In this document: one piece after another, positions 1 through 64,000 of the stretch
How the letters are laid out: each line of letters begins with the position of its first letter
How positions within the stretch are numbered: the first letter of the stretch is position 1
Origin: Thermoplasmata archaeon
Lineage (GTDB): Archaea > Thermoplasmatota > Thermoplasmata > RBG-16-68-12 > JAGMCJ01
Assembly (NCBI GenBank): GCA_046761045.1
Contig: JBHIFJ010000003.1
Span: 4,835-68,834, forward strand
Direction of reading: 5' to 3'
Length of the DNA stretch: 64,000 nt
Translations under genes and position numbers: made by a program
The notes under the pieces: generated by a model
What the model was told of the DNA's origin: nothing
The model's database searches: none
Seen by the model: only the letters and a program-made list of their open reading frames with translations

Positions 1-457
1 TGAGGGCGCCAAAGAACGTCGAGACAACGAAATTGCGCAGGTCCATCTTCGCGATTCCGGCCGGAAATGAGATGAACGACCTGGTCCCAGGGAGAGAGTG
101 TCCGATGAAGATGGAGATTCTGCCGTACTTCTCGAACCATCGCTCTGCCCGCTCAAGATGCTCCTCTCTCAGCCTGAAGTACTTCCCGAACCTGAGAACG
201 AAGCCCCTACCGAAGTAGAGACCGATGAAGTAAGCGACCGTGGACCCCAGCGTTGCGCCCACTGTCGCGACTATTATGACCGCCCATAAGACAAACTGAC
301 CCTCATATGCCAGGGAGCCAGCAAGTGGCAGGATCGCCTCGCTCGGAATGGGCGTGATTACTCCTTCGATGAACATCGCCAGGAAGATGCCAGGGTAGCC
401 CAGTACAAGAACCAGGTCCCTTATGAAACCAACTACAACCACGATAATCGAGGACAT
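1..457 (-). CDS. DedA / SNARE-associated family membrane protein; the C-terminus lies beyond the window edge
   Basis: This ORF is absent from the ORF track because it is open at the window edge. The reverse-strand ATG at 457 gives MSSIIVVVVGFIRDLVLVLGYPGIFLAMFIEGVITPIPSEAILPLAG...LRFGKYFRLREEHLERAERWFEKYGRISIFIGH, which is a typical DedA core. Confidence 0.7.
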   Translation of the reverse strand, partial: MSSIIVVVVGFIRDLVLVLGYPGIFLAMFIEGVITPIPSEAILPLAGSLAYEGQFVLWAVIIVATVGATLGSTVAYFIGLYFGRGFVLRFGKYFRLREEHLERAERWFEKYGRISIFIGHSLPGTRSFISFPAGIAKMDLRNFVVSTFFGAL

Positions 458-487
458 TTGGCGGCGACTATGAGGCGGACACCTTAG

Positions 488-1738
488 TTAATGTTTTGCT
501 CCCACGTACTGGCCGGTCGGCTTGGCCACAACCTCCTCCTCGACTATGAGCTCTCCGCGCAGGAACGTTGCCAAGGGGAAGACACCTTTCCACCCCTCGT
601 ATGGGGTCCAGCCGCATCTGGAATGCAGGTCATCTGCTCTGATTTTCCGCGGTTTCTTGAGGTCGACGACAATCATGTCGGCATCGTATCCGATCTCGAT
701 CTTGCCCTTACTCAGGGAAAGCAGCTCCGCTGGTCTCTCACAGACTGCGTTGACGAACCTCTTGAGCGGTAGGCTTTTCAGCCTGACCCTCTCGAGCAGA
801 AGAGGGATCATCGTTTCCACACCTGGCATTCCCGCCGGGGCGGAGTCAAAACCCGCCTCCTTCTCCTCCAGTGTGTGAGGTGCATGGTCGGATGCGGCCA
901 CATCGATTCTTCCATCAGCAAAGGCAGACCAGAGGGCGTTCTGATCGCTCTTGTGCCTGATGGGTGGGTTCACCTTCGCCAAGGCCCCCAGGCCGCAATT
1001 TACATTGAGAAAGAGGTGATTGGGCGTCACCTCGCTCGTGAGCCCTGCACCAGCAAGCGATTCCACACCCCTCTTCGATGACAGGTGGGCTATGTGGATT
1101 CTACGAACGCCAACGAGCCGCTTTACCATCTGAATTCCGCTCACCTCAGCGCTGTCTGGCCTTGCCGAAAGGTGGTCCTCGAGCCTGCTTCCCGCCGCAT
1201 CTCTAATCCGATTGGGATCTTCACAATGAACGGAGATGAATTTTCCCACCGCGGAGAGTTCCTTTCTCAGGCCAAGCAACCCATCGAAGTCGCGGACCGC
1301 CAGATCCCCCGTCGAGATGGTCAAGTAGGTCTTGAGCGCGGTGGCGACCTCCGCGAGACCTCTGATATCGCTGTTTTCCGTGAGGGCCGCGTACAGCCCG
1401 AAGTCGACAAGTGCCTTCCTCTCCACAGCTTCGGCCTTGTCCTTAATCCTCTCCGGGGTCGTTGCCGGAGGGATCGTGTTCGGCATGTCGAAAACGCATG
1501 TAATTCCGCCAAAGGCCGCGGCTGTTGTGCCCGACAAGAAATCCTCCTTCCCCGTCATCCCAGGCTCGCGGAAGTGCACGTGCAGATCGATGCCAGCGGG
1601 AAGAATCAACCCGCCAAAGCGCAGCTTCTCGTCTCCCTTGAGAATCCGCTTGATTTCCCTTATCTTCCCGTTTTCCACGCCAATGCAACAATCCTGGGGG
1701 CCTCCACGAACGTATGCGCGACCCTCAATGATCTTCAT
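488..1738 (-). CDS. pyrC: Dihydroorotase (amidohydrolase superfamily)
   Basis: The 416-aa product carries the metal-binding motif DLHVHFREPG plus later HCED, IAHLSS and ASDHAPH motifs. Its length is typical of archaeal type I dihydroorotase. Confidence 0.8.
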   Translation of the reverse strand: MKIIEGRAYVRGGPQDCCIGVENGKIREIKRILKGDEKLRFGGLILPAGIDLHVHFREPGMTGKEDFLSGTTAAAFGGITCVFDMPNTIPPATTPERIKDKAEAVERKALVDFGLYAALTENSDIRGLAEVATALKTYLTISTGDLAVRDFDGLLGLRKELSAVGKFISVHCEDPNRIRDAAGSRLEDHLSARPDSAEVSGIQMVKRLVGVRRIHIAHLSSKRGVESLAGAGLTSEVTPNHLFLNVNCGLGALAKVNPPIRHKSDQNALWSAFADGRIDVAASDHAPHTLEEKEAGFDSAPAGMPGVETMIPLLLERVRLKSLPLKRFVNAVCERPAELLSLSKGKIEIGYDADMIVVDLKKPRKIRADDLHSRCGWTPYEGWKGVFPLATFLRGELIVEEEVVAKPTGQYVGAKH

Positions 1739-2336
1739 CCTTTCCTCCTAGGACGCGTCTCTCAATCTCCCCTCTCGGCGTTTTCTCCCCGAAAACCTCA
1801 GCGGAGAACCTGTATATCCTCGTGTCCTTGCTGAGCCAGTCCTCTGGCTTGAGGCCAGCCTTCATGCACGTGTTCGCCAGGAACTCCTCGACGCTCCATT
1901 CCCAGTCAACGGCGACTTGAGGCAGGAGAAGACCCCTGAAGATGCCCTTCCTGGCGATGAGTCCATCCTTTCCTATCTCGATTTCCGCCAAGTATTCCTT
2001 GGGCTTCTTGACTATGATCTCTTCGGGCGGAGTGAGCAGGCTCACCTCGATGACGATGCTATCCAGCTCATCCTCCCTTAGGGGCGGGAATCTCGGATCT
2101 CTTGTCGCCTCCTGCGCAGCCTTGACGAGCGCCTCCCTCAATGGAAAGAAGGGCTCAGGATATCCGATGCAGCCCCGGAGGAGTCTCTCTGGGTACGTGT
2201 CGATGGTGACAAAGACGCCTGACTTCGCCTCGAAGCTCTCGGGAAAATCGGTCTTGTACCCCTCGCCGCGAACATAGCTCTCGATTGTGCCCCTCGCCGC
2301 CCGAACGGCACGTTCCCCCTCTTCCTCGGAGTACAT
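1725..2336 (-). CDS. AMMECR1-domain protein
   Basis: The 203-aa product contains the LRGCIGYPEP motif and RDPRFPPL, both characteristic of AMMECR1. It overlaps the pyrC start by 14 nt, which suggests an operon. Confidence 0.85.
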   Translation of the reverse strand: MYSEEEGERAVRAARGTIESYVRGEGYKTDFPESFEAKSGVFVTIDTYPERLLRGCIGYPEPFFPLREALVKAAQEATRDPRFPPLREDELDSIVIEVSLLTPPEEIIVKKPKEYLAEIEIGKDGLIARKGIFRGLLLPQVAVDWEWSVEEFLANTCMKAGLKPEDWLSKDTRIYRFSAEVFGEKTPRGEIERRVLGGKDEDH

Positions 2337-2405
2337 CCGAGCACATAATCGGGATGCACAACTTAAACTCTTGGATATTCACAATCTTTAAATGAAGACA
2401 CCTCA

Positions 2406-2963
2406 TTGGGAGAACTCGTGCTGAGCAAAGGGGATCTGTCGGTTCCAGTCATGGAGGTCATGTCGAGGAATCCCGTCTCTGTCGGACCGAAGGAAACCGT
2501 CGACAAAGCCTCAAAGCTGATGAAAGACAGGAACATAGGCAGCTTGGTGGTCGTGAAGAACGGAAAGCCCGTCGGCATAATCACAGAGAAGGACATCGTG
2601 GCGAAGGTGGTCGCCGAGGACGCCAAGCCCTCTGCTGTCAAGGTGAAGGAGATCATGAGCAGTCCCGTGAAGACAATACATCCCCATGACTCAATCGAGG
2701 ATGCCGCCAAGCTCATGGCCGAGAGCAAGATCAGAAGGCTTGTCGTCGCAGACAAGAAGAAGCTTCTCGGGATCGTGACGGAGAACGACATTCTCTCCAT
2801 ATGGCCGAGCCTCATCGAGCTTACGAGAGAGGTCTCCAGAATATCCTCTGAGGACTATCAGGTTCGGGGCGTTCGGGGTTATTGTGAGATGTGCCGTGCT
2901 TTCACGTATGACCTCCAGGAGGTTCAAGGCCAGCTTGTGTGCAGGGATTGTCGCGAGAGATAA
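2406..2963 (+). CDS. CBS-pair protein with a C-terminal zinc ribbon
   Basis: Two CBS repeats are visible (VMSRNPVSV...GIITEKDI and IMSSPVKTI...GIVTENDI), followed by CEMC-x15-CRDC. The start is uncertain: the track start at 2406 is TTG, and GTG 2418 or ATG 2451 are alternatives. Confidence 0.75.
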   Translation: MGELVLSKGDLSVPVMEVMSRNPVSVGPKETVDKASKLMKDRNIGSLVVVKNGKPVGIITEKDIVAKVVAEDAKPSAVKVKEIMSSPVKTIHPHDSIEDAAKLMAESKIRRLVVADKKKLLGIVTENDILSIWPSLIELTREVSRISSEDYQVRGVRGYCEMCRAFTYDLQEVQGQLVCRDCRER

Positions 2964-3010
2964 TCACAACAAAAGCTTTATTATTGGACCCAAATCCTTC
3001 CGCTGTGAGA

Positions 3011-3424
3011 ATGAAGTTTGTGAAGATTTCTCAGGATGAACTGACCAGGGTAAGGCAGCTCTACGAGAGCATCATGTCCTTCGCCTGTCACGGACTCTTC
3101 TTTCGCGAAGGAATCCTTTACGGCACGGAGATCGCCAACATCGCGAAGAAGACCGAGGACACCTACTTCGACGTTGTCGCCAACATCATGAAGGCTCGAG
3201 GGTGGGTCGATTCGATCATTTTCGGGGACAACGAGGCAATCGTCAAGGGTTCCATTGAGATACGGTCGGGGGGCGGCACGGAAACGTGCCACAGGATTAG
3301 AGGAATCATAGCCAAGGTGTACGAGGAACATCTCGGCAGAAAAATGAGATGTATGGAGATGAGTTGTGAGAGTACGGGAAAGAACAGCTGTGTGTTCATA
3401 GTAGAACCAGAGACCATGGAGTGA
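3011..3424 (+). CDS. V4R-domain protein (4-vinyl-reductase-like small-molecule-binding domain)
   Basis: The C-terminal pattern CHRIRG...CMEMSCESTGKNSCVFIVE is typical of V4R. I place the start at ATG 3011, about 25-30 nt after the AT-rich box AAGCTTTATTATT, rather than at the overlapping track start 2939. Confidence 0.55.
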   Translation: MKFVKISQDELTRVRQLYESIMSFACHGLFFREGILYGTEIANIAKKTEDTYFDVVANIMKARGWVDSIIFGDNEAIVKGSIEIRSGGGTETCHRIRGIIAKVYEEHLGRKMRCMEMSCESTGKNSCVFIVEPETME

Positions 3425-3429
3425 CGAAT

Positions 3430-3774
3430 ATGGAAGAAATGCTCAAGGAGTTGAGAAAATCGTGCGGAGCGGTTGCATCCGCTCTTGTTGGAAAGGACGG
3501 TCTAGTGATGTCGTCCGATGTTCCAGACGAAGTCTCCCTCGAGACGTTTGGAATCATGAGTGCGACAATAGTCGGAGCCAGTGTCACGGCCGCAACAGAA
3601 CTGGGAAGGGAGGAACCCTCAAAGGTGACTGTGGACACCGGAGATCTGAGGGTGCTGATCTACAATGCAGGCAAGCGGAGCCTCCTGGTCGTCGCTGTTC
3701 CAAGTGATAAGAGCACAGAGGAGGTCGACGAATCCGTCAAAGACATCCTGGCCCATGCGAGGGAGCCCAAGTGA
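3430..3774 (+). CDS. Roadblock/LC7 (MglB-like) domain protein
   Basis: The sequence ...GAVASALVGKDGLVMSSD...ETFGIMSATIVGAS...LRVLIYNAGKRSLLVVAVP shows the classic Roadblock/LC7 pattern. The gene directly follows the V4R gene. Confidence 0.7.
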   Translation: MEEMLKELRKSCGAVASALVGKDGLVMSSDVPDEVSLETFGIMSATIVGASVTAATELGREEPSKVTVDTGDLRVLIYNAGKRSLLVVAVPSDKSTEEVDESVKDILAHAREPK

Positions 3775-5593
3775 GACCCAGCTCCTTGATTTTCTCCTCC
3801 GTGGGTTCTCCCTTTCTGTCCCATCCTCTCGCGATGAAGTAGTTGTCCAGCATCTTCTCCATCTCTTCTTCCGTCACGACATGGCCCTCGGACGCCCCTT
3901 CTGGAATCGGCATGGTCAGAATCCGCTTCGGCAGCCTGAAGTCCTCTCTTGTGATACCCTCCCTCAGGTTGAACATGTGCTTGAGATTGTTGACTCTCTC
4001 CCCCGTCTTCAGGATGTCCGATTCTGGAAACTCCAGGCCAGACACGGACTTGAGGATGTCAATGAAACCCTCCGCTAGGAAGTATCCCCGCGAGAATTTG
4101 CACACACCAAGGATGTCATAGACCGTCATGAGGTCCTCGAGCTCCATTATCTCGACCCCCTTGCCTTCTGCCGTGAACCTGTTCACGTTCTCGAATTTCC
4201 AGAACTTGCCGGTCAGTTCGAGGGCATATGCGCAACTGCGGAGGTGGCATGCACCTCTCGAGGATGTCATGAACGCAAGTGCCATGCCCTTTATCCCCCT
4301 GACATCGTAGGCGGGCGGTTCCATCCCCTTCACATGAACAGCGTAGTCCTCGGCTCCCTTTCCGATTCCCTTGCTGGCTCTTTTGACACCTTCTGCAAGC
4401 ACATCACCCAGTCCCTCCCTCCTCGCGATCATCTCGATGAGCCTCAACTCTGCCTCTGGATCCCCGAATCTCAGTTCCATCCCGCCTGCGTCCTCCTTCG
4501 TGAGAATCCCATCCTCGAAGAGATCCATCGCGAATGCCACGGCGGCACCCGCGGAGATGCCATCGAGACCGTAGAGATCGCACATTTCGTTCGCCTTGGC
4601 AAGCTTCTCGATCTCTCCCATCCCGCAGAGGCCGCCCAGTGAGAATAGCAGCTCATACTCGATGCCATCGATTCTTAGTCCAGCGTATTCTCCTTTCTCG
4701 ATGGAGAAGATTCTGCCACACGGCTTGGTGCAGGCGAAGCAGGCATTGTTCCTCTCTGTGTAGATTGGAGCCCAATGATATGGGTCGATTTCCTTCCTGC
4801 CGTCAAAGACGCCCTCCCGCCAGTTCCTCGTCGGGAAGGTCCCCTTCTCCGCGTTCATCCATTCAAGGAACTCTCCCGTTCCGTACTTCGTGTCGTCATT
4901 GAAGGCAGCGCTCTCAATCATCCTTTCGTGATACTCGAGACAGATATCCATCAGTCTAGTTGCGTCGTCCGGCACGAGGTCGCCCGTTCCCTTGACAGCA
5001 ATCGCCTTCAGGTTCTTCGAGCCCATCACAGCCCCGAGGCCGCCTCTTCCAGACTGCCTGTCCTCACAGTCAATGCACGCGAATCTGACGAGATTCTCCC
5101 CTGCGATTCCTATGGCCGCGATGACCGCATCGCCCTCATCCTTTCTGATGGCCTCTGCCGTCTCTCGTGTGTCCTCTCCCCACAGGTCCTCCGCACTTCT
5201 CACCTCAACGTTCTCGTCGTCGACGATTATGTAAGAGGGTGAATCCGCCTTTCCTGAGACGAGAAGGAGGTCGTATCCGGCCCGCTTGAGCTCACCCCCG
5301 ATTCTGGCTCCCATCACCGACTCAGCGATCGTTCCAGTCAGCGGAGACTTCGCGCAGAAGAGCGCCTTGCCTCCTGTTGGTACTGGGAAGCCATTGAAGA
5401 GCCCTGGAGCCATGGCAAGCAGGTTTGAAGGGCCGAGGGCGTCCGCGTGCGGCGCCATCTCGTCGTACAGGAACCTCGCGGCGAATCCAATCCCACCAAG
5501 ATACTTTTCGGCAAGCGATTTCGGAAGCGGTGACTTCTCAGACGACCGTGAGGCGAGATTCACTTTCAGGATTTCCCCCGCGAATCCCTTCAT
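3737..5593 (-). CDS. Aldehyde:ferredoxin oxidoreductase family enzyme (tungstopterin type)
   Basis: The 618-aa product has the AOR N-terminus (GEILKVNLASR...YLGGIGFAARFLYDE) and conserved CxxxC/GLDxIS-type blocks (CFACTKPCGR, DLYGLDGISAG). It is translationally coupled to an upstream ferredoxin gene. Confidence 0.9.
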   Translation of the reverse strand: MKGFAGEILKVNLASRSSEKSPLPKSLAEKYLGGIGFAARFLYDEMAPHADALGPSNLLAMAPGLFNGFPVPTGGKALFCAKSPLTGTIAESVMGARIGGELKRAGYDLLLVSGKADSPSYIIVDDENVEVRSAEDLWGEDTRETAEAIRKDEGDAVIAAIGIAGENLVRFACIDCEDRQSGRGGLGAVMGSKNLKAIAVKGTGDLVPDDATRLMDICLEYHERMIESAAFNDDTKYGTGEFLEWMNAEKGTFPTRNWREGVFDGRKEIDPYHWAPIYTERNNACFACTKPCGRIFSIEKGEYAGLRIDGIEYELLFSLGGLCGMGEIEKLAKANEMCDLYGLDGISAGAAVAFAMDLFEDGILTKEDAGGMELRFGDPEAELRLIEMIARREGLGDVLAEGVKRASKGIGKGAEDYAVHVKGMEPPAYDVRGIKGMALAFMTSSRGACHLRSCAYALELTGKFWKFENVNRFTAEGKGVEIMELEDLMTVYDILGVCKFSRGYFLAEGFIDILKSVSGLEFPESDILKTGERVNNLKHMFNLREGITREDFRLPKRILTMPIPEGASEGHVVTEEEMEKMLDNYFIARGWDRKGEPTEEKIKELGLTWAPSHGPGCL

Positions 5594-6039
5594 CTCCTCA
5601 CCTCCGCCAGGCTTCTGGCATTCTCATACTTCTCTGGAATGCCCTCCTCGTAGGTTATCGCCTCAAGCGAGCAGAACTTCACGCAGGTCGGGTCGCCGTC
5701 GCAGAGGTTGCACTTGAAGGCAACATCATTCCTCATGTGGATGGCATCGAAAGGACAGGCCTCGACACACTCCCCGCAGCCTATGCACTCCTCGCGAACG
5801 ACCTCAATCACAACACCGCTCACCTCCTTGATGCACTCGACCGGGCAAACCTCTGCGCATTCCTTGTTGCATGAGGCCCCCTGATTGCATACGACGGGAA
5901 CATTCCTGTCGATGCCCTTCCTGTGAACCCTTATTCGAGCCCATTCCTTGTTGGCGAGCTCTTCGTGATGAAGCGAGCAGGTCATCTCGCACATTCTGCA
6001 GCCAGTGCAGAGCTCCAAGTGCGGAACAATTGCCCTCAT
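5590..6039 (-). CDS. 4Fe-4S dicluster ferredoxin-domain protein (AOR partner)
   Basis: The 149-aa product has multiple CxxCxxCxxxC(P) motifs (CTGCRMCEMTC, CIGCGECVEACP, CNLCDGDPTCVKFC). It overlaps the AOR start by 4 nt. Confidence 0.85.
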   Translation of the reverse strand: MRAIVPHLELCTGCRMCEMTCSLHHEELANKEWARIRVHRKGIDRNVPVVCNQGASCNKECAEVCPVECIKEVSGVVIEVVREECIGCGECVEACPFDAIHMRNDVAFKCNLCDGDPTCVKFCSLEAITYEEGIPEKYENARSLAEVRR

Positions 6040-6123
6040 CCTATCCCCCTCTGAAATCTTTGGCAGGAATAAAAAGGCTGTTGTGTTGGAGCGAGCATAT
6101 CGCTTTCAATCGACAGCGAGATT

Positions 6124-7116
6124 CTAGTCCAAGTCGATATCGGAAAGCCTTGGTGCAGGAACAGACTCCTCTGCCTTGATCCTGGACTTTATCGCGAGTC
6201 TGACGGCACCCCGGATGTTTCCCGTCTGTTTCACTCTTACTGCTCTTCTCAGGAGATCGATAGCACCGGTCGTGTCCCCTCCCTTCTTCTCAACATGCGT
6301 AATCTTGGATTGCGCCCTTCTTACGGCGTCCTGAAATATCTTCATCTGCAGGACCGTGGTCTTTGCGATCTCGGCGCTGAGATTGGCGGCCCTGGTCGCC
6401 GAGAGGTAGTCGCCGCTCTCGTATGACTCCCTTGCGCTGATGAGGACGACCTCTGCTCGGGCAAGATCGGAAGGCACCTTGGACAGCTCCTCGTCGATTC
6501 TCGTCGACGCGCTCTCAATTGCCGCAACGGCGGATTCCCTAACACCTTCGTCACCGACCCATATGTTGGATCCGCAATCCGGGCATGTGCTCAACTCGGG
6601 GCCGACCTCTCTGTTGCACATCGGACAAAGGAACTCGGAGATGGACTTCCTCTCGGTCTCGAAGTCCAGCCATATCGCGGTTCCACAGCTTGAGCAACGG
6701 TCCTCCAGGAGGCTGACGACCACCCCGCAGACCGGACATCTGTAGTTGACATCCCTCTCTCTTTCCCTGTTGACGTAGTCGATTCCGCAATGAGGGCACT
6801 TGGTTGCATTTGGATCCACGATCTCATCGCAGAAGGGACATCTGAACTCGATTTCCTTTTCCTTGACCTCGATTCTGGGAGAACCACACATCTCACAGGC
6901 CTGGCCCTCAAGAGGACTCCCGCATACGAGACACATCGCCGTCGAATCCTCGGTCGGTGCGGGCAGCGGTTCCACGCCAACCTGTGTGTGCTGTCTATCC
7001 TTCTTGGGCTGGGCAGAGGGAGCTCCGCAGATGGGACACATCTCTTCGTCCCCATAGACAGCAGTGCAGATTCTGCAGACCCTCATCCTAGATGGCCGCA
7101 CGAACAATGCAGACAC
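6124..7116 (-). CDS. Protein with five tandem zinc ribbons and a C-terminal helical domain (function unknown)
   Basis: Five zinc ribbons are present: CRIC..CPIC, CLVC..CEMC, CPFC..CPHC, CPVC..CSSC and CPMC..CPDC. A helical tail of about 130 aa follows. The track start at 7116 is GTG, and ATG 7086 (MRVCRIC) is an alternative. Confidence 0.7.
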   Translation of the reverse strand: MSALFVRPSRMRVCRICTAVYGDEEMCPICGAPSAQPKKDRQHTQVGVEPLPAPTEDSTAMCLVCGSPLEGQACEMCGSPRIEVKEKEIEFRCPFCDEIVDPNATKCPHCGIDYVNRERERDVNYRCPVCGVVVSLLEDRCSSCGTAIWLDFETERKSISEFLCPMCNREVGPELSTCPDCGSNIWVGDEGVRESAVAAIESASTRIDEELSKVPSDLARAEVVLISARESYESGDYLSATRAANLSAEIAKTTVLQMKIFQDAVRRAQSKITHVEKKGGDTTGAIDLLRRAVRVKQTGNIRGAVRLAIKSRIKAEESVPAPRLSDIDLD

Positions 7117-7221
7117 TTCATTGATAGAAAAGCTTTTGGTGGCATTATCAGACCACGGAATCAGGTGGGTTGGACATCACTTTTCAGACACTGGGGAGGC
7201 AGCGCAACGATTTTATATGAT

Positions 7222-7250
7222 ACAAAAAAACGTACAAATGAGATTAAATA
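7222..7250 (+). promoter_or_regulatory. Shared operator-plus-TATA element, copy 1 (promoter of the membrane wHTH regulator)
   Basis: The sequence ACAAAAAAACGTACAAATGAGATTAAATA ends 25 nt before ATG 7275. Its spacing is identical to the copies at 8352 and 11383. Confidence 0.65.
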
Positions 7251-7274
7251 GTGGGACCAAGATAAAGAATACTG

Positions 7275-8273
7275 ATGGTGAGAGTGAGGTTCCTATCACT
7301 CGTTCTTCTTTCATCCTTTCTTGCATTTGGATTCATGATGGCGGGGGCTTCGGCCGGAGAAATGTTTGGTCAGGTTGCCGACATCGGCATGATTGACCAG
7401 ACACAGCTTTTCTTGCGCGTTCGCTCGGATTTCGACATCATTGACAGTGGAAGCGTCATCCCCATCTACGTGACTGTTGTCGATCAGCACGACGTTCCCG
7501 TACCTGGTGTGACAGTGAAGGTCTCTGTTGTGTCGCCCTCTGGGGAACGAGTTGACTCGTTGTACGTCACGGATTCCAATGGCGAGGTGACATTCGACTT
7601 CACAGCATCCACTCAAGGTCAGGATGAGTACGCAATCGAGTTCTTCGCGGAGAAGGTCAAATGCATACCCGATAACGACCGCCTATCAATGGTCGTCTTC
7701 GCGCCCTCTCCCCCCTTAAGCATCGAGGACGGAACGGAAGCGGTCTCCGTGGGGATAGGTGTTCTCGTCGCTGCCGCCTTTCTCAGCACGGAAGCTGGCT
7801 GGTACGCGATATTCAGAACGCTGATATTCCCGCTGTACACTAGACTCAGGAAGGAGGAGATACTCGATCACTTCGTTCGTGGGCAGATTTACGGTTTCAT
7901 AATGTCTCATCCAGGCGAGCACTACAATGCCATCAGAGGGTATCTGAAGGTCACGAATGGAACGCTCTCACATCACCTCAGGACATTGGAGATGCAGGGC
8001 TTCATAAAGTCACATCGAGATGGCGTCTTGAAGAGGTTCTATCCCGTTGACATGAGGATCCCACGGGATAAGGGCATAAAGCTCAGTGATCTTCAGATGG
8101 GTATGGTGGAGGTGATAAGGAGCTCCGATGGCGCCACGCAGGCTGACATCTGCAAGGAGCTCGGAGTGAGCCAGCAATGCGTGAGCTACAACCTCCGCAA
8201 CCTCAGTCGGGAGGGCGTTCTGAGGTTCGAGAGGGATGGAAGACTGAAGAGATATTATCTAGTAGACAACTGA
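7275..8273 (+). CDS. Membrane-tethered transcription regulator: signal peptide, Ig-like (Big_1-like) ectodomain, TM helix, two winged-helix HTH domains
   Basis: The domain order is as follows. An N-terminal hydrophobic signal (LSLVLLSSFLAFGFMMAGASA) is followed by an Ig-like block (IPIYVTVVDQHDVPVPGVTVKVSVVSPSGE..DSNGEVTFDF). A TM segment (VSVGIGVLVAAAFL) precedes two ArsR/MarR-like wHTH units (GEHYNAIRGYLKVTNGTLSHHLRTLEMQGFI and ATQADICKELGVSQQCVSYNLRNLSREGVL). Confidence 0.7.
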   Translation: MVRVRFLSLVLLSSFLAFGFMMAGASAGEMFGQVADIGMIDQTQLFLRVRSDFDIIDSGSVIPIYVTVVDQHDVPVPGVTVKVSVVSPSGERVDSLYVTDSNGEVTFDFTASTQGQDEYAIEFFAEKVKCIPDNDRLSMVVFAPSPPLSIEDGTEAVSVGIGVLVAAAFLSTEAGWYAIFRTLIFPLYTRLRKEEILDHFVRGQIYGFIMSHPGEHYNAIRGYLKVTNGTLSHHLRTLEMQGFIKSHRDGVLKRFYPVDMRIPRDKGIKLSDLQMGMVEVIRSSDGATQADICKELGVSQQCVSYNLRNLSREGVLRFERDGRLKRYYLVDN

Positions 8274-8351
8274 TGCAGGCAAGCGGGCCCGTGGGCAGTC
8301 GTTGGGGCCCACCTCGTAGGCACGAGGTGTACCAATAAGTTTAAATATTAT

Positions 8352-8380
8352 ACAAAACACCGTACAAATCTGCTTTTATA
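8352..8380 (+). promoter_or_regulatory. Shared operator-plus-TATA element, copy 2 (promoter of the ABC binding-protein gene)
   Basis: The sequence is ACAAAACACCGTACAAATCTGCTTTTATA. It lies about 108 nt upstream of ATG 8488, which is preceded by a GGAGGA Shine-Dalgarno-like site. Confidence 0.65.
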
Positions 8381-8487
8381 CGCTATTCGAAATTCGTTCT
8401 ACAGTTGGGTGCGGCTGCTTGTTGAGTAGACGCGCCGCGTAGGACGACAACCTAGAATTTGTGAGTAACCTGCATGCAGGAGGAAAA

Positions 8488-11319
8488 ATGATGAACGGGA
8501 AGAAACTAAGTGGAGTATCCGTCATCCTTTCTCTTGTTCTCGTGAGTGTGTTGGTCGTGGGATTGTTCCCGATCGGCGCACTCGCAGGAGAAGAGACAAG
8601 GGCGGAGAATATCTTGAGGGTGGGCGCCCAAGACGACACCAAGACCAGAAATATCTTCGGTGCAACAGATGTGTGGACATCGAATGTCTTGACGCCTGTG
8701 TATGAAGGTGTGGGTCAGGTAGACCCAGACACCGAGGACCCGATTCCCTATATCTTGAAAGGGATCGATGCCGATGACGATGGTGTATTAGATTTGGATG
8801 AGTACGGGGTCTACGGGAAAGAGACAGGAACTGAGGGCCGTGAGGTCACTGCCTACTATGATATGAACTGGGTGTACTCTCATGACGGCGTCCAGATGAC
8901 CATGGATGACCTGCTTTTCGGATACCACATAAACGCGCTGGATCCCCTCACGATATCCCTGGACGTTCTGAAGGACAAGAACAATCTCCCCGGGTCAAAC
9001 TACTCAACGAGCCGGTGGCTGAACGTTTGGCCGGTCCAGGGCAGCTGGGATCCTGCAATACCACTCGGACCCGACACTAGCCTGACATTCGCCCTTCATT
9101 TCTCGCAAACGGCAGACTACGCCAACTTCGTGAAGTACACGCTCAACGGTGCAACGGTAATGCCAAGACATGTCTGGGAGGGAACGGGCAAGATCTGTTT
9201 GGAGGCCACCAATGGTGTCTGCACCTCTTGGAAGGAGAACATTCACGCGGACTTCGGCTATGCATACGATCCAGTGACGCACAATGGCGTCCCTGCCGCG
9301 GCGCAGAACTCTTTTTCATACAGTGCCGCCGAGGAGTGGTTGCCAAGCGATGATGAGGTCATTGGAACTGGAGCATTCGAGTTCGACATCTGGAATCCCG
9401 GTGTGTCTGCCTTGCTCAACAGGTTCGAGGACTACTTCGGCGATGCCCTTGCCTGTACCAAGGACCCTGTGTCAGGGAAGTGCGCTGGCGAGTTCTACAA
9501 GTACATGCACAAACCCTACATCGAGGGGATGCTGTTCAAGATCTACAAGACGGCACAGGCAGCCGTCTTTGCGCTTCAGGCGGGAGAGATTGACGTTGTC
9601 TCCTGGTCCGTTCCTCCTGAGTTCGTCGGTGGACTGTTGGTCGACCCGAACATAGGAATCTTCAACACCGCCGAGAAGGGTTTCTTCTATCTTAGCTACA
9701 ACATGAGGATGTCTCCATTCGGCTATCCCAACAATGATCCGTCGCTGGGTGACGATGGTTTGTACCTGAGGAAGGCAATGGCCCATGTCATCGACAAGAA
9801 GACGATCGTGACGACGCTGCTGCAGAACTTCGGCGTTGCCGGAGACCAGCCGGTTAGTCCCGCCTTCACAACATTCTACAACGGCTCGGTTCAGAAGTAT
9901 GATTTCGAGCTGGATGCCGCAAGGCAACTTCTGGATGACCACTATACGGTTGGCGGACTCAGTCTCGGCTACGGACCCAACGGATACAGGAACCTTCCGA
10001 CCATAGGAGACCGCCCTGTCGACATACTGTGTCCGCAGGCAGACTACGATCCGATCAGGGCATCAGCATGCAACATGATCGCGGCAAACGCGAGGGACGT
10101 TGGACTGAACTTCCACGCAAAGCTCCTCGCATTCGGAGAGATCGTGACCAGACTCGACAATCGCGACATGGAGATGTGGGTCCTAGGGTGGAGAATCGGC
10201 TCAGATCCTCCAGACTACTATCACGCCTTCTTCTATTCTGGCAATGCACCTGCGGGGCAGAACTATGAGGGATTCCAGAACGAGACCTTTGATAATCTGA
10301 TTACCGCCGCTCGGGCAACGCTAGACGCAGACGAGCAGGCTGAACTGATTAAGGAGTGCAGCGGAATCCTCATGGATGCCGTGCCCTACGATGTCCTCTA
10401 CTTCAGAACGAACATCGAGGCCTACAGGTCGGATAGGTACGACAATTGGACCGTCGGACCCGCCGGATCCATTTTCGGAGGGTCCTTCTGGTCCAGGATA
10501 GGAATCCATGCGCCCTCTCCGGACGCATTGACGATTTCACCGCCAGTGATGAAATCCGATGTTGCATCAGGTTCGACCGAGGACGTTGCGGCCACGGTGA
10601 GGGATCCTGACGGCAATGTGGTGGCAGGCGCTCCCGTTCAGATGACACTGAGCGGTTCCGGGGCCCTCGGCAACCTGAGCATTCCTGGTGGAGAAACCGG
10701 AACTACCGTCAATGGCGTGACGAACATCAACGGGAAGTTGGTCGCGAAGTACCTCGCACCCACGGTGGCGAACGAGACAGAAGTGTTTGTATCCGCGCAG
10801 GCACTAGAGTTTGGGGAATATCCCGCCTCAACTGTGCAGTTCTCCCGAGTGGATGTTCATCCCCCAGGCACCCAATTCCTATCGGTACTGGTGGAACCGA
10901 CCTTCTTCGCTATTGAAGAGGGCGGTACGATGACAATCGAGGTGACGGTTACCGACCAGGCCGGCGTGGCTGTGGATGGAGCGCTTGTCAATCTGGTGAC
11001 GATTCCGTCAGGACCAACGCTCGCTCCAGACTCCGGAACAACGATAGTTGGATCAATCGGTACGATTGTCTTCACTGCGCCTGAGTCACTTCCGGAAGGC
11101 CTGGAGGAGCAGCTGTACACACTGACGGTCACCGCCAACCTGACCGGATACCTCCCAGCCGAAGACTCGAAGGATATCACTATCCTAGCTCCGACTTTGG
11201 CTGGAGGAGGCGGCGGTTCCAGAACGGAAGTTCCGGCGCTCGATGTCGTCGCGACCGTGGCGGTCATCGCGCTCGTGACCGTGAGCCTTGCTGTATACCG
11301 TGGAACGAAGAGAAGGTAA
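8488..11319 (+). CDS. ABC transporter substrate-binding protein, family 5 (Opp/Dpp type), with C-terminal Ig-like domains and a TM anchor
   Basis: The start is set at ATG 8488 after GGAGGA (the track start 8461 is GTG). A signal-anchor precedes a family-5 SBP core (YKTAQAAVFALQAGEIDV, FFYLSYNMR, LRKAMAHVIDK, GWRIGSDPPDYY). Two Big_1-like repeats, a Gly-rich linker, a TM helix and a KRR tail follow. Confidence 0.85.
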   Translation: MMNGKKLSGVSVILSLVLVSVLVVGLFPIGALAGEETRAENILRVGAQDDTKTRNIFGATDVWTSNVLTPVYEGVGQVDPDTEDPIPYILKGIDADDDGVLDLDEYGVYGKETGTEGREVTAYYDMNWVYSHDGVQMTMDDLLFGYHINALDPLTISLDVLKDKNNLPGSNYSTSRWLNVWPVQGSWDPAIPLGPDTSLTFALHFSQTADYANFVKYTLNGATVMPRHVWEGTGKICLEATNGVCTSWKENIHADFGYAYDPVTHNGVPAAAQNSFSYSAAEEWLPSDDEVIGTGAFEFDIWNPGVSALLNRFEDYFGDALACTKDPVSGKCAGEFYKYMHKPYIEGMLFKIYKTAQAAVFALQAGEIDVVSWSVPPEFVGGLLVDPNIGIFNTAEKGFFYLSYNMRMSPFGYPNNDPSLGDDGLYLRKAMAHVIDKKTIVTTLLQNFGVAGDQPVSPAFTTFYNGSVQKYDFELDAARQLLDDHYTVGGLSLGYGPNGYRNLPTIGDRPVDILCPQADYDPIRASACNMIAANARDVGLNFHAKLLAFGEIVTRLDNRDMEMWVLGWRIGSDPPDYYHAFFYSGNAPAGQNYEGFQNETFDNLITAARATLDADEQAELIKECSGILMDAVPYDVLYFRTNIEAYRSDRYDNWTVGPAGSIFGGSFWSRIGIHAPSPDALTISPPVMKSDVASGSTEDVAATVRDPDGNVVAGAPVQMTLSGSGALGNLSIPGGETGTTVNGVTNINGKLVAKYLAPTVANETEVFVSAQALEFGEYPASTVQFSRVDVHPPGTQFLSVLVEPTFFAIEEGGTMTIEVTVTDQAGVAVDGALVNLVTIPSGPTLAPDSGTTIVGSIGTIVFTAPESLPEGLEEQLYTLTVTANLTGYLPAEDSKDITILAPTLAGGGGGSRTEVPALDVVATVAVIALVTVSLAVYRGTKRR
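9448..9627 (+). repeat. Near-identical 180-nt tract shared with the paralogous SBP gene (copy A)
   Basis: Hand alignment to the reverse complement of 33554..33733 gives 6 mismatches in 180 nt. A run of 93 nt (9535..9627) is identical. Confidence 0.85.
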
Positions 11320-11337
11320 ACCCTTCTCACCCTTCCC

Positions 11338-11346
11338 TTTATTTTT
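11338..11346 (+). terminator. Oligo-T tract after the binding-protein gene (candidate archaeal terminator)
   Basis: The tract TTTATTTTT lies 19 nt after the TAA stop at 11317-11319. It is directly upstream of the internal promoter copy 3. Confidence 0.35.
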
Positions 11347-11382
11347 GGGCCCCGCGACGAGCCATTCGTGAGCCCACTGGCT

Positions 11383-11411
11383 ACAAAATCCCGTACAAAT
11401 GACGTTAAATA
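11383..11411 (+). promoter_or_regulatory. Shared operator-plus-TATA element, copy 3 (internal promoter for the permease and ATPase genes)
   Basis: The sequence ACAAAATCCCGTACAAATGACGTTAAATA ends 33 nt before ATG 11445. Confidence 0.65.
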
Positions 11412-11444
11412 TTAGATGAAGTATTGTTTGGCTCGGTAGTTCTT

Positions 11445-13157
11445 ATGAGACTGAGAAGCTTCCTCATCAGGAGGGCCTTACACACAGTCATCACGCTTGT
11501 TGTCATCCTGGTCCTCCTGTTCATAATCTTCAGAATGATGCCCGGGGATCCGACGAGATTCTTCATTGAACCGGGACAGCCACCGGACGTCAGGGACCGG
11601 CTTCTTGTCGATTTTGGATTCTCCAAGTGGACGACCGCTCCCGGAGTCTATCGTGTGGCCTCCTTCGAGGCCTTCGATGATGGTGCATACGGGATCAGGG
11701 TGGAAGTCAATGCCACAGGCGTCATCGAACCCCCTGAGTTCCACAATGAAACCCTTTACTCTTCATACGTGAGGGCGAAGCGATACTTCCCGAGCGAGGA
11801 TCCCTTGGTGATTTGGAATGTAACGTTCTCCGAGGCTCCCACGGGCAACATCACCGTGGGCCAGACCTTTAACGTTACTTTCGATGTGAAGTCACCGGAG
11901 GGAATGACAAGGATAGTCTCAATTGACCTGGTTAGAAACGATGACCCCAACCAGACGGTGACGCTCAACCTCACAGGGTCAGGTGCTCAGATTGGCGCGA
12001 GCGGTCAGTGGGGGAGATACACCACGACAATGAGCGCCACTCAGCCTGGGTTCTATAGAATGACCCTGTCCGTCCATGATTCCACGCTCGGTCTCACAGA
12101 AGAAGCGGAGTACGGCTACGCGGTCAATCCAAGCGACATTCATCCCTTTCAGCTCGTTGTTGGTGAGGGCAACATTTTCACCTCACGCAATGTGTTCGCG
12201 GAATCGATCGGGGAGCTGACCCTCGCCGTCAAGGTGGAGGTCGAAGGCAAGCTCGTACCCATCGACGACTCTGGCTTGGTGGGATATGTCACCTCTCCGA
12301 CGGGAGAGGTCTCCACGCTCCAGCCCCCTGATCAGCTGATACACCCTCAGATAGTGGTTCCGCTTCCAGTGTGGGAGCAATTCTGGGAGTACTTCACTTC
12401 CATGATAACAGGTGATTTCGGGATTTCCTTCTTCTCCAAGCGACCTGTTTGGGTTGAGATTGCCCAAAGGGCGCCCGCCACAATCCTCCTCTTCGGGACC
12501 GCACTTGCTCTTTCTGCCCTTATCGGCATCGGCATCGGAGCGATACTGGCGTGGCGGCGGGGAACAAGCCTGGAGATGTCAGCCATCGTTGTCAGCCTGT
12601 TCTTCTACTCCATGCCACTGTTCTGGTTTGGATTGATTCTGCTCTGGGCATTCGGCTTCAGGCTTCAGTGGTTCCCATTGGGCGGGATAGGCGGTGTGGA
12701 CGAAGCCGGAAGGCCACTTGAAGGCCTTGCCTATATCGCCGACATCTTGTGGCACATGACACTTCCCCTGGTCACGCTTATGATGGTCAATCTGGCGGGA
12801 TACGTCCTCCTCATGCGAAACTCGATGCTTGAAGTTCTCGGAGAGGACTATGTCACAACCGCAAAGGCCAAGGGCCTGAGCGAGAGGACCGTGATGTACA
12901 AGCATGCGGCAAGGAACGCGCTTCTGCCCGTTGCCACGGTCATCGCCCTTGGCGTGGGTGGCGTCATCAGTGGTGGCGTTCTCACGGAGACGATATTCTC
13001 CTGGCCCGGAATGGGCTACTTCCTTGTAACCTCCACGATACAGCAGGACTACCCAGCGGTTCAGGGTACATTCTTCCTCCTGGCAATAATGACTGTGCTG
13101 GCGAACGTGGCTGCAGACGTGCTGTATGCCTACCTTGATCCAAGGGTGAGGTTGTAG
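11445..13157 (+). CDS. ABC permease, OppB/DppB type, with an extracytoplasmic insertion of about 245 aa
   Basis: The start MRLRSFLIRRALHTVITLVV is a typical OppB N-terminus (the track start 11424 is TTG). Conserved GDFGISF and EDYVTTAKAKGL (EAA-loop) blocks are present. A beta-rich, sequon-rich insert separates TM1 from the GDFG block. Confidence 0.85.
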   Translation: MRLRSFLIRRALHTVITLVVILVLLFIIFRMMPGDPTRFFIEPGQPPDVRDRLLVDFGFSKWTTAPGVYRVASFEAFDDGAYGIRVEVNATGVIEPPEFHNETLYSSYVRAKRYFPSEDPLVIWNVTFSEAPTGNITVGQTFNVTFDVKSPEGMTRIVSIDLVRNDDPNQTVTLNLTGSGAQIGASGQWGRYTTTMSATQPGFYRMTLSVHDSTLGLTEEAEYGYAVNPSDIHPFQLVVGEGNIFTSRNVFAESIGELTLAVKVEVEGKLVPIDDSGLVGYVTSPTGEVSTLQPPDQLIHPQIVVPLPVWEQFWEYFTSMITGDFGISFFSKRPVWVEIAQRAPATILLFGTALALSALIGIGIGAILAWRRGTSLEMSAIVVSLFFYSMPLFWFGLILLWAFGFRLQWFPLGGIGGVDEAGRPLEGLAYIADILWHMTLPLVTLMMVNLAGYVLLMRNSMLEVLGEDYVTTAKAKGLSERTVMYKHAARNALLPVATVIALGVGGVISGGVLTETIFSWPGMGYFLVTSTIQQDYPAVQGTFFLLAIMTVLANVAADVLYAYLDPRVRL

Positions 13158-13158
13158 C

Positions 13159-16100
13159 ATGGTGTCCAAGCAGAGACTTTATGAGAGGTTTCGAAGCTAC
13201 TACAAGGCCTTCAAGCAGAACTGGGATCTCTTCAAGGCGAGCAGGATTGGCCTTGTTGGTCTTGGAATCCTCGTGTTCTTCTTGGTGATAGCTCTAATCA
13301 CGCCGGCCCTGAATCTTCGCGATCCCATAAACTGGAGAGCCCCCGAAGAGGATCTGATTAGGGTCGACCAGTACTGGTACGTTGACACATCAACGGTGCT
13401 GTTCAAGGCTGGAGACCCCATCAACACATCCATTGCCTTCAGGCTCATACCAAAGGAACTAGACCCCTCTTCGGATCGAATCTATTTCGCCTCCGGAGAT
13501 AAGGTCATTGCCCTGCGCCCGTCAACAGGACAGTCCGTTTGGTATGTCGGCAGCGAGTCCGATAAGGTTTGCTGTTTCCAAGCCGATTCCACGGTGACCG
13601 CGGGGCCGGTCGTGGTCAACTACGGTTCGGTCGACAGCCCGGAGTTCGCAGACTGGGTCCTGTATTTCGGAACTGAGAGCGGGGAGTTCTACCAGCTGAA
13701 TGAGGCTGGAACCCTCGAGATCGACCTGACGAGACGATCCTCACACATACCAACGGGGGAGGATGTCTTCACGGCCACGCTCGATAGCACCGTAACGGGT
13801 ATTGCCGTTTTCGCGGACGAGACATCCAATCGAAGGGCATATGAGAGGGTTTTCGTCGGGACCGAGGAGGGGAAGGTGTATGCCTTTTCCAGCATTTGGA
13901 AGGACGACGAGACCTGGTTCTACAATGTCAGCTCCAACCAATGGATGAGAGCATATCCGCAGGAACGTCCCTTCCCTCAAGACCGGCACGTCATGGCATA
14001 CAGTCCAGAGTCAAAGAAGGTCCTCCTCGTCAGCGGAGACAACGGTGTTGGGTCTCAGAGCGCGGACCTGGTCCAGACGTGGATATTCAACCTCACCAGT
14101 AAGGAGTGGACTGAGTTGGACAACCTCTCGAGTGCGCCCCCTTACAGGCGAGAGAGCGCAATGGCCTACGTTCCAAGCTGGAATTCCGCACTGATGTACG
14201 GTGGGAAGCAGAAGACCTCAATACTGGATGATATGTGGCAGTTCAACTTCACTACTGAGAGATGGAATCAGGTGAACTATAGCGGCGCCCCCGATTGGAG
14301 AAGCGGGCACTCGATGGCATACAGCAGCGGTGACAACGCAGTCTACATGTTCGGGGGAAGAGTTACGGACCTTAACAAGACGTTGAAGCTGAACCTCACA
14401 AGTCTTACGTGGTCTGATGTGCCGACTAACTCAAGCGCAATCGCCCGGATGGGCACATCCATGATATATGATGCTGCGAAGAACAGACTCATCATATTCG
14501 GTGGCGAAGAGTACGTTGAGGACAACGATAACAATCAGACCAAACTCTTGAACCTCTCCTCAGGTCAGTGGGGATACATCGAGAGCCCTCAGGACCTGAC
14601 CCCGAGGGCATGGCAGTCCCTCGCCTATGACAGTGTCACGAACACTGCAATTCTCTTTGGCGGTCTCGGCACGAACCCCGAGCGAATACAGGAAACGTGG
14701 CAGTTGAACCTCACGACCGACAACTGGACTCAACTGAACACAACCCTCATGCCCTCTGCACGTCACGGTTCCTCAACGGTCTTCTTGGACAGCTCGGAGA
14801 TGTTCCTCTTCGGGGGAGATGACTATCAACCCAGCGAGCTTTGGAACATGACAGCGCCTCGAGGACCAATCGTGATGGCGGATCTTCCCTTGATGATCAA
14901 GAATTCTCCCATGTTCTCACCCGCCGTTGCCTACTCCTCGGGCGGGAGCTATTCTGGTGAATACCTTGTCTTCAATGCTGGAGGATATCTGGCCAATGTC
15001 TTCACAAGGAACGGGTCATATGTATGGACCGATGAGGCCGCTCACGGATACATCTTGAACGGCACAATACTGATAGGAGACGATTGGTCTACGGCGCCGA
15101 TAATCTCCCAGCCAGAAGGCTCTATTCCTCCCCTGATATTCCTGGGGACCAGCAACGGTTTCATACACGCATTCTATCCCGAGGACGGAGGGGTCTACGA
15201 ACCTTGGGTCACGATCCCTCCTGGAGAGGAGTTCCCGGACGGAAAGCAGAACCAGAACAACTCCATAATCGGGATACAGGTCGCGAGGACCATCCTGGAC
15301 ATAGATGGGGGCGTTCTGACAAGGCCAGAGCCGTATGGCTCATACGTTTACGTGGGCTCGAGCACGGGCACCTTCTATGCCATCCAAAGGGACAGAATCA
15401 GGGAGCTGCCCGCGGGCAGGGCGCGCGGAATCTTTGAGGTACCTGTGCAACCAAGGGAGCAGTTCGTGTTCAACACACCCCCCTACTATCTCGTCGGGTC
15501 AAGTATCGTTCTCATTGCTGGATACAATGACAACGGAACCGCGAACGACTGGACCGATGACAGGAGCACGATATATTCCTTCAACACAGATGGCACTGTC
15601 TCATGGAAGCAGACATTTGATGCACGGATTAATGGCGCACTCAATGTGTGGAGGGACGAGCCTGGTTCCCGCCATCTCCACAAGAGCGTCTTTGCCGGAA
15701 TGACCGACGGAACGATTCAGGTCTATTCATCAAGCGGTGAGTACCTCGCTCCATTGCCGCCCACGTGGATGTCCTCCGTCCCAAGCGGAAACACGTATTG
15801 GCTCGGCACGGACAACCAGGGGAGGGACCTGTACAGTCAATGGATGTGGGGCACCCGTGTGGCTTTGACGGTCGGGCTGTTGGCGGCTTTCTTCTCCATT
15901 TCCATTGGCACGATCATAGGGCTGGTCTCTGGATATACCGGGGGCAAGGTCGACTCCGTTTTGATGAGATTCACGGACGTGATACTTGTCCTTCCAGGTC
16001 TCCCGCTCGTCATCATCCTGGCCGCTGTCCTCGGTGCCGGGATATGGAACATCATTCTGGTCATAACAATAGTGGGTTGGCCGGGAACAGCCAGAGTCAT

Positions 16101-16467
16101 AAGGTCCGAGGTTCTCTCTTTGAAGGAAAGGCCGTTCATCGACTCAGCGAGAGTAACGGGGGCAAGTAACATCAGGATAATGTTCAAACACATTGCCCCA
16201 AACGTCCTCCCGCTCGCCTTCCTCTACATGACGTTCGCCGTGAGCGGTGCGATTCTCACCGAGGCGGCACTGAGCTTCATCGGCCTAGGGGATGTGAACA
16301 CACCCAGCTGGGGACAGATGTTGATGTTCATCCAACAGTCCAACGTCCTGGGTTCCTGGTGGTGGCTTCTCCCGCCGGGTCTGGGCATCACATTCCTCTC
16401 GCTCGCGTTCTATCTAATCGGCAGAGGATATGAGCAAATAGTCAATCCACGTCTGAGGCAGAGGTGA
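13159..16467 (+). CDS. ABC permease, OppC/DppC type, carrying an ectodomain of about 830 aa built from nested beta-propeller repeats
   Basis: The 1102-aa product has an N-terminal TM helix. The canonical OppC core appears only from about residue 870 (YWLGTDNQGRDLYSQWMWGTRVAL ... PFIDSARVTGAS ...). Between the two lie six Kelch-like blades flanked by PQQ/BamB-like blades. Confidence 0.85.
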   Translation: MVSKQRLYERFRSYYKAFKQNWDLFKASRIGLVGLGILVFFLVIALITPALNLRDPINWRAPEEDLIRVDQYWYVDTSTVLFKAGDPINTSIAFRLIPKELDPSSDRIYFASGDKVIALRPSTGQSVWYVGSESDKVCCFQADSTVTAGPVVVNYGSVDSPEFADWVLYFGTESGEFYQLNEAGTLEIDLTRRSSHIPTGEDVFTATLDSTVTGIAVFADETSNRRAYERVFVGTEEGKVYAFSSIWKDDETWFYNVSSNQWMRAYPQERPFPQDRHVMAYSPESKKVLLVSGDNGVGSQSADLVQTWIFNLTSKEWTELDNLSSAPPYRRESAMAYVPSWNSALMYGGKQKTSILDDMWQFNFTTERWNQVNYSGAPDWRSGHSMAYSSGDNAVYMFGGRVTDLNKTLKLNLTSLTWSDVPTNSSAIARMGTSMIYDAAKNRLIIFGGEEYVEDNDNNQTKLLNLSSGQWGYIESPQDLTPRAWQSLAYDSVTNTAILFGGLGTNPERIQETWQLNLTTDNWTQLNTTLMPSARHGSSTVFLDSSEMFLFGGDDYQPSELWNMTAPRGPIVMADLPLMIKNSPMFSPAVAYSSGGSYSGEYLVFNAGGYLANVFTRNGSYVWTDEAAHGYILNGTILIGDDWSTAPIISQPEGSIPPLIFLGTSNGFIHAFYPEDGGVYEPWVTIPPGEEFPDGKQNQNNSIIGIQVARTILDIDGGVLTRPEPYGSYVYVGSSTGTFYAIQRDRIRELPAGRARGIFEVPVQPREQFVFNTPPYYLVGSSIVLIAGYNDNGTANDWTDDRSTIYSFNTDGTVSWKQTFDARINGALNVWRDEPGSRHLHKSVFAGMTDGTIQVYSSSGEYLAPLPPTWMSSVPSGNTYWLGTDNQGRDLYSQWMWGTRVALTVGLLAAFFSISIGTIIGLVSGYTGGKVDSVLMRFTDVILVLPGLPLVIILAAVLGAGIWNIILVITIVGWPGTARVIRSEVLSLKERPFIDSARVTGASNIRIMFKHIAPNVLPLAFLYMTFAVSGAILTEAALSFIGLGDVNTPSWGQMLMFIQQSNVLGSWWWLLPPGLGITFLSLAFYLIGRGYEQIVNPRLRQR

Positions 16468-16477
16468 TCCGGTGGCG

Positions 16478-17743
16478 ATGCTAGAAGTGAACAATCTCAA
16501 AACCTACTTCAGAATATTGAAGGGGACCGTGTACGCTGTTGACGGTGTCACGTTCCATCTCGATCGCGGTGAAACCATGGGCCTCGTGGGAGAATCTGGA
16601 TGCGGGAAGACAACGACCGCGTTTGCCATCACGAGGCTCCTTCCGTCCAACGGTAGAATCGTTGGAGGCGAGATCATCTTCGATGGCACTCTCATTGGTC
16701 GGGCCGACTTCCCCACCGAGCTCGCGGAGGTCCTGAAGGAACCACTGTGGCTCGAGGAGACCAAGGCACTCGTTGAAAGAAAGATGAACAGGCTCGCCAT
16801 CTCAGAGGGGGATCCCTCAACTGTGATGGAGTCAAGGATGCTGCTGGAGCAGGAGAGGGCATGTGTCGAGGAGGTCAATGCCATCCTCAACGATGCCAGC
16901 CTCTCAAAGGAGGAAATGAAGGGAGAGCTCGAGGACCTCGTTGATGGAGAACTCAATAGCTTCCTGGCAAGGCGGCGGAGGAGGCGAATCGAGCGGGAAA
17001 TCGAGGAGAAGATGATGGATATCAGGTGGAGCAAGATATCGATGATCTTCCAGGGAGCCATGAACGCCTTCAATCCGGTCTACAAGGTCGGTGATCAGAT
17101 CGTGGAGGCCCTGCTACGCCACGAGGACATGACGAAGGATGAGGCAAAGGAGAGGGTCCTTGAGCTGTTCGACCTCGTGGGTCTCGACCGCTCGCGAGTC
17201 ACAGGCTATCCGCACGAGTTCAGCGGCGGCATGAGGCAGAGGGCTATCATTGCCATGTCGCTTGCCTGCAACCCGCAGCTCATAATAGCCGACGAGCCAA
17301 CGACCGCGCTCGACGTCATCATGCAGGACAGAATACTCGGGGAGATCAGAGACCTTCAGAAAGAGTTCCACATTGCTATGATGATAATCACACACGACAT
17401 CTCGGTCGTCGCAGAGGTTTCTGAGACGATAGGAATCATGTATGCGGGGAAGCTCTTCGAGTTCGGCGACATAGTCTCCATCTTCGAGAGGTCTGCGAAC
17501 CCCTATACCATCGGGCTGACGGGGGCCTTCCCCAGCATCAAGGGCGAGCGAAAGAGGCTGATATCCATCCCCGGCTCCCCGCCGGACCTCTCAGCGCCAC
17601 CGCACGGATGCAGATTCCATCCCAGATGCAAATTCGCACAGGACATATGCAGGAAGGAGGAACCCAAGAGCGTCGAAGTGGCTAAGAACCACTGGTCCAT
17701 GTGCCATTTCGCCAGGGAGATATATTCGGGCCAACTCGCCTGA
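16478..17743 (+). CDS. ABC ATPase, OppD type, with a helical insertion of about 95 aa
   Basis: The Walker A motif (GESGCGKT), signature (FSGGMRQR), Walker B (LIIADEPTTALD) and the oligopeptide C-terminal Cys/His motif (HGCRFHPRC..C) are all present. A charged insert lies between IIFDG and ISMIFQG. Confidence 0.85.
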   Translation: MLEVNNLKTYFRILKGTVYAVDGVTFHLDRGETMGLVGESGCGKTTTAFAITRLLPSNGRIVGGEIIFDGTLIGRADFPTELAEVLKEPLWLEETKALVERKMNRLAISEGDPSTVMESRMLLEQERACVEEVNAILNDASLSKEEMKGELEDLVDGELNSFLARRRRRRIEREIEEKMMDIRWSKISMIFQGAMNAFNPVYKVGDQIVEALLRHEDMTKDEAKERVLELFDLVGLDRSRVTGYPHEFSGGMRQRAIIAMSLACNPQLIIADEPTTALDVIMQDRILGEIRDLQKEFHIAMMIITHDISVVAEVSETIGIMYAGKLFEFGDIVSIFERSANPYTIGLTGAFPSIKGERKRLISIPGSPPDLSAPPHGCRFHPRCKFAQDICRKEEPKSVEVAKNHWSMCHFAREIYSGQLA

Positions 17744-17752
17744 GGTGATAAG

Positions 17753-18958
17753 TTGGAAGCGTCAGAGGAAGCAGTTGCCGCGGAAATGGATGAGGACGTT
17801 GTCTATAGGGTCACGAATCTCAAGAAGCACTTCCCGATAAAGTCGGGATTCCTTGCCTCACTCTTTGGAAGGGAGAAGGTCGTTCACGCTGTGAATGGAG
17901 TTGATTTCTCGATCGGTGAAGGCGAGATTCTAGGGATGGTTGGCGAGTCCGGTTGCGGCAAGACAACATGCGGACGTCTCCTCGTCAGACTCGAGACGCC
18001 CACAGAGGGCCACATGTACTTCACCGGCAAGGACATCGCCGCGCTCAAGGGAAGGGAGCTGAAGGTGTTTCGCAGGGATGTCCAGATGGTCTTCCAGGAC
18101 CCATACGAATCGCTGAATCCGAGATTGACAGTCTTCGCAACCGTTGCGGAGCCCCTGGTCGTTCATGGTGTGGGAGAGTCCTCGGATGAGAGGGTGGACA
18201 TGGTGGCAAAGGCGCTCCAGTATGCGGAGCTGAAACCGCCTGAGGAGTTCATGTACAGGTATCCTCACGAGTTGAGCGGGGGGCAGAGGCAGAGGGTCGC
18301 GATTGCAAGAACCCTCGTGCTCCGGCCGAAGTTCATTGTGGCGGATGAGCCCGTGAGCATGCTCGACGTTTCCATCCGGGCTGGAATAATGAATCTCATG
18401 CTGAGCCTGAGAGAGCAGTACAAGATCCCGTTCCTCTTCATATCCCACGATGTGTCCGTGACCAGATATATGAGCCATAGAATCGCTGTCATGTATCTCG
18501 GGTTCATAGTGGAGCTCGGCTCATCGGAGGATGTCATCAAGGACCCGATGCATCCGTATACGGAGGCTCTGCTGTCGGCGGTTCCCGTTCCGGATCCAAA
18601 GGCCAAGCACGGAAGGGTGAAGATTAGGGGGGATCTTCCCAGCCCCATAGACCTCCCGCCCGGGTGCGTGTTCCATCCCAGATGCCTGTACCGTAAGGAC
18701 ATATGCGACAAGGAGCTGCCGCAGTTCAAGGAGGTGAGGCCTGGTCACTTCGCCCTGTGCCATTTCGCTGGGGAGCTTCCGATTAAGAGGCCTGATGACG
18801 AGGAGGTATTCGAGGAAGGTGTCTGCGACCTCTGCAAGGCCACAATCAAGAAGGGAATGCCGTTCGCGCGTTGCGACTGCAACAAGCTGTACCACGAATC
18901 TTGCGCCGGACAGCTCGGCGAATGCCCCGTGTGCAAGAAGGGTCTCCAGGTGGAGTGA
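17753..18958 (+). CDS. ABC ATPase, OppF type, fused to a C-terminal C4HC3 zinc finger
   Basis: The Walker A motif (GESGCGKT), signature (LSGGQRQR), Walker B (FIVADEPVSMLD) and PGCVFHPRC..C are present. The tail is C-x2-C-x12-C-x-C-x4-H-x2-C-x6-C-x2-C. The start is uncertain (TTG 17753 or ATG 17786). Confidence 0.85.
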   Translation: MEASEEAVAAEMDEDVVYRVTNLKKHFPIKSGFLASLFGREKVVHAVNGVDFSIGEGEILGMVGESGCGKTTCGRLLVRLETPTEGHMYFTGKDIAALKGRELKVFRRDVQMVFQDPYESLNPRLTVFATVAEPLVVHGVGESSDERVDMVAKALQYAELKPPEEFMYRYPHELSGGQRQRVAIARTLVLRPKFIVADEPVSMLDVSIRAGIMNLMLSLREQYKIPFLFISHDVSVTRYMSHRIAVMYLGFIVELGSSEDVIKDPMHPYTEALLSAVPVPDPKAKHGRVKIRGDLPSPIDLPPGCVFHPRCLYRKDICDKELPQFKEVRPGHFALCHFAGELPIKRPDDEEVFEEGVCDLCKATIKKGMPFARCDCNKLYHESCAGQLGECPVCKKGLQVE

Positions 18959-19545
18959 TGAACAGGTATGCACTGGTTATCGGGGTAGCCTTCGTCTTGG
19001 TGACAGTCTTCTCGGCCACCACTCTTGCCTTGACCGTAGACACGTACCAGGCCTTCACAGACGCCCGCATCAAGCTCACTCCATCGGCGGGCAACATCTA
19101 CATCAAGGAGGTGCGAATCCCTCTGATAAACTCCCTGGACACGGATGTTCGCGTGACGATTCTCGTGGAGGTGAACAACCCTACGAGGCTGGACGTCTGG
19201 GTGTACAACATCGAGTTCCAGCTCTGGATGCTCAACGAGAGCACGATGGGCAACATTGGCAACCCTCAGGCGATGGAGCAATCGTACGTGTGGACGGGTG
19301 GCTTCTTCCGGTATGATGACCCTGACTACTTCGTTCCGTCGGGGGGGAACGCCACGCTCCTATCCTCGCTCACTGTGACATCCAGGCCAAAGCTCGAGGC
19401 TCTCAACAAGACAGACGCACAGGGGAGGTACTATCCTTTCATAAGGGCAGACATGAGATACAATGTCGTGGACCTGGACATTGCCGTTCCGGTCCATGGA
19501 ATTTACTTCTTCAGCACGACAGGGGTGGAGCCCTATGAGGGTTAG
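18958..19545 (+). CDS. N-terminally anchored beta-rich surface protein (LEA_2/NDR1-like fold is possible)
   Basis: The ATG overlaps the OppF stop codon (TGATG). The N-terminus MNRYALVIGVAFVLVTVFSATTLA is a signal-anchor, and the rest is beta-rich with N-x-S/T sequons. The track ORF starts earlier, at 18871. Confidence 0.55.
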   Translation: MNRYALVIGVAFVLVTVFSATTLALTVDTYQAFTDARIKLTPSAGNIYIKEVRIPLINSLDTDVRVTILVEVNNPTRLDVWVYNIEFQLWMLNESTMGNIGNPQAMEQSYVWTGGFFRYDDPDYFVPSGGNATLLSSLTVTSRPKLEALNKTDAQGRYYPFIRADMRYNVVDLDIAVPVHGIYFFSTTGVEPYEG

Positions 19546-20083
19546 CAGGAAGTCCGTCTACAGCGGGTTGCTCGCGGTTCTGTGGACCTTCTGCGGAGCG
19601 ATTACTATGGCGAGCTTCTTCTTCATCTCCTTCTTCCCCGAGTATTCGCCCTTTGCCGAGGGGGAGATCGGGTTCAGCGTTATCTTTGCACCGCTCGCGG
19701 TCAGCTTCATGGTGGGTCTCCTCGCCAACGAGCACAATGTGTCCGTGATGATTCTTCTTTCGATATCGATAGTCTTCATTGCAGCCGTCATTGCGTTCCT
19801 GGCGGTGTACGCCCCCATTCTGTCCGGAATCGTGAGCAATGCCACCTATTTGCCGTCGACTGACGAGCAGAGGATGAGCATGGTCTTCTCCACGCTGTTT
19901 ATCATTCCCCTGACGGTGATAGGCACGGTTCTCGGAAAGGCCGTCGGCGGAGTGGTTCTACCCTCCGAGGAGGAGCTGATCGAGAGGAAGCTCCTGATCG
20001 AGCGGACGAGGGAGTGGCACGAGCGGATGGCGAGAAGGGATCCGGAGTCGGAGAAGTCGGAATCCACCTCCCCAGAGGAATAG
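19535..20083 (+). CDS. Polytopic membrane protein with an acidic C-terminal tail (function unknown)
   Basis: ATG 19535 overlaps the end of the previous gene by 11 nt. About four hydrophobic helices are followed by a charged tail (EEELIERKLLIERTREWHERMARRDPESEKSES). Confidence 0.55.
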   Translation: MRVSRKSVYSGLLAVLWTFCGAITMASFFFISFFPEYSPFAEGEIGFSVIFAPLAVSFMVGLLANEHNVSVMILLSISIVFIAAVIAFLAVYAPILSGIVSNATYLPSTDEQRMSMVFSTLFIIPLTVIGTVLGKAVGGVVLPSEEELIERKLLIERTREWHERMARRDPESEKSESTSPEE

Positions 20084-20125
20084 CCCGGGAAAGGCTTATC
20101 TACCTTCGGAATATCCATTTACAGA

Positions 20126-20198
20126 GGGCCTGTGGTCTAGTGGTTATGACGTCACCCTTACAAGGTGGAGGTCGGCGGTTCAAATCCGCCCAGGCCCA
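20126..20198 (+). tRNA. tRNA-Val (anticodon UAC)
   Basis: The sequence GGGCCTG/CAGGCCC forms a 7-bp acceptor stem. The anticodon stem is TCACC/GGTGG with loop CTTACAA, the T-arm is GGCGG-TTCAAAT-CCGCC, and the discriminator is A. There is no encoded CCA. Confidence 0.9.
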
Positions 20199-20503
20199 TC
20201 GCCGACTGGCATCATTGTGCGCCGAGTCCTCATTTCGGGGAGAGACACGAGATTGCTTTCGGACAGGATTCTCTCGATATGCCTCAAACCTTGTCCAATC
20301 TGGCCGTTCACGGGGCTCTGTACGGATTTCACGCTGTGAAGCGGGGATGGTGAGTGTGTCTCAAATCCAGCCTGGCTGGTGAAAGTGTCCATCGATGAGT
20401 TTCCTTTGTCGAGCCGCGTTTTGAAGGAGGCGAAGGATCACCGCGCAAAATCGCGGCGAATGTGCGACCGAAGGCATATGAGTATCTGCGTGTGCAGCCT
20501 GCT

Positions 20504-21265
20504 TTATCTCGGCGATTCCCACGCCGAAGCGACCATGAGATCCTTCAGCTTCCCGAGGTCAACTCCATTAAGGAGATAGATCCTTGAGTTCTCGAGATCG
20601 ATCATGTCGGACTTCAGAAGAGGTCCCATCGGCTTTGATCTTGGATCGTTCACTGCGAACCCCCCGCAGAAGTCATTGAAGGTCGGTATCACGATAAGCT
20701 CATCGGGGCTCCTCTCATATCTCTCCCCGCCTCCCTTGAACCTTGCTCTCAGCCAGCAGCGCTTCGTCATCCTCAGCCCGAGCCTGTCCACGAAAAGAAC
20801 TGAAGGATGGATATGGCCCATGCACAGCACACTGCCTTCCATGGCCTCAGGGCTCGGCCAGCTGAATCCGTGGGAGAATCCCACATCATTCAGCCTGAAG
20901 CCCTTGGGATTGTGCGACACAACGCCTTCCGGGAGAAAGCCCAGGACATACGCATCGTGATTCCCCGGTACAAGATGCACCTCCGTGACGACTTCCAGGA
21001 GACCCTCAAAGAAGGACGGGATCTCCCTTCTCTCTTGAGGGCTGACCCCTTTTATCTTATGCTTCAGATCGCCCACGATGACGACCCTTTCGGCCTTGCA
21101 TCGATCGATTATTGCGACCAGTCTTTCGAGCATTCTCTCTGTCTGTTTCGGGATTACGAATCCAGATTCGAAGAAGTCCAGTTCTATGCCGATGTGGAGG
21201 TCGGCCAGAATCACGGTCTTGCCGAAGAGGAGCGCAGGCTCGTCTGCAATGGGCTGTATTTCCAA
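20504..21265 (-). CDS. Calcineurin-like metallophosphoesterase
   Basis: The DLHIG, GDLKH, GNHD and GHIHP motifs occur in the canonical order. Confidence 0.8.
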   Translation of the reverse strand: MEIQPIADEPALLFGKTVILADLHIGIELDFFESGFVIPKQTERMLERLVAIIDRCKAERVVIVGDLKHKIKGVSPQERREIPSFFEGLLEVVTEVHLVPGNHDAYVLGFLPEGVVSHNPKGFRLNDVGFSHGFSWPSPEAMEGSVLCMGHIHPSVLFVDRLGLRMTKRCWLRARFKGGGERYERSPDELIVIPTFNDFCGGFAVNDPRSKPMGPLLKSDMIDLENSRIYLLNGVDLGKLKDLMVASAWESPR

Positions 21266-21275
21266 GCAGAATCAC

Positions 21276-22715
21276 CTATCTCTTCAGGTGGGCGTTGAGG
21301 ACGTCGGGTATCTCTGAAATGATATCGGTCGGAAGGAGCCCGTAGCCCAGTTTCTCAAAGGCCAGGTCTCCAGCAGATCCGCTCACAAAGGCGCCAATCC
21401 TTGCGGTGTTGAACGGCCCCACACCCCTCGAAAGAAGGGAGCCGCAGATCCCTGAGAGGACATCCCCTGTCCCGCCAACCGTCATCGCCTCGTTCCCTGT
21501 ACTGTTGAGCTTCAATCTTCCCTCCCCAGCGATTACGTCCACCGGCCCCTTGAGAAGCACGACGATATCGTTCTCCTTGGAGAAGGAATCGATTACACCA
21601 ATCCTATCGTCCAGCTTCTTCGGAATCTCGATTCCACTAAGCCTCTTGAACTCTGCTGCATGTGGGGTCACTATGCACCTCTTTCCCCTGATGACGCTGA
21701 GATCCTCTGCCACGGCAGTGATTCCATCGGCATCCACCAGAAATGGAATCTCGAGTTCTGAGACGAGGTCTCTGACCGTTCTCAGTGTGTCCCCCTCCCG
21801 CCCCAGCCCAGGTCCTATGACGACGGCATCAACATCATCGACCATGCTGAGGAGGACCTGAAGATTTCCTGGGTTTAGGAATTCCCCCTCCAGAGGACGC
21901 ACTATCAGATCGGGCGAGAAGGAGGCGATGACCCTCCAAACGCTTTCGGGAGTCGCAATCCGAGCGAGATCGCAGCCCATGCGAAGTGCGGATAGTCCTG
22001 CCAGCGCGGGGGCACCAGTGAACGGCCCACCTCCGACAACAAGGAGCCTTCCGTTGTCGCCTTTGTGGGATTCCATGGCGGGAAGGGGATAGTACACGAG
22101 TTCCCCAGGTCCAGTGAACTTCTCTGCGTCCTCTGGAATGCCTATGTCTGCTGTTATGATTCTTCCCGAGTTCTTCTCATTCATGCCTATCTTGACATCA
22201 TGAAATGTGACGGTTACAGTGGGAATTATCGCGGTGTCTGAACCGAGACCGCTGGGCACATCTACAGAGAGAACGGGCTTTCCGGAATCATTGATGAGGT
22301 TGATAAGCGATCTGAGCGGTTCTCTGACTTCTCCCTTGACCCCGATGCCAAGGATGGCGTCTACGATGACATCGGATTTCTCTATCTCGGAGGCGGCGGA
22401 ATCAACTCCCACTTGGACATCTCCATCATATCTCTCCAGGTTCTTCCTGGATATCTCGCTTCCAATGCTCTCCTTGGGCTTGGCCAGAACGATGACGGTC
22501 TTGCAGGTGCCGTGAAGAATCCTTGCCGCAACGAACGCGTCCCCTCCGTTGTTGCCGGTTCCGCATATGAATACGACTCTTCTTCCCTGAATCCCGAATT
22601 CCTCCAAGAGAGTGTCAGCAATCCTCTTCCCCGCATTCTCCATGAGCTGAGATGTTGGTACCCCAAGATATTCTGCATTTTTGTCGAGAACTCGAACCTC
22701 CTCAAAAGGAATCAT
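21276..22715 (-). CDS. nnr: Bifunctional NAD(P)H-hydrate repair enzyme (YjeF_N epimerase plus ADP-dependent dehydratase)
   Basis: The 479-aa product has an N-terminal YjeF_N block (GTGNNGGDAFVAAR) and a C-terminal carbohydrate-kinase block (HKGDNGRLLVVGG...GTGDVLSG). Confidence 0.85.
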   Translation of the reverse strand: MIPFEEVRVLDKNAEYLGVPTSQLMENAGKRIADTLLEEFGIQGRRVVFICGTGNNGGDAFVAARILHGTCKTVIVLAKPKESIGSEISRKNLERYDGDVQVGVDSAASEIEKSDVIVDAILGIGVKGEVREPLRSLINLINDSGKPVLSVDVPSGLGSDTAIIPTVTVTFHDVKIGMNEKNSGRIITADIGIPEDAEKFTGPGELVYYPLPAMESHKGDNGRLLVVGGGPFTGAPALAGLSALRMGCDLARIATPESVWRVIASFSPDLIVRPLEGEFLNPGNLQVLLSMVDDVDAVVIGPGLGREGDTLRTVRDLVSELEIPFLVDADGITAVAEDLSVIRGKRCIVTPHAAEFKRLSGIEIPKKLDDRIGVIDSFSKENDIVVLLKGPVDVIAGEGRLKLNSTGNEAMTVGGTGDVLSGICGSLLSRGVGPFNTARIGAFVSGSAGDLAFEKLGYGLLPTDIISEIPDVLNAHLKR

Positions 22716-22787
22716 CCGTCCTAATACCGCATTGCCATTACAAATCTTTCGGGAGAACTTGCTTATACTAGACCCATATGTTTATCG

Positions 22788-23972
22788 GTGCCGCCAAAAA
22801 GGAAGATTCTCTCACGCATTACGGCCGGCCTCTCGATGAACATCATCATACTGGCCTTTGTCAGTTTCCTGACTGACACTAGCAGCGAGATGATGTTGCC
22901 CCTCTTCCCGATATTCGTCACGGCTGTTCTGCTCGGGAATCCTATGATATTTGGACTCATCGAGGGGATAGCGGAGAGCACCGCCTCGCTGTTGAAGGTC
23001 GCCTCTGGCTTCTGGTCCGACAGAGCGAGAAGGAGGAAGAATCTCGTCGCGACCGGATATGGAGTGTCCTCCTTTTCGAAGCTGCTCTTCTATTTCTCAG
23101 TTTCATGGATCGATTTCACGGTCTGGAGGTTCTTCGAAAGGGTAGGAAAGGGAATCAGAACCTCTCCCAGAGACGCAATAATATCCGAATCGACGAGCAA
23201 GGAGACCACCGGCAAGGCCTTCGGTCTCCATCGGGCGATGGATACTGCTGGCGCCATCCTGGGGCCCCTCCTTGTGATTGCCCTTCTTCCCATTCTGTCT
23301 GGGGAAATCGGTGAGAGCATAAGAACGATCTTCCTGATCGCAGCGATTCCCGCCATAATCGCGTTCTCTATAGTCTTTCTCATCCGGGAGAAACCAGTTG
23401 AGAGGGCCCCGCCCAGGTCGTTCAAGGTGACCACCTCCCTCATCCCAAGGAACCTCAAGCTCTTCATCTTCGCCGCTACAGCATTCGAAATCGGCAACTT
23501 CTCGGTTCTCTTCCTCGTCTACCGCGGAACGGAACTGATCGGCAGGACGGAGTCCGTCATCGCATTGTATCTCCTTTTCAACATCACGTACGCGATTCTT
23601 GCCTTCCCGGCTGGCGCCCTTTCCGACAAGGTGGGTAAAAAGCGGATGATTGCCTTTGGCTACGGCATTTTCATAGTGACTTTCGCGGGTTTCATCTTCG
23701 CCTCCGATATCACCCATTTGATGTTGCTTTTCGCGGTTTTCGGCCTCAGCATGGCCACGCTTGACGGGGTTCAGAGAGCCTACGTGGCAGACATGTCACC
23801 CAGCAGCCTGAAGGCGACAGCGCTCGGCACCTATCATGCGTTCACAGGCGTCGCCAAGTTCCCCGCCAGCCTCATAGCAGGATTCCTGTGGATGTTCAGC
23901 CCCGCCTATGCTTTCCTCTACGGCATCATCATGGCCCTTGCGGGCCTGGCACTTCTGTCGAGGGTGGAGTAG
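22788..23972 (+). CDS. MFS transporter
   Basis: The 394-aa product has about 12 hydrophobic segments and an MFS loop motif (GFWSDRARRRK). The GTG start lies 18-26 nt after the TATA-like CTTATACTA. Confidence 0.75.
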   Translation: MPPKRKILSRITAGLSMNIIILAFVSFLTDTSSEMMLPLFPIFVTAVLLGNPMIFGLIEGIAESTASLLKVASGFWSDRARRRKNLVATGYGVSSFSKLLFYFSVSWIDFTVWRFFERVGKGIRTSPRDAIISESTSKETTGKAFGLHRAMDTAGAILGPLLVIALLPILSGEIGESIRTIFLIAAIPAIIAFSIVFLIREKPVERAPPRSFKVTTSLIPRNLKLFIFAATAFEIGNFSVLFLVYRGTELIGRTESVIALYLLFNITYAILAFPAGALSDKVGKKRMIAFGYGIFIVTFAGFIFASDITHLMLLFAVFGLSMATLDGVQRAYVADMSPSSLKATALGTYHAFTGVAKFPASLIAGFLWMFSPAYAFLYGIIMALAGLALLSRVE

Positions 23973-23973
23973 C

Positions 23974-24288
23974 TCACTTCCTGAGGGCCTTTCCGACAGC
24001 CTCCTCGACGCTCTTGACCTTCTTCGAAATCGCATTCACAGTCCCTCTCCGATCGTCTATCTTGATGTATGTCGAGACCCGCTCGGTGTCCTCCAGAACG
24101 GCCATGTGACACCTTCGAATGACGTCCATGACCTCATCGTACTCCCCCTCAATCACTGTTCCCATAGGATTCATCTGATATTCCAGCCCGCTCTCATCTA
24201 TTATCCTCAGGCACCTGGCCACCCACTTGCTGAGACTCACTCCCTCTCCGATGGGAAATATACTCACTTCAGCTAACATCCTAATCAC
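23974..24288 (-). CDS. MTH1187/YkoF-like (DUF77) thiamine-binding family protein
   Basis: The 104-aa product matches the family pattern with AEVSIFPIGEGVSLSKWVA...ESGLEYQMNPMGTVIEGEYDEVM. Confidence 0.7.
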   Translation of the reverse strand: MIRMLAEVSIFPIGEGVSLSKWVARCLRIIDESGLEYQMNPMGTVIEGEYDEVMDVIRRCHMAVLEDTERVSTYIKIDDRRGTVNAISKKVKSVEEAVGKALRK

Positions 24289-24792
24289 CTAAGGCAGCAC
24301 TCCCGCCTTTCTGAGCCTCAGAGCGCAGAAGTAGCAATAATCCTTTTCCTTGTCGTCCGTGTCCGCTAGGCAATTCGAGAACGTCATCACGCAGCTCCTG
24401 TTCGGGCAATGCCCTAGACCAAAGGTGTGACCCAGTTCGTGAAGGGCCTCCTTCGCTGCACGGGACTTGAAGACCTCCATGTCGTTGTCCCTCAATCTTC
24501 GGATTGAAATGAGAGCCGACCTCCCTCTGATGTCAGCGAGGCCAAATACGAAGTTCAAAGTGTCCTCATAGATGTCTACGTCGGTCACCCCCAGGACCTT
24601 GTCATGCTGATACTTCCTCGTCAAGTCCTTCAGGTCGGAGGCGAGGTACTGCTCCCTGCGTGCTCTGAAGGCAGAGGGAGGGACCTCTACCTCTGGAAGG
24701 ACATCGACCTCACCGAAGACAGAAAGCTCTGAAGAGAGGTGATTGAGGATGGAGTCATCCACATTACCGATGGGAAGAAGAGCGATCCTCAA
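24289..24792 (-). CDS. amzA: Archaemetzincin
   Basis: The signature HELGHTFGLGHCPNRSCVM plus C-terminal CYFC is the archaemetzincin zinc-site pattern. Confidence 0.85.
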   Translation of the reverse strand: MRIALLPIGNVDDSILNHLSSELSVFGEVDVLPEVEVPPSAFRARREQYLASDLKDLTRKYQHDKVLGVTDVDIYEDTLNFVFGLADIRGRSALISIRRLRDNDMEVFKSRAAKEALHELGHTFGLGHCPNRSCVMTFSNCLADTDDKEKDYCYFCALRLRKAGVLP

Positions 24793-24793
24793 T

Positions 24794-26251
24794 CTACCCC
24801 TTCACGACACCCATGGGTGACATTCGGGCGACAATGCTTGATAGTCCAGCGCCATCCGCTACTCGTACAACATCGAGGATGTCCTTGTAGACGTCAGGCG
24901 CCTCTTCCACGATTCCCTTCATGCTTGCCGCATGGACATATATCCCCTTCTTTTGGAGCTGGTTCTTGACCTGGTTCGCCCGGAACATCCTCGTGGCTTG
25001 CCTCCTGGACATTACCCGCCCAGCTCCATGACACGTGGATCCGAAGGTCTCCTTCATCGCCTTGTCCGTTCCCAGGAGCAGGAAGGAGTGGGTTCCCATG
25101 TCCCCCGGGATGAGAACTGGCTGCCCTATGTCCCTGTAGTCCGGGGGAACCTCCTGCTTGCCAGGGCCGAACGCTCTCGTCGCACCCTTTCTATGTATGC
25201 AGATTTTCTTTCTGTTTCCGTTGACCTCGTGCTCCTCGAACTTGGCGATGTTGTGAGCCACATCGTATATCACCCTCAGTCCGATATCCTCCGCGTCCTG
25301 ATGGAACACCTGTTCAAAGGATTCGCGCACCCAGTGGAGGATCAGCTGCCTGTTCGTCCAGGCGAAGTTCGCACCGCAGGCCATCGCGGCGAAGTAGTCC
25401 CTCCCCTCGGGTGAATCTATCGGTGCGCAGGCAAGCTGTCGGTCTGGGAGGCTGATTCCATACTTCCTGTAGGCCACCTCCATCCTGCGGATATAGTCGC
25501 TGGCTATCTGGTGGCCGCAACCTCTCGACCCGGTGTGGATCATCACGATTATCTGGTCCAGCTCTCTGACGCCCATTTTCCTAGCCGCCTCCTCATTTCG
25601 GATTTGGTCCACCTTCTGGATTTCGAGGAAGTGGTTACCCGCCCCGAGGCTTCCCAGCTGCGACTTTCCCCTTTCGATTGCCTTCTGACTCACCTTCTCG
25701 GAGTCAGCTCCCTCAAGGCAACCTCCTTCTTCGAGGTGCTCTAGATCATCCTCCCATCCATAGCCATTCTCGACCGCCCATCGGGCACCGTCCTCGAGGA
25801 CTCTCGTCAACGTCCCGTAATCAACCCTAACCTTGCCCTTGGAGCCGACTCCGGAGGGGACGTTGGAGAAGAATGTATCCACTATCTCCTTAAGCTTGGG
25901 TGCCACATCTCTCACTGTGAAATTCGTCGTGAGCATCCTCACGCCGCAGTTTATGTCGTAGCCGACACCGCCAGGTGAGATGACCCCTTCGTCGACATCC
26001 ATTCCAGCGACCCCGCCTATTGGGAATCCATAGCCCCAATGTATGTCCGGCATTGCCATGGACTTCTGAAGGATCCCAGGAAGTGTCGCGACATTGGCAA
26101 CCTGCTCGGGAGCGTTGTCTCTGATCACGCTCCTCATCATCTTCGAATCCACATAGATTAGTCCGCTGGTTCTCATTCCAGGCTTGTAGCTCTTCGGGAT
26201 CTCGTATCGAAACTCATCCACTCGGTTAAGCGGACCATTCCATCTTGTCAC
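24794..26251 (-). CDS. rtcB: RNA 3'-phosphate ligase RtcB (tRNA-splicing ligase)
   Basis: The 485-aa product carries conserved blocks [43 protein letters not shown] and CHGAGR. The start is GTG, about 33 nt after TTTAATAT. Confidence 0.9.
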
Positions 26252-26525
26252 GATTGCACCTTGCTGAAAGAGAGGTGAGTGGATATTAAAAGATTGCTCT
26301 CAACCGAGCCGACTGAAGGGGGAAGCGGATGTTGAAGTATGATCTCCTCTGCTCCCTGGAATGTTTTGAGAAGCACCCCCCACGCTGGTATCCCCTCACC
26401 CTATCGGTTGTACCTATAACCAAAATCCGCCAGAGCCAACTTTAGAGGCGGTCCTCCGCCCCCGTCTGTACCAAAAGCGCGACATCACTCATCTCTGGGC
26501 ACGCTTCTCAATTGCACCTTCCTCA

Positions 26526-27851
26526 TCAGTACTCGCTGAGAGTTCCCTCGATTCTTGCCTTCTTCTCGGAGTGTCGGTAGAAGAGGTAGCCGAGGAGCGG
26601 CGAGAGGACTCCGAAGAGCACGACGACAATCATTTCAATCTCGAAGGGAAGAAGCTCAGGAAAGCCCTTGGGGAATCCAATGAGGACGGATCTGAACGCG
26701 TCTATGGCATAGCTCACAGGTATCCACCTACTCACGTAGTCCACCACCACGGGTGGGAGCGCCTTGAAGGGGAAGAAGGCGGCACAGAATATCATGAAGA
26801 AGAACTGAAGGAAGTTCACGATAAGCGCCGCACTTTCCTTGATCTTGATCGTGAGACCTGCAATGACGAACGACAGACCAAGTATCCCCGACACCGTCAG
26901 GAAGAGAATTGCGAAAGCGAGAGCGATATTGTGCATGGGCAAGCCGCCGGCGACGATCGCCACGACGACCAGGGCAATCGAGGCAATCACGGAGATCCAC
27001 AGGAAAATCGCGAAGATTCTAGATACGAGGTTGCTGAACTTGTTGGCGGGTGTAAGGTACAGTGTTTCAAGGGTCCCTCGAAACTGCTCCTCTCTTATGG
27101 AGAATCCCACTTCCCAAAGTATGAAGCTGAGGAAGATGAATATGATGAACCCGTACATCATGACCCCTGCCAACCTGCTTCCTTGCGGGGTTAGGACCAT
27201 GTCAATCTGAGTGATGTGCACGACAGTGCCGTTGGCCGCATTCTGGAACCTCACGCTGAGGGCATCCACATTCTCGAGAGTTCCGTTCTCCCCGCCGAAC
27301 TCGGTGATGTTGAAAACGAGTGTCTCGTGGCCTCCCCTCAGTGTCTTCGCATCCGAGTCCCACCAAGTTCCGTTGTCGCTTGCATTCCCCTTGAGCCGTA
27401 TCGAGACATCGGCACTCATTCCATTGGGGGAGTAGAGCTGAATCTGCAGTTGCATGAAGATTGACCAATCGGACTTGCCTTCTGGATTCCTTTCGAGGCC
27501 ATATACGTGGCTGGGATCGGACAAGTTGAGGAAGACCACCATTGCCGCCTCTTCTCCATGTGGGCCACTCACCACCTGGGCGAAATACCCTTCCACGAAA
27601 CTCGTGGAATTATCCTCTGCCCAACCCACCAAGGATGCGTCCTCAAATGAATCGAGTGCCTGGGTAGGGGCCGAGAAGGCGAACACCGCAAACATGAACA
27701 TGAGGACCATGAGGAATATCTGAAGGAAGATGGCCCCGAAGGAGAGAGGATATCTGGAGAACTCGACTATCGTCTTCTTTGACATGGAGAGAAATGTGGC
27801 AAGGCTTTGCCTGGGTGAGAAGTCGGACAGCCCGAAGGGCTTTCTTACCAT
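26526..27851 (-). CDS. ABC-2 type exporter permease with an extracytoplasmic beta-sandwich insertion of about 165 aa
   Basis: The 441-aa product has TM1, then a sequon-rich beta-rich insert, then five to six TM helices typical of ABC-2 permeases. Confidence 0.7.
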   Translation of the reverse strand: MVRKPFGLSDFSPRQSLATFLSMSKKTIVEFSRYPLSFGAIFLQIFLMVLMFMFAVFAFSAPTQALDSFEDASLVGWAEDNSTSFVEGYFAQVVSGPHGEEAAMVVFLNLSDPSHVYGLERNPEGKSDWSIFMQLQIQLYSPNGMSADVSIRLKGNASDNGTWWDSDAKTLRGGHETLVFNITEFGGENGTLENVDALSVRFQNAANGTVVHITQIDMVLTPQGSRLAGVMMYGFIIFIFLSFILWEVGFSIREEQFRGTLETLYLTPANKFSNLVSRIFAIFLWISVIASIALVVVAIVAGGLPMHNIALAFAILFLTVSGILGLSFVIAGLTIKIKESAALIVNFLQFFFMIFCAAFFPFKALPPVVVDYVSRWIPVSYAIDAFRSVLIGFPKGFPELLPFEIEMIVVVLFGVLSPLLGYLFYRHSEKKARIEGTLSEY

Positions 27852-27859
27852 ATCCTTCT

Positions 27860-28729
27860 TCAGAACTGTCCCACCCCCTCGTTCTTCTTGATTCTTCTCT
27901 CTGTCCTAAGGAAGACGGTGTAGCCGATGAGCGGCAACACTGCCGCAAACACCAGGAGGACCGCCAGATCCAAGTACCATGTTCCGAAGAAGTATGCCAC
28001 ATCCAGGAGTGAGGCCCTCACACCGTTCGTCATCCACGTTGGCGGGAAGCTCAACGCTACGTAGCGAAGGAATGGCGGGAAAACGGTGATCGGGAAGAAG
28101 ATGCCCATGAAGAACGCCACAACCCATTGCATCACCTGTATGAGCGAATCGGCCTCCTTCACCTTGAGGATGAGGGCACCGAACGCGAAGCTTATCCCCC
28201 AGAGCGGGATGATTCCTATGCCGATGAACGCTAGTGCCAGCAAGAGATCGCCCTGGAATATGTTGATTTGGAAGATGAGTGAGCCAATCAGCATTGCGAA
28301 TGTAAAGGCCATGAGGGACCTGATCAGCGCATACAGGGTGACTCCGGAAAGGACCTCGGCCCTTTTGGCGGGAGAAGCATAGACGGACTCGAGCGTACCC
28401 GTCTCCATCTCCCTTCTTATCCAGTACCCAACGAGCCACAGCATCAGTGTTACCACTATGAACGTGTTCGCACCGATTAGCATGTACAGTTCGTAGTTCT
28501 CCGTTCCTGTCGTGTTCTCGAAATTCTGAGCCGCGGCCTGACCCGCAATTGCAACTCCGAGAAGTATGGGAAGAGCAGCCAGGATCACGGGGAGAAACAT
28601 GTCGAACAATATGGCGCCCTTGTAACGGAGCACTATCTTGAACCTCGCGATCAGGACAGTCTTCGTAATCCCGAGGGATGCCCTCATGGAGAGTTTCGAG
28701 AGGCCCAAGCCCCTGTGAACGGTCTTCAT
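27860..28729 (-). CDS. ABC-2 type exporter permease
   Basis: The 289-aa product has six hydrophobic segments. Its start overlaps the ATPase gene stop by 4 nt. Confidence 0.75.
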   Translation of the reverse strand: MKTVHRGLGLSKLSMRASLGITKTVLIARFKIVLRYKGAILFDMFLPVILAALPILLGVAIAGQAAAQNFENTTGTENYELYMLIGANTFIVVTLMLWLVGYWIRREMETGTLESVYASPAKRAEVLSGVTLYALIRSLMAFTFAMLIGSLIFQINIFQGDLLLALAFIGIGIIPLWGISFAFGALILKVKEADSLIQVMQWVVAFFMGIFFPITVFPPFLRYVALSFPPTWMTNGVRASLLDVAYFFGTWYLDLAVLLVFAAVLPLIGYTVFLRTERRIKKNEGVGQF

Positions 28730-29760
28730 CTGGTCTCCGCACCTTTTTCAGTTACCACCTCTCTGGTGTCGATGCTGAGTGACCTCCCCGTCTTGGCTAT
28801 GAAGAAGTCCTCCAACGTCACATCCTGAGGGCTGATGTACTCGATGCTCGCCTCTTCTTCCACGAGCGCTTCTATGATCGCGGGCAACAGCCTCCTGCTG
28901 TTATCACAGATTATTCCCAGCTTCGTCCTTCCGTTCGTCTCATCCTTCACGACCGCACTCTTGATTCCTGGGATCGCCAGTATCTTGTCCCTCGCAGACT
29001 CCGGTATCACGCCTTCCACGTCAATCACGCTCTCCTGCGGGATTGAGGATTTCAACTCGTTCGGCGGCCCGAGGGCGATTATCTCACCCCTGTCGATGAT
29101 TGCGACCCTGTCACAGAGCTCGTCGGCTTCAGCCATCAGATGGGTCGTGTAGATGACCGTGTGCCCCTCCTTGTTCAGGTTCTTGACTATGCTCCTGAGC
29201 CTCCTTGCTGCGTGAACGTCCATCGTCACTGTCGGCTCATCAAGGAAGAGTATAGGGGCATCGTTGATCAGCGATTTCGCAAACGCGAAGGTCATCTTCT
29301 GCCCGCTCGAGTATGTCTCCACGGTCCTGTCCACGAAATCGGACAGGTCGAGTAGGTCAATCAGATACTCTATTCTCTTCCTCCTGACATTCTTGGGGAT
29401 GTGATAGAGCGCTCCGAAATAGTCTAGGTTCTCCCTTCCCGTCAGCTTCCAATAGAGACCGCGCTCCCCCATCAGCATGCAACCTATGGAGGCGCGGACC
29501 TTGTTCTCCTCCTTCTGAAGATTGAAGCCATTGATCCAGGCTGTCCCTGATGTGGGGAGCAGAAGCGTCGTGAGGCACTTGATGAGGGTCGTCTTCCCTG
29601 CGCCGTTGGGCCCGAGCAGTCCGAAGACCTCACCATCGCAAATCTCGAGGCTGACATTCTTGAGGGCCTCAACCTTCTTCACCCGCTTTTCCCCTTTCTT
29701 CCTCTGCTTCGATGTGAAGACCTTGGAAATGTTCTCGACCAGGATGATGGGCTTTCTCAT
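28726..29760 (-). CDS. ABC exporter ATP-binding protein (DrrA/CcmA-like subfamily)
   Basis: The Walker A motif (GPNGAGKTT), signature (YSSGQKM) and Walker B (ILFLDEPT) are present. I place the start at ATG 29760 (MRKPIILVEN); the track start 29766 is TTG. Confidence 0.85.
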   Translation of the reverse strand: MRKPIILVENISKVFTSKQRKKGEKRVKKVEALKNVSLEICDGEVFGLLGPNGAGKTTLIKCLTTLLLPTSGTAWINGFNLQKEENKVRASIGCMLMGERGLYWKLTGRENLDYFGALYHIPKNVRRKRIEYLIDLLDLSDFVDRTVETYSSGQKMTFAFAKSLINDAPILFLDEPTVTMDVHAARRLRSIVKNLNKEGHTVIYTTHLMAEADELCDRVAIIDRGEIIALGPPNELKSSIPQESVIDVEGVIPESARDKILAIPGIKSAVVKDETNGRTKLGIICDNSRRLLPAIIEALVEEEASIEYISPQDVTLEDFFIAKTGRSLSIDTREVVTEKGAETR

Positions 29761-29783
29761 TGGCAACCGACTAGGATGAGCAC

Positions 29784-29793
29784 TTTATATAAA
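29784..29793. promoter_or_regulatory. Palindromic TATA box TTTATATAAA
   Basis: The box lies 24-33 nt upstream of the reverse-strand ATG at 29760, which is consistent with a leaderless transcript. Confidence 0.4.
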
Positions 29794-29909
29794 GGATTTG
29801 ACCACAAATGACACCCAGTTAGTCATCCAAGTCCGGGTCGACTGCGTCCTGACTCTCCCTGAGAACGACATCACAAACTTCATATTCTCTACTAGCAATC
29901 ATAAGTCAG

Positions 29910-30515
29910 ATGCCAAGGTCTGGCGAGACCCGCAAGGAAAAGGACCGCCTGGACAAGATGGAACGGCGTCTGAAGTCGCTTCAGAGACAGCTGGCTGAGG
30001 AAAAGAAAAAGACGAGGAGCTTGGAGAGGAAGCTGGAGACCCGCATCAAGCGCGAGGGTCTAATAATGGACGCCCTTCGAATCACGAGTAGAACCAAGCG
30101 GGGCGATGCGGGGCTGATGGGCGAGCTGAACGATGCCGTGATGAGACTGGAGGAGTACCTGCTGAGGACCAGCGAACGGATAGACAACATCCTGAGCGCC
30201 CTGAGGAGCCACAGAGACTTCCTGGTGAAGATGAACAGGAGACTGGACAAGGTCGGGACAAGAGAAAAGATGATGCTCGAGCTCGACATAATGAGAAACA
30301 CCCTCTGGATACTTGGCATGAACGGGGTCAGAATCGACGCCTCATTGGTGAGCGAGATAGAATCCCTGAAGGAGGATGCAGGGAAGGACACAGCCAAGGC
30401 TGCCGAACTCAAGGAAAGGAAGGATTCCATCGACAGGAAATTCGATGACGAACTCAAGAGAGTGGATCTGGAGAAGATATCACGCAAGAGTGGTGACATC
30501 CCTGGCTATCTGTGA
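29910..30515 (+). CDS. Coiled-coil protein (function unknown)
   Basis: The 201-aa product is highly charged with heptad-like sequence (LKSLQRQLAEEKKKTRSLERKLE...). It has no recognisable catalytic motif. Confidence 0.5.
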   Translation: MPRSGETRKEKDRLDKMERRLKSLQRQLAEEKKKTRSLERKLETRIKREGLIMDALRITSRTKRGDAGLMGELNDAVMRLEEYLLRTSERIDNILSALRSHRDFLVKMNRRLDKVGTREKMMLELDIMRNTLWILGMNGVRIDASLVSEIESLKEDAGKDTAKAAELKERKDSIDRKFDDELKRVDLEKISRKSGDIPGYL

Positions 30516-31381
30516 GCCTTTTCGATTGCCGCGATTGTCTCCCTTGTGAGGAAGGCCGCAAGCAGCGACGTGATGCCGTCATCGTGCGGCGGAGAGACCT
30601 CTGTGAAATCAACGCCCACGAGCCTGCTTCCCAGGAGGTCGATGAGCTCAGAGACCTGTGTCGGGGTCAATCCACACGGCTCAGGATTCCCGACGCCTGG
30701 AGCAAATGCCGGATCAATGACATCCAAGTCAATTGACAGGTAGATGTCTCTCCTTTCCACTAGGCTGAGAGCCTTTCTCGCCACCGTCCCCATGAGCTTC
30801 TTCTCGAAGATCTCGCTGGCGGGTATGTAGGACAGCCCGAGTTCCTTGGCATCTGTCAGCTCCTCTTTGGAGAGGGATCGGATGCCAATAGGGAGGACAT
30901 GGTCCGTGCCAACAATTTCTGATATGCGTCTGGTGACGCACGCATGGCTGTTCTTCTCGTCCTCGTATGAGTCCCTGAAATCGAGGTGGGCATCGAGGAT
31001 GATTACACCGACGTCATCGAGCCCTGCCACGACTGCGGGAGTGAAGGAATGCTCGCCACCCATCGCCACTGTGATCTTCCCAGACTCCAGGAATTTCCCT
31101 GAGATACCCTTCACTCGTTCCAATACATCCTCCACTCTGTCGGGGCACTCCACATCTCCTGTGTCATGGAAAGGAACATCGTTCAGATCGATGCCGTGTT
31201 CGTAGACGTAGCTTTCGAAGTTGTATGAAGCCTCTCTTATTTTCTCGGGTGCAAGTCTCGCCCCCTCCCTGAAGGTGGAGGTTCCGTCAAAGGGGACGCC
31301 GAAAATGACAAACTCCGCCTCCGCCAGGTTCGCACGCGCATCGGCGAACACGAGGGGGGCTGGCCTCATCGGAGGAATCAC
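30506..31381 (-). CDS. speB: Agmatinase (arginase/ureohydrolase family)
   Basis: The Mn-binding motifs GGEHS, DAHLD and SIDLDVIDPAFAPG are present. The gene is coupled to the aIF5A gene by a 4-nt overlap. Confidence 0.85.
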   Translation of the reverse strand: MIPPMRPAPLVFADARANLAEAEFVIFGVPFDGTSTFREGARLAPEKIREASYNFESYVYEHGIDLNDVPFHDTGDVECPDRVEDVLERVKGISGKFLESGKITVAMGGEHSFTPAVVAGLDDVGVIILDAHLDFRDSYEDEKNSHACVTRRISEIVGTDHVLPIGIRSLSKEELTDAKELGLSYIPASEIFEKKLMGTVARKALSLVERRDIYLSIDLDVIDPAFAPGVGNPEPCGLTPTQVSELIDLLGSRLVGVDFTEVSPPHDDGITSLLAAFLTRETIAAIEKAHR

Positions 31382-31764
31382 GTCCTGGTTATCTTTCTTC
31401 TTCCCATCGCCACAAGGTACTGGATCTCACTGCCAGGATTGAGCGAACCTTTCAGTTCATGTGAGATTGCCACGTTGAACGTCTCATACGTGTCGAGATC
31501 CATGAGTTGGACCTCAGAGCCCATCACTGCAAGAACCTGAGCCTTTCTCTTGTCAATCATCGGGACCTTCACCTTGTGGGTGACCGGATGCACGATACTT
31601 CTCTTTTGCTCATCGAAAAGCCCGACGGCCTCCACCCTAGCCTTCGCTTCTCCGTGCTTCCCAGGTTTCGATATGGTGATGCCGAGTATCCTGCAGGGCT
31701 CCCCGTCTATCAGTATGTATCTGTTTGGCTTGAGGGTTCTCAATTCAGCCTGAGTCCAAGACAT
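31378..31764 (-). CDS. Translation initiation factor 5A
   Basis: The 128-aa product carries the hypusine-loop motif SKPGKHGEAK and a C-terminal OB domain. Confidence 0.9.
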   Translation of the reverse strand: MSWTQAELRTLKPNRYILIDGEPCRILGITISKPGKHGEAKARVEAVGLFDEQKRSIVHPVTHKVKVPMIDKRKAQVLAVMGSEVQLMDLDTYETFNVAISHELKGSLNPGSEIQYLVAMGRRKITRT

Positions 31765-31861
31765 GGAAATTCCTCGCCAATGTAATGTGGGAGCCGCTTA
31801 TAACACTTTCAGCCTGGCGCAAGCTCCGGGCAAGGCGATATCCAGTCAGGACCGATTGCTC

Positions 31862-34705
31862 CTACCGTCTGCGTCTCTTGGGCTTCTTCATGACAAGCAG
31901 AGAGACCGCCACGACTATCACGATAATGACGGCAATTGCCCCTATCAGGAGGTATGTCATGTCCCCGCCGTGGTCTACCGCCTTCGGTTCGATGACCGTG
32001 AGAATGACCTCATAGGGATCCGAGCTTATTCCTCCATCCTGGGCCTCAACCACCAGTGCGTACTCTGCCTCTGTGCCTGGCACAGACGTGGGCGCCGTGA
32101 TGAGGAAGCTGACTTGTCCGCCAACGGTCATTCCGACATCGGGAGAGATGGTGGGACCACCAGTTTCGGGCGTCACAATGACTGTGGCTCCTTCGACCAG
32201 GTTTCCGTTCTGGTCTCGCACTTCCACTTCGAGTGGAAGGGTCCCTTTCGTCTGAACGATGTCACCAGCATCCCATCTCGGGAGAACAGACAGGAACGGA
32301 ACTCCCTTGGGATAAATCATGATATCAGCCCTGACCAGCCCAGTTTCTTCATCATCGAATCTCGCACTACTGTATAGGGTGACGCGGAGGGTCTCGTTCG
32401 CAGTTTCATTCATTGTCGGGGCATGGTAGGTTGCTATGAAGACACCGTTTATGTCGGATTCACCGGTCACTTCGAATCCCTGCTGGCTCTGATAGGTGAG
32501 GTTTCCCTTTAGGATGACGAGACCCATTGTTACCGTCGCGCCCTCACGAGGAGTACCATCCAGGTTCCTCACGGTGGCTTTCACCGCCCAGGTGCTCTCC
32601 TCCGTTTCAGTGCTAGCCGTCATTGCCGAGGGAACCTCCAACGAGATCCTCATCGTCTTCTTCACAGGTGCATGTATCCCAATCCAGGACCACCAGGAAC
32701 CTCCGAAAATGGAGCCAGCAGCCCCAACGGTCCAGTTCTCGAACCTATCCGATCTGTACGGCTCTATGTTGTTTCGGAAGTAGAGAACATCGTAGGGCAT
32801 TGCATCCGTCAAGAGGCCACTGCATTCCTTTATGATTGCAGTCTGCCTGTCGAGATCGAGAGTGGCGCGCGCTTCGGTGATAAGGCCGTCAAAGGTCTCA
32901 TTCTGAAACCCTGGATAGTTCTGTCCGGCCATGGCGTTTCCAGAGTAGAAGAAGGCGTAGTAGTAGTCAGGCGGATCGGAACCTATTCTCCAGCCGAGCA
33001 CCCACATTTCCATGTCCCTGTTGCTCAGCCTCTGGATTATCTCTCCAAATGCCAGAAGCTTCGCCTCGATGTTCAGTCCCACATCCCTCGCTTTTGCCGC
33101 GATCATGTTGCATGCAGATGCTCGGATGGGATCATAGTCTGCCTGTGGGCATAGTATCTCGATCTTTCGATCTCCTATCGACGGGAGATTCCTGTATCCG
33201 TTGGGTCCGTATCCCAGGGCGGGGCCTCCTATTGTGTAGTGGTCATCGAGTATCTGTCTCGCTGCGTCCAGATCGAACTCGTACTTGTGAACCGACGCAT
33301 TGTACCATCTCACGCTCGCAGAACTCACTGGCTGGTCCCCGCCGACGCCGAAGTTCTGAAGAAGCGTCGTCACGATAGTCTTCTTGTCGATCACATGAGC
33401 GATTGCCTTTCTTAGATAGAGACCATCGTCCCCATTCGCTGGGTCATTGGCCGGATAGCCGAATGGAGACTTCCGCATATTGTAGGCGAGGTAGAAGAAC
33501 CCCTTCTCGGCGGTCGTCTTTATCTCAACATCGGGATCCTCAATCAGCGGATTGACGAACTCAGGAGGAACGGACCAGGAGACAACGTCAATCTCTCCCG
33601 CCTGAAGCGCAAAGACGGCTGCCTGTGCCGTCTTGTAGATCTTGAACACCATTCCATCAATGTAGGGTTTGTGCATGTACTTGTAGAACTCGCCAGCACA
33701 CTTACCTGACACAGGGTCCTTGGTACAGGCAAGCACATCTGCCTTGTAGTCCCAGTACTTGTCTATTCGGACCGATACACCCTGATTCCATTCAGTGAAC
33801 TTGAATGGTCCCGTCCCGATGACGAGGTCGTCCTCCATAAGCCATGATTGTGCCTTGCTGAACTGGAACGCATCCGGGTCCGAGGCAGGAACGCCGTTGT
33901 GCTTCACGGGATCGTACGCATACTTGAAGTCTTCGTGGATGTTCTCCTGCCAGGTCAAACAGATACCGCTCTCGGCCTCCCTGCACACTTTCCCCGTGCC
34001 CTCCCATATGTGCCTTGGAAGGACGCTTCCCGCGTTCAATGTCCAATCCCTGAACCTGGCGTAGGTGGCCTGCTGGGAGAAGTGCAATGCGAACGTCAGT
34101 GATTCATTCTCACCGACCGGAACCTGGTCATCGAAGTCTGCCTGGACAGGCCAGACGTTCAGCCATCTGTTGGTCGTGTAGTTGGTCCCTGGCAGGTTGT
34201 TCTTGTCTTTGAGGACATCGAGGGAGGTTGTGAGCGGATCCAGGGCGTTGAGGTGGTAGGCGAAGAGAATGTCGTCCACGGTTGCCTGGACACCGTCATG
34301 GAAGTAGACCCCGTTCAGGTCATAGTATGCCGTGACCTCACGCGGATCTGTGCCGCTCTTCTTTGCATAGACCCCATACTCGTCGAGCTCGAAGATCCCG
34401 TCTTCGTCAGCGTCTATTCCCAAGAGATTGTAGGGAACAGGATCCTCTGTTGCTGGGTCAACCTGACCTACACCCTCATATATGGGGCCCAGAACGTTGC
34501 TGCTCCAGACATCGTTCACGGCCAGCATGTTCCTTGACTTCATGTCGTCTTGGGCACCGATTTTCAGAATCAGCTCCTGTCTTGTCTCGCTGGCCTGAGC
34601 CATCTGCGCCCAGGTCCCGAGAAAAGCCAGAAGAACGAATGCCATCATCACAGCGAGAGCAATCACCCGTCCCTTCATTTCACGTCTCCTTTTTGCACCA
34701 GTCAT
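31862..34705 (-). CDS. Second family-5 ABC substrate-binding protein, a paralogue of 8488..11319, with Ig-like tail and TM anchor
   Basis: The protein is collinear with the first SBP and, by eye, about 70-75 percent identical over the core. Its Ig-like tail is divergent, followed by a TM helix and KKPKRRRR. I place the start at ATG 34705 (the track start 34726 is TTG, only 11 nt from the TATA box). Confidence 0.85.
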   Translation of the reverse strand: MTGAKRRREMKGRVIALAVMMAFVLLAFLGTWAQMAQASETRQELILKIGAQDDMKSRNMLAVNDVWSSNVLGPIYEGVGQVDPATEDPVPYNLLGIDADEDGIFELDEYGVYAKKSGTDPREVTAYYDLNGVYFHDGVQATVDDILFAYHLNALDPLTTSLDVLKDKNNLPGTNYTTNRWLNVWPVQADFDDQVPVGENESLTFALHFSQQATYARFRDWTLNAGSVLPRHIWEGTGKVCREAESGICLTWQENIHEDFKYAYDPVKHNGVPASDPDAFQFSKAQSWLMEDDLVIGTGPFKFTEWNQGVSVRIDKYWDYKADVLACTKDPVSGKCAGEFYKYMHKPYIDGMVFKIYKTAQAAVFALQAGEIDVVSWSVPPEFVNPLIEDPDVEIKTTAEKGFFYLAYNMRKSPFGYPANDPANGDDGLYLRKAIAHVIDKKTIVTTLLQNFGVGGDQPVSSASVRWYNASVHKYEFDLDAARQILDDHYTIGGPALGYGPNGYRNLPSIGDRKIEILCPQADYDPIRASACNMIAAKARDVGLNIEAKLLAFGEIIQRLSNRDMEMWVLGWRIGSDPPDYYYAFFYSGNAMAGQNYPGFQNETFDGLITEARATLDLDRQTAIIKECSGLLTDAMPYDVLYFRNNIEPYRSDRFENWTVGAAGSIFGGSWWSWIGIHAPVKKTMRISLEVPSAMTASTETEESTWAVKATVRNLDGTPREGATVTMGLVILKGNLTYQSQQGFEVTGESDINGVFIATYHAPTMNETANETLRVTLYSSARFDDEETGLVRADIMIYPKGVPFLSVLPRWDAGDIVQTKGTLPLEVEVRDQNGNLVEGATVIVTPETGGPTISPDVGMTVGGQVSFLITAPTSVPGTEAEYALVVEAQDGGISSDPYEVILTVIEPKAVDHGGDMTYLLIGAIAVIIVIVVAVSLLVMKKPKRRRR
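33554..33733 (-). repeat. Near-identical 180-nt tract shared with the paralogous SBP gene (copy B)
   Basis: This is the inverted copy of 9448..9627. The identical 93-nt run is 33554..33646. Confidence 0.85.
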
Positions 34706-34736
34706 GGTTCTCCCCGTCCATTCCAAAGCCCTAGGG

Positions 34737-34766
34737 GTTTATAAGAAATTTGGTATATCTTTTTGT
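34737..34766 (-). promoter_or_regulatory. Degenerate fourth copy of the shared operator-plus-TATA element
   Basis: The reverse strand reads ACAAAAAGATATACCAAATTTCTTATAAAC. The architecture is the same, but the second half-site carries a 1-nt insertion (TACCAAAT). Confidence 0.45.
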
Positions 34767-34889
34767 ATCACCGCTTCCATGCCAGAGCGACATTCCGTGT
34801 TCCAATTTGCCAAATAGCAGTGACCATGGGGGTTTTCTGTACAGATTCTCAACCTTGAACACCAAAGCCAGACACGGTGCTTGAGGTAG

Positions 34890-35936
34890 TTAGCCTCTCC
34901 TTCTTCTTCCGCGCCCCTTTGGCTTTGGAGCCTCCTTTCGACTCTGTTTTATTTGTCCTAGTGTCTCTTCCAAGGCCTTTCTGAGCTCCGGGGCGATCAG
35001 TCTTCCCGAGTAGAAGTCCGCTCTTGCGGCAATGCATATTTTCCCCGCGTACGCTCTGGCAATGGCCCCTCGTTGCCAGTACGGAGAACGATGGACGTCG
35101 GGATGCTGAAACAAAACACCATGCTTCGGAGGTTTCGTCTTGCTTTTCAGATGCCTGAATAGAGCTTTCTCGGCTCCGAGCAGTTGGATGGTTCCGGAGG
35201 GCATTCTTGCCAATCGCCCGAGACCACCGGCCAGATCGATAAGCCTGGCACCTATGATGGGTCCAGCGATCTCGGCGACATTCGGTGCAAACGATCTCAT
35301 CTCGCTCTCGATGTATTTCTGGATGGAATCCTTGCTCGACTTGGCCTCCGCTATGAGACTCGCTAGTTCCGAGACAGTCTGCTCATCTTCAGGAGTTAGG
35401 TCAGATCCAATAGATTCCACATCGCTCATCTCCGGGATGTTCTTCCTGCCACCATGTTCAGAAATCAGCCGGATGAACGTGTCACTGTCGACGATCTTCT
35501 CCAGCTCGGGAAAGTGGAGCCCATACCACTCTCGGAGCCTGCCATGGAGGATGTTTACTGCCTTTTCCAGATCGTCCAGGGCATTGATCGCCTGCGAGAT
35601 GTGACTGTCTCTTCCCACGGTCTTGGCCATTCTCTCCCTGGCCACCAGGATCATGGCCTCGTGGAGCAATTCCCGCCCGAAATCGTAGTCTTCTGGCGGT
35701 ATGAAGGGAAGCTCGATATCTATCATGACCCCTCCAATCTTCTCCAGTCTGCTCTCCACGGCGAAGAATTCATCGAGGTCCTTGACAAGCTCCTTCTCCT
35801 CCGCTAGGATTCTGAAATCTCCTACCCTCTTCATTCTTGCCGCAATCTCCCTCGCGTTCTTTGGGAATGTCTTGTGTCTCACTATCCTATCCCCATCGAG
35901 GAGGAAAGAGCCAAACCAGGTCGTGAGAAGAATCAA
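34890..35936 (-). CDS. Nop5 (Nop56/58) C/D-box RNP core protein
   Basis: The 348-aa product has the NOP-domain blocks LREWYGLHFPEL, GPIIGARLI, LLGAEKALFRHL and PKHGVLFQHP, and a basic tail. Confidence 0.85.
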   Translation of the reverse strand: MILLTTWFGSFLLDGDRIVRHKTFPKNAREIAARMKRVGDFRILAEEKELVKDLDEFFAVESRLEKIGGVMIDIELPFIPPEDYDFGRELLHEAMILVARERMAKTVGRDSHISQAINALDDLEKAVNILHGRLREWYGLHFPELEKIVDSDTFIRLISEHGGRKNIPEMSDVESIGSDLTPEDEQTVSELASLIAEAKSSKDSIQKYIESEMRSFAPNVAEIAGPIIGARLIDLAGGLGRLARMPSGTIQLLGAEKALFRHLKSKTKPPKHGVLFQHPDVHRSPYWQRGAIARAYAGKICIAARADFYSGRLIAPELRKALEETLGQIKQSRKEAPKPKGRGRRRRG

Positions 35937-35959
35937 TTCACTTCCCCCGAAGGCGGACG

Positions 35960-36472
35960 CTAGGTGAATTCGACCTCAAAGTGATCGCCTTTTGGGACTA
36001 TCGTTATGATATTTCGATGGGCAAGGTATTCAACAGCCCTTTCAACTTCGTCTGGCTCTATATTCGTGGCCTCGGACACCTTGTGTGTGAGATATCTCAT
36101 ATGGTCCTCAACAGGAAGAAAGAAGTGACCAGCGATCTTGAGCTTTGTGTGAATGAACTGGCCAACCCGCAACTCAGTGGTCGAGTAGTATGCCTCCTTC
36201 CCGGTGTGAAGGAATTCCCCCTTGTAGGCATTGCACTCCGGGCATCTGTATCGTGGGATGTCCGTCTCATCCGTTACAAGGATCAGATCGCCTCTTCCGC
36301 ACCGCTCGCATCGCAGGTTGACAAGTGGCTCCTTCACGGTCTTCACATCGAGAACTGAGGGGTTGTCCGACAGTAGGGCAATGTCCGTCCCGCATCTCGG
36401 GCAGGCCGTTTCATCCTCTAACCTACAGTCGCAAATGGGACACCTTGTCATTGAACCCCAATCGGCACTCAC
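35960..36472 (-). CDS. Double zinc-ribbon protein with an uncharacterised C-terminal domain
   Basis: The 170-aa product carries CPICDC..CPRC and CERC..CPEC. Confidence 0.5.
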   Translation of the reverse strand: MSADWGSMTRCPICDCRLEDETACPRCGTDIALLSDNPSVLDVKTVKEPLVNLRCERCGRGDLILVTDETDIPRYRCPECNAYKGEFLHTGKEAYYSTTELRVGQFIHTKLKIAGHFFLPVEDHMRYLTHKVSEATNIEPDEVERAVEYLAHRNIITIVPKGDHFEVEFT

Positions 36473-36502
36473 ATTATAGAAGTTTCCGAGCCGAGAAGCT
36501 CG

Positions 36503-37471
36503 CTATTCAGCGAGACCCTTGATCTCGTAGGTCTTGTGTATGCCCCGCTCCGTTATTATGCTCGTGATCAGATCCGCACGCGTGATATCGAAGGCGGGGT
36601 TTCTTGCCTTGGTGCCTTCTGGAGCTATCCTTGTTCCGCCAACTTCCAGAACCTCCTCCTCGCCTCTTTCTTCGATGGGGATGCTCTGTCCGTCGGCGAG
36701 GGAGAAGTCTATGGTGGTCGTTGGTGCCGCCACATAGAACCTCACCGCGTTGTCCTTTGCGATGAGCGCCTTCTCGTACGTGCCTATCTTGTTTGCGACA
36801 TCGCCGTTTGCCGCTATTCTGTCTGCGCCGACTATGACAATATCGATTTCGCCAGACTGCATCAGGCGTCCTGCCGCGTTGTCCACGATTATTGCGTGGT
36901 CTATGCCCTCGTTTTTCAGCTCCCAAGCTGTGAGCTTTGCTCCCTGCAATCTCGGGCGAGTCTCGTCCACATACACGAAGATATTCTTCCCGCTCTTGTG
37001 TGCTTCTCGCATGGGTGCCAGGGCAGTCCCGTAGTCCACGGTTGCCAATGCCCCAGCATTGCAGTGGGTCAGAATGGAATCTCCACTGCGGATGATTTCA
37101 TCGCCATTGCGTCCGATTCTGCTGCACATCTCTGCGATTTGGGATGCGTATTCTTTGGCCGCCTTGACTGCTGGTGTGCCTTTCTCAATCTCCTTCATGA
37201 CATGGTCAATGGCATGGAAGAGATCGTGTGCGGTGGGTCGGGTTTTCCTCAGCCGTGCAGCTGCTTCGTCCAAGGGCTCCTTTCTCACGGCCGCGAGAGC
37301 GACACCGTACGCTGCAGTGGCCCCGATCGCTGGAGCTCCCCTCACGACCATGGTCTCAATCGCCCTGGCGACCTCCTCGACGGTTCTTGCCCGATAGAAC
37401 TTGACCTCATATGGCAGGAGATTCTGGTCGATCAGCCAGACATTGTCATCGTGCATCCACACTGTCTTCAA
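36503..37471 (-). CDS. mtnA: Methylthioribose-1-phosphate isomerase / eIF-2B-related family
   Basis: The 322-aa product has the N-terminal pattern LIDQNLLPYEV...VRGAPAIGATAAYG and CNAGALATVDYGTAL, both typical of MtnA-type isomerases. Confidence 0.75.
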   Translation of the reverse strand: MKTVWMHDDNVWLIDQNLLPYEVKFYRARTVEEVARAIETMVVRGAPAIGATAAYGVALAAVRKEPLDEAAARLRKTRPTAHDLFHAIDHVMKEIEKGTPAVKAAKEYASQIAEMCSRIGRNGDEIIRSGDSILTHCNAGALATVDYGTALAPMREAHKSGKNIFVYVDETRPRLQGAKLTAWELKNEGIDHAIIVDNAAGRLMQSGEIDIVIVGADRIAANGDVANKIGTYEKALIAKDNAVRFYVAAPTTTIDFSLADGQSIPIEERGEEEVLEVGGTRIAPEGTKARNPAFDITRADLITSIITERGIHKTYEIKGLAE

Positions 37472-37508
37472 GTCGCGGACATCCCCGTCAACGACGACCC
37501 TCAGGATA

Positions 37509-37736
37509 TCACCTCTTCTTCAGCGAACTCAAGAGGTCGGACAGGCGAGGGGGCTCGAGTTCCTTCTTCATGTCGCTTTCCAGAGAGTCATAGTATGATA
37601 TCTGGCCCTCCACTCTGGCGAGCTCCTTGAGGATGTCATCCTCCTCCTCCGACAATCTCCGGAGCTCCTCTTCAAGCTCTTTCCGCCTGAACCTCCACCG
37701 CTCGTACTCCTGTTGCAGTGCGTCGAGCTCCTTCAT
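37509..37736 (-). CDS. Small acidic coiled-coil protein
   Basis: The 75-aa product is heptad-rich. It lies 3 nt downstream of the preceding small ORF. Confidence 0.45.
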   Translation of the reverse strand: MKELDALQQEYERWRFRRKELEEELRRLSEEEDDILKELARVEGQISYYDSLESDMKKELEPPRLSDLLSSLKKR

Positions 37737-37739
37737 TCT

Positions 37740-37991
37740 TCACCTCATCGACTCGATTCTCACCATTGAAATCTCTCGAGGGACCGCCGCCTCCTTGACC
37801 GAGGCCATCACCCTGTCGAAACGCACCAATTGCCTGTTCACATTCTCAAGCTCTTTCAGAACGACCCTCTTCTTCCTCCTCACCCTCTCCAGCTTGGTCT
37901 GAAGGAAGTCCTTTCTTCTCTTCCACTTCCTCTGCTCCTCGAGAGTCATCAGGACGTTTCTCAGTGGCATCGTTTTTCTCGGTCCAATCAC
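37740..37991 (-). CDS. Small basic coiled-coil protein
   Basis: The track ORF is 83 aa. A likely ATG (MPLRNVL...) lies at 37970. A TTTTATAT box is present upstream on the reverse strand near 38010. Confidence 0.4.
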   Translation of the reverse strand: MIGPRKTMPLRNVLMTLEEQRKWKRRKDFLQTKLERVRRKKRVVLKELENVNRQLVRFDRVMASVKEAAVPREISMVRIESMR

Positions 37992-38271
37992 AGTACCGGA
38001 TATAAAAGGATACCGCCAAGCCCTCTTGGTGATGTAGAATGAATGGTTGATGGTGTCCTTTCGTCCCTTCTCTTGGAAACTTCAAAGTGATGCTGGCTTT
38101 CTTGACTCACAATTCCAGAAAGGACTCTTTTTGGTCATTTAGACCAACGATTCTACATCACCAGCCCTCTTGCCCCAACCGTACTGTCATCCGATCAATG
38201 GGCGTGGATGGACTGACTTGAGGAGGGCAGCTCCGAGGGTCCAGTAGCCGGAGGGTCGGGCAAATCCATCT

Positions 38272-38925
38272 CTACGCCCCGCCGCCAACGACATCGTCGG
38301 TGAGGCATATCTCAGCAAACGCGTATGCCAGATTCAGTAGGGTTCCCACATGCATATCTTCCGAGACGCTGGCCGTCGCGTCCGCCACGAACCTGACCCA
38401 GAGGTCTCGAAAGAACGCATCCCTGGCGGTCGATTCGCAACAGATGTTTGTCATCACGCCGCAGATGACCACCTCCCTGATTCGTCTTGATCGCAGAATC
38501 GTGTCCAGCCCAGTGCCGTAGAACGCACTGTACCGATTCTTGTGTATGACCGAATCCTCGGGTCTCGGAGCGATGGATTCGTGGATGTTGGCCTCGTCCG
38601 TATCCTCTATGCAATGGTCATCCCACCACTCCCCCAGAATGCCGAGGTCGGAGCCATCTGGCCGGTGGATGTGAGCAGTGTAAATGACGGGTCTCCCCTC
38701 GTCATGGTAGTGGTCTATGAGCCTCTTCACATTCGGAAGTATCGCATTCCCTGCGTCCTCTAGTGACGGGACTCTCGACCCGATGAAGAACTTCTGCATG
38801 TCTATGACAAGGAGTGCGGAGCCCTCCATGCCAACAGGCGATCTGTGAACGTTGAACTTGCCGATTCTCCTCATCCATTCTTTCGACTTCCTTCTGAGAT
38901 TCTCTGGGGTGACCCTATCTCTCAT
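38272..38925 (-). CDS. Isochorismatase-family cysteine hydrolase
   Basis: The 217-aa product has ALLVIDMQ, a catalytic-type Cys in VICGVMTNICCEST, and K/D positions consistent with the family. Confidence 0.75.
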   Translation of the reverse strand: MRDRVTPENLRRKSKEWMRRIGKFNVHRSPVGMEGSALLVIDMQKFFIGSRVPSLEDAGNAILPNVKRLIDHYHDEGRPVIYTAHIHRPDGSDLGILGEWWDDHCIEDTDEANIHESIAPRPEDSVIHKNRYSAFYGTGLDTILRSRRIREVVICGVMTNICCESTARDAFFRDLWVRFVADATASVSEDMHVGTLLNLAYAFAEICLTDDVVGGGA

Positions 38926-39092
38926 GGTTCGCGCCTGTCATCAACTCTCTGCCTGAAGTCTTCTGTGAATGAGGGAGTTGCGGTCATGTCTTCCATCCCG
39001 CGTCCAGGCATAGCAAGGCCTTTCCGCAGGGTTCATGCGAATTCATGATGAATCGCTGACGGAACAAGCACCAGTGTTGGGTCCCCAAGCAG

Positions 39093-39908
39093 CTACCTGG
39101 GCTTCTTCACGATTATGGAGTTCGCCAGGATTGAGTTGGGTATGGTTACCTGCTCGCCCTTGTCGGTCTTGAGTATGGTCCCGTACCTGCCTACAAGCAG
39201 CACAACCCCGCTGTGCTCATTCACCATTATTTGGTCTCCGACCTTGAGGGCCTTTGACACCGACGCATATGCGCTGACGTTTGCCGCGACCTCCTTGCCG
39301 CCTATTCCGAAGGATATCGCCAAGGCCAGGCCGAGAGCGCCAATAAGCACTGTGAAGGTCCAGACGAGTAGAGTTGTATCCACACCGATCAGCCCGAGGG
39401 CCATGACCACCGCGATGAATATGACGAGCCACTTGACCAAGGTTGCCGTGGTCTCAGCCGTCAAGGGAACATCTGCCTCCTTCATTGGTTGCTCAATCCG
39501 CTTGGAGAGCCAGGTCCCAAGCCAGAGACCGCCCAGGGCCACAAGCACGGCTCCAAAGACCCTCGGAAGGTACTCGATGATCAGCGTCACGAACTGGGCA
39601 ATCACGTCGAACTTGAGGAAGTTCAAAGCCATGGCGATGAAGAACAGGAATACGAACCAGAACACGAGCAGGCCTAGTATGTCTGGCAATCCTCTGAAGC
39701 CAACGCTCCTCACGGTTTCCACGAGTCCGGTCTCCCTAAAGAGCTCGTCAAACCTCAGCCGATATAGAAGCTTGACCACCAGCCACTTCACGACCTTGGA
39801 TACAATGTAGCCGATGATCAGGATCGCTATGGCGAAGATCAGTCCGATTATGACGAACTCCCATAGCCACAATGTTCCTTCCCACAACCACTGTATGAAA
39901 TCAACCAT
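39093..39908 (-). CDS. MscS-like mechanosensitive channel family protein
   Basis: The 271-aa product has several TM helices followed by the beta-domain pattern VGDQIMVNEHSGVVLLVGRYGTILKTDKGEQVTIPNS. Confidence 0.55.
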   Translation of the reverse strand: MVDFIQWLWEGTLWLWEFVIIGLIFAIAILIIGYIVSKVVKWLVVKLLYRLRFDELFRETGLVETVRSVGFRGLPDILGLLVFWFVFLFFIAMALNFLKFDVIAQFVTLIIEYLPRVFGAVLVALGGLWLGTWLSKRIEQPMKEADVPLTAETTATLVKWLVIFIAVVMALGLIGVDTTLLVWTFTVLIGALGLALAISFGIGGKEVAANVSAYASVSKALKVGDQIMVNEHSGVVLLVGRYGTILKTDKGEQVTIPNSILANSIIVKKPR

Positions 39909-39998
39909 TCTCTCATCTCCTCATAGGCACATCCCAGGATACTAGGGGATGCCATTACTTCCGCTCTAATAAACGTTTCTGAAGAACCGACTGGCTGC

Positions 39999-40178
39999 CT
40001 AATCAGTGAGGACTATGGCACCCCTCGGACATTCCTCAGCGCAGACCGCGCATCCCTCGCACTTATCGTCATTCAGGATTGCCTTCACCGCCACGATTCT
40101 TATCGCACCCTTCGGGCAGACCTTGGCGCAGAAACCGCAGCCGCCAAAACAGAGGGCATCAACAATCCTCGCCTTCAA
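39999..40178 (-). CDS. Small 2x[4Fe-4S] ferredoxin (59 aa, non-ATG start)
   Basis: This ORF is too short for the ORF track. The reverse strand encodes (L)KARIVDALCFGGCGFCAKVCPKGAIRIVAVKAILNDDKCEGCAVCAEECPRGAIVLTD-stop. The only in-frame start after the upstream TAA is TTG at 40178. Confidence 0.6.
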   Translation of the reverse strand: MKARIVDALCFGGCGFCAKVCPKGAIRIVAVKAILNDDKCEGCAVCAEECPRGAIVLTD

Positions 40179-40199
40179 GGATAAGTCCCCGTATCGTGC

Positions 40200-40382
40200 T
40201 TATGCTCTACCTCTCTCGAGGTCCTGTTTCCTCTGCCTCAGCTCTTCAATCTCTTCCTCGGTTCCCTCAATCGCCATGAGCATCTCGGGCTTCACTGAAT
40301 GTGCTGGAAGGCTTCTTCGGAGTTCCTCCAGCTTCAGGGTGAGATCTCTTATTCTAGCCTCGATTTCGTCTGCGTCGTCCAA
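40200..40382 (-). CDS. Small coiled-coil protein (60 aa)
   Basis: The TTG start lies about 30 nt after a GCTATATCT box. The product is charged and helical. The ferredoxin ORF follows 21 nt after its stop codon. Confidence 0.4.
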   Translation of the reverse strand: MDDADEIEARIRDLTLKLEELRRSLPAHSVKPEMLMAIEGTEEEIEELRQRKQDLERGRA

Positions 40383-40473
40383 CAGAAGTCCTATCGAAAG
40401 CCAATTAGATATAGCTTTTCAACGGCGTCCTCCGTTACCTTTAAGAAATCCACTCGCCTTTTGCGATGTGGAA

Positions 40474-40546
40474 GGGCTCATGGTCTAGCGGTTATGACGT
40501 CTCTCTCACACGGAGAAGGTCGCCGGTTCGAATCCGGCTGAGCCCA
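40474..40546 (+). tRNA. tRNA-Val (anticodon CAC)
   Basis: The acceptor stem is GGGCTCA/TGAGCCC. The anticodon stem is TCTCT/GGAGA with loop CTCACAC, the T-arm is GCCGG-TTCGAAT-CCGGC, and the discriminator is A. Confidence 0.9.
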
Positions 40547-40681
40547 TGCAAAAGCATTGCTGCTTCTAGAAATGGAGTCCTCGGGATTCGATGGAACTTC
40601 TTGCCGCAACTCAAATTCATCGTATCGACTTGGGCGATGGCGCTAGCTGTCAAGAGAGAATAGAGCGAGGAGGTCTCTCCT

Positions 40682-41068
40682 CTATGTGAACTCGTTCTTG
40701 GATATCGCTACCAGAATCAGGCCGATGAGGCCAAAGATGAAGAACCCGAACAGCAGTGAGAATATGCCGCCCACTATTGCGAGGCCGAAGTGCTTCCTCT
40801 GCATGGCGAATACACCACCCAATATCCCTATCAGGCTGAGCAATATCCATATGATCCCGCATATGGCGAAGATGCCGCCAAGGTCGAAACCAACCGTTGG
40901 GATTGGCAGGAACAGTGAACCTGCCCATATCATCATCGCTCCGCCTATGATTCCAGCTAGCGCACCAATTATTATGAGGATACCACCGATAACGGGCTTG
41001 GCTGTCTTCTCCACAACTGGGCCCGCAGGATACGGTGGTGGTCCTGCGGTTTCTTGCATCATGTCCAT
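40682..41068 (-). CDS. Small polytopic membrane protein
   Basis: The 128-aa product has a Pro-rich N-terminus and three to four Gly/Ile-rich helices. Confidence 0.5.
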   Translation of the reverse strand: MDMMQETAGPPPYPAGPVVEKTAKPVIGGILIIIGALAGIIGGAMMIWAGSLFLPIPTVGFDLGGIFAICGIIWILLSLIGILGGVFAMQRKHFGLAIVGGIFSLLFGFFIFGLIGLILVAISKNEFT

Positions 41069-41227
41069 CCCGAGGCGGGATTATTCTCCATCTATTTTAT
41101 TGTTTTCCCATTATTCAATAGAACTCGCCGATTCAACATGCAGAACGAACATCCAGTTCCTGCAGCGGGGAATGGCCGCTGGCACATCCTTCCTCGTGCG
41201 AATCTGGGCGTCCAGGCGGGAATGCAG

Positions 41228-41731
41228 CTAGATCTGGTTCAGGAAGTAGTCCTGATCCACTATCTCATAGACATTGGACCCCTTCTTCCACGGACGCAAC
41301 TTCCTCATCCGTGCGAGCGTTGCCAGGGATGCAGCTATGTTCTGGGGCCTCACGTACTTCGACTTGATGGACCTCGGCCTCACGTACCTCAGATTCTCGT
41401 TCCTCTCCAGGGCCGTCTTGATTCTCCTGGAGACGTACAAAAGATTGGCCTCCAGCGGATCCGGATAGTTCTCGTCTCTGAGCCTGAATCTTCTATCCTT
41501 GCCATCGAACTCGATGTGCCCGAGCTTGAGGAGCACAAAGGGGTAACCGCTCAGATAGTCCTCTCCTCTGAACACCTCATGACGCGCCTCCTCGAGGATG
41601 TCGGCAAGTCCGTCGATGACATCTATGGATTCGTTCGCCTTTTCGATTATTCTGTCTACGAAGATGACCAGGCGTCGCCTGTACTCCTTGCTGAACTTGC
41701 CAGTCCTTCGGAAAGTCTTGCCCAACGTCAT
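41228..41731 (-). CDS. Hypothetical protein
   Basis: The 167-aa ORF has normal amino-acid composition and no recognisable motif. Confidence 0.4.
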   Translation of the reverse strand: MTLGKTFRRTGKFSKEYRRRLVIFVDRIIEKANESIDVIDGLADILEEARHEVFRGEDYLSGYPFVLLKLGHIEFDGKDRRFRLRDENYPDPLEANLLYVSRRIKTALERNENLRYVRPRSIKSKYVRPQNIAASLATLARMRKLRPWKKGSNVYEIVDQDYFLNQI

Positions 41732-41904
41732 TGAATTCCTTCTCTGCCGCTAGCCTCCTCATTTCTGTGATTGTTTGCCAGAATAAATATGTTTGTCAAG
41801 TCCCTCGGAGGCAAAGTGGCTTCAATGTCCTCGTCATCATGTTGAAGTCCATCCACCAGCCAAGGAGGATATTCATTGAAAGCGGGCGTGAGCAGGACAT
41901 AGAG

Positions 41905-42417
41905 ATGATGTCGGAGATGTCTCGCGAGGACCTCATCGAGCTTGTCTTCCTCCATATGAGGAACCTCTACGCGGTCGATGGGCTGTACTTCTTGGGCATT
42001 GAGGAACGGTATGGCACTTCGATCGCCACCGAGATTGATGCCTATGTGTGGAGGCGGATGGGAACGATTGAGGCGAGGAGACTGAAGAAGAGGCTCAATC
42101 TTCAGGGAAACGATGTCAAGAGCCTGATGAAGGCATTGAGGCTGACCAGCTGGGCGCTGGACATAGAGGACAAGGAGGTCGAGGTGCTGGAGAATCGTGG
42201 TCTCATCAGGAACACGAATTGTCGCGTCCAGACAACAAGGGCAAGAAAGGGATTGGAGGAGTTCCCGTGCAAGGAGGTCAGAATGGGCTTTATGGAGTCT
42301 TTTGCCAAGGAATTCAACCCTGACATCGAGGTCAAGTGCATCGTCTGCCCACCGGACGAACATCCTGAGGGTCTGTGGTGCGAATGGGAGTTCTCAAATG
42401 AGGGGAGTGATGACTAG
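41905..42417 (+). CDS. Hypothetical cytosolic Cys-containing protein
   Basis: I place the start at ATG 41905 (MMSEMSRED...). A C-terminal Cys pattern is present (NCRV..FPCK..CIVCPP..WCEW). The family is not recognised with confidence. Confidence 0.45.
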   Translation: MMSEMSREDLIELVFLHMRNLYAVDGLYFLGIEERYGTSIATEIDAYVWRRMGTIEARRLKKRLNLQGNDVKSLMKALRLTSWALDIEDKEVEVLENRGLIRNTNCRVQTTRARKGLEEFPCKEVRMGFMESFAKEFNPDIEVKCIVCPPDEHPEGLWCEWEFSNEGSDD

Positions 42418-42426
42418 CCTTCCGTC

Positions 42427-43635
42427 GTGATTCTCCCCACTGCATTATTGCCTGTTTCAGCACCGGCGGATAATCCTCTCCAGGTGAATCTATCTGCGAT
42501 TGTGTGCGGGGCGTCCTGTCACCAGGGAGAGCATCATCCCTACTATGATGAGTGGAGACTGAGCGGCCACGCAGACTCATTGGACAATCTCAGGTTCGCC
42601 ATCGGAGCGGCGGAGGATTCTTGCCTTGAGTGTCATTCTGCCGACTACATCCTCGCCAACGCCTCAAGCAAGCCTGCGCTCGAGACCGCCAAGTACGGAA
42701 TCACATGTGCGCTTTGCCATGACCCGCACAACGCACAGAATCCGAGACAACTCCGCTGGCCTTCTGACGAACTTTGTGCGAAGTGTCACAACCCGGAGGG
42801 AGCGCTTCCCGGAGATCCGATATATCACCCCCAATCATCGATGAGGGATGGCAGAAGCGGAGCTCCCATTCTGGGCGAACCCTTCATGCCGGACGTTGAG
42901 TGCGCTGATTGTCACATGTACCAGCCTAACATCACAGGACACAGTTTCAGACCGAAGGCTGAGGCCTGCGTCGGATGCCACAGCAACTACTCGATCGAAA
43001 CTGCAGAGACCCAGATTAGTGACTGGGGAACCCAGACGTGGACGGTGATTGTTGAAGTCCACGAGACAGTTGTGCTTTCCGAAAGAGCGATTGAGGATGC
43101 CCCAGGCTACGGGTTCTCAGACAGTACCATAGACATTGCCGTGGACCTCTGCAATGAGGCGAACTACTCGTTATCCTTCGTCGTCGCTGATGGTAGCGGC
43201 GGTGCCCATAATCCCGCCTTTGCTAGTGCGCTCCTGAACTTCTCTGAGGATAGAAGCTATGAACTCATTGCACTTCTTACTCCAGGAACTGTGAGAGGCA
43301 GAGTCGTCGATGCCGCCGGCACTCCAGTCGAGGGCGTCCTTATTGAAAAGGACGGAAAAGTGTGGGGGACATCAGAGGACAACGGAACATTCGAGTTCAG
43401 GTTTGCCCCCGGTACCCATTCTTTTGACCTGAAGCTAAAAGGGTCCTCTGTTGGAAGCATGGATTCAGTCGTTGTCGGAGGCCAGGTGGCAAACGTTGGT
43501 GACATCGTTGCGACAGGTGAGGATTTGGGGGCTCTGATCCTCCTGGCCGTTGGCATCATCATCCTCCTGTCGACCATTGTTGTATACTTGCTTTTCAGAC
43601 TCAGGAAGTTGGGATCCCACAGAGAGGAGGACTAG
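42427..43635 (+). CDS. Membrane-anchored multihaem cytochrome c with a CarboxypepD_reg-like beta domain
   Basis: Five CxxCH motifs are present (CLECH, CALCH, CAKCH, CADCH, CVGCH) plus one CxxxCH (CGASCH). A VRGRVVDAAGTPVEGV...DNGTFEF domain and a C-terminal TM helix follow. The start is GTG and the N-terminal signal is weak. Confidence 0.8.
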   Translation: MILPTALLPVSAPADNPLQVNLSAIVCGASCHQGEHHPYYDEWRLSGHADSLDNLRFAIGAAEDSCLECHSADYILANASSKPALETAKYGITCALCHDPHNAQNPRQLRWPSDELCAKCHNPEGALPGDPIYHPQSSMRDGRSGAPILGEPFMPDVECADCHMYQPNITGHSFRPKAEACVGCHSNYSIETAETQISDWGTQTWTVIVEVHETVVLSERAIEDAPGYGFSDSTIDIAVDLCNEANYSLSFVVADGSGGAHNPAFASALLNFSEDRSYELIALLTPGTVRGRVVDAAGTPVEGVLIEKDGKVWGTSEDNGTFEFRFAPGTHSFDLKLKGSSVGSMDSVVVGGQVANVGDIVATGEDLGALILLAVGIIILLSTIVVYLLFRLRKLGSHREED

Positions 43636-43761
43636 ATCTCAGTCTATGGGAGAGGAACAAGCGATTCTGATCGCCCCGAAGACTTCGATTGACACATTCT
43701 GGGGAAATCGAAAGCCCAGCCGTAGTGGCGTCATTCAACCAAGAGGAGAAGGACGCGTCCT

Positions 43762-43902
43762 TCAGGCAAGGAACCAGATTACAGAGGAAACTACAATGAT
43801 GAGGAGAATGACCACCAGTCGGATGAGTATGCTCAGATTCTGGTTTATTGCCTCGATTCCCTCCACGATTACAAGGTCCTTGTCCAATCCCCTATGAGTC
43901 AT
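43762..43902 (-). CDS. Small tail-anchored membrane protein (46 aa)
   Basis: This ORF is too short for the ORF track. It encodes MTHRGLDKDLVIVEGIEAINQNLSILIRLVVILLIIVVSSVIWFLA. GAAGGTGA lies 7 nt upstream of the ATG, and the ORF sits just downstream of tatA. Confidence 0.35.
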   Translation of the reverse strand: MTHRGLDKDLVIVEGIEAINQNLSILIRLVVILLIIVVSSVIWFLA

Positions 43903-43935
43903 CTGCTATTCACCTTCCAGCTCTCGAGATTGTCG

Positions 43936-44334
43936 TCACAGGCTCAGCTTTTCAGAGATTGACTTCCTCAGCTCGTCGACACCAGTGCCCTCGACATCCA
44001 AGCCAAGGGCTTTGGCAACCGCCACGACACCCTTCTTGTTTGCCAGGTCGACGGCATCCATTACTTCGATACTCAACTGATCGTCAGTCCTGCCCTTTGT
44101 GCTGATGTTGAGGGCCCTTGCAGCTCTCATCACCATAGATTCTCCGGGAATAGCCCCTCCACTCTCATATGATTGTCTCAATTCCCTTTCGATTTCCATC
44201 CTTCCTCTTCGAAACTCTCCCATCGCCTTTCCAAGTGCTCTGGCAAGTTCCGGAATCTTTCGTGCTCCAAAGAGGAGAACGAGCACAATGACTAAAAGGA
44301 CAACCACCTCGGGTCCAGGATCAAAGAGTCCCAT
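43936..44334 (-). CDS. tatA: Twin-arginine translocase TatA/E with an extended C-terminus
   Basis: The N-terminus LLVIVLVLLFGARKIPELARALGKAMGEFRRG is the canonical TatA TM helix, hinge and amphipathic helix. Confidence 0.8.
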   Translation of the reverse strand: MGLFDPGPEVVVLLVIVLVLLFGARKIPELARALGKAMGEFRRGRMEIERELRQSYESGGAIPGESMVMRAARALNISTKGRTDDQLSIEVMDAVDLANKKGVVAVAKALGLDVEGTGVDELRKSISEKLSL

Positions 44335-44393
44335 GTCAATACCTCCTTCTCTTCGAATCCATTCCGGTATTCAGTCCCATATGTCCACCCGTG

Positions 44394-45230
44394 CTACTGC
44401 CCCGAACCATTCTTCCCACCGCCTTTTTCCATTCTCACAGATAGAGAGTAGCCCAGAGCATAGAGAGCGAGCATGGGTAGTGATACCATCATCATGGTTA
44501 TTCCGCTCCCATCAGGAGTAATTACCGCACCAAAGATAAATATTGCTACTGCCGAGTATCTCCAGTTTCTCCTCCAGAAGCGCGCATCGACCACACCCAG
44601 AAACGTGATTCCACTCATTATGATTGGCAATTCGAAAGCAAGGCCGAAGGAAAAGAGGAAAAGGAGAGTGAAATCGACAAACTCTGATGGATTCAAATAC
44701 GTATTGTCCACGAGATTGAAGGCGATGGAATAAAGGAAGTCATATACGAAGGGGAGTACAAACATATAGGCAAAGACTGCACCTGTAATGAAAAGCAATG
44801 CAGAGGGAACGGAGATTTGCAGTAGAAGCCGTTTTTCTCTGCGCCTCAGAGCTGGCGCGAGGAACCTCCCCATCTGGTGGACGATTACGGGCATGGCGAA
44901 TAGAATCGAAAGAAACAGAGCGATTTTGAACTCGACAAGGATGGCATCCGTGGGACCCATAACAGCTGTTTCCACTCCTTCAGGTACGAGGTCAGCCTCC
45001 ATTTTTCCAAAGAACTGAATGGCAATTGGATGGAAGACATTCACGGTCGGGTAGACAACTGGGAGACCTAGGACTTGGGTTGTATCCGCTTCCACCAGAA
45101 TGAAGATAACAAAAAGGAGCATGATGACCGCCAATATCCTGAGGATTCTCTTTCTGAACTCGTCAAGATGGTCCAGGAACCCCATCTTTGCGCCTTCCTT
45201 CATATCTTCGACCCCGGCTCCAGCCTCCAC
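44394..45230 (-). CDS. tatC: Twin-arginine translocase TatC
   Basis: The FLDHLDEFRKRIL N-terminal motif is followed by six TM segments. Confidence 0.85.
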   Translation of the reverse strand: MEAGAGVEDMKEGAKMGFLDHLDEFRKRILRILAVIMLLFVIFILVEADTTQVLGLPVVYPTVNVFHPIAIQFFGKMEADLVPEGVETAVMGPTDAILVEFKIALFLSILFAMPVIVHQMGRFLAPALRRREKRLLLQISVPSALLFITGAVFAYMFVLPFVYDFLYSIAFNLVDNTYLNPSEFVDFTLLFLFSFGLAFELPIIMSGITFLGVVDARFWRRNWRYSAVAIFIFGAVITPDGSGITMMMVSLPMLALYALGYSLSVRMEKGGGKNGSGQ

Positions 45231-45512
45231 ACCCTAGCCCAGGCCCTCTGCGTCGTCTCAGCACGACCAAGGCGGCAGGCCGAATAATGAAAAGGATGAA
45301 TCCGATAAAAGACTGTTGGTTCGCTTCAAAGGATAGCCCTGGCGGTCGATGCGGGAGTCATCTCCTGAAGTATGTCTGAAAGGACGGCGAATGTTAATGT
45401 GGTTTGGAGCCTGTTCTTGCCAATCTAGGATTCCCTCCACCTAACCGGAGGACACAAATCCACTTCACAATCTCGATCCGACTGAGTGATCAAAACTGAG
45501 GAAGCCGACTTT

Positions 45513-46856
45513 CTACTGCTCACTTGTCTCAGCCGAGATTAGCACTTCTTCTGACACATGCTCATCAGCGGCTGGAGCCTCTGAGACCTCCCATACCGAA
45601 ATGATGGGGAAGATCTTCGTGAACAACAGAAAGAGAAATGCGAACCCCGCCAAGGCGCCAGCAGTTATCGACCATTCGACCCATGTTGGTACATACGATC
45701 CCCACATCATTCCAATCTGAGGCCGCGCTAGAGCTGGAACAGTGATTATGAAGCGTTTGATCCACATACCTATGTTTACAAGGACTGAGGCAAAGACGAC
45801 ACCGGTGATAGTTCTGGTTCTTGGTATGGCGAGGATGAAGGCAGGTATGACCAGCCCTCCTATCACGAAAGTCCAGAAGTAGAGCGCATATGAACCGCCA
45901 AAGATTGCCTCCAGTAATTCGGCTTCGCCTTCCATCCCCACATATCCAGAGGTCAAGTATTCGCTTACAGTGAAGTACATGTACGCAATGTTAAGTGTTA
46001 GGAGCATTAGTCCGAGGTACTGGAAGTGACGAGGCGTCAGGAAGTGCTCAAGGCCATAGACTTTGCGGAGTATTGCCATTGCGATGATTATCGATGCAAT
46101 GCCCGAGAAGATTGCACCGACAACGAAATAGGGCCCGAATATTGTGCTGTGCCAACCCGCTCTCGACGTCATTCCGAATATCCACGATACGACTGTGTGG
46201 ACGGAGACAGCGATAGGCACTATCAAAACTGCCATTATGCCTATTCCCCGTTCCAGTCTCTTCTTCTGTTCCTCAGTTGCTTTCCAATTCAGGGAAAGCA
46301 CACTGTAAAGTTTCATTCTCCAAGGAGAGACATTCTTCAACTTCTCCTTGCATCTCGCGAGATCTGGAATCATTGGAAGGTAGAGATAGATGATGCTCCC
46401 ACTAATGTAGGTCGCAATGGAGATGAAGTCCCAGAGGATTGCCGACTGCATTCTACCGAAGAGAAGGATATGATGCAGTCGGTCTGGGCGGCCCATGTCC
46501 ACGATGATCATGGAAGCACCTATGACGAGGGCAAAAACGGTGATGGCCTCCGCCATTCGGGTGATAGGCCTTCTCCACTCAGCCTTAGTGAGCCTCAGAA
46601 TCGCAGAGATGAGGGTTCCCGCATGACTTATTCCGATGAAGAAGACGAAGTTTGTGATGTACAAGCCCCAAATCACTATGTCCCACATCCCAGTAACCGC
46701 AAGACCTTCGGAGAGCTGGACATAGTACGCGTAGATGCCTATGGAGATAATCACGAGGAGGATTGCGAATGTTCCGTAGAACCCCCTTCCTGAGCCTATC
46801 AGGGGCCTGAAGATGATTTCTTCCATCTCGTCCTCAGTCAGGGAATCCTTGTCCAT
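45513..46856 (-). CDS. NrfD/PsrC-family quinone-interacting membrane subunit (10-helix type)
   Basis: The 447-aa product has about ten hydrophobic helices. Its N-terminal region (YGTFAILLVIISIGIYAYYVQLSEGLAVTGM...VIWGLYITNFVFFIGISHAGTLISAILRL) is typical of the NrfD family. Confidence 0.75.
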   Translation of the reverse strand: MDKDSLTEDEMEEIIFRPLIGSGRGFYGTFAILLVIISIGIYAYYVQLSEGLAVTGMWDIVIWGLYITNFVFFIGISHAGTLISAILRLTKAEWRRPITRMAEAITVFALVIGASMIIVDMGRPDRLHHILLFGRMQSAILWDFISIATYISGSIIYLYLPMIPDLARCKEKLKNVSPWRMKLYSVLSLNWKATEEQKKRLERGIGIMAVLIVPIAVSVHTVVSWIFGMTSRAGWHSTIFGPYFVVGAIFSGIASIIIAMAILRKVYGLEHFLTPRHFQYLGLMLLTLNIAYMYFTVSEYLTSGYVGMEGEAELLEAIFGGSYALYFWTFVIGGLVIPAFILAIPRTRTITGVVFASVLVNIGMWIKRFIITVPALARPQIGMMWGSYVPTWVEWSITAGALAGFAFLFLLFTKIFPIISVWEVSEAPAADEHVSEEVLISAETSEQ

Positions 46857-46868
46857 TTCTCACCAACT

Positions 46869-47630
46869 CTAGCTGCGGGGAAGGTAGTACACTCTTGGGT
46901 GCGTGCCAAACTCTTCTTTGAATCTGTAGGCATACCTCTCCTTGGTTACCTCTGAGACTCTCAAGAGATCCTGACCGTTCGACACGGCATCTTCAGCCAA
47001 GTCACCGTAGTATATCGCCCCTGAGGGACAACCAGAAACGCAAGGGGGAAGCAGCCCTTTCTCACCATGAGTTACACAGAAATCGCATTTCTCAACCACA
47101 CCTCTCTGGTGTGGCCAGGGCTCTTCCGGAGAGTACTCGTGTGACAGCTCCTCTGGAGTGTGTGGAGGCTCGCTCCAGTTGAAGTATCTAGCGGAATAGG
47201 GGCATGCGGTCATACAGTATCGACAACCTATGCACCTGTTGTGGTCTATGAGCACGATTCCGTCCTTCCTCCGGTATGTTGCGCCAACAGGACACACATT
47301 TCGGCAAGGAGGGTTCTCGCAATGCATGCAGGGTCTTGGGAAGTTGTAGGATGGCGCGAGGGGGTTGTCGCGTATTCTGTATACCTTGATCCACTCTTGG
47401 TTGAATGGAATGAAATGAGCATCTTGACAGGCTTTCGTGCAGGCACCGCATCCATCACACTTGTCCAGGTCGATGATCATCCCCCACTTCCTCTGTGAGA
47501 GCTCCCTTTCTGTCAATGCCTCAACGGATGGGAGAAGCCTTTGGAAGCCTGTGATGCCCAACAGGGAAGCACCGATTCCAGCCCCGGCGAGGCCTACTAT
47601 CTTGATGAAACGTCTTCTATCCATGCTCAT
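46869..47630 (-). CDS. Tat-exported 4x[Fe-S] subunit (NrfC/PsrB/DmsB/ActB2-like)
   Basis: I place the start at ATG 47630 (MSMDRRRFIKIVGLAGAGIGA, a twin-arginine signal), which overlaps the upstream stop as ATGA. Four Cys clusters are present (CDGCGACTKAC, CMHCENPPCRNVCP, CIGCRYCMTACP, CDFC..C..C). Confidence 0.85.
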   Translation of the reverse strand: MSMDRRRFIKIVGLAGAGIGASLLGITGFQRLLPSVEALTERELSQRKWGMIIDLDKCDGCGACTKACQDAHFIPFNQEWIKVYRIRDNPLAPSYNFPRPCMHCENPPCRNVCPVGATYRRKDGIVLIDHNRCIGCRYCMTACPYSARYFNWSEPPHTPEELSHEYSPEEPWPHQRGVVEKCDFCVTHGEKGLLPPCVSGCPSGAIYYGDLAEDAVSNGQDLLRVSEVTKERYAYRFKEEFGTHPRVYYLPRS

Positions 47631-48649
47631 GGTCTCCCTCGACTCGACTCTTCCTTTCCCGCTTTGGAGATTCGATGAAGTTGATATAGGACATAGGCGA
47701 AAGTCAGCCATACCCCCAGAACCACGCTTATGACAACAGCAACGATTTCAAGCGGCGCCCCGCCTATGAGAAGAGGTTGATCCTCCTCCGGTGCAAGAAT
47801 GCCTATTTCCGCGGTTGCGTTTGACGATTCCAGGAGGGACGTGCCCTCGAAATAGGCCTCCACTTCGAAGATTCCCCTTTCAGACGCCGAATCCAGATGA
47901 TATGCGTAGCCGTCATTGTCGGTTGCATTTGACCCTATTTGTAGCTTGCCGTATGTCGTCATCCTGAAGAAGATCACCTCAAAGCCCACTAGCGGGTCTC
48001 CCTCCATGTCTGTCAGCCTCGCGGAAATCGTGAATGATTCATCTCGCTGAACCTCTGCTGGAGCGACCAAGGTCATGTTTGTGGCCTCCTGGGGAAGACC
48101 AGTCACAACAAAGGTCAGGGCCTCGGCTTCTTCAAACCAAGGATCAGAGTTTCCGCCATGATGCACCCGAGCGGTCAGATTATAAGTCCCTCCACTGAAT
48201 GGAGCCAGCAAAAGCCATTCAAAGGAAACCGTCGAGCCCTCTCCGGGCGAAGTCTTCTTGACGTAGTTGTTTGTGGCACCGTTTGGATCCGTTACGATTC
48301 TCCATCCATCGGTTGACGGCTGATCAGAGTCGCTACCCGTCATGGATTTAAGGAGAAAGACACCGATTATCAGTTGGCTGGAAAGAAGATCCTCGGTCAC
48401 ATTGACGATTACGGTTACCTCCTCATTTGGCTCCGGAGTCAGAGTCGAGGCCCATATCTCCACAATGCCCGAACCTCTTCGGGGCTCCCCCGTATGGCAG
48501 ACGCATCCACCATAGCTGAATTTTCCGTCACCCGCACCTCCCGAAAAGCTACTAACCCCGCCAATGAGCAGAATCTGTACGACCACCAAGGCAAGAATGA
48601 CCAAAGCCGGAATCCTCTCCTTTCCCGTTCTTGAGCCTCTGAACGCCAT
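47627..48649 (-). CDS. Doubly anchored surface protein with a C-x-C-H motif and an Ig-like domain (function unknown); first large gene of the NrfCD operon
   Basis: The 340-aa product has an N-terminal TM helix, YGGCVCHTGEP, a beta-rich domain of about 150 aa, a Big_1-like block (FTISARLTDMEGDPLVGFEVIF...DNDGYAYH) and a C-terminal TM helix. Confidence 0.65.
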   Translation of the reverse strand: MAFRGSRTGKERIPALVILALVVVQILLIGGVSSFSGGAGDGKFSYGGCVCHTGEPRRGSGIVEIWASTLTPEPNEEVTVIVNVTEDLLSSQLIIGVFLLKSMTGSDSDQPSTDGWRIVTDPNGATNNYVKKTSPGEGSTVSFEWLLLAPFSGGTYNLTARVHHGGNSDPWFEEAEALTFVVTGLPQEATNMTLVAPAEVQRDESFTISARLTDMEGDPLVGFEVIFFRMTTYGKLQIGSNATDNDGYAYHLDSASERGIFEVEAYFEGTSLLESSNATAEIGILAPEEDQPLLIGGAPLEIVAVVISVVLGVWLTFAYVLYQLHRISKAGKEESSRGRP

Positions 48650-48697
48650 GAAGCTACTTCCTTTTCCAGCTAGATCCTGATTTCGTTGCCATCTCTC

Positions 48698-48817
48698 CTA
48701 TTCTTTTTTCTGGGAACCCCTTGTCCCGGTCTCAGCGTTGTCACTTCTGACCTCAGCCGTAAGCGCAATTAGCGCTACTGCGAAGAGGAATACAGCAAGA
48801 AGTACCGAAGCATTCAC
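48698..48817 (-). CDS. Possible single-TM micropeptide upstream of the NrfCD operon
   Basis: The reverse strand encodes (V)NASVLLAVFLFAVALIALTAEVRSDNAETGTRGSQKKE. Only GTG or CTG starts are available, and AGGAGG lies upstream. This ORF is not in the ORF track. Confidence 0.25.
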   Translation of the reverse strand: MNASVLLAVFLFAVALIALTAEVRSDNAETGTRGSQKKE

Positions 48818-48924
48818 TAGACTTCTAGTAGACAGACGAATGGACCTCCTTATAGTTGGGCAATTAACAGTGTTAAGATAAGAAGATATTTATCACTTGC
48901 GAATAGCTTTCTCAACAACTTGCG

Positions 48925-49470
48925 ATGTATCCGCCTCGTCCAAGCAACTTGGTTCTCCACACCTTTTTCGAGGACCAATCCTCTCTCTCATCGCATTCGG
49001 GAACCACTTCTAGCTATGTAGTCACAGTGACAGGCGGTCCATCGATTACATATGGATACTACGTCGTCTTCATCGATCCAGATGGCAGAAGCATAGACTC
49101 TCTGGGCAATCTCCTGTTCAATGTTGGGCCCAATTCCGTCACCAGGGTCGGAGAAACCAACACCTTCGTTGTTGAGTTTGAATCGCCCAGGTACGCAGTG
49201 GACCTGACCATGAAAGTCTCGGCGGTCTCTGCCGATAATAGTCTCAATCCTCTTGGGGATGGATGGAATTACACCACCAAGGAGGTTGGGGTTGAGTATC
49301 CAGTCAGTTCGGAGTTTCCAGGTCTTGACATATCATCATCGATTTATCTGATCGGGACATCCATACTGTCTCTTGGTCTCCTGTTTTGGCTCACTATCTT
49401 TTTCGTTGACAGAAAGATCAAGAAGGAGGTGGTTTACACTGGAAGAGAAGCTGAAGAAGGAAATGAGTAG
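48925..49470 (+). CDS. C-terminally anchored protein of unknown function; first gene of the Rieske/cyt b operon
   Basis: The 181-aa product has no N-terminal signal and a beta-rich body, and ends with one TM helix (IYLIGTSILSLGLLFWLTIFFV) and a short charged tail. Its stop overlaps the Rieske ATG (ATGAGTAG). Confidence 0.55.
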   Translation: MYPPRPSNLVLHTFFEDQSSLSSHSGTTSSYVVTVTGGPSITYGYYVVFIDPDGRSIDSLGNLLFNVGPNSVTRVGETNTFVVEFESPRYAVDLTMKVSAVSADNSLNPLGDGWNYTTKEVGVEYPVSSEFPGLDISSSIYLIGTSILSLGLLFWLTIFFVDRKIKKEVVYTGREAEEGNE

Positions 49471-50005
49471 AAGAGACTTCATCACGACGGCGGCCAAAGG
49501 AGCAGTCGTGGCAGGTCTCGGTCTTGCCTCAGTTGAGGCCGCCTATCTCTTTAGCTTCTTCGGAGCGACACCGGGCTTTATGCCCGATTGGAAGGGAGTT
49601 CTTCCCGAGCTGGACGGTGATGGCTTCTTGGTCTTCAAAGAGGTGTTTGTCACTGAGGATGAAGTCCTTGAGGTTATCGAAAAGACAGGTAGTTTCATTT
49701 TCCTCTTCCCCGGAGTGTTTCACGGAAGAAGTGAAACGCTTCCTGGGTTGGTGTCCAGGGACGGTGAGGGGATTTTGCATGCAGCATCCAGGAAGTGCAC
49801 GCATGAAGGATGCCTAGTGGACTTCCGAGACGATATTGTGGTCGGCTCGAAAAGCCTTCAGAAGATATGGTATTGTCGCTGCCACGATGCGGTGTTTGGC
49901 TCTCAAAACGGTGAGGTTCTGGCTGGTCCGCCTCCATCGTCGCTTCCCCAGTTTGACATAGAGATCATTGGCGATGGAGCAAAGATCAAGCTAGTTGAGC
50001 GGTGA
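49464..50005 (+). CDS. Rieske 2Fe-2S protein with a twin-arginine signal
   Basis: The N-terminus MSRRDFITTAAKGAVVAGLGLA is a Tat signal. Cluster box I is CTHEGC and box II is CRCHDAVF. Confidence 0.85.
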
Positions 50006-50735
50006 TTCGGTGAGAGTAGCTGACAAACTGCGGTTGCCTGACTTCCCCAAGCTCTTTCAAAGAATGATGGGCTGGATACTGAAGAGCGCTGGAATGGAAG
50101 ATACGGTGGGGCACCAGCTACTCAAGGGCGTCCCCAGGCATGCCAGGAATCCCATGTACTGTCTCGGAGGCATAACCCTGGTTGCTTTCGTCATACAGGC
50201 AATGAGCGGTGTCTTTCTCGCAACCTACTATGTGCCGTCCGTCGATCATGCCTGGGACAGCATTAGATACATCGAGCAGAACGTCGCATTCGGATACATA
50301 ATCAGGAATATACATCGCTGGACAGCGAACATAATGGTAGTCGCGCTTGTCCTTCATACTCTGAGGGTATACTTCACAAGGGCCTTCAGATCTCCCAGAG
50401 AACTCACCTGGATGATAGGTGTCATGCTCTTCTTCCTAACAGTTGGTGTGGCATTCACAGGGTACACTCTTCCTTGGGATCAGCGTGCCTATTGGGCAGC
50501 AACAGTCGGCACGAACTTGATCACCGCATTGAGCGGCACACCTTTCATAGGCTCGAGGCTGGACCCCCTCACTGTGTTCCTCAGAGAGATTTTCATAGGC
50601 GGTGGCGAGATCGGACCCTCGACCCTGACACGCTTCTACGGTTTTCATATTCTTGTCTTCCCTGGAAGCATCATGCTGTTTATGCTCATTCACTTCTATC
50701 TTGTCAGAAAGCATGGAATTGCAGGTCCTCTGTGA
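49995..50735 (+). CDS. Cytochrome b, N-terminal (b6-like) four-helix subunit
   Basis: The haem-ligand His pairs lie in NIHRW...LHTLRVY and GFHILVF...LIHFYLVRKHG, and the PWDQ motif is present. The start is TTG 49995 or GTG 50010. Confidence 0.85.
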   Translation: MSGDSVRVADKLRLPDFPKLFQRMMGWILKSAGMEDTVGHQLLKGVPRHARNPMYCLGGITLVAFVIQAMSGVFLATYYVPSVDHAWDSIRYIEQNVAFGYIIRNIHRWTANIMVVALVLHTLRVYFTRAFRSPRELTWMIGVMLFFLTVGVAFTGYTLPWDQRAYWAATVGTNLITALSGTPFIGSRLDPLTVFLREIFIGGGEIGPSTLTRFYGFHILVFPGSIMLFMLIHFYLVRKHGIAGPL

Positions 50736-50746
50736 GGGTGTGAAGA

Positions 50747-51196
50747 ATGGTCGCTAGGAAGAGAAAGATTGAACCCGGAGCGCTGAGGTCACGCCCATTC
50801 TGGCCGGGATTCCTAATGGAGGAGCTGGCAGCTCTGATTGTGTTTCTCGGATTTGTGCTGCTGTTGGCCTCCGCTCTCCATCCTTCAATGGTCTTCGAGC
50901 CCGGGCTCAGGAGTACGGAACTCAGAAGGTTGGAATCACCAGCTGACCCGTTCACTACCCCTCCTAGAATCCTCCCCGAGTGGTATTTCCTTGCGACCTA
51001 CGAACTGCTGAAATTCATGGCCCCTTGGTTGGCAATGATGCTGGTTGGCCTTTTCTCGATTGGCTTTTTCCTCGTGCCCTTCATAGACAGATTCCTCTCT
51101 AGGTTCCGCATCGGGGACTGGATAATGAGATTCTCGGGCATTGGAATCGTCATTCTTTTCATAGTTCTCACGCTTAGGGGGATGGGTCTGATTTGA
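50747..51196 (+). CDS. Cytochrome b C-terminal domain / subunit IV-like protein
   Basis: The Qo-site PEWY motif is present (ILPEWYFLATYELLKF), with three TM helices. Confidence 0.8.
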   Translation: MVARKRKIEPGALRSRPFWPGFLMEELAALIVFLGFVLLLASALHPSMVFEPGLRSTELRRLESPADPFTTPPRILPEWYFLATYELLKFMAPWLAMMLVGLFSIGFFLVPFIDRFLSRFRIGDWIMRFSGIGIVILFIVLTLRGMGLI

Positions 51197-51498
51197 CGGA
51201 GGATTCCATGGCAGAAGAGGAGAAGGAATCAGTGCTTTCCAGGATCAAGCCATTATTGGCGATCCTCCTATTCATATCAATCGCTGGTTTCTCGGCAAGT
51301 CAAGTCATGTCGGCGATTCAGGTCCTGGCAACCGGGTTTGACCTCCTTTGGCTTCTTGAGCTTCTTTTCTTCGGCTTCCTCCTCGCCCTCTCTTTTGCTG
51401 TTCTTGTCTCAATAATATATCTTCTTGATCGATCACAAGGAAAAGTGAAGAGACGGATCGCGTTCTTTGAGAGTGTGTTTGGTGATGACAATGAATGA
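51193..51498 (+). CDS. Small membrane protein co-transcribed with the cyt b genes
   Basis: The 101-aa product has two to three TM helices. Its start overlaps the upstream stop by 4 nt. Confidence 0.5.
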   Translation: MTEDSMAEEEKESVLSRIKPLLAILLFISIAGFSASQVMSAIQVLATGFDLLWLLELLFFGFLLALSFAVLVSIIYLLDRSQGKVKRRIAFFESVFGDDNE

Positions 51499-51796
51499 GG
51501 GAACCGTCAAGCGGCTCGCGGTCTCATTCAAGATTACTCTCTTGATTATCCTTGTTGTTCTGGTCTATCTAGTGGTGGAGAGCTGGCTTGCTGAGCGCTT
51601 CGCTGAGACCGCCTTTCTGATTGGCATATCATTTATGCTTGTTGCGGAAATCGTCTACTTCTTTGAAAGAGCGTTCACTCCAGGCGAAACATGGTGGACA
51701 ATTGACGGCTATAAGGCGGGGCTCATAGAGAACAGCCCGGGTGAGGAAGAGCCCCCCTCTGCAGAGGAACCGTCTTCTCGAAAGGCTGCGGATTGA
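51467..51796 (+). CDS. Small membrane protein co-transcribed with the cyt b genes
   Basis: The track ORF is 109 aa, and ATG 51485 is probably the true start. The product has two TM helices and an acidic, Pro-rich tail. Confidence 0.45.
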   Translation: MRVCLVMTMNEGTVKRLAVSFKITLLIILVVLVYLVVESWLAERFAETAFLIGISFMLVAEIVYFFERAFTPGETWWTIDGYKAGLIENSPGEEEPPSAEEPSSRKAAD

Positions 51797-51802
51797 TGAG
51801 TT

Positions 51803-52180
51803 TCAATCCTCATTCAAGACTCGAAGGTCCCCACAATCAGGTCGGCTGAATGACCACCTATTTCCAAATATCTGCGTTTGGCACATCACACAGAGCTTGC
51901 AGAGTAGCCTGGACCTTTCTTCGTCACTTACTCCTGTGACGACCGCCTCTGCCATGTCGTGAATACTCTTGGACATTTCGGGGAAGTCCTCGAGTGTTTT
52001 GTCGGACCCTCTTCTTCTCGTCGTGTACTGGCTAATGGCGGCCTGTGTGACCCCAAGCAGTTCTGCGGTCTTAGTCTGACTCAAGCCATATTCGTTGAGA
52101 ATAATCGCAGCCAACCTCGCCCTTATGTTTGGGAGAATCTCTATGACGATTGCTTCACATGGCTGTTTCCTATCGGTCAT
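51803..52180 (-). CDS. XRE-type HTH transcription regulator with a C-terminal Cys cluster
   Basis: I place the start at Met103 of the track ORF (MTDRKQPCEA...). The HTH is LSQTKTAELLGVTQAAISQY and the C-terminal Cys cluster is CKLCVMC. The gene sits between the cyt b operon and the ccm operon. Confidence 0.6.
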   Translation of the reverse strand: MTDRKQPCEAIVIEILPNIRARLAAIILNEYGLSQTKTAELLGVTQAAISQYTTRRRGSDKTLEDFPEMSKSIHDMAEAVVTGVSDEERSRLLCKLCVMCQTQIFGNRWSFSRPDCGDLRVLNED

Positions 52181-52391
52181 TTGACTCCAACATCGCTGAA
52201 GTGATATAATTCTGTTGAGCTTGTGAGACGCCCCTTTTCCTCCGTCGCGAACAGATTCCTCATGACTCGATGGACGCGCCAAGATGCACGACATATGACA
52301 GACTTTATAACCGAGCTTTGAGATTCCTGCCTTGGGAGGAAGGAGTTCCCGCCTGGCACCGTATCTTCGCCGAGTTCGCCAGTTCCTCTCA

Positions 52392-53135
52392 ATGGTCGGT
52401 AACATGAGGAATGGGGAGAGAAGTCCGCAGCCTGTTGCCATAGAAGCCGAGAATCTGACGAAGAAGTTCGGATCGATAACGGCCATTCGCAGCCTGAGCC
52501 TTAAGGTCTTGCGTGGTCAAGTCTCCACTCTCTTCGGACCTAACGGTGCAGGGAAGACGACACTCATAAGGATTCTCAGCACACTTTCCCGCCCGACGTC
52601 AGGGAGCATCCATGTGGATGGAATGGACGCCTCCAACAACGGAAGAGAGGTGAGGAGGAGAATCGGAGTCGTTCTCCACGAACCTCTGCTCTATGACGAC
52701 CTGACAGCCGCTGAGAACCTCAGGTTCTACAGCAGGATGTACGGTGCTCGTGTGACGAGAGTCGACGAGCTCCTGGACACCTTCGGATTGAGGCACAGGA
52801 GAAACGACAGAGTCGCCACACTCTCGAGCGGTATGGTGAAGAGATTGTCAATAGCCAGAGCGATGGTTCACAATCCCGAGATTCTGATATTCGATGAGCC
52901 CTTCTCGAGCCTGGACACTGATTCCATCCGGAAGGTGATATCATTGATAGACGCTCTTCGTGGTGAGGGAAAGACGGTTCTTCTTGCGACACATCACCTC
53001 AGTGAGGGCTATGAGGTCGGTGAGCGGCTCATCGCCATGAGAAAGGGGCGGATTGTCTTTGACAAGAGGAAGACTGAGATGAGTCTCGGTGTCTTCGAGG
53101 CCGCGTATGAAGAACTGACGGGGGCGGGTGCTTGA
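52392..53135 (+). CDS. ccmA: Haem exporter ATPase CcmA
   Basis: The Walker A motif (GPNGAGKTT), signature (LSSGMVKR) and Walker B (ILIFDEP) are present. The gene is followed by ccmB and ccmC. The start is uncertain (ATG 52392 or ATG 52404). Confidence 0.8.
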   Translation: MVGNMRNGERSPQPVAIEAENLTKKFGSITAIRSLSLKVLRGQVSTLFGPNGAGKTTLIRILSTLSRPTSGSIHVDGMDASNNGREVRRRIGVVLHEPLLYDDLTAAENLRFYSRMYGARVTRVDELLDTFGLRHRRNDRVATLSSGMVKRLSIARAMVHNPEILIFDEPFSSLDTDSIRKVISLIDALRGEGKTVLLATHHLSEGYEVGERLIAMRKGRIVFDKRKTEMSLGVFEAAYEELTGAGA

Positions 53136-53809
53136 CTCTTGGCGCGTTGAGGATTGCGCAGAAGGATCTGAACATAGAACTGAGAACAAGGGAGAGGATG
53201 ACGTCCATGATTCTGCTGAGCCTAGTCATAGTCCTGTCCTTCAGGTTCGCCTTCTTCGGTTTCGATGTGGACCTCAGTGAAAGCCCTGAATTGGTGGCTC
53301 CCATTCTGTGGACGACGATATTCTTCGCGGGGGTCATGGGCCTGGAGTCCTCTTTCTCCTATGAGAAGGAAAACAAGTACCTTGATGGACTCCTTCTGCT
53401 TCCCACGAGCCGATATTCAATCTACCTGGGGAAGATGCTCTCCAACCTCTTGTTCCTGATTGCGATAGACATCGCGACGCTTATCTTCGTCGTCGCATTC
53501 TTCGCCTACGATCCTGGAGGCTCCTTCCTTGCCCTGTTCGGTGTCGTTCTCCTCGGGACCTTCAGCTTCGTCGCTATGGGCACTCTTGTCTCAGGTATGA
53601 CAATTAGCGCTAGGGCCCGCCAGGCTCTCCTCCAAATCGCGCTCATCCCGCTTATCGTCTTCACTATCGTAATCCCTGCCGTCGTGGCAACATCGAAGGT
53701 CGTGTTGGGAAGCGGCGACCTTGGGCCGGAACTCAGAATCTTGGGCGGGTTCGGGATACTAAGTCTGCTCCTTGCCTACGTCTTGTTTGGTTATCTTCTG
53801 GAGGGATAA
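53132..53809 (+). CDS. ccmB: Haem exporter membrane protein CcmB
   Basis: The 225-aa product has six TM helices and begins with the AQKDLNIELRTRE-type N-terminus typical of CcmB. Its start overlaps ccmA by 4 nt. Confidence 0.75.
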   Translation: MTLGALRIAQKDLNIELRTRERMTSMILLSLVIVLSFRFAFFGFDVDLSESPELVAPILWTTIFFAGVMGLESSFSYEKENKYLDGLLLLPTSRYSIYLGKMLSNLLFLIAIDIATLIFVVAFFAYDPGGSFLALFGVVLLGTFSFVAMGTLVSGMTISARARQALLQIALIPLIVFTIVIPAVVATSKVVLGSGDLGPELRILGGFGILSLLLAYVLFGYLLEG

Positions 53810-53810
53810 C

Positions 53811-54776
53811 ATGGAAAGAAGGAAGATGCTGGATCTTGTGATTGGGACTTTGGCCGTAGCTCTTGTGTGCGCGACCATCCTCGCGGCTTTCTACTACGCC
53901 CCACTTGAGCCCTTGGATGTATCTACCGTTAAATACAACGAATCAGACTACACAGACGGAGACATACGTGTGAAGGGAGTCGTTCAGAGCCTTTCCGGGA
54001 CTGACTTTTCCCTTAGGGATGTGACATCCAACGATACGCTGGACGTTTCCTATACTGGCTCGGACGACCTCGCCTCTCGGATTGCGAACGGAGACACTGT
54101 CTATGTCCTCGGAGAATATGAGCCAGGCGAAGGTCTGACAGTTAGGGAAGTGGAGATTGCGGATGACCCTGGCGAACCAGCAGGTTGGACATCGCCTTAC
54201 TCCGCGAAGATATTCTACCTTCACGTTCCTGCGGCGTGGACCTCATTCCTCGCCTTTGGCATCGTCCTCGTTGGCAGCGTAGTATATCTCTGGAGAGGTG
54301 ATCAGAAATGGGATATCTGGGCTCTTTCCTCGGCTGAAGTGGGACTGGTATTCTGCACGGTCGCTGTCATCTCTGGAGCCTTGTGGGCCAGGGCTGAGTG
54401 GGGCTACTACTGGAATTGGAGCGACACGAAGCTCTTTTCAACGTTTGTCCTATGGCTTGTGTTCATTGCGTACGTGGCCATAAGGAGCGGGGCGGTAAGG
54501 CATGAAAGCATACCACGGGTGGCCGCAATCTTCGGCATATTGGGATTCGCCGCTGTGCCCATATCATTCGTTTCATCAAGGATTTGGACAAGCATTCACC
54601 CCAATGTGATTGCCACATCTCAAGGCCATCTCTCTCCAGAAGCTGGGACGGTTCTGCTGCTGGGGGTTCTTGCCTTCACGTCCGTCTACGCGACACTTTT
54701 TTCTATGCGGACTGCAATAGAGAGGTCAGCGGTTGAGATTCAGAACCTAAAGGAGAAGTTGGAGGCGGGAGAATGA
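53811..54776 (+). CDS. ccmC: CcmC haem lyase/exporter with an OB-like insertion of about 90 aa in the first external loop
   Basis: The external His motif IFYLHVPAAW, the Trp-rich motif WGYYWNWSDTKL and a second external His (SIHPN) are present. The insertion lies between FYYAPLEP and the first His. Confidence 0.8.
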   Translation: MERRKMLDLVIGTLAVALVCATILAAFYYAPLEPLDVSTVKYNESDYTDGDIRVKGVVQSLSGTDFSLRDVTSNDTLDVSYTGSDDLASRIANGDTVYVLGEYEPGEGLTVREVEIADDPGEPAGWTSPYSAKIFYLHVPAAWTSFLAFGIVLVGSVVYLWRGDQKWDIWALSSAEVGLVFCTVAVISGALWARAEWGYYWNWSDTKLFSTFVLWLVFIAYVAIRSGAVRHESIPRVAAIFGILGFAAVPISFVSSRIWTSIHPNVIATSQGHLSPEAGTVLLLGVLAFTSVYATLFSMRTAIERSAVEIQNLKEKLEAGE

Positions 54777-54916
54777 TAGGCGTTGAGCAGTTCTACTGGG
54801 CCTACCTAATCATCTGGGCCGGAATCGTCCTCTATGTGCTATTTCTCACTCATAAGCAGAGCAAGATAGAGGAAGAGATCGACTTACTCAAGGAGGTCAT
54901 GGAAAGTGGAAAGTGA
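54773..54916 (+). CDS. ccmD: CcmD-like small membrane protein (47 aa)
   Basis: This ORF is too short for the ORF track. Its ATG overlaps the ccmC stop (ATGA). It encodes MIGVEQFYWAYLIIWAGIVLYVLFLTHKQSKIEEEIDLLKEVMESGK, a single TM helix plus a charged tail. It sits between ccmC and ccmE. Confidence 0.6.
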   Translation: MIGVEQFYWAYLIIWAGIVLYVLFLTHKQSKIEEEIDLLKEVMESGK

Positions 54917-55304
54917 GGAACCGGGGAAGCCGAAATATGGGGCCAAGAAGAAGCTGGTTCTCCAGATCGTCGCCGTCCTCGCGATTATTGTCGTCCTTGT
55001 CGTGATTTTCTTGAGTTCCGCGCCAGCTGACCCCTACGACACGGTAGGCATGGTGATGTCCAATCCATCGAAATACGTCAATGAGAATGTGGAAGTCAGA
55101 GGGAGAGTTGAGGCCTGGTCTCCTTCCTACAGAACATTCAACCTGACAGGGGACGGCGAAACAGTGGCTGTCAGCTATGACGTTCTTCCTGATGCATTCG
55201 CAAACGGGAAGGATGTCGTGGTCAAGGGCTTGTTTCACCACAATGGAATCACCTATCAGATAGATGCGAGCGATATCATAGTTGGGTGCTCATCGAGATA
55301 CTGA
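54906..55304 (+). CDS. ccmE: CcmE haem chaperone, archaeal variant with a C-x-x-x-Y haem-binding motif
   Basis: The product has an N-terminal TM anchor and an OB-fold body (VEVRGRVEAW...FNLTGDGETVAVSYDVLPDAFANGKDVVVKG). The C-terminal motif is VGCSSRY in place of HxxxY. The start is GTG. Confidence 0.8.
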   Translation: MESEEPGKPKYGAKKKLVLQIVAVLAIIVVLVVIFLSSAPADPYDTVGMVMSNPSKYVNENVEVRGRVEAWSPSYRTFNLTGDGETVAVSYDVLPDAFANGKDVVVKGLFHHNGITYQIDASDIIVGCSSRY

Positions 55305-55327
55305 GGATCACGGGATTGGGCGGTGGC

Positions 55328-55963
55328 ATGAGAAGAATCGCCTTGACTGCTGTTGTCCTTCTTGGATTGGGCCTGGTTCTCCTTCTCTCCCTTGACTTCT
55401 ACGTTGCTGAAACGGCCTCCGCTGCCGATTTCACGGTCATGGACATCGATGGCAACGATTTTACTCTCTCTGATAACAGGGGCAAGATCGTCCTTCTGGA
55501 GTTCATGACCATCGATTGCCCGTCATGCGCGGACCAGACGGAGAAACTCAAGCCTGTGAGGGAGAAGTATGACGAGACAGAAGTCATCATTATCTCATTG
55601 AGTGTCAGTCCCCTTGACAACGCCAGCACTCTGCAGGACTATCGAAACGCTCACCAAGCTGACTGGATGTTCGCGGCGGACGTCGAGGACGTCGCCTACT
55701 CCTATGGCGTTGACTCGGTGCCACATATGTGCATAATCAGCGGTGACGGCAGAATAGCATCCACCTATTCGGGCCCGCCCTTGGGTGCAGATGAGGTTTC
55801 CAGCAGAATCGACCAAGCGATTTTCTTGACAGACCCGGTGAGAACGATTGCCTTGCCCGTGCTCTCTCTCGGTCTGATATTGGCGGCGCTCTGCCTGCTC
55901 ATCTTTCTTGGCTACACGAAGAGGAGCATCATAAAGGAGCAACTGTTCGGCGGAGCCAAGTAA
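55328..55963 (+). CDS. Membrane-anchored thioredoxin-like protein (CcmG/TlpA/ResA-like)
   Basis: An N-terminal TM helix is followed by a thioredoxin fold with the active site CPSC (LLEFMTIDCPSCADQ). A C-terminal TM helix is also present. Confidence 0.75.
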   Translation: MRRIALTAVVLLGLGLVLLLSLDFYVAETASAADFTVMDIDGNDFTLSDNRGKIVLLEFMTIDCPSCADQTEKLKPVREKYDETEVIIISLSVSPLDNASTLQDYRNAHQADWMFAADVEDVAYSYGVDSVPHMCIISGDGRIASTYSGPPLGADEVSSRIDQAIFLTDPVRTIALPVLSLGLILAALCLLIFLGYTKRSIIKEQLFGGAK

Positions 55964-55964
55964 C

Positions 55965-56192
55965 CTACTTCTCCCGGGCTCGCTCGATTCCCTCATCCGG
56001 GTACTTGTAGAATCGGTACGTGATCACTGCGAACGCCAGGACTATGAAGGCCACCCCAATGAGAAGGATGCTCTCCTGGTACCTGCTGGCGAGTCCTCTA
56101 AGGATTCCGTACAGAAACGCACTTGCGCTCAACGCAAAGAGGACGACGATTAGAACCAGCATGACTGAAAACCTGGTCTCATCGATCTTCAT
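55965..56192 (-). CDS. Small two-helix membrane protein
   Basis: The 75-aa ORF is preceded by GGGAGGAGAGG directly upstream of its ATG. Confidence 0.45.
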   Translation of the reverse strand: MKIDETRFSVMLVLIVVLFALSASAFLYGILRGLASRYQESILLIGVAFIVLAFAVITYRFYKYPDEGIERAREK

Positions 56193-56279
56193 CGCCTCTC
56201 CTCCCTACTAGCGGTTTCCACCTCCAAGAACATCAGTTGCCTCTTCTGTCTTCCACCAAGCCTGTCAACGTTGTAGAAG

Positions 56280-56525
56280 ATGGTTGCGACTGAGTATACC
56301 AGCACTGCGGTTGCGCACAAGCTCATTCGCATCATCTACTCCATGATGATCGAGAGGAAGGAGTACGAGCATCTGACTGAGAGGAATGTTATGAAGAAGA
56401 AGCAGGCAATGAGGCGGAGGTCCTCCAAGGTGAGGGAACGGGATCTCTCCTCCACTATCGGGAACTTCACCCCGGAGGTCCTCGACAAGATTAAGAAGGA
56501 GGTTGCGTTATCTTCAATGGCATAA
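56280..56525 (+). pseudogene. C-terminal fragment of an IS110-family-like transposase
   Basis: The fragment ATEYTSTAVAHKLIRIIYSMMIERKEYEH resembles the conserved ..A(I/V)VA.ARKL..I(I/V)(Y/W).ML.. C-terminal helix of IS110-type transposases. An in-frame stop lies 2 codons upstream of its ATG, and no catalytic N-terminal part is present. Confidence 0.4.
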
Positions 56526-56729
56526 GGGTTTTTCAGAGGAGTGACAGGAGACACAGTCATCGTCTCTCGTGCCAAAGAAATCGTTGGACGCGTCCGTTCC
56601 TCCAATGCTGGGCTCGGTCTTCACATGGGCATAGGCCATCAAGAGGATGAATGCGGCAAGGCATGCGATGAGGAACCTCGTCCATGGGGTTCCTCTCATG
56701 CTTCTCAAGGACCTTGACATTCCACCCAT
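56514..56729 (-). pseudogene. Truncated membrane-anchored c-type cytochrome (NapC/NrfH-like N-terminus)
   Basis: The 71-aa product has a TM helix (WTRFLIACLAAFILLMAYA), then DDDCVSCHSSEKPLCH-stop. The ORF ends 10 residues after its only CxxCH motif and abuts the transposase fragment. Confidence 0.4.
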
Positions 56730-56779
56730 GAGTATAACGCCGCATTATGTCATAAAGGTTACCACGTGGGCGGGGAAGA

Positions 56780-58267
56780 CTAGCCCTTTCTCTGATCGAG
56801 TCTCTTCATTATTTCTATGGCCCGCTTCTTGTAATCCCCGACCAACTTCTCGTAGACGCTCTCAGAAACCTCTCCATCGTCCCTTTTCTTCTGAATTTCC
56901 TTTATCGCCCTCAGCAACTTCTGCTTTTCATCCTTGAGGGCCACTAGCTCTGGATCCTCGCCTGTTTCCTCCACTTCCTTCAGCTCCGATTCGTACTTGC
57001 CTTTCAGGTCTTCATAGAACTTCTCAGAAATGTGACCCGCAGAGAAGGCCGCTTCCGCCTCCTCAAGTGCCGCCAGTATCTCATCCCTCCTCGCCTCGCT
57101 AGGGCCATTGCCCTCATCCTCCTCACGTGTCTCCTTTCTTTTCTTCATCATCAGGGCAACGAGGAGGACGGTTACGACGAGCAGTGCAATCCCCGAGACT
57201 ACCAGCAGGGAGAGATTCTCCGCTTCCTCCCCCCACTCAATGATTACCTGCATACTTTCCCCTGCCTCAAGGGCTCCAACTATGACATGGAAGTCCACTT
57301 CACCTTGGTTGTGCTCCCAGTGCACGAAGTCCGCGGGAGGAGTTATATCTGTCCCCTCGTTTGTGAACAGCCACAGACTGTATTCTGTCACGTTGTATAG
57401 GACGGTCTTATTGAATATCATTGATTTTTTGATGTCACCCCTTGCCTCCAAGCTGAGGCGATATGGTATCTCAATGACCGTCTTGTACGGCGGCAGCCCC
57501 ACGACAAGCTTGAAGGATTTCGTCTCATACGCCTGCAATGTCGTGTTGTCGATTTCTGATCCGTTGTCATAGATGTGCGCGGTCCAATTCGTCGGTAGGC
57601 CTTTCACCGACAAGAAAATCGTCTGATTCCACGATTCTTCGTTTGTGACGTTTATCGTCTGGTTGGTCAATATCATCTCTGGAATCACGCTCTGAGACCG
57701 AATTCGTGTATCCATGCGTTCTTGGTCTGCCCACACCGTCACCCCGTGTCCCCCTTGAACCGAGGTCCTTGTCTCGTTTTCCAGCCCAACCGTGATGTTG
57801 ATCGGGATGGAATGCCAGGAGGAGCCGTTCGCGTTGGAGGCATTGAGCTGAAGAAACGCTTCCTGTCCGAAATAGGAGAGCATCTCTCCTTCGCTGAATG
57901 GGGTGAAGGAAATCACATCCTCATCAGATGCCAATCGGATAAACGAAAAGCATCTGAGATCTGATCCGTCAACCACTTTCACGACCATGCCCGCAGGATT
58001 CGGACACATCGACGAGAGCACAAGAGCCGATTGGGGCAGCCACGAATAGAGGGTTCCATTGAATGGTGAGTTTCCGCTGTTGTTGAAGTATATCCTTTCC
58101 GTTATTCCGAAGGTTGTGTAATCAGAGGCCTGTTCCATGTTGATTGCGTACACATCAGTCTCGAAGCCACGAGTTTCAACGCCGTTTGCCGTTGCATTAC
58201 TGATTGTGGGGAGGGCAAGAACGGAAGTGATGCATAGCAAGGCATAGAGAGGGGTCTTTCCTTTCAT
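56780..58267 (-). CDS. Sequon-rich surface protein with a TM anchor and a cytoplasmic tail carrying two SHOCT-like repeats; coupled to ccmF
   Basis: The product has a signal peptide, an ectodomain of about 340 aa with many N-x-S/T sequons, and a TM helix. The tail contains GHISEKFYEDLKGKYE and GEVSESVYEKLVGDYK. Its ATG overlaps the ccmF stop (ATGA). Confidence 0.6.
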   Translation of the reverse strand: MKGKTPLYALLCITSVLALPTISNATANGVETRGFETDVYAINMEQASDYTTFGITERIYFNNSGNSPFNGTLYSWLPQSALVLSSMCPNPAGMVVKVVDGSDLRCFSFIRLASDEDVISFTPFSEGEMLSYFGQEAFLQLNASNANGSSWHSIPINITVGLENETRTSVQGGHGVTVWADQERMDTRIRSQSVIPEMILTNQTINVTNEESWNQTIFLSVKGLPTNWTAHIYDNGSEIDNTTLQAYETKSFKLVVGLPPYKTVIEIPYRLSLEARGDIKKSMIFNKTVLYNVTEYSLWLFTNEGTDITPPADFVHWEHNQGEVDFHVIVGALEAGESMQVIIEWGEEAENLSLLVVSGIALLVVTVLLVALMMKKRKETREEDEGNGPSEARRDEILAALEEAEAAFSAGHISEKFYEDLKGKYESELKEVEETGEDPELVALKDEKQKLLRAIKEIQKKRDDGEVSESVYEKLVGDYKKRAIEIMKRLDQRKG

Positions 58268-60948
58268 TGGGCGTCCTCCAGCATTTGAATCTCTCTTTTC
58301 AGAGCCTCTTCATACTCCTCGTCCGTCCTCGGCGGCTTCTCACGTATTGTCACATCCTTCTCTCTCACTGGATAGAAGTCAGATACTGTTCGTGCGGATA
58401 TTCCGGTTGCCATTATCCAGACACCACTCCAGACGAGTCCAGTCAGCGGTATGAGTTCCACGCTGATCTGAATAGCACTAACGCTTGAACTTATGAACTT
58501 TTCGAAGTTGTTCCTTTCGGCATTCGCAAACACCCACCCATCATCAATCGTAAAGAAGCCGATGACGATGAAGTAGATGTCGATGGCATGTTCAGAGTGA
58601 ACGAACACCTCGGACATGTAGCGTCCGGTAGTGCCCACATCGAATTCCGACCATGTCATTCTTAGAACAGCTGAACCTATCGGACCGCTCGGGTCAGATA
58701 TTCTGAGACTCACTTCTACAGTCTCGTACAGAGGGTCTGTGTCCGAACTCACTCCGCTTGATCCTGCGATTTCGAATGTGTATCCCTCGTTCGTATCCAG
58801 GGTCCAGCCAGTGAATAGCTGCTCATTCTCGTAGGTCATTGGCAGGAATGTGCTTGCAGCATATCCAATGATAAGCAGAGCGGCCCCCAAATGTATGAGA
58901 TGAGCGCCTGCTGTCACCAAAGGCTTTCGCACTGTCCGTCTCCAAGATGATGATTCAGGGAAGTCATTGCGATTCCGCAGGGTGAGCGCAAGAGCAATCG
59001 CGGAGAGAACCAGGCCTGCCATGAATCCAATTGAGGCCAGACCAAGAACCCCACCCAGAAGGGCTAGACGGAAGTCCCCTCCCCTCAATGTGCTGATGCC
59101 AGCCACAAATGGCACAATCGAAGCCAGGAAGCCCATGAGAAGCATTGGGAGGCTTGTGTGAAAGCTCAACGGACCAAACCAGATCCTCGAGGGCCCGGAT
59201 CCCCACATGACCATTCCCAGGATGGATGAGAATATAAGCAACAATCCAGCGAGCTTCAGATTCTTGCTTGTACCCTTCTTCGAGGAAATCTTCGCTATCT
59301 TGTATCCTGCAGTTGCCAAGATTCCCAGTGAGACTGGAATGTAGACAAAGAAGTACCGATTGGCGAAGATGACGAATCCAAACACAGTCGTGGCGACAAT
59401 CAGACCGATAACATAGAACGAGAACCCCGGGCTCACGTGCCCCCAAGAGAGGCAAAGTATGAGGACAGCACCGAGGGGTATCAGAAGTAGTGGCAGACGC
59501 GACTCGAAACTCTCCGGCTTCAAGCCGTTTATGCCCTGCATCATGAGGAGAAAGGTCGCCACGAACCAGACCGAGAGAATCAGAACCGTGATTATCATCC
59601 ATGTGTCCATGGACAGAATAGGGGCCTTCTCTTCCTTGTTCCGTTCTGCGTCCGTCTCTGAGGTCATAACCACCCAGATGAACGGGCCGCCGATGAGCAA
59701 GAAGAGGAGAACTGCAATTCCGAGCAATATGTTGCCAAGACCTATCATCCTGGAAATCTCGAAGAAGGCTGAAAGGGTGTCCGTTACACGAAAGGCGATT
59801 GGTGCGAGCAGCAAGCCGAAGATGACCAGATAGGTGTAGCCAACGATTCTCGACCTCCCTCCCTTCCTTCTTGTTCTGAGAAATCGCCACAGGAAGAATA
59901 TCATTCCAATCAGCAGCGTGAAGAGCATTATGGAGATGAAGAAGGTGCTTTCCTGTGATGCATTGAGGACGAAGATCAGCTTGTCCGCAGGATCAAAGGG
60001 AATGCCCTCCGAGCCTCCAGCGAAGGCGTGGATAGAGTCCACGAAGCCGCTCCTTGTCTCGAAGGTTGTGAACAGCACAAGTGTGAAGCTGAGGATTCCG
60101 AGCAATGGGGCTAGATCCCTATACGATCCCTTTCTCCGGTTCCAGAACACCGCGTGCAAAAACGCCGTAAGCGAAATCCACGGAAGGAGGTTGGCGGTCT
60201 CCACAGGATCCCATCCCCAATACCCGCCCCAGCCCAGGACGATGTAAGCCCAAAGAGCACCGATGATGATGCCGAGAGTCATGAACAACCATGAGATGCG
60301 ACCGAACAAGAGCGCATCGAAGGTCCATCTCTCATCATCGGACGCGAGGAGGGCAATGGCCGCCGAAAATGGAATGCTGCAAAAAGCGTAGGCGGCGAAC
60401 TCGATGGGAGGATGGACGACCATGAGCGGTGTCACAAGAAGCGGATTCAGACCCCTTCCTTGTGGCCAACTGATCAGACTCGCTATGGATGTCGGTGCGA
60501 ACATCTCCAGTCTGAGTATGATGACAACAAACAGGACGAGGATGACCGCTTCCATCAAGAACATCCAATCCTGGAACCTGTCTGAGCTGCGTTTCTTTTT
60601 CGATCTCAGATTCCATGCGCTCACTTGAAGAAAGAGGAACAGAGCCAGGAAGAAGGTCCAGAGAAACACTGACCCTTTTCCTCCCGCCCAAACGCCTGCG
60701 AGCTTGTAGAACCATTCGTAGTCTGTTGATGAGTGAGAGTGCACGTATTCGATGGTCATGTCAGAGGACAGGAAGTCGTAGACCAGGAGGAAGAATGAGA
60801 AGGACACAAACAGGAAGGCGAGGAATGCCAGGATCCAAAGGACCTTCGCCTCTATTTCTAGGATTCCGAGCATCTTGAGGACCGTGAGGACCACGGCAAG
60901 AATCCCGACCGCAAAAGCCACCCACAGCAGAACATCGCCGACATGCAT
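58264..60948 (-). CDS. ccmF: Cytochrome c haem lyase CcmF (with CcmF_C-like extension)
   Basis: The 894-aa polytopic product carries the Trp-rich motif GWGGYWGWDPVE. The C-terminal region is soluble plus one TM helix. Confidence 0.85.
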   Translation of the reverse strand: MHVGDVLLWVAFAVGILAVVLTVLKMLGILEIEAKVLWILAFLAFLFVSFSFFLLVYDFLSSDMTIEYVHSHSSTDYEWFYKLAGVWAGGKGSVFLWTFFLALFLFLQVSAWNLRSKKKRSSDRFQDWMFLMEAVILVLFVVIILRLEMFAPTSIASLISWPQGRGLNPLLVTPLMVVHPPIEFAAYAFCSIPFSAAIALLASDDERWTFDALLFGRISWLFMTLGIIIGALWAYIVLGWGGYWGWDPVETANLLPWISLTAFLHAVFWNRRKGSYRDLAPLLGILSFTLVLFTTFETRSGFVDSIHAFAGGSEGIPFDPADKLIFVLNASQESTFFISIMLFTLLIGMIFFLWRFLRTRRKGGRSRIVGYTYLVIFGLLLAPIAFRVTDTLSAFFEISRMIGLGNILLGIAVLLFLLIGGPFIWVVMTSETDAERNKEEKAPILSMDTWMIITVLILSVWFVATFLLMMQGINGLKPESFESRLPLLLIPLGAVLILCLSWGHVSPGFSFYVIGLIVATTVFGFVIFANRYFFVYIPVSLGILATAGYKIAKISSKKGTSKNLKLAGLLLIFSSILGMVMWGSGPSRIWFGPLSFHTSLPMLLMGFLASIVPFVAGISTLRGGDFRLALLGGVLGLASIGFMAGLVLSAIALALTLRNRNDFPESSSWRRTVRKPLVTAGAHLIHLGAALLIIGYAASTFLPMTYENEQLFTGWTLDTNEGYTFEIAGSSGVSSDTDPLYETVEVSLRISDPSGPIGSAVLRMTWSEFDVGTTGRYMSEVFVHSEHAIDIYFIVIGFFTIDDGWVFANAERNNFEKFISSSVSAIQISVELIPLTGLVWSGVWIMATGISARTVSDFYPVREKDVTIREKPPRTDEEYEEALKREIQMLEDAQ

Positions 60949-61206
60949 TCGCTATCCTCGCATGTTTTCGGTACTTCCATCCTCTTCCATAACCCTCTCG
61001 ATTTTCCAGGACGCCGTTCCTTCCAAGCGAAGTTGAGCGTCTCCTGCGAGTTATACTTGGCGACTATTTTAACGTTGCGAGATTCTGGAATTTGCCCAGA
61101 GGGGGTCGATGATTGACTTGGGCCTGTCGCGGCTTCAGTCCTCTGGAGGGCTCGTCGTGTATCCTCATAAACCTTTTGATAGGTCTGTCATATTCCGCTT
61201 CTTAAT

Positions 61207-61329
61207 ATGCCAAAGAAGAAAGCCAAGGCAAAGAAGGTTCGATGCGCGGCGAAGACCAAGGCTGGTAAGAGATGCAAGAGATATGCATCGGGCAGGTCCA
61301 AATACTGCGCGGCTCACAAGAGGAAGTAA
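61207..61329 (+). CDS. Small basic CCCH zinc-knuckle protein (40 aa)
   Basis: This ORF is too short for the ORF track. It encodes MPKKKAKAKKVRCAAKTKAGKRCKRYASGRSKYCAAHKRK, with the pattern C-x9-C-x10-C-x2-H. An AT-rich box (CCTTTTGATA) lies about 35 nt upstream. Confidence 0.55.
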   Translation: MPKKKAKAKKVRCAAKTKAGKRCKRYASGRSKYCAAHKRK

Positions 61330-61515
61330 TCGGGGAAAGAACCTATCCCTTGCTTGCCAGCATTCCGGACGATGTGTGTCCATGTTTCACTTCAGAGTTA
61401 TTTTTCACTGCGTGCGATGCAATTGAGGCCCCTCTCTTGTTCTCTGACGCCCGAGTTGTTTCTCCGCCAAACCAAAGGAAAGTCTAATATCGCAGGCTTT
61501 CAGATTTACATTGGC

Positions 61516-62016
61516 ATGACCAACTACGCTGAGGACTTGGAGGCCACGAAGGGTCTGCCCGACGTATTCGAACTGGTCAAGAAGGCGGTTGAGCAGGAGC
61601 TGGGGAAGAAGAGGGCTGGCCTCATGCTCGGCCTCTCCGAGCTCGGCGGGACCAGGTCTGGATGGATCGGGGCCTATTACCCTGTATCGTCGAACATCAT
61701 CGTGATGAACAAGACGTCGCTGAGGCTGATTGGGGAAACCAATCCATCATTGGTGAAGTCGTATTCCTTCCATATACTGCTTCACGAGTACCTCCACACA
61801 ATTGGCATAATAGACGAGAGAAGGACACGTCAAGAGGCCGTGGGGATAAGCAGGAGGCTCTTTGGGCCTGACCATCCAGCAACCAAAATGGCAGAGGACA
61901 TCACGGAATTCTTTGACTACATCGTGTATCCTGTGTACGGCTGGATTCCACCGGAGCAATCCCAGCTTGAAATAGTAGAGGGCTTCGACAGGTCAAGTGT
62001 GACCTATATCACGTAG
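61516..62016 (+). CDS. Putative minimal zinc metalloprotease (HExxH)
   Basis: I place the start at ATG 61516 (MTNYAEDLEA...). A single HEYLH motif is present in a protein of about 166 aa. The family is not recognised. Confidence 0.45.
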   Translation: MTNYAEDLEATKGLPDVFELVKKAVEQELGKKRAGLMLGLSELGGTRSGWIGAYYPVSSNIIVMNKTSLRLIGETNPSLVKSYSFHILLHEYLHTIGIIDERRTRQEAVGISRRLFGPDHPATKMAEDITEFFDYIVYPVYGWIPPEQSQLEIVEGFDRSSVTYIT

Positions 62017-62057
62017 TTTTGGCAAGCTTTATCCTAACCCTCTCCATCTCGCTGCAC

Positions 62058-62447
62058 ATGCTGCGAATTGGGGAGGTAATGAAGAAGAGCATAATCACAA
62101 TCGATGAGAACGCAACGATCCACGAGGCGTGCATGCTTATGGGGGAGAACCACATCGGAAGCCTCGTGGCCACTCGCGATGGGAAGCCAATCGGCATCTT
62201 CACCGAAAGGGACTTCCTCTCCAAGGTGGTGTGCGCAGGAGCCGACCCTGGCCAGGTTAGGGTCTCAGAGTATATGTCCGAACCGCTGATAACTGTAAAC
62301 CCTCGCTTCACCGTGAGAGAGGCGGCGCGGATAATGAAGGACATGAAAATCAAGCGGCTATTGGTCGTGGACGGAGAGGAGATTGTCGGCATCTTTACGG
62401 CGGCGGATCTCGTTGAGGTCATAGCCGAGACACCTTTCGATTTCTGA
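62058..62447 (+). CDS. CBS-pair protein
   Basis: Two CBS repeats are present (VMKKSIITID...GIFTERDF and YMSEPLITVN...GIFTAADL). The start is uncertain (ATG 62058 or ATG 62079). Confidence 0.75.
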   Translation: MLRIGEVMKKSIITIDENATIHEACMLMGENHIGSLVATRDGKPIGIFTERDFLSKVVCAGADPGQVRVSEYMSEPLITVNPRFTVREAARIMKDMKIKRLLVVDGEEIVGIFTAADLVEVIAETPFDF

Positions 62448-62458
62448 GAGATGAAACC

Positions 62459-62671
62459 ATGGAAAAAGCAGTGTGTGAGGTTTGTGACAACGAATTCGAG
62501 ATGAGCGAGTACGAGAAGAAGCTCAGGAAGTGCCAGTGGTGTGGAAAGACGATTTGCTTCGACTGCACACACTACATGGGCTCAAAGAAGGCAGGGCTCT
62601 ACAGGGACTACATAGACGTCATACGCGTCTGCAAGGAGTGTCAGCCAAAGGTCAAGGAGAGGGCCGAGTGA
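62459..62671 (+). CDS. Stand-alone eight-Cys FYVE/RING-like treble-clef zinc finger protein
   Basis: The 70-aa product has the pattern CEVC-x15-CQWC-x4-CFDC-x21-CKEC. The segment LRKCQWCGKTICFDC resembles the FYVE core RHHCRxCGxxxCxxC. Confidence 0.6.
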   Translation: MEKAVCEVCDNEFEMSEYEKKLRKCQWCGKTICFDCTHYMGSKKAGLYRDYIDVIRVCKECQPKVKERAE

Positions 62672-62693
62672 TGCCCCTTTCCGATGTCGTTGT

Positions 62694-63806
62694 CTAGCCG
62701 GATAGCTCTGCCATGACCTGTGGGAATGCGCTGGTGAATCTTTGGCATTCGTCCTCGGGAACAGAAAACGAGACGCGCACGAACCTTTCGCCGAATCGCC
62801 TGCTCACATAGGTGCCCGCTCGCAGGAAAATGCCGTGCTCGAGCAGGAGCTTCTCTTGAATCCTTTCGGGGATGACGCCAGTGTTGCCGACGTCAATCAC
62901 GAACATGTTCGTGTAGGATGGGTATACAGGGAGGAACGCCCCCGGGCATTTCTCGACCGCGTCCCTTATCATTGCCTGGTTCCTTCTGCAGATTCCCACG
63001 ACCGTCGATATCCACTCCCTTTTTGTCTGAAGGGCTGCCAAGGCGGCTCTCTGCGCGAGAATGTTCACCGAGAGTGCATTTGTGTTGTACTTCGCGAACA
63101 GATCCGTGAGGTCGGGGCTGGCAAGGGCCGCACCGATTCTCATTCCTGCCAGCCCGCAGTTCTTTGAGAAGCTGTATATGAGAATCGACTTTTCAGGGTA
63201 GAACTCCGACGTCACGTGATGGTCATCTGCAAAGTCTCTGTAGGTGATATCATCCAGAAGATACAGATTGTTGTCCATCGCTATCTCCGAGATTGCTCTG
63301 ACCTCTTCGCCATTGTATCCGCTTCCGAGAGGATTGAGCGGATCGATGAGAAGCACAATCTTCGTCTTCTTTGTGATCGCTTCGTTTACACTGTCAGGGG
63401 TAATCTTCCACGGGCTTGCGTACACTGGAATCTCGATCGTCTTTGCATTGCTGAGGGAAATCTGGTGATGGATGGGCAGGAAGCTCGGGTCGGTAGCGAT
63501 GACCTCGTCCCCCCTCTTGAGAAGCGCCCTTGTCACTATGTAGAGGGCTTCGATTCCGCCATTGGTGAGGAGCACATCATAGTCCGGGACCCCCAAGTCC
63601 TCCTTTATCGCCTCAGGGAGTCCAAAGAGACCGTTTTTGTACGGATAGAGGGCATATTCTCTCCTCTCGACAGCCTCGTGTACGGCTTCCTGTATTGCTG
63701 GTGTCGTGAAGAGTGTGTTCGTGTTTTGACTCATCCAAACGGTCTTGTCCCTGTTCTGGTGTGCATATAGAAAGGGGTCCATGATCTCACCTGTTCTGGC
63801 GGTCAT
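62694..63806 (-). CDS. Class I/II PLP-dependent aminotransferase
   Basis: I place the start at ATG 63806 (MTARTGEIMDPF...), with ATG 63782 as an alternative. The YSFSKNCGLAGMRIG block holds the PLP-lysine motif (SxSK), and NPLNPLG and the overall length fit the family. Confidence 0.8.
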   Translation of the reverse strand: MTARTGEIMDPFLYAHQNRDKTVWMSQNTNTLFTTPAIQEAVHEAVERREYALYPYKNGLFGLPEAIKEDLGVPDYDVLLTNGGIEALYIVTRALLKRGDEVIATDPSFLPIHHQISLSNAKTIEIPVYASPWKITPDSVNEAITKKTKIVLLIDPLNPLGSGYNGEEVRAISEIAMDNNLYLLDDITYRDFADDHHVTSEFYPEKSILIYSFSKNCGLAGMRIGAALASPDLTDLFAKYNTNALSVNILAQRAALAALQTKREWISTVVGICRRNQAMIRDAVEKCPGAFLPVYPSYTNMFVIDVGNTGVIPERIQEKLLLEHGIFLRAGTYVSRRFGERFVRVSFSVPEDECQRFTSAFPQVMAELSG

Positions 63807-64000
63807 GTGGATTCGGTACAAATCTAAATTCTTTGCGGTGAAAACGCCGTCGAACCTGGGTGTCTGCGAAGCAACTCCCAGGATGAGCTTTCGGCTACAG
63901 CTAATGCCGGAACTGACAAGCAGAGGCAACATAAGCCAGTACATTCACTCAGCCCTCCCCCTGAACCTTAAGTTCGGCTACAGCTATTGCCGAAACTCTT

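Follow-up and report, generated by a model that had tools for sequence, protein, structure and literature searches.

The gene at 13159-16467 of the window (the whole 64,000-nucleotide stretch of DNA analyzed here) encodes an OppC/DppC-type ABC permease, the OppC subunit of a five-gene Opp/Dpp-type importer from a Thermoplasmatota archaeon. Opp/Dpp importers are pictured as compact translocators that work with a separate binding protein, but three quarters of this OppC consist of an external double propeller that I hereafter call the tower. The tower very probably represents three levels of nesting: a six-bladed Kelch propeller interrupts blade 3 of an eight-bladed propeller at its C-D hairpin, and this outer propeller in turn sits in the TM1-TM2 loop of the permease. 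It is rare for one complete propeller to be housed within a blade hairpin of another, and no description of this architecture was found in the literature.

The ORF list gives a single uninterrupted frame of 1102 codons, with an ATG start 1 nt past the OppB stop. At the N-terminus, residues 19-52 match OppC_N with a score of 20.6 bits (Pfam, E = 4e-4), just under the cutoff of 23.9; the same model gives 23.8-25.2 bits in homologues P0059, P0064 and P0072. Hydropathy analysis places a hydrophobic segment at residues 23-57; from there to residue 896 it reveals no membrane segment. At the other end, BPD_transp_1 matches residues 917-1101 (E = 4.5e-29, 101.9 bits, cutoff 26.4), and residues 866-1101 align to residues 67-300 of E. 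coli DppC (8z1v_B, E = 2.4e-45). TM1 is separated from the conserved 'GTD.QGRD' core by ~817 residues, in contrast to ~17 in DppC. None of the NCBIfam equivalog models for a named substrate class (peptide, nickel, opine) reached its cutoff, the best score being that of Opp4C (238.7 bits for a cutoff of 350). The coordinates of the domains and of the neighboring genes are collected in Table 1.

Table 1. Features of the OppC gene and of the surrounding operon (window positions)
Feature	Positions	Strand	Description	Basis
Whole OppC gene	13159-16467	+	OppC/DppC-type permease with ~810-aa ectodomain; 1102 aa plus stop	ORF list, Pfam, DppC alignment, full-length homologues
Residues 1-54	13159-13320	+	Cytoplasmic N-terminus and TM1, OppC_N-like	OppC_N (just below cutoff), hydropathy
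Residues 55-248	13321-13902	+	'DPINWRAP' linker, then predicted closure strand, outer blades 1-2 and strands A-C of blade 3	PQQ_2 (weak), DSSP, fold matches
Residues 249-560	13903-14838	+	Six-bladed Kelch propeller	Pfam, 24 strands, Foldseek, indel versus P0021/P0023
Residues 561-865	14839-15753	+	Predicted strand D of blade 3 ('ELWNMT') and outer blades 4-8, ending in the conserved 'APLPP' linker	Strands, alignment with Kelch-less forms, fold search
Residues 866-1102	15754-16464	+	Canonical OppC/DppC membrane core, TM2-TM6 and coupling-helix region	DppC alignment, BPD_transp_1
Regulator	7275-8273	+	Membrane-anchored; external Big_1-like domain, TM segment, two winged-helix domains	Pfam
Solute-binding protein (SBP)	8461-11319	+	Family 5, 952 aa; Ig-like (Big_1) stalk, Gly-rich linker, C-terminal membrane anchor	Pfam SBP_bac_5, Big_1
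OppB	11424-13157	+	OppB/DppB-type permease, 577 aa, ~260-aa beta-rich insert after TM1	Alignment of DppB 57-336 starts at query residue 311; weak CBM/Ig-like matches
OppD	16472-17743	+	ATPase, ~100-aa insert	ABC_tran, oligo_HPY
OppF	17753-18958	+	ATPase, Cys/His-rich C-terminal tail	ABC_tran, oligo_HPY

A preliminary description of this DNA had allowed for the possibility that the ectodomain is a separate gene joined to OppC by a frameshift or an assembly error, to which a mis-called ORF may be added. The existence of permease-less versions (P0011, P0012, P0015) and of a gene that appears split or shortened (L016) would fit such an origin. However, the frame is unbroken, and the fusion is shared by ~20 full-length homologues from independent Thermoplasmatota contigs or MAGs, with ectodomains 29-71% identical and the gene in the same five-gene operon order. 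At least 15 full-length homologue clusters, derived from differing samples and assemblers, align end to end; TM1 precedes the insert and the core follows it in all full-length homologues, and the outer propeller is kept in the same permease loop in forms that lack the Kelch. The probability of an artefact is practically negligible.

The fold of the tower was examined using an AlphaFold2 model of the window protein, built with 20 homologues. Residues 67-862 are all-beta in this model, with block pLDDT values mostly between 75 and 93, while the membrane part is poor (pLDDT ~40), so that the model does not fix how the tower is oriented with respect to the docking site. DSSP assigns 12 strands to residues 67-244 and 18 to residues 560-862, which makes ~30 outer strands. 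The Kelch-less ectodomain of homologue P0021 was modeled with a pLDDT of 90.3 and a pTM of 0.90. It superposes on BamB (3q7m, 8orr), YxaL (7dxn) and Cake8 (6tjg) over ~450-490 columns with TMt values, that is, TM-scores normalized to target length, of 0.70-0.84: 0.70-0.75 for eight-bladed BamB and 0.84 (rmsd 4.2 Å) for Cake8, a designed eight-blade protein. These matches were measured on P0021, whose identity to the window protein is 32-49% over the outer propeller. As modeled, the outer domain is an eight-bladed, PQQ/BamB-like propeller whose blade 3 is interrupted by the Kelch, and not the three-plus-three arrangement of the preliminary description; a recognizable blade motif is absent from outer blades 4 and 7.

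PQQ_2 (PF13360) matches residues 105-212 of the window protein with an E-value of 9e-5 and 22.7 bits, under the cutoff of 27.6, which is passed by homologues P0054 (31.9 bits), P0059 (40.2), P0057 (43.2) and P0058 (61.3). BamB proper was rejected (~20 bits for equivalog cutoffs of 285-423, in an archaeal host and with the domain inside a permease loop). Identity to BamB-type proteins is 15-22%; the window domain is not a lipoprotein of an outer-membrane machine, and it bears no sign of PQQ binding. PQQ-dependent dehydrogenases were matched at low TM-scores only (0.44-0.45). The 'DPINWRAP' linker is invariant in the homologue alignment. A vicinal Cys-Cys pair, at residues 136-137, occurs in the close clade only.

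In the nested domain, residues 248-560 match the Kelch_KLHDC2 type with an E-value of 1e-50, and four further Kelch models exceed their cutoffs (Pfam). The window model has 24 strands in six groups between residues 252 and 551, and Foldseek matches residues ~250-555 to the six-bladed Kelch domains of KLHDC2 and KEAP1 (TMt 0.7-0.85). The Kelch is inserted between strands C and D of outer blade 3, leaving ~2.75 outer blades before it and ~5.25 after it. Homologues P0021 and P0023 lack exactly the Kelch block: '..KVYAF' and 'LW..' flank an indel of ~310 aa with clean borders, which shows that the Kelch is nested in the outer propeller. The preliminary description had read from the letters alone a six-bladed Kelch inside a PQQ/BamB-like propeller in the first external loop of OppC: the blade motifs it quoted are all present in the translation, the structure prediction and Foldseek search it proposed did return propeller folds, and profiles, two models and the natural indel bear out both the nesting and the count of six Kelch blades.

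The family is small (116 representatives, E ≤ 1e-3, out of 1.84 billion) and restricted to uncultured Thermoplasmatota. The gene order of the five-gene Opp operon is the same in L001, L013, L023 and the P0061 contig, and Kelch-less paralogues occur in the same genomes as Kelch-bearing forms (L018 and L019 versus L009 and L008). The nested head itself varies. L023 is orthologous to the window locus, with the same flanking genes (OppF 69% and YjeF 50% identical) and an OppC core that aligns with very few substitutions, but the Kelch is replaced there by a five-repeat, GH130-like insert located in the neighboring loop of the same blade. P0064 has the same type of insert and matches a GH130 protein in the PDB (E = 1.2e-5), and in P0061 and P0077 the head is of a third kind, an unclassified repeat. 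Some heads in relatives resemble the five-bladed folds of GH130 and GH32, the GH130-like similarity being weak. The length and domain make-up of the SBP are unchanged across head types. Three propeller types at the same blade amount to a natural, modular exchange of heads on a fixed scaffold, which is relevant to protein evolution and design.

One possibility is that substrate is converted or trimmed at the transporter by the head itself, the Kelch being, for example, a mutarotase or an oxidase and the GH130-like head a glycoside hydrolase or phosphorylase; the permease would in that case be a fusion of enzyme and transporter. Enzymes are known among bacterial Kelch propellers (NanM, galactose oxidase), unrelated Kelch matches are labeled 'N-acetylneuraminic acid mutarotase' by JGI, and GH130 and GH32 five-bladed folds are catalytic. 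Conversely, no enzyme family gave a match above threshold for the window protein, and the NanM/N-acetylneuraminate mutarotase models (NCBIfam) were rejected, with 31.7 bits for a cutoff of 416 and 27.8 bits for one of 243. The closest solved Kelch domains are substrate adaptors (KLHDC2, KLHDC3, KLHDC10, KEAP1) and not enzymes; the residues conserved across Kelch-bearing homologues are those of the structural GG/W/R consensus; and the best solved relatives of the operon SBP, namely DppA, HbpA and AppA, are of the peptide type. With the GH130-like similarity being weak as well, a processing role is improbable. Loop conservation in the Kelch is only slightly higher on the top face (0.69-0.71) than on the bottom face (0.61-0.63), a difference explained in part by the structural GG and Arg residues. 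The kinship with KLHDC2, KLHDC3 and KEAP1 concerns the six repeats and the fold: identity is 14-20%, the window Kelch is extracellular, sequon-rich and nested, and there is no BTB/BACK or ubiquitin-ligase context.

The tower is rich in potential glycosylation sites. All 19 N-x-S/T sequons fall within residues 89-792 and the membrane parts have none, in agreement with an external position. Thirteen of them lie in the 312 Kelch residues, and each Kelch blade has one N-[LFV]-[TS] sequon in its C-D hairpin (positions 256, 311, 363, 412, 465 and 517). The ectodomain also diverges rapidly: close orthologues are 55-74% identical over it, compared with 94-96% over the membrane core and 79-91% over residues 1-54. 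Both features would suit an envelope element, such as a spacer, a glycocalyx component or an adhesin of a wall-less or S-layer archaeon, for which the permease would serve as a mere anchor with no role in transport. The same propellers are also found on their own in anchored surface proteins (P0063, P0074, P0090, P0015, with FN3-like tails); stand-alone relatives with the outer propeller only, such as P0063, have no adjacent binding-protein gene, and P0015 lies on a short contig that gives little context. Yet the insertion is always found in the same OppC loop of one operon type, with invariant linkers, and OppB, the SBP and both ATPases of that operon are elaborated too. Moreover, two permease-less double propellers, P0011 and P0012, each directly adjoin an SBP_bac_5 gene, in opposite gene orders, and these SBPs are 53% and 57% identical to that of the window operon. 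Such specificity would not be expected of an arbitrary anchor, and a purely structural role is unlikely.

The same divergence could equally reflect relaxed constraint or virus pressure. In the latter case, viruses or other antagonists using the transporter as a receptor would drive the head swaps, with the nested domains acting as shields or decoys. The ring of N-glycan sites and the presence of three unrelated heads at one blade, with one swap in an orthologous locus, would fit such an arms race. However, no viral or defence genes were seen next to the operon, and the heads are intact and well folded, with conservation inside clades that extends to 29% identity, which speaks for a maintained function. 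An arms race as the driving force is very improbable, though it is compatible with a role in binding or docking.

The preliminary description had suggested ligand capture, a processing platform or a receptor function. A role of the tower in binding or docking is the explanation I favor, albeit tentatively, because heads are exchanged in orthologous loci, because adjacency to the SBP gene persists without the permease, and because the loop emerges at the face contacted by DppA. Against it weigh the constant make-up of the SBP whatever the head, the lack of a binding-protein gene beside P0063 and the small difference in conservation between the two Kelch faces. DppB and DppC of E. coli DppABCDF are not alike in their periplasmic TM1-TM2 regions, and a scoop motif in that of DppB inserts into DppA (PMC12136057). 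In the window operon, whose importer genes (8461-18958) comprise OppB, OppC, two oligo_HPY ATPases and the family-5 SBP, the place of the scoop motif is occupied by the ~260-aa insert of OppB. The outer propeller would be a constant scaffold, fixed by the 'DPINWRAP' and 'APLPP' linkers to the membrane domain beside the SBP docking face, where it would cooperate with the membrane-tethered binding protein. The nested Kelch would be an exchangeable, N-glycosylated and non-catalytic binding head that keeps its ligand or partner close at the mouth of the transporter, thereby increasing the local supply of transportable oligomers. Candidates for this partner would be a substrate of polymeric or glycosylated nature and the stalked binding protein(s) themselves. 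By analogy, the tower would be a much enlarged MalF-P2 loop bearing a plug-in head of the integrin I-domain kind.

Comparison with known systems shows how far each precedent goes. For the OppC/DppC proteins of E. coli and M. tuberculosis (8z1v, 8z21, 8j5q, 8wd9), residues 866-1102 align with their core over its full length, the operon composition is alike, and the extra N-terminal TM helix is probably shared; apart from the length of the TM1-TM2 loop, the window system differs by its archaeal host and by an SBP tethered to the membrane on an Ig-like stalk. P2 of MalF, in MalFGK2, is an Ig-like domain of ~180 aa located between TM3 and TM4 that contacts the binding protein. As a folded extracytoplasmic domain in an importer permease loop, it is the closest functional precedent for docking, but it belongs to another permease family and is not homologous, and contact with the SBP is only presumed in the window system. 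In some integrin alpha paralogues, which are eukaryotic, the I-domain, a complete ligand-binding domain of the vWA fold, is plugged into a blade loop of a beta-propeller; the principle of a scaffold propeller with an optional head is shared, but the integrin insert is not a propeller and is unrelated to transport. Hybrid two-component sensors of Bacteroides have periplasmic double propellers that bind oligosaccharides and feed a kinase. These are likewise propeller ectodomains bracketed by TM segments, but in tandem instead of nested. Finally, GlnPQ and OpuA are importers whose permeases carry covalently attached extracellular modules of the binding-protein fold; a fusion of that type was discarded, since the window ectodomain consists of two beta-propellers and the SBP is a separate gene.

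If the tower docks tethered SBPs or captures substrate, it would constitute a new accessory layer in ABC import and hint at how wall-less or S-layer archaea that feed on protein or glycan detritus bring substrate together at their membrane. A bolder version, distinctly unlikely, is that the tower is a display scaffold into which lineages repeatedly plug Kelch, GH130-like and unclassified heads, each capturing and sometimes cleaving its own extracellular polymer, be it a glycan, a glycoprotein or a protein, whose products would pass to the tethered SBPs; the whole would be a self-contained archaeal 'utilisome' in which the capture or processing of polymers is coupled to import, a functional analogue of bacterial SusCD built on an ABC importer.

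The C-terminal tail of OppF is conserved at the orthologous locus L023, and in L001 and L013 the regulator gene likewise precedes the operon. In keeping with the proposed link between tower and SBP, a second, orphan binding protein, 62% identical to the operon SBP, is encoded in the window, and extra binding proteins lie upstream in L013.

OppC is the third of five genes in an Opp/Dpp-type ABC importer operon, defined by its open reading frames and Pfam matches, and runs without interruption from one base past the OppB stop. In Pfam searches the protein shows an OppC_N-like helix at residues 19–52, a weak PQQ_2/BamB signal at 105–212, Kelch repeats at 248–560 (E 1e-50) and the BPD_transp_1 core at 917–1101. 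The solved E. coli DppC aligns, from its residue 67, with OppC 866–1101 (E 2.4e-45); from the position of this alignment, the external loop between TM1 and TM2 comprises about 817 residues in the window OppC versus about 17 in DppC. No hydrophobic segment was found in residues 57–896, and all 19 N-x-S/T sequons of the protein lie between residues 89 and 792. Every blade motif quoted in the preliminary description, which had proposed a Kelch propeller inside a PQQ/BamB-like one in this loop, was found in the translation. OppC is a permease carrying a propeller within a propeller in its first external loop.

Coordinates of the features discussed (window positions unless another locus is named)
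Feature	Position	Strand	Remarks
Membrane-anchored winged-helix regulator	7275-8273	+	upstream of operon
Same regulator, locus L001	1628-2605		ahead of operon
Same regulator, locus L013	3893-4969		ahead of operon
Family-5 binding protein	8461-11319	+	952 aa; Ig-like stalk; C-terminal membrane anchor
OppB	11424-13157	+	operon gene before OppC
OppC	13159-16467	+	1102 aa
OppC vicinal Cys-Cys	13564-13569		residues 136-137, KVCCFQ
Kelch-blade sequons	13924-14718	+	same hairpin position in each blade
OppD	16472-17743	+	operon ATPase
OppF	17753-18958	+	operon ATPase
Two small membrane proteins	18958-20083	+	after OppF; no Pfam match
Orphan family-5 binding protein	31862-34726	-	954 aa
Multihaem cytochrome c	42427-43635	+	Cytochrom_C552; paired CXXCH motifs
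NrfD-type membrane subunit	45513-46856	-
Large cytochrome c assembly protein	58264-60948	-
Two ORFs at OppC position, locus L016 (CP070767.1)	9839-12359		503 and 319 aa; complete MAG chromosome

The nesting is borne out by two natural homologues, P0021 and P0023 (OppC proteins of about 755 aa), in which exactly the Kelch block is missing from the alignment (5–6 residues versus 316 in the window); the P0021 locus keeps the order regulator, binding protein, OppB, OppC, OppD. A search with the whole ectodomain returned about 20 full-length relatives, each aligned along the entire query (100% coverage) and each from a metagenome bin classed as Thermoplasmata or Thermoplasmatota, with identities of 55–71% for P0002–P0010 and 29–34% for P0016–P0020. 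The invariant linker DPINWRAP, sought in 185,579 species genomes, turned up in 14 relatives, confined to Thermoplasmata, Methanomassiliicoccales or 'Methanobacteriota' MAGs, two of which hold Kelch-bearing and Kelch-less copies together (loci L009/L018 and L008/L019). When the Kelch-less ectodomain was compared exhaustively with 1.84 billion representatives by phmmer, only 116 matches reached E <= 1e-3, 45 of them E <= 1e-10. Few of these relatives have a database name, which is either 'ABC transporter permease subunit' or 'kelch repeat-containing protein'. This set of homologues rules out that the architecture arose by an error of assembly or a frameshift, and the probability of such an artefact is negligible. 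A neighbour-joining tree of the outer propeller mixes insert-bearing and insert-free forms, with support too weak for gains and losses to be counted.

An AlphaFold2 model of the window OppC, built on an alignment of 20 homologues, is all-beta throughout the ectodomain (residues 67–862; block pLDDT mostly 75–93); its membrane part scores poorly. Foldseek matched the central region to the six-bladed Kelch domains of KLHDC2, KLHDC3 and KEAP1 (target-length-normalised TM-score, 0.7–0.85), and DSSP assigns 24 strands, that is, six blades, to residues 252–551. The first two and the last two of these strands share one blade in the model, so that the ends of the insert are adjacent. The outer domain was viewed alone in a model of the P0021 ectodomain (pLDDT 90.3, pTM 0.90). 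Its best structural neighbours are eight-bladed: BamB (0.70–0.75 on the same scale), the designed Cake8 (0.84, rmsd 4.2 Å) and YxaL; PQQ dehydrogenases matched weakly. The number of outer blades is therefore eight, and not the six, three on either side of the Kelch block, that had been counted by eye. Blades 4 and 7 carry no recognisable (I/V)(Y/F)xG(T/S)xxGxxYA motif. In the window model 12 outer strands precede the Kelch block and 18 follow it, the insert splitting outer blade 3 after strand C (KVYAFS) and ahead of strand D (ELWNMT). NCBIfam scores rule out that the outer propeller is BamB proper. Its vicinal cysteines recall the vicinal disulfide of PQQ methanol dehydrogenases, with no other sign of a cofactor site; the pair is kept in the close clade and in P0015, a relative without a permease core, and neither the distant Kelch clade nor the Kelch-less forms have it. 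This absence and the poor PQQ dehydrogenase fold matches speak against a PQQ enzyme.

The Kelch block is not the only insert in this blade, since further insert-bearing relatives occur among the phmmer matches. P0057 and P0064 have inserts of about 300 aa with five repeats of the form YRMYY.G.NGT..RILSA.S.DG.NW, which give weak GH32N/GH130 signals in Pfam and match a GH130 entry of the PDB (4onz, E 1.2e-5). P0061 (residues ~230–620) and P0077 (residues 1–170) contain 7–8 copies, 45–50 aa each, of the repeat G.Y.SLA....G.P.IAYYD...G.LKYA; this repeat is unclassified, matches no sequence in Pfam or the PDB, and probably forms another type of propeller. By inspection of the sequences, all four inserts lie between the A and B strands of blade 3, in the hairpin that precedes the Kelch site. 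Standard propeller topology, taken alone, would put the A-B and C-D loops on one face of the outer propeller, which would then carry the two insertion sites as well as the two membrane tethers.

Locus L023, which encodes P0057, is the orthologue of the window's locus. Both have the order OppB-OppC-OppD-OppF, two small membrane proteins, then a metallophosphatase-like gene, a YjeF_N/carbohydrate kinase gene and an MFS transporter gene; identity reaches 69% for OppF, unusual tail included, and 50% for YjeF. The membrane cores of the two OppC proteins differ by very few substitutions, and residues ~209–543 of the window OppC find no counterpart in the alignment. A transporter that is otherwise orthologous has therefore had its nested head exchanged.

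A link to the binding protein emerges from P0011, P0012 and P0015, which consist of an N-terminal anchor and the double propeller, with no permease core. A SBP_bac_5 gene lies directly downstream of P0012 and directly upstream of P0011, its product being 57% and 53% identical, respectively, to the operon's binding protein; adjacency thus outlasts the loss of OppB and the OppC core, in two gene orders. The P0015 contig is too short for gene context, and that of P0063, a stand-alone outer propeller, revealed no binding-protein or transporter link. In E. coli DppABCDF, DppB and DppC differ in their TM1-TM2 periplasmic regions, and a scoop motif in that region of DppB enters the DppA cleft (PMC12136057). 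OppB of the window has its own beta-rich insert of about 260 aa after TM1 (residues ~50–310), at the position of the scoop motif; it gives weak CBM_4_9, Invasin_D3 and SO2946-like matches and is about 25% identical to its L023 counterpart, the OppB core being far better conserved. The orphan binding protein shares 62% identity with the operon's along nearly the full length, Ig-like tail included, and is flanked by arginase-family and Nop56-like genes, with no permease nearby; locus L013 has an extra binding protein upstream. These observations point to one translocator served by several tethered binding proteins.

The favoured, if tentative, hypothesis is that the outer propeller would be a constant scaffold, held beside the docking face of the binding protein and acting together with it, while the nested propeller would be an exchangeable, glycosylated, non-catalytic binding head that keeps a partner or ligand at the mouth of the transporter. 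That the ectodomain serves purely as a structural or envelope element appears unlikely. That the nested head is an enzyme is conceivable for the GH130-like versions but improbable overall, NCBIfam scores giving it no support in the Kelch version and ruling out a NanM-type mutarotase.

The glycosylation of the putative binding head is predicted from sequons: an N-[LFV]-[TS] sequon occurs in the C-D hairpin of each of the six Kelch blades (residues 256, 311, 363, 412, 465 and 517, about 51 residues apart), which predicts a ring of six N-glycans on one Kelch face. The distant clade retains fewer of these sequons. The opposite face, formed by the B-C and D-A loops, is slightly more conserved (0.69–0.71 versus 0.61–0.63, a weak signal). 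Among close orthologues, identity is 94–96% in the membrane core, 79–91% in TM1, 55–74% in the outer propeller and 55–69% in the Kelch region. Surface variation driven by an antagonist, which would be compatible with a scaffold and binding head, is a still more doubtful explanation than an enzymatic head.

Many archaeal Opp-class systems import sugars. The best solved relatives of the operon's binding protein are the peptide-type DppA, HbpA and AppA, at low scores, and no equivalog cutoff is reached, so that no substrate class (peptide, sugar or metal) can be assigned. The component folds and the transporter class are already known. Literature searches on OppC or ABC importers with propellers, nested propellers and Thermoplasmata Opp ectodomains found nothing relevant: no description of an importer permease with a propeller-in-propeller ectodomain in one of its loops, of head exchange at one propeller blade, or of coordinated elaboration of all five importer subunits.

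Both ATPases of the operon are elaborated as well. Past its oligo_HPY domain, OppF ends in a Cys/His-rich tail (residues ~357–398; C-x2-C ... C-x-C ... H-x2-C ... C-x2-C) with a weak zf-C3H2C3 match, conserved in the L023 orthologue. A charged, probably helical insert of about 100 aa (residues ~75–175) divides the ABC_tran match of OppD in two. The regulator, found ahead of the operon in three loci, combines an external Big_1/MG4-like Ig domain resembling the binding protein's Ig stalk, a TM segment, and HVO_0163-type and MarR-type winged helices. The two small membrane proteins, whose position is kept in L023 (28% and 41% identity), may be part of the operon. Loci L016 and L018 look split or cut; the two ORFs of L016 may reflect decay or rearrangement of that copy, or a frameshift introduced by sequencing. 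Elsewhere in the window, the cytochrome and NrfD genes suggest a capacity for respiratory or extracellular electron transfer in this Thermoplasmatota genome.

Follow-up and report, generated by a model that had tools for sequence, protein, structure and literature searches.

The nrfABCD genes of Escherichia coli encode a pentahaem nitrite reductase (NrfA), a pentahaem relay (NrfB), an FeS protein (NrfC) and a quinol dehydrogenase (NrfD). The multihaem cytochromes OcwA (Thermincola potens, 6I5B) and OmhA (Carboxydothermus ferrireducens, 6QVM) reside in Gram-positive iron reducers. Multihaem conduits and modules of the NrfD or bc type are reversible in principle (Qrc, ACIII, bc complexes). OcwA and OmhA are surface reductases for extracellular electron transfer (PMC6703420), and work in the outward direction (PMC6703420, PMC7829351). 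That haem modules have been pruned in the course of evolution is documented for the NrfA/OcwA superfamily (PMC9250108). A non-canonical Rieske/cytochrome b cluster including pentahaem cytochromes marks Ca. Methanoperedens (PMC4683180), and a streamlined System I for haem attachment, made by CcmABCEF, is found in archaea (PMC9084895).

The window analyzed here measures 64 kb and is part of an 89.9-kb contig. An earlier note had described positions 42427-60948 as a compact cytochrome-c block, provided with two quinol-interacting modules and haem-c biogenesis, and devoid of a terminal enzyme. The gene inventory is real: Tat, NrfD/FeS, Rieske/split cytochrome b and Ccm genes were all retrieved by profile searches, and neither a haem-copper oxidase nor a hydrogenase was found in the window. 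Molybdopterin enzymes had also been reported as missing; a tungstopterin aldehyde:ferredoxin oxidoreductase, cytoplasmic and not respiratory, is encoded at 3737-5593. No respiratory Mo enzyme was found in the window.

The multihaem cytochrome and its relatives

The gene at 42427-43635 (plus strand) encodes a multihaem cytochrome c of the OcwA type, as assessed by motifs, PDB and Foldseek searches, orthologues and DNA alignment. The product features five CxxCH motifs, one CGASCH, a CarboxypepD_reg-like beta domain and a C-terminal TM helix, in keeping with the membrane-anchored protein of 5-6 haems described earlier. It passes the Pfam NrfA profile PF02335 (44.4 bits, cut-off 24.1), and relatives are labelled NrfA by PGAP; the NCBIfam NrfA equivalog gave no match. 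OcwA (6i5b, E 1.5e-29) and OmhA (6qvm, E 1e-11) are the best matches in the PDB. The AF2 model (pLDDT 84) retrieved OcwA as top Foldseek match (E 1.6e-12, TMq 0.49), NrfA and octahaem nitrite reductases following at E ~1e-7. Matches of sequence and fold rank OcwA in the same way, which supports the family assignment. The cytochrome is an NrfA-superfamily protein, with the fold of OcwA, OmhA and NrfA, and the claim that the window holds no NrfA-type subunit must be dropped.

As in OcwA and OmhA, the nine haem motifs of full-length orthologues are arranged in a c554-like N-terminal module and an NrfA-like pentahaem core with a three-helix bundle; a c554-type N-terminal domain was identified in a full-length orthologue. 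Conserved EHHPYY and xHPQSSMR motifs align with the distal His motifs described for OcwA haems 2 and 5 (PMC6703420, PMC9250108), and the non-ligating distal His of the two open haems is conserved in the archaeal family (PMC9250108). In contrast to OcwA and OmhA, these cytochromes reside in archaea, share just 29% identity with them, bind haem 4 at a C-X3-CH motif, lack conservation of the first His of the second HH pair, and have the additional beta domain and C-terminal anchor. They differ from E. coli NrfA in lacking a CxxCK haem.

The earlier note regarded the cytochrome as the only complete c-type cytochrome of the block, but the gene is truncated at the 5' end. Homologues (40–69% identity) measure 520–590 aa, orthologues 520–535 aa, and all 27 true homologues feature a signal anchor and haems 1-3, in three additional CxxCH motifs, within an extra N-terminal part of ~125 residues. 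The window copy is limited to haems 4-9 and has no signal anchor. The DUF6125 gene at 41731-42417 (plus strand; Pfam, E 4e-41), located directly 5' of the cytochrome, is a synteny anchor, as it precedes full-length cytochromes also at loci L001, L011 and L102. In the DNA alignment with L001, ~390 nt are missing; the lost part was searched for across the whole window and not found. The truncated form is unique among ~60 family sequences. One protein (P0033), considered as a natural short form, was rejected as a start-codon miscall.

The remaining frame of 402 codons is open, all family-invariant residues are kept, and no rate acceleration was detected relative to seven orthologues; either the deletion is recent, or the remaining part is still under selection. 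The new N-terminus (MILPTALLPVSA), of moderate hydrophobicity, could serve as a weak signal peptide. It has no positively charged n-region, and the sole Shine-Dalgarno-like stretch, GGGGAG, is located ~19 nt 5' of the GTG start. We infer that the truncated gene lost its function.

Quinol modules and haem-c maturation genes

The genes on the minus strand 3' of the cytochrome encode TatA (43936-44334; Pfam TatA_B_E, E 3.5e-14; 75% identity to the L011 copy), TatC (44394-45203; E 9e-54; 269 aa in independent assemblies) and a membrane quinol-interacting subunit of the NrfD family (45513-46856; Pfam NrfD, E 9e-37). The latter, 447 aa long and 74% identical to its L085 counterpart, aligns over the full length with ActC (6f0k_C, 6btm_C, 6lod_C; E 1e-65 to 1.5e-68). 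Next is a four-cluster ferredoxin of 253 aa, similar to NrfC, DsrO and ActB2 (46869-47630, minus strand), whose start codon was set from 77% identity to the 253-aa L085 protein. It carries a Tat signal (MSMDRRRF), and matches NCBIfam DsrO (210.6 bits, cut-off 200) and the NrfC/PsrB protein 2vpw_B (E 7.5e-34). The gene overlaps by 4 nt the stop codon of p340 (47627-48649, minus strand), the first gene of the NrfCD operon. In the AF2 model p340 features an N-terminal TM helix, a disordered CVCH loop, two beta-sandwich domains and a C-terminal TM helix. The C-Xn-CH motif is found family-wide, C49, C51 and H52 being invariant, and p340 is a candidate haem-c electron relay in NrfB position. The CVCH motif had escaped the earlier reading. 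In relatives p340 is invariably located 3' of a multihaem cytochrome, whereas in the window it lies 4 kb away from the truncated cytochrome and on the opposite strand.

Gene order in relatives (NrfA-superfamily cytochrome, p340, NrfC-like FeS protein, NrfD-family protein) is that of E. coli nrfABCD; a Tat-exported FeS protein and an NrfA profile match above threshold are further points in common. The archaeal genes differ in encoding a longer, ActC-type NrfD and, in place of a pentahaem NrfB, p340; moreover, the gene in nrfA position is deleted in the window. Likeness extends to alternative complex III (ActABCDEF), in the full-length ActC match, in the similarity of the FeS protein to the C-terminal domain of ActB (E 1e-28), and in the logic by which quinol electrons reach c-haems on the outer face via FeS clusters. 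The module in the window lacks the molybdopterin-like ActB1 domain, ActF (the second NrfD-like subunit), ActA, ActD and ActE.

The spacer at 48650-48924, between two head-to-head operons, is an inferred deletion junction. In relatives this position is occupied by the p334 gene and by genes for multihaem cytochromes, either one or two; no remnant of them was detected in the spacer by tblastn with L085 proteins, and no repeats were found in it. The spacer is the same in independent assemblies. The adjacent gene, overlooked earlier, encodes p181 (48925-49470, plus strand), a 5'-truncated p220 homologue of 181 aa. Similarity to p220 (52–59% identity) starts at residue 64. Residues 1-63 are missing, and so are the C-X5-7-CH motif and signal peptide; 8/8 p220 orthologues feature ETCG..CHG in addition to a signal peptide.

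The plus-strand operon continues with a Rieske [2Fe-2S] protein (49463-50005; Pfam Rieske 30.8 bits, cut-off 20.3), which features CTHEGC and CRCH boxes and a twin-arginine signal (SRRDFI). The N-terminal half of a b6-type cytochrome b (50010-50735; Pfam Cytochrome_B, E 4e-50; NCBIfam cytochrome b6 and ExtP, 231–236 bits) has four haem-ligand His residues and the YCLGG cysteine of haem ci; its C-terminus reads RKHGIAGPL. Subunit IV, the C-terminal part of cytochrome b (50747-51196; Pfam Cytochrom_B_C, E 8e-11), carries the PEWY Qo motif. Two small membrane proteins of 96 and 101 aa (51208-51796), provided with TM helices, conserved 3' of subunit IV and 60% and 45% identical to L085 p96 and p104, respectively, are probably accessory subunits. 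The Tat-Rieske protein, split cytochrome b, b6 His spacing, haem ci cysteine and PEWY motif are shared with cytochrome b6f and with menaquinol:cytochrome c reductases of the Firmicute type. Unlike b6f and bc complexes, the module includes no cytochrome f, c1 or dihaem c. Their position is taken in relatives by p220 (C-X5-7-CH), p334 and a nine-haem cytochrome; a truncated p220 is all that the window retains of the three. Multihaem cytochromes within the Rieske/cytochrome b operon link the relatives to Ca. Methanoperedens (PMC4683180).

A small HTH protein (51803-52180, minus strand), divergently oriented to ccmA, occupies the same position in L001 and L102. Its definition as XRE-type regulator is borderline, the Pfam HTH_3 score (22.5 bits) being just below the cut-off of 23. 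CcmA, CcmB and CcmC (52392-54776, plus strand; Pfam ABC_tran, CcmB and Cytochrom_C_asm) are 74–84% identical to the L001 copies; CcmC has a WGYYWNW motif and an inserted CcmE-like OB domain. The ORF at 54773-54916 (plus strand) encodes a single-TM protein of 47 aa, conserved in L001 and L102 (47–48 aa), which fits CcmD by position and did not match the Pfam CcmD profile. CcmE (Pfam, E 3.5e-9) and a membrane-anchored thioredoxin-like protein (AhpC-TSA/Redoxin, E 2e-13; CPSC motif) are encoded at 54906-55963 (plus strand). CcmE ends with CSSRY, a CxxxY variant. CcmF (58264-60948, minus strand) is a single fused haem lyase of 894 aa (Pfam Cytochrom_C_asm, E 3e-26; NCBIfam NrfE/CcmF, E 7e-50) with a WGGYWGWD motif. 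Its stop codon is overlapped by the start of p495 (56780-58267, minus strand), a conserved, exported, TM-anchored protein 42% identical to L001 p520, and a CcmF neighbour in L001, L007-L009 and L102. The full System I claimed earlier is thus corroborated for CcmA, B, C, E, the thioredoxin-like protein and CcmF, and CcmD is represented by a position-fitting ORF. CcmA, CcmB, CcmC, the CxxxY CcmE and the absence of CcmH from the block conform to the archaeal streamlined System I (PMC9084895), from which the set differs in the fused, rather than split, CcmF, the ORF at CcmD position, the OB insert in CcmC and the 495-aa partner of ccmF.

Remnants of further genes were identified on the minus strand between the ccm genes and p495. 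The C-terminal 33 codons of p94 are found at 56216-56314 (tblastn, residues 54-86 of L001 p94; 67% identity, E 1.7e-10), and what remains of a 12-haem cytochrome, a stub of 71 aa, at 56514-56729 (residues 12-67 of L001 MHC311; E 2.8e-8). The stub, not seen in the earlier reading, retains the signal anchor and the first CVSCH, and has in common with MHC311 the stretch DFFGTRDDDCVSCH. Relatives encode the full 12-haem cytochrome beside a second cytochrome b; the window has neither the remainder of this gene nor cytochrome b 251 or p118. No further multihaem sequence was found in the window.

Intact clusters and the fate of the electron endpoint

At least 12 related loci were identified, in which a full nine-haem cytochrome heads each quinol module. 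One operon includes genes for the cytochrome, p340, the FeS protein, NrfD, TatC and TatA; the other, genes for the cytochrome, p334, p220, the Rieske protein, cytochrome b6 and subunit IV. Some relatives additionally have a cytochrome b and a 12-haem cytochrome beside ccmF. Canonical operons reside in L005, L085, L087, L088, L092; L008-L010; L096-L099; L001, L102 and L103. According to record titles, relatives stem from marine sediment, cold-seep and vent metagenomes.

The block is probably a reduced version of a respiratory supercluster with multihaem cytochromes that is found in a clade of uncultured Thermoplasmata. The missing endpoint would then reflect gene loss, and the compactness of the block would be that of a derivative. 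Three deletion scars lie where relatives hold cytochromes, which argues for loss rather than for a new design. One deletion would have removed the signal anchor and haems 1-3 of the DUF6125-adjacent cytochrome, another the leading cytochromes of both quinol-module operons and the 5' end of the p220 homologue, and a third would have shrunk the 12-haem cytochrome and its cytochrome b partner to a stub. That the scars are assembly or binning artefacts is hardly credible. The window derives from a metagenome contig, and the protein table lists the truncated protein for just one contig, but Logan assemblies of four other sequencing runs are collinear and 99.95–100% identical over 40535-62521, and have the same order across all three scars, with 2–3 mismatches in 6–14.5 kb and no gaps.

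The open frame, the invariant residues and the unchanged rate of the cytochrome would also suit a block that works as it is, the six-haem remainder being a naturally pruned terminal reductase, exported via the new N-terminus and fed by NrfD/FeS in a minimal Nrf-like system. Haem 4 and a pentahaem core similar to NrfA have been retained, which covers the whole NrfA equivalent, with OcwA haem 5 and the respective distal His included. The set of ccm genes is intact, and pruning has precedents in the superfamily (PMC9250108). This reading is rather doubtful, because the N-terminus lacks a positively charged n-region, the Shine-Dalgarno-like stretch is distant, the short form has no parallel among ~60 family sequences and p340 is displaced; moreover, the loss of two more cytochrome genes and the truncation of p220 point to decay rather than redesign. 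It is improbable that both quinol modules deliver electrons to a conventional terminal enzyme whose gene lies beyond the window (haem-copper or bd oxidase, nitrate or other reductase), with p340 or another carrier as link and the local multihaem cytochromes dispensable. The modules are intact and conserved, and the Methanoperedens Rieske/cytochrome b cluster has been proposed to feed nitrate reductase (PMC4683180). As the genome is viewed through 64 kb of the contig, intact cytochromes or such an enzyme may exist elsewhere. Yet neither the window nor the surroundings (20 kb) of ~12 related loci contain such an enzyme; at those loci the modules always accompany OcwA-type cytochromes, and the Rieske module in the window lacks intact p220. 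Inward flow, if only in intact relatives, would have surface cytochromes supply the quinone pool with electrons of Fe(II), a syntrophic partner or a cathodic mineral. This inward reading has a very low probability: it would suit the reversibility of such modules and the habitats of the relatives, but direction is not marked by any sequence feature, and the characterised homologues work outwards.

In the intact form of the supercluster, quinol would be oxidised by two membrane modules, ActC-type NrfD with the Tat-exported ferredoxin, and Tat-Rieske with split cytochrome b6. Each operon would be led by an OcwA-type nine-haem cytochrome, anchored on the outside of the membrane via the C-terminal helix and followed by one or two small C-Xn-CH beta-sandwich proteins (p340, p220). 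Haems would be attached by an archaeal-type System I (CcmABC, CxxxY CcmE, fused CcmF, no CcmH). Electrons may pass from quinol to NrfD and the FeS protein, or to the Rieske protein, then to p340 or p220, which occupy the positions of NrfB and cytochrome f/c1, respectively, and eventually to the nine-haem cytochrome. Flow direction, acceptor and haem binding by p340 and p220 are predicted from homology and gene position. The nine-haem cytochrome would itself be the terminal reductase and likely electron endpoint, the acceptor being located on the cell surface or beyond it (metal oxides or humics; small N-oxides are a possibility at the two open haem sites). The external acceptor guessed earlier fits the OcwA/OmhA family; the premise of a missing endpoint does not stand, as NrfA-superfamily cytochromes belong to the endpoint class. 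Most likely, the chain is interrupted at the window locus or relies on cytochromes encoded elsewhere; intact quinol modules and ccm genes, at 74–84% identity, would be unexpected if the whole pathway were dead.

The supercluster is of a type previously undescribed in Thermoplasmata. One of its components, a beta-sandwich domain of wide distribution whose C-X(1-5)-CH motif is conserved, may be an unrecognised cytochrome c. The endpoint that seemed to be missing would be the NrfA-superfamily multihaem cytochrome family itself.

Gene content and modules of the block

The gene content that the earlier note listed for positions 42427-60948 is present, and most parts are backed by profile searches, which identified TatA, TatC, a 447-aa NrfD-family protein, a twin-arginine four-cluster ferredoxin, a twin-arginine Rieske protein, a split cytochrome b, CcmA, CcmB, CcmC, CcmE, a thioredoxin-like protein and an 894-aa CcmF. 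At the start of the block lies a cytochrome ORF of 402 codons (42427-43635, plus strand), with five CxxCH motifs, one CGASCH, and a C-terminal TM helix. As had been stated, the 64-kb window encodes neither a haem-copper oxidase nor a hydrogenase, nor a respiratory Mo enzyme. A pterin enzyme, said to be absent, was nevertheless found, as a tungstopterin aldehyde:ferredoxin oxidoreductase (AOR) is encoded at 3737-5593. This is the sole pterin enzyme of the window, and is located 38 kb from the block. The AOR and a neighbouring 4Fe-4S protein (3737-6039, minus strand) are cytoplasmic and unconnected with the block, and the remainder of the window is made of housekeeping genes. A 1102-aa ABC-transporter permease (13159-16467, plus strand), residing in a peptide-uptake operon, has an unusual architecture, with a large insert of the Kelch/beta-propeller kind (Pfam E 1e-50) before the BPD_transp_1 membrane domain.

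The NrfD-family protein, the only one encoded in the window, matches four solved ActC chains over its full length (6f0k_C, 6btm_C, 6lod_C, 8k9e_C; E 1e-62 to 1.5e-68), and on sequence grounds is a subunit of the ActC type. The ferredoxin scores above the NCBIfam DsrO cut-off (210.6 vs 200 bits), and is similar to NrfC, PsrB and the C-terminal domain of ActB. Alternative complex III features ActB with a molybdopterin-like B1 domain, ActF, the pentahaem ActA and the monohaem ActE; in contrast, the window has none of these, and the 253-aa FeS protein matches only residues 788-952 of the 1039-aa ActB. No CxxCH gene resides in the window besides the cytochrome and the stub of a 12-haem cytochrome. 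When the DsrMKJOP complex is considered, the DsrO model passes but the DsrP model fails (130 vs 350 bits), and homologues of DsrM, DsrK and DsrJ were not found within the window. Complex iron-sulfur molybdoenzymes (Psr, Ttr, Arr, Dms) have a Mo/W-bisPGD catalytic subunit beside the FeS and NrfD subunits, whereas the corresponding gene is absent from the block, as from 12 related loci.

The Rieske/b complex is of the b6 type according to Pfam and NCBIfam, and the motifs CTHEGC, CRCH, YCLGG, H-x13-H, H-x14-H and PEWY were read in the translations. Cytochrome b is b6-like in the spacing of the histidines and in the C-terminus (RKHGIAGPL), and PEWY is located on subunit IV. The YCLGG cysteine binds haem ci in b6f complexes. 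Both the FeS and the Rieske proteins carry Tat signals. The window encodes no c-type subunit (f, c1 or dihaem c) for the Rieske electrons, and the candidate stand-in for f/c1, the protein p220 of the relatives, is represented here only by p181, a truncated homologue devoid of the C-Xn-CH motif.

The Ccm set includes CcmA, CcmB, CcmC (WGYYWNW), a CcmE of the CxxxY variant, with CSSRY at the C-terminus, and CcmF (WWD motif WGGYWGWD), and agrees with the streamlined System I of archaea (PMC9084895). CcmD has been reported as absent from archaeal Ccm systems (PMC9084895); a 47-aa single-TM ORF between ccmC and ccmE (54773-54916, plus strand) is kept in relatives, and Pfam CcmD gives no match to it. 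At residues about 45-130, CcmC (53811-54776, plus strand) features an insert resembling the OB fold of its neighbour CcmE, to which it is 33% identical over 76 aa (pairwise E 3e-7), with a Pfam CcmE match at E 0.01. The insert is without the haem-binding C-terminus; CcmC proteins of relatives are comparably long (321-328 aa). No CcmH-like match was found among the proteins of the block. The 495-aa protein p495 (56780-58267, minus strand), exported and TM-anchored, is rich in N-x-S/T sequons, has a charged tail of the coiled-coil type, and matches no family. The start of its gene overlaps the ccmF stop (ATGA), it adjoins ccmF in every relative seen, and it could substitute for the missing CcmH/I.

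The window cytochrome and its family

The closest solved structure to the window cytochrome is OcwA from Thermincola potens (6i5b, E 1.5e-29 by phmmer against the PDB), followed by OmhA from Carboxydothermus ferrireducens (6qvm, E 1e-11); octahaem nitrite reductases (ONR) and NrfA come at E 1e-6 or weaker. Foldseek returned an identical ranking for the AlphaFold model (pLDDT 84). Judged by sequence and predicted fold, the protein is nearer to OcwA/OmhA than to NrfA, ONR or HAO. It differs from NrfA in having no CxxCK; the NCBIfam scan gave no NrfA model at E <= 1e-3, and the Pfam PF02335 match spans only positions 244-373 of the 438 of the profile. CASCK, a NrfA-like motif of the Lys type, occurs at motif 4/8 in a distant family member (P0037, 585 aa, JGI), and suggests that the relatives may include true enzymes of a nitrite-reductase-like kind.

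OcwA is a nine-haem cell-surface reductase, in which haems 1-4 superimpose on cytochrome c554 and haems 5-9 on NrfA, and haems 2 and 5 are five-coordinate, under His-His motifs (PMC6703420, PMC9250108). The latter align with EHHPYY and xHPQSSMR of the window cytochrome. Compared to the non-ligating distal histidines at the two open haems of OcwA (H281/H282 and H380/H381), residues H36, H37 (HH) and H134 are conserved in the window protein; the residue matching H380 is a Tyr, variable across the family, and haem 2, which faces HH, is deleted. A member of the OcwA/OmhA clade would have nine motifs, distributed between c554-like tetrahaem and NrfA-like pentahaem parts, and orthologues have eight CxxCH and one C-X3-CH; the window copy falls short, retaining six, and haems 1-3 are deleted.

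Close homologues (55-69% identity), all from Thermoplasmata, "Methanomassiliicoccales" or Thermoplasmatota MAGs, measure 520-547 aa, and distant ones reach about 590 aa. A C-terminal TM anchor is predicted in the window protein; orthologues add an N-terminal signal anchor, which is accompanied in the homologues by three CxxCH beyond the set of the window copy, and a Pfam c554 domain was found in a full-length orthologue. Homology of the window copy begins about 20 residues ahead of haem 4. The absent 125 N-terminal residues have no tblastn match anywhere in the window and, relative to the syntenic locus L001, about 390 nt are gone right after the conserved DUF6125 gene (41731-42417, plus strand). 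A homologue of 414 aa (P0033) was considered as a second natural short form, and discarded as a start-codon miscall, its frame extending upstream with signal anchor and three haems. The DUF6125 and cytochrome genes lie in one frame, parted by TAG and three codons (42415-42427). Methanomassiliicoccales, the label of some relatives, are an order known for pyrrolysine. Read-through of the TAG, from DUF6125 into the cytochrome, was rejected, as it makes no functional sense, DUF6125 is a cytoplasmic protein in its own right, and its gene ends with TAA and a spacer in relatives.

The truncated ORF is open, keeps all family-invariant residues, and in relative-rate tests with seven orthologues and three outgroups revealed no rate acceleration (every chi-square < 3.84). 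The protein has no charged n-region, its gene no well-placed ribosome-binding site, and the six-haem short form was not seen in any other family member. These data fit both a deletion of recent date and a "pruned" but functional protein with six haems; we regard the truncated cytochrome as probably non-functional.

Intact clusters in relatives and deletions at the window locus

In related loci the same modules are paired in operons with OcwA-type cytochromes. A nine-haem cytochrome, a protein similar to p340 (the first gene product of the NrfD/FeS operon) and the FeS protein are encoded in this order in L005, L085 and L088. L088 stops at this point, and the operons of L005, L085 and L087 run on through NrfD, a MobB-like protein, TatC and TatA. 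L087 is located at a contig edge, and its upstream cytochrome is represented by the C-terminal end only. Up to NrfD, gene order is the same as in nrfA-B-C-D of E. coli. The p340 of L092, a locus from the same run series as the window, is 79% identical to the window p340, and has a cytochrome directly upstream. Upstream of the Rieske operon, a nine-haem cytochrome, the protein p334 and p220 are encoded in L005, L008/L085, L009, L010 and L096-L099. In L001/L006 and L102/L103, which are syntenic with the window over a long range and about 70% identical to it in protein sequence, genes for the protein p118, for a second cytochrome b and for a 12-haem cytochrome are located between the thioredoxin gene and ccmF. 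The MobB-domain/FeS protein between NrfD and TatC (L085 13247-13957; L005 14478-15203; L087 4090-4836) is not encoded in the window, and the clusters of relatives that encode it have no molybdoenzyme to account for it.

Compared to the intact loci, the leading nine-haem cytochrome is missing in the window from the operon encoding p340 (47627-48649), FeS, NrfD, TatC and TatA (43936-48649, minus strand). The head-to-head operon (48925-51796, plus strand), encoding p181, Rieske, b6, subunit IV and two small proteins, has lost the nine-haem cytochrome and p334. The p181 protein (48925-49470) is devoid of residues 1-63 of p220, corresponding to the signal peptide and the C-X5-7-CH motif, both found in 8/8 orthologues. 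No cytochrome remnant is detectable in the 275-nt spacer between the two operons (48650-48924). Beside ccmF, a 71-aa ORF (56514-56729, minus strand) corresponds to an N-terminal stub of the 12-haem cytochrome of relatives (DFFGTRDDDCVSCH, E 2.8e-8), having the signal anchor and one CVSCH. Of p94, a small membrane protein, only the C-terminal 33 codons are left, at 56216-56314 (minus strand). Between the two remnants about 2 kb are gone, second cytochrome b included.

An assembly artefact was rejected: independent Logan assemblies of four other runs are 99.95-100% identical to the window, and collinear over all three scars (the 5' end of the cytochrome, the 48650-48924 spacer, the 56216-56729 region), and the layout is real. 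Searches with proteins encoded towards the window ends retrieved short contigs only. Repeats or mobile-element scars were sought at the junctions, and only 16-31-nt matches, at chance level, were found. All multihaem cytochrome genes expected at the locus are deleted or truncated, and those of the quinol modules and of the ccm set are intact. The absence of an endpoint is a secondary gene loss; of the earlier note, the observation holds in part, and the interpretation is likewise supported in part.

The C-Xn-CH domain and the proposed electron route

Soon after the signal anchor, p340 and its paralogues feature an invariant Cys-Xn-Cys-His. When 1.8 billion representative proteins were scanned in full, 135 clusters of the family were found. 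The contigs that encode distant members are only 1-2 kb long. Among the 116 members covering the motif, spacing is C-X3-CH in 61, the canonical C-X2-CH in 15, C-X-CH in 11 (window p340 has CVCH), C-X4-CH in 6 and C-X5-CH in 1, and 22 have one Cys or none. The second Cys of the motif is directly followed by His, and a downstream xHG is mostly conserved. The pattern fits a putative haem-c site of variable spacing; we know of no report of the C-X-CH spacing. The family (P0084-P0217) is widespread, exported, and of beta-sandwich type. NCBIfam "choice-of-anchor V", the sole NCBIfam listing of the p340 N-domain, is matched by 20 of 30 small members. Sequence and profile searches of the PDB with the p340 family were empty, and the literature search gave nothing relevant on haem in choice-of-anchor domains. 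The p340 model has two beta-sandwich domains, which retrieved only generic Ig-like folds, and the motif loop is disordered (pLDDT < 50).

It is possible, if somewhat doubtful, that the p340 N-domain and p220 are unrecognised beta-sandwich monohaem c-type cytochromes with a Cys-Cys spacing of 1 to 7, and serve in Thermoplasmata as output subunits of NrfD/FeS (in the position of NrfB) and of Rieske/b6 (in the position of cytochrome f/c1), respectively. Were this true, p340 would be the only intact Ccm substrate at the window locus, and haem binding by the domain would widen the range of haem-c attachment motifs handled by System I.

The ActC-type subunit, or the Qo site, would oxidise quinol, and electrons would move from the FeS or Rieske centre by way of p340 or p220 to the nine-haem cytochrome. 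At the outer face of a single-membrane cell, this cytochrome would reduce an extracellular or surface acceptor. This final step, via the nine-haem cytochrome, is lacking at the window locus. The block is like Nrf or alternative complex III, plus a b6-type complex, feeding OcwA-type reductases, and is a full member of none. The literature search gave no description of such a cluster in Thermoplasmata; the most similar system in print is a Rieske/cytochrome b cluster of Methanoperedens, which includes pentahaem cytochromes (PMC4683180).

What looked like a respiratory chain without an endpoint is one from which the endpoints were deleted, a caution for metabolic inference from MAGs. The weight of the finding is in the cluster type, as seen intact in relatives, and in the C-Xn-CH domain, not in the reduced window copy. 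The natural series of deletions, from 9 to 6 haems and from 12 to 1, is a present-day case of the "pruning" proposed for the cytochrome superfamily. OcwA-type cytochromes have, to our knowledge, so far been characterised in Gram-positive iron reducers only, and the intact cluster brings nine-haem proteins of this type to uncultured Thermoplasmata of marine sediments, cold seeps and vents. Tied to both ActC/NrfC-type and b6-type quinol modules, these cytochromes provide a concrete set of genes with which extracellular electron transfer can be tested in the phylum.

Follow-up and report, generated by a model that had tools for sequence, protein, structure and literature searches.

The window analyzed here is a 64,000-nucleotide stretch of a contig from a Thermoplasmata archaeon, and its features are collected in Table 1. 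On the reverse strand, the ORF list agrees with the gene order and coordinates given by an earlier sequence-only reading, namely a 39-aa ORF, a gene for a 340-aa protein, and genes for an NrfC-type FeS protein and an NrfD-type membrane protein. The ATGA overlap at 47627-47630, where the stop codon of the 340-aa gene meets the start of NrfC, was also confirmed; the longest FeS ORF extends to 47711, but it is the ATG at 47630 that stands directly before the twin-arginine motif, MSMDRRRFIK.

Table 1. Features of the window (positions 1 to 64,000) and the evidence for their assignment
Feature	Position	Strand	Basis
Multihaem cytochrome c; five CxxCH and one CGASCH, CarboxypepD_reg domain, C-terminal TM anchor	42427..43635	+	Pfam, homologue comparison
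TatA	43936..44334	-	Pfam
TatC, downstream of NrfD in the same orientation	44394..45230	-	Pfam
NrfD-type integral membrane quinone-interacting subunit, ActC-like	45513..46856	-	PF03916, PDB match, clade
NrfC-type Tat-exported protein, four FeS clusters, ActB2/DsrO-like	46869..47630	-	Pfam, NCBIfam, PDB match
340-aa protein, third subunit	47627..48649	-	ORF list, domain models, orthologues and synteny
Big_1 domain and TM helix (GVWLTFAYVLYQLHRI), residues 190-340, conserved docking module	47630..48082	-	blastp, alignment A5, HMM survey
Beta-sandwich head, residues ~36-185, probably divergent NCBIfam NF041895 'choice-of-anchor V'	48095..48544	-	Profile score, AF2
H164 in RVHHGG stretch, candidate second axial haem ligand	48158..48160	-	Conservation; ligand role inferred
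C49-V-C51-H52, putative contracted haem-c attachment site	48494..48505	-	Alignments of homologues
N-terminal hydrophobic helix, residues 15-33	48551..48607	-	Hydropathy
39-aa ORF, GTG start	48698..48817	-	ORF list
Divergent cluster: truncated head paralogue (181 aa), Rieske, cytochrome b, cytochrome b C-terminal subunit	48925..51196	+	Pfam, NCBIfam
CcmA, CcmB, CcmC, CcmE, thioredoxin-like protein	52332..55963	+	Pfam
CcmE, ending GCSSRY, archaeal-type CxxxY	54906-55304	+	
CcmF-like haem lyase	58264..60948	-	Pfam

The FeS protein (253 aa) has its 16 Cys arranged in four ferredoxin-type motifs, matches Pfam Fer4_11, and scores 211 bits against NCBIfam DsrO (cutoff 200); its match to ActB of ACIII is limited to residues ~770-950 of that protein. 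NrfD matches PF03916 at 8.7e-37. In the PDB search it aligned over nearly its full length (residues 32-436) with ActC of ACIII (6f0k_C, 1.5e-68) and reached only 5e-4 with ActF, and none of its five matches at E<=0.001 was a PsrC chain. ActC has 10 TM helices; a crude hydropathy scan of NrfD gave overlapping peaks and no clean TM count. In all seven loci of relatives that were long enough (including L001, L002, L006, L007, L009, and L010), an orthologue of the 340-aa gene lies directly upstream of NrfC and NrfD with an overlap of 1-4 bp. The synteny on which the sequence-only reading had staked its finding is thus present, which supports the 340-aa protein as a genuine partner of NrfC/NrfD that is translationally coupled to NrfC. 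The pair is poorly described as an orphan module, since its NrfD is nearest to ActC and falls in a large clade in which this third subunit is always present.

The Ccm genes lie 4-12 kb from the 340-aa gene in the same genome, and the NrfD-TatC order recurs in L001, L006, L007, and L010. In every locus of the relatives, a multihaem cytochrome gene with a C-terminal anchor stands directly upstream of the 340-aa orthologue. The 39-aa ORF, which had been read as a possible TM micropeptide, was found as a conserved gene in no relative examined; its region aligns with L009 at the stop codon and over a conserved intergenic stretch. Rather than an independent gene, it is probably what remains of the C-terminal TM anchor encoded by the multihaem cytochrome gene that stands before the 340-aa orthologue in relatives. 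The multihaem cytochrome encoded in the window, the likely electron partner of the complex, is missing the signal peptide and ~129 N-terminal residues that its homologues possess. Since the cluster is rearranged, this N-terminus is missing, and the head paralogue is truncated, decay may have affected part of the local system. A paralogue of the 340-aa family adjoins Rieske/cytochrome b genes in relatives as well.

From its N-terminus, the 340-aa protein consists of a signal peptide or TM1, a loop bearing C-x-CH, the 'choice-of-anchor V' beta-sandwich as head, an Ig-like Big_1 domain, and a C-terminal TM anchor followed by a basic tail. Its only two Cys are C49 and C51, followed by H52, and it carries five N-x-S/T sequons. 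The AF2 model contains two beta-sandwich domains, the second of which corresponds to a sub-threshold Pfam Big_1 match, in keeping with the beta-rich and Big_1-like domains proposed earlier. Hydropathy likewise places a hydrophobic helix at each end (the second at residues 302-320), although the description of the protein as doubly anchored may be wrong, because the N-terminal helix resembles a Sec signal peptide. More specifically, an A/G/S-x-x-GG pattern follows this helix across the family, with the GG conserved and a small residue placed two positions ahead of it, and residues 15-33 are probably not a permanent anchor but a cleavable signal peptide. The NCBI name of one orthologue is merely 'Ig-like domain-containing protein'.

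The head probably represents a divergent branch of NF041895: the 340-aa protein scores 22.6 bits against a curated cutoff of 42, and head paralogues and relatives score 26-79 bits with nearly the whole profile aligned, some of them above the cutoff (55 and 79 bits). Family members also occur in Poseidoniales. The NF041895 library entry gives a domain name and no functional description, and the tie of this domain to haem and respiratory complexes appears to be undescribed. The AF2 model of the head has a pLDDT of 82.5, with low confidence in the motif loop, which matches the expectation for an apo haem loop. Foldseek returned only generic beta-sandwiches and Ig-like folds at TM-scores of 0.4-0.5, the copper proteins YcnI and AmoB among them. 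No known cytochrome family was recovered for the head by Pfam, by PDB sequence search, or by Foldseek. An hhalign comparison with DOMON gave 89.6% probability for full-length sequences, a value due to the shared Big_1/TM part, and 7.9% for the head alone; Pfam found no DOMON match in 52 family members.

The CVCH motif lies where the sequence-only reading had placed it, and its conservation among homologues, the second point on which that reading would stand or fall, was found to hold. C49, C51, and H52 are unchanged in the 14 closest relatives, and in an alignment of 52 homologues at 20-32% identity (A3) the sole invariant columns are C51 and H52, so that the motif is no chance occurrence. Among 97 domain homologues, C49 is kept in 95, C51 in 87, and H52 in 95. 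A C-Xn-CH motif occupies the same place in 89 of 101 homologous head domains, with n equal to 1 in 19, 2 (the canonical CxxCH) in 11, 3 in 50, 4 in 7, and 5 in 2; the other 12 have AxxCH, C-x-[AVFS]-H, or C-xn-KH instead. Paralogues from a single genome show CX1CH, CX3CH, CX4CH, and CX6CH, and bona fide multihaem cytochromes in the same clusters have CX3CH and CX4CH sites too. In addition, H164 is retained in 85 of the 97 homologues, with Tyr in 5 and Phe in 2. A Cys spacing that drifts while Cys-His stays essentially invariant is a pattern that fits covalent haem.

The earlier statement that C-x-C-H is not a recognised haem-c motif needs amending, since a functional contracted CKCH (CX1CH) site has been published (Ferousi et al. 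2019, JBC 294:16953, as cited in PMC7096707). According to that citation, the tetrahaem cytochrome of Kuenenia stuttgartiensis has the identical spacing with a covalently bound haem. There the contracted site accompanies three others in a bacterial multihaem protein, whereas the site considered here would hold the only haem of an archaeal beta-sandwich domain whose family varies from x1 to x6. Judging from these alignments and from the nearby Ccm genes, covalent haem c is most likely the cofactor of the head. The protein that the sequence-only reading saw as replacing the cytochrome is thus most likely a cytochrome c itself, with an unfamiliar fold.

The second half of the protein extends well beyond Thermoplasmata. 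By blastp, the Big_1 domain and TM helix matched partner proteins from Thaumarchaeota (6e-21), Heimdallarchaeota (9e-21), and Chloroflexi (1e-9), all of which adjoin NrfDs of 55-63% identity. An HMM survey found this module adjacent to or fused with NrfD at 49 loci from several phyla. In metagenomes it adjoined NrfD at 41 of 80 loci, the remainder being mostly short contigs or ACIII-type operons, and it forms a single ORF with NrfD in L059, L070/L071, and L079. In an NJ tree, every module-bearing locus falls into one NrfD clade, separate from and sister to the ACIII-type operons. None of the 49 loci has a molybdopterin subunit beside it, whereas the sister ACIII-type clade has one.

What varies is the N-terminal head. 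Thermoplasmata carry the 'choice-of-anchor V' beta-sandwich, and elsewhere the module bears DOMON (PF03351, above threshold), class-I cytochrome c (PF13442/PF00034), a cupredoxin-like domain (L014, L028, L050, L081, and L086), or no head at all. The ~16 headless proteins of other lineages imply that the core of the complex does not strictly need a head. By analogy with the domains that hold the equivalent position elsewhere, the 340-aa head is probably a redox domain.

Among known complexes, ACIII is the closest: its ActC proteins from Rhodothermus marinus (6F0K, the top match above) and Flavobacterium johnsoniae (6BTM, 1e-65) are the most similar to NrfD, the FeS protein is akin to the B2 part of ActB, and the genes follow the same cytochrome-FeS-NrfD order. 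The two would also share an FeS protein and a cytochrome on the outer face and a presumed quinol:cytochrome c oxidoreductase activity. Unlike ACIII, the operon is without the molybdopterin-like ActB1, pentahaem ActA, ActD, monohaem ActE, and the second NrfD-like protein ActF; the window operon, in contrast to ACIII-type loci, has no ~800-aa Tat protein next to NrfC, and the predicted cytochrome is a single-haem beta-sandwich on a Big_1 and TM stalk. DsrJOP of DsrMKJOP and QrcABCD of sulfate reducers likewise place a periplasmic cytochrome c gene before NrfC-type and NrfD-type genes, and the 340-aa gene fills the slot that a cytochrome holds in the ACIII, Qrc, and Dsr operons, much as the sequence-only reading had it for ACIII and Qrc. 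However, NrfD scores only 130 bits against DsrP (cutoff 350) and 55 bits against QrcD, the Pfam matches of the neighbouring ORFs scanned suggested no DsrM/K, DsrJ, or QrcB, and DsrJ and QrcA are multihaem all-alpha cytochromes. Neither the window operon nor the loci of relatives has an adjacent molybdopterin or NrfA catalytic subunit of the Psr/Nrf/Ttr type. We found no description of the NrfC, NrfD, and 340-aa-type composition in the searchable literature, and the subunit composition does appear to be novel.

Single-haem extracytoplasmic electron-exit subunits with a C-terminal TM helix are familiar from other quinol oxidoreductases, namely cytochrome f, cytochrome c1, and Sulfolobus CbsA; cytochrome f also has a beta-rich fold and a haem motif ~20 residues from its mature N-terminus. 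The 340-aa protein would resemble all three in its predicted single haem, outer-face location, and C-terminal TM helix, and cytochrome f in being beta-rich as well. The partners of these subunits are Rieske/cytochrome b rather than NrfCD, and neither the PDB sequence search nor Foldseek detected any similarity of the 340-aa protein to them.

Collectively, the 340-aa gene most likely encodes a membrane-anchored single-haem cytochrome c of a new type, the third subunit of a widespread and undescribed relative of ACIII whose outward-facing redox domain most likely varies between microbial lineages. The 340-aa protein would form a membrane complex of three with the Tat-exported four-cluster NrfC-type protein and the ActC-like NrfD, which would provide the quinone site. 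Its C-terminal Big_1 domain and TM helix would dock to NrfCD and place the beta-sandwich head on the outer face of the membrane, where C49 and C51 would bind one covalent haem c with H52 and, likely, H164 as axial ligands. Quinol would be oxidised at NrfD, and the FeS chain in NrfC would relay the electrons to this haem; membrane-anchored multihaem cytochromes from genes alongside would take them over and hand them to an external acceptor. Flow in the reverse direction is possible. We consider it fairly probable that the complex works in this way, with three subunits acting as a quinol:cytochrome oxidoreductase that supplies multihaem cytochromes at the surface. Points against it are that the head resembles no known cytochrome family, that 12 of the 101 homologues are without the two-Cys motif, that a few have Tyr or Phe in place of H164, that headless module proteins exist, and that the cluster in this window is rearranged.

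Other readings of the head have to be weighed against this one. It might bind copper or another metal through its Cys and His and serve, on an NrfCD scaffold, either as a metal-handling domain or as a one-electron carrier of cupredoxin-like or YcnI-like type; the cupredoxin-like heads of sister complexes, the Foldseek matches to YcnI and AmoB, and the homologues that retain one Cys and the His alone would all accommodate this. We regard this as unlikely, given that metal sites rarely tolerate a ligand spacing of x1 to x6 and haem-c sites do, that 11 homologues have the canonical CxxCH at the aligned position, that multihaem cytochromes and Ccm genes abound in the clusters that contain the family, and that the TM-scores of those matches are usual for generic Ig-like folds. 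Slightly less probable still is a structural or docking subunit without redox function, in which an Ig-like stalk stabilises NrfCD or tethers multihaem cytochromes and the Cys pair forms a disulfide. The headless module proteins, the Ig-like character of both extracellular domains, and the NCBI label of one orthologue fit such a role, yet a disulfide leaves unexplained both the nearly invariant His beside the second Cys and the replacement of the head by DOMON, cytochrome c, or cupredoxin domains in sister complexes. Finally, NCBI and JGI label NrfD homologues 'molybdoenzyme membrane anchor', and Zinke et al. did not resolve comparable nrfD-dmsB pairs of related Thermoplasmata, but it is very improbable that NrfCD anchors a conventional reductase, of molybdopterin (Psr/Ttr/Dms) or NrfA type, whose gene lies elsewhere and that the 340-aa gene is an unrelated co-transcribed surface protein, given the absence of an adjacent molybdopterin subunit from all module-bearing loci and its presence in the sister clade, NrfC's own Tat signal, the module-NrfD fusions, and the match of NrfD to ActC rather than PsrC.

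Returning to the single-haem cytochrome, we propose a wider picture more tentatively, as a conjunction that may fall a little short of an even chance. First, 'choice-of-anchor V' domains would be a widespread new class of c-type cytochromes, built as beta-sandwiches and with haem attached through CX1-6CH, and would fill the vacant role of a cytochrome c1/f-like electron-exit carrier in Thermoplasmatota, including the marine Poseidoniales, which have Rieske/cytochrome b and no canonical bc1 complex. Second, NrfC, NrfD, and the Big_1/TM stalk would constitute an unrecognised family of respiratory complexes, sister to ACIII, whose redox head has changed time and again in evolution, with haem c, haem b (DOMON), copper, or no head at all.

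If this is true, a complex with a plug-in redox head would join the few known quinol:acceptor oxidoreductases (bc1/b6f, ACIII, Qrc, and Nrf) and would account for the many "orphan nrfD-dmsB" pairs that MAG studies of archaea and Chloroflexi have not resolved. With the head, cytochrome c would gain a new structural class, and haem attachment a wider range of accepted motifs; motif-based cytochrome counts that search for CxxCH alone miss such proteins. For non-methanogenic sediment Thermoplasmata, the complex would provide a concrete route by which electrons from the quinone pool reach multihaem cytochromes at the surface, which bears on extracellular electron transfer in archaea.

The ORFs, their coordinates, the sequence and a structural model all agree with the sequence-only reading in its account of the genes, their overlap, the helices and the CVCH motif. 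On the reverse strand of the window, a 39-aa ORF is followed by the 340-aa protein, an FeS protein (NrfC), NrfD, TatC and TatA. NrfC begins with a twin-arginine signal (MSMDRRRFIK) and has 16 cysteines and four ferredoxin-type motifs. In the 340-aa protein, hydrophobic helices span residues 15-33 and 302-320, there are five N-glycosylation sequons, and C49 and C51 are the sole cysteines, with H52 next (nt 48494-48505). An AlphaFold model built with 14 relatives places beta-sandwiches at residues ~60-185 and 190-285 between both helices, and the motif loop is its lowest-confidence part. Hereafter, the N-terminal beta-sandwich is called the head, and the C-terminal Big_1 domain with its TM helix the module.

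Positions of the features discussed, in the window or, where an L number is given, in loci of relatives compared with it
Feature	Position	Strand	Remark
39-aa ORF	48698-48817	-	ORF
340-aa protein	47627-48649	-	ORF
FeS protein (NrfC)	46869-47630	-	Start is ATG at 47630; ATGA overlap with upstream stop codon
NrfD	45513-46856	-	ORF and family match
TatC	44394-45230	-	ORF and family match
TatA	43936-44334	-	ORF and family match
402-aa multihaem cytochrome, membrane-anchored	42427-43635	+	Island member
Divergent Rieske/cytochrome b/subunit IV cluster	~49463-51196		Island member
181-aa ORF	48925-49470	+	Upstream of Rieske
CcmC	53772-54776	+
CcmE candidate	54906-55304	+	Ends GCSSRY
IS110-family transposase-like fragment	56280-56525	+
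71-aa ORF	56514-56729	-
Aldehyde:ferredoxin oxidoreductase gene	3737-5593	-
Stretch adjoining the oxidoreductase gene	5734-6042	-
MobB-like P-loop protein	L001 13247-13957; L006 4090-4836; L007 13270-13980; L010 13273-13983
Three parallel modules	L001 1-13101; L007 1-13180; L010 1-13152
First two parallel modules only	L008 3058-12037
Conserved trio	L011 3246-7361; L012 5574-9589; L013 5368-9691
NrfD-module fusion	L059 515-2683; L070/L071 4953-6902; L079 2314-4356

The 340-aa family is small (14 clusters at 90% identity), and each cluster comes from MAGs of uncultured Thermoplasmata or Methanomassiliicoccales-related archaea. A scan of GTDB genomes found it at three loci only, all in Thermoplasmata/Methanomassiliicoccales MAGs. 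The synteny with NrfCD on which the sequence-only reading had staked its case is present in every locus with enough sequence: in L001, L002, L006, L007, L009 and L010, the orthologue leads directly into NrfC and NrfD, overlapping NrfC by 1-4 bp. Wherever upstream sequence is available, a multihaem cytochrome of ~530-575 aa with a C-terminal TM anchor precedes the orthologue, and NrfD is usually followed by MobB-like, TatC and TatA genes. The MobB-like P-loop protein, encoded between NrfD and TatC, has a C-terminal FeS motif; its gene is absent from the window, where the NrfD-TatC gap is 283 bp.

The best PDB match of NrfD, far ahead of all others, is ActC, the NrfD-type subunit of Alternative Complex III (ACIII, ActABCDEF; 6f0k_C, 1.5e-68). 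ActF matches at 5e-4 only, and PsrC chains are absent from the five PDB matches of NrfD at E<=0.001. For NrfC, the matches are PsrB, ArrB and the B2 portion of ActB. NrfC also scores above the NCBIfam cutoff for DsrO, and NrfD scores below the one for DsrP. The NrfC/NrfD/340-aa unit is ACIII-like, but lacks ActA, the B1 domain, ActD, ActE and ActF.

Close homologues of NrfD (55-63% identity) number in the thousands and are found in Heimdallarchaeota, Thaumarchaeota, Chloroflexi and other groups. Three loci were examined for the genes beside NrfCD, and they encode three different head types: a cupredoxin-like head in a 341-aa protein of Thaumarchaeota (L014), a DOMON head (Pfam, above threshold) in a 390-aa protein of Heimdallarchaeota (L016), and a class-I cytochrome c head (CAACH) in a 352-aa protein of Chloroflexi (L015). 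Common to these proteins and the 340-aa protein is the C-terminal half, i.e., a Big_1-like domain and a TM helix with the pattern VW.T[FY].YV.Y., and blastp of the 340-aa protein matched the three partners at 6e-21 (Thaumarchaeota), 9e-21 (Heimdallarchaeota) and 1e-9 (Chloroflexi; alignment A5, which covers the module across phyla).

Using a module HMM, we then searched the ORFs of 80 metagenome loci retrieved via NrfD. The module adjoins NrfD in 41 of these loci, usually directly downstream, and 17 are too short to tell; the remaining 22 are, among those listed, largely ACIII-type operons (five-CxxCH protein, ~800-aa Tat protein, 227-aa FeS protein, NrfD, and tetrahaem protein). A tally by eye of the module-bearing loci gave ~13 DOMON-like, 5 class-I cytochrome c and 5 cupredoxin-like heads, as well as ~16 module proteins that are headless or have additional Ig repeats, and the choice-of-anchor V head, described below, occurred only in Thermoplasmata. 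At some loci, the module is fused in one ORF to the C-terminus of NrfD, the layout being NrfD, an in-frame extra TM helix, Big_1 and a terminal TM helix. These natural fusions of two subunits of the proposed complex provide direct evidence that the module and NrfD associate physically. In a neighbor-joining tree of 90 NrfDs, computed without support values, all module-bearing loci, including the window, lie apart from all ACIII-type loci. We consider it very probable that the 340-aa protein is the redox-head subunit of an NrfCD complex.

The motif is conserved among homologues, as the sequence-only reading needed it to be. The 14 closest relatives all have C49, C51 and H52, two of them with C-x4-CH in place of C-x-CH, and paralogues inside one genome display CX1CH, CX3CH, CX4CH and CX6CH. 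Searching 1.8 billion representative proteins with a profile returned 859 matches. Among 101 head-domain matches, 89 have C-Xn-CH at the same position, with n = 1 (19 proteins), 2 (11), 3 (50), 4 (7) or 5 (2), and the remaining 12 show AxxCH, C-x-[AVFS]-H or C-xn-KH. The only invariant columns across 52 aligned members (20-32% identity) are C51 and H52; H164 (RVHHGG) is kept in 85 of 97 head-domain homologues. Variable cysteine spacing before a fixed Cys-His, canonical CxxCH included, is the pattern expected of c-type haem attachment and is unlike a metal site, since ligand geometry there fixes the spacing. The view that C-x-C-H is no recognised haem-c motif is contradicted by a CX1CH site published as functional, the CKCH of a tetrahaem cytochrome from Kuenenia (Ferousi et al. 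2019, cited in PMC7096707). Moreover, undoubted multihaem cytochromes of the same clusters contain CX4CH (CQQSGCH) and CX3CH (CGASCH) sites, and the maturation machinery encoded here evidently accepts spacings outside the standard one. The cofactor of the 340-aa protein is thus likely to be a covalently bound haem.

No Pfam model covers the head. NCBIfam puts it with NF041895 "choice-of-anchor V", probably as a divergent member: the 340-aa protein reaches 22.6 bits against a cutoff of 42, which paralogues and relatives exceed with 55 and 79 bits. A head-only AlphaFold model is confident (pLDDT 82.5, pTM 0.81), and Foldseek searches of the PDB with the head returned generic beta-sandwiches only (TRAP-beta, YcnI, CARDB, and AmoB). 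Since the whole model and the head alone gave only generic Ig-like matches, with no cytochrome f, DOMON or EB_dh among them, the fold provided no functional assignment. A sequence profile search of the PDB with alignment A1 gave no significant match. Kinship with DOMON appeared promising with full-length profiles and was lost with the head alone, i.e., after the shared C-terminal part had been removed. If the head is a cytochrome, its fold would be new for cytochrome c.

Housekeeping genes (Nop and aIF-2B) identify the window as archaeal chromosome, and a respiratory and cytochrome island spans 42 to 61 kb of it. Besides the 340-aa operon, the 402-aa cytochrome gene and the Rieske cluster, the island holds genes for CcmA, CcmB, CcmC, CcmE, a thioredoxin-like protein and CcmF, so that cytochrome c maturation is encoded right beside the 340-aa gene. 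The CcmE candidate has the CxxxY variant rather than HxxxY, and CxxxY is reportedly the archaeal form. CcmC has an N-terminal extension of ~130 residues that looks OB-fold-like and CcmE-like. Further along lie a fragment resembling an IS110-family transposase C-terminus and a 71-aa ORF (signal peptide, CVSCH, then stop) that looks like another truncated cytochrome beside a mobile-element scar. An aldehyde:ferredoxin oxidoreductase gene elsewhere in the window is unrelated to the 340-aa finding; in tblastn, the stretch adjoining it weakly matches ferredoxin motifs of the NrfC type.

Compared with relatives, the cluster in the window is rearranged, its 340-NrfC-NrfD-Tat block being turned around with respect to the Rieske block. 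The 181-aa ORF is a head paralogue (NF041895, 31.8 bits) that lacks the first ~63 residues of 220-aa homologues, signal peptide and C-X6-CH included, and is probably a truncated pseudogene. The 402-aa cytochrome has five CxxCH and one CGASCH (CX3CH), and lacks ~129 N-terminal residues and any signal peptide relative to nine-haem homologues in L001. It starts 10 nt downstream of a DUF6125 gene, which points to a second breakpoint or to a junction in the assembly. The candidate junctions, near 42420 and at 48820-48990, may be true rearrangements or errors of assembly. A simple single inversion was rejected as the explanation of the rearranged cluster, given that this cytochrome keeps its own C-terminal anchor. 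The 39-aa ORF sits where the upstream multihaem cytochrome of relatives has its C-terminal anchor. The stop codon of the ORF lines up with that in L009, as does the intergenic DNA after it. As TM composition drives the scores of the peptide against both the tails of multihaem cytochromes and the N-termini of paralogues, only position and DNA speak to its origin, and it is likely a gene relic at a rearrangement breakpoint.

The genomes of relatives contain three parallel modules, each with an anchored multihaem cytochrome (~520-575 aa). The cytochrome is accompanied in the first by a head paralogue and a 213-217-aa polytopic protein; in the second by a head paralogue, a shorter head paralogue, Rieske and cytochrome b; and in the third by the 340-aa orthologue, NrfC and NrfD. 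This arrangement brings to mind a set of quinol oxidoreductases, each suited to a different acceptor. Head-domain proteins also occur in a conserved trio (L011-L013), with products of 808-878 aa, 359-381 aa and, for the membrane protein, 170-197 aa. L011 is the one trio read in sequence: its largest protein has a CSCH head, repeats and a TM anchor, the second has a CGGSCH head, and the membrane protein matches DUF2231 weakly (E=0.002). The search that found the trio also returned close homologues named as Poseidoniales (Marine Group II), which are reported to have no canonical bc1 complex.

The Tat signal of NrfC, the Sec-type N-terminus and sequons of the 340-aa protein, and the fusion architecture indicate that NrfC and the 340-aa domains face outward. 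In the complex we propose, NrfC and both 340-aa domains would lie outside and the C-terminal helix of the 340-aa protein in the membrane with NrfD. Quinol would be oxidised at NrfD; four FeS clusters would carry the electrons to the one haem of the 340-aa protein, from which they would move on to the anchored multihaem cytochromes. This route, drawn by analogy with ACIII and Qrc, is most likely the function of the complex; flow in the reverse direction, as in Qrc, is conceivable but less probable. Taken as a whole, the statement that the 340-aa protein is a redox-head subunit with covalent haem is moderately likely. The sequence-only reading was half right: the subunit composition is indeed unusual, but the 340-aa protein is most probably a cytochrome c in its own right, and its motif is a recognised one. 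Our searches of the accessible literature (Thermoplasmata multihaem/NrfD, CX1CH, DOMON+NrfD, and NrfD+cupredoxin) found no description of the three-subunit complex. The larger result is a putative sister family of ACIII, widespread and three-subunit, with an exchangeable redox head.
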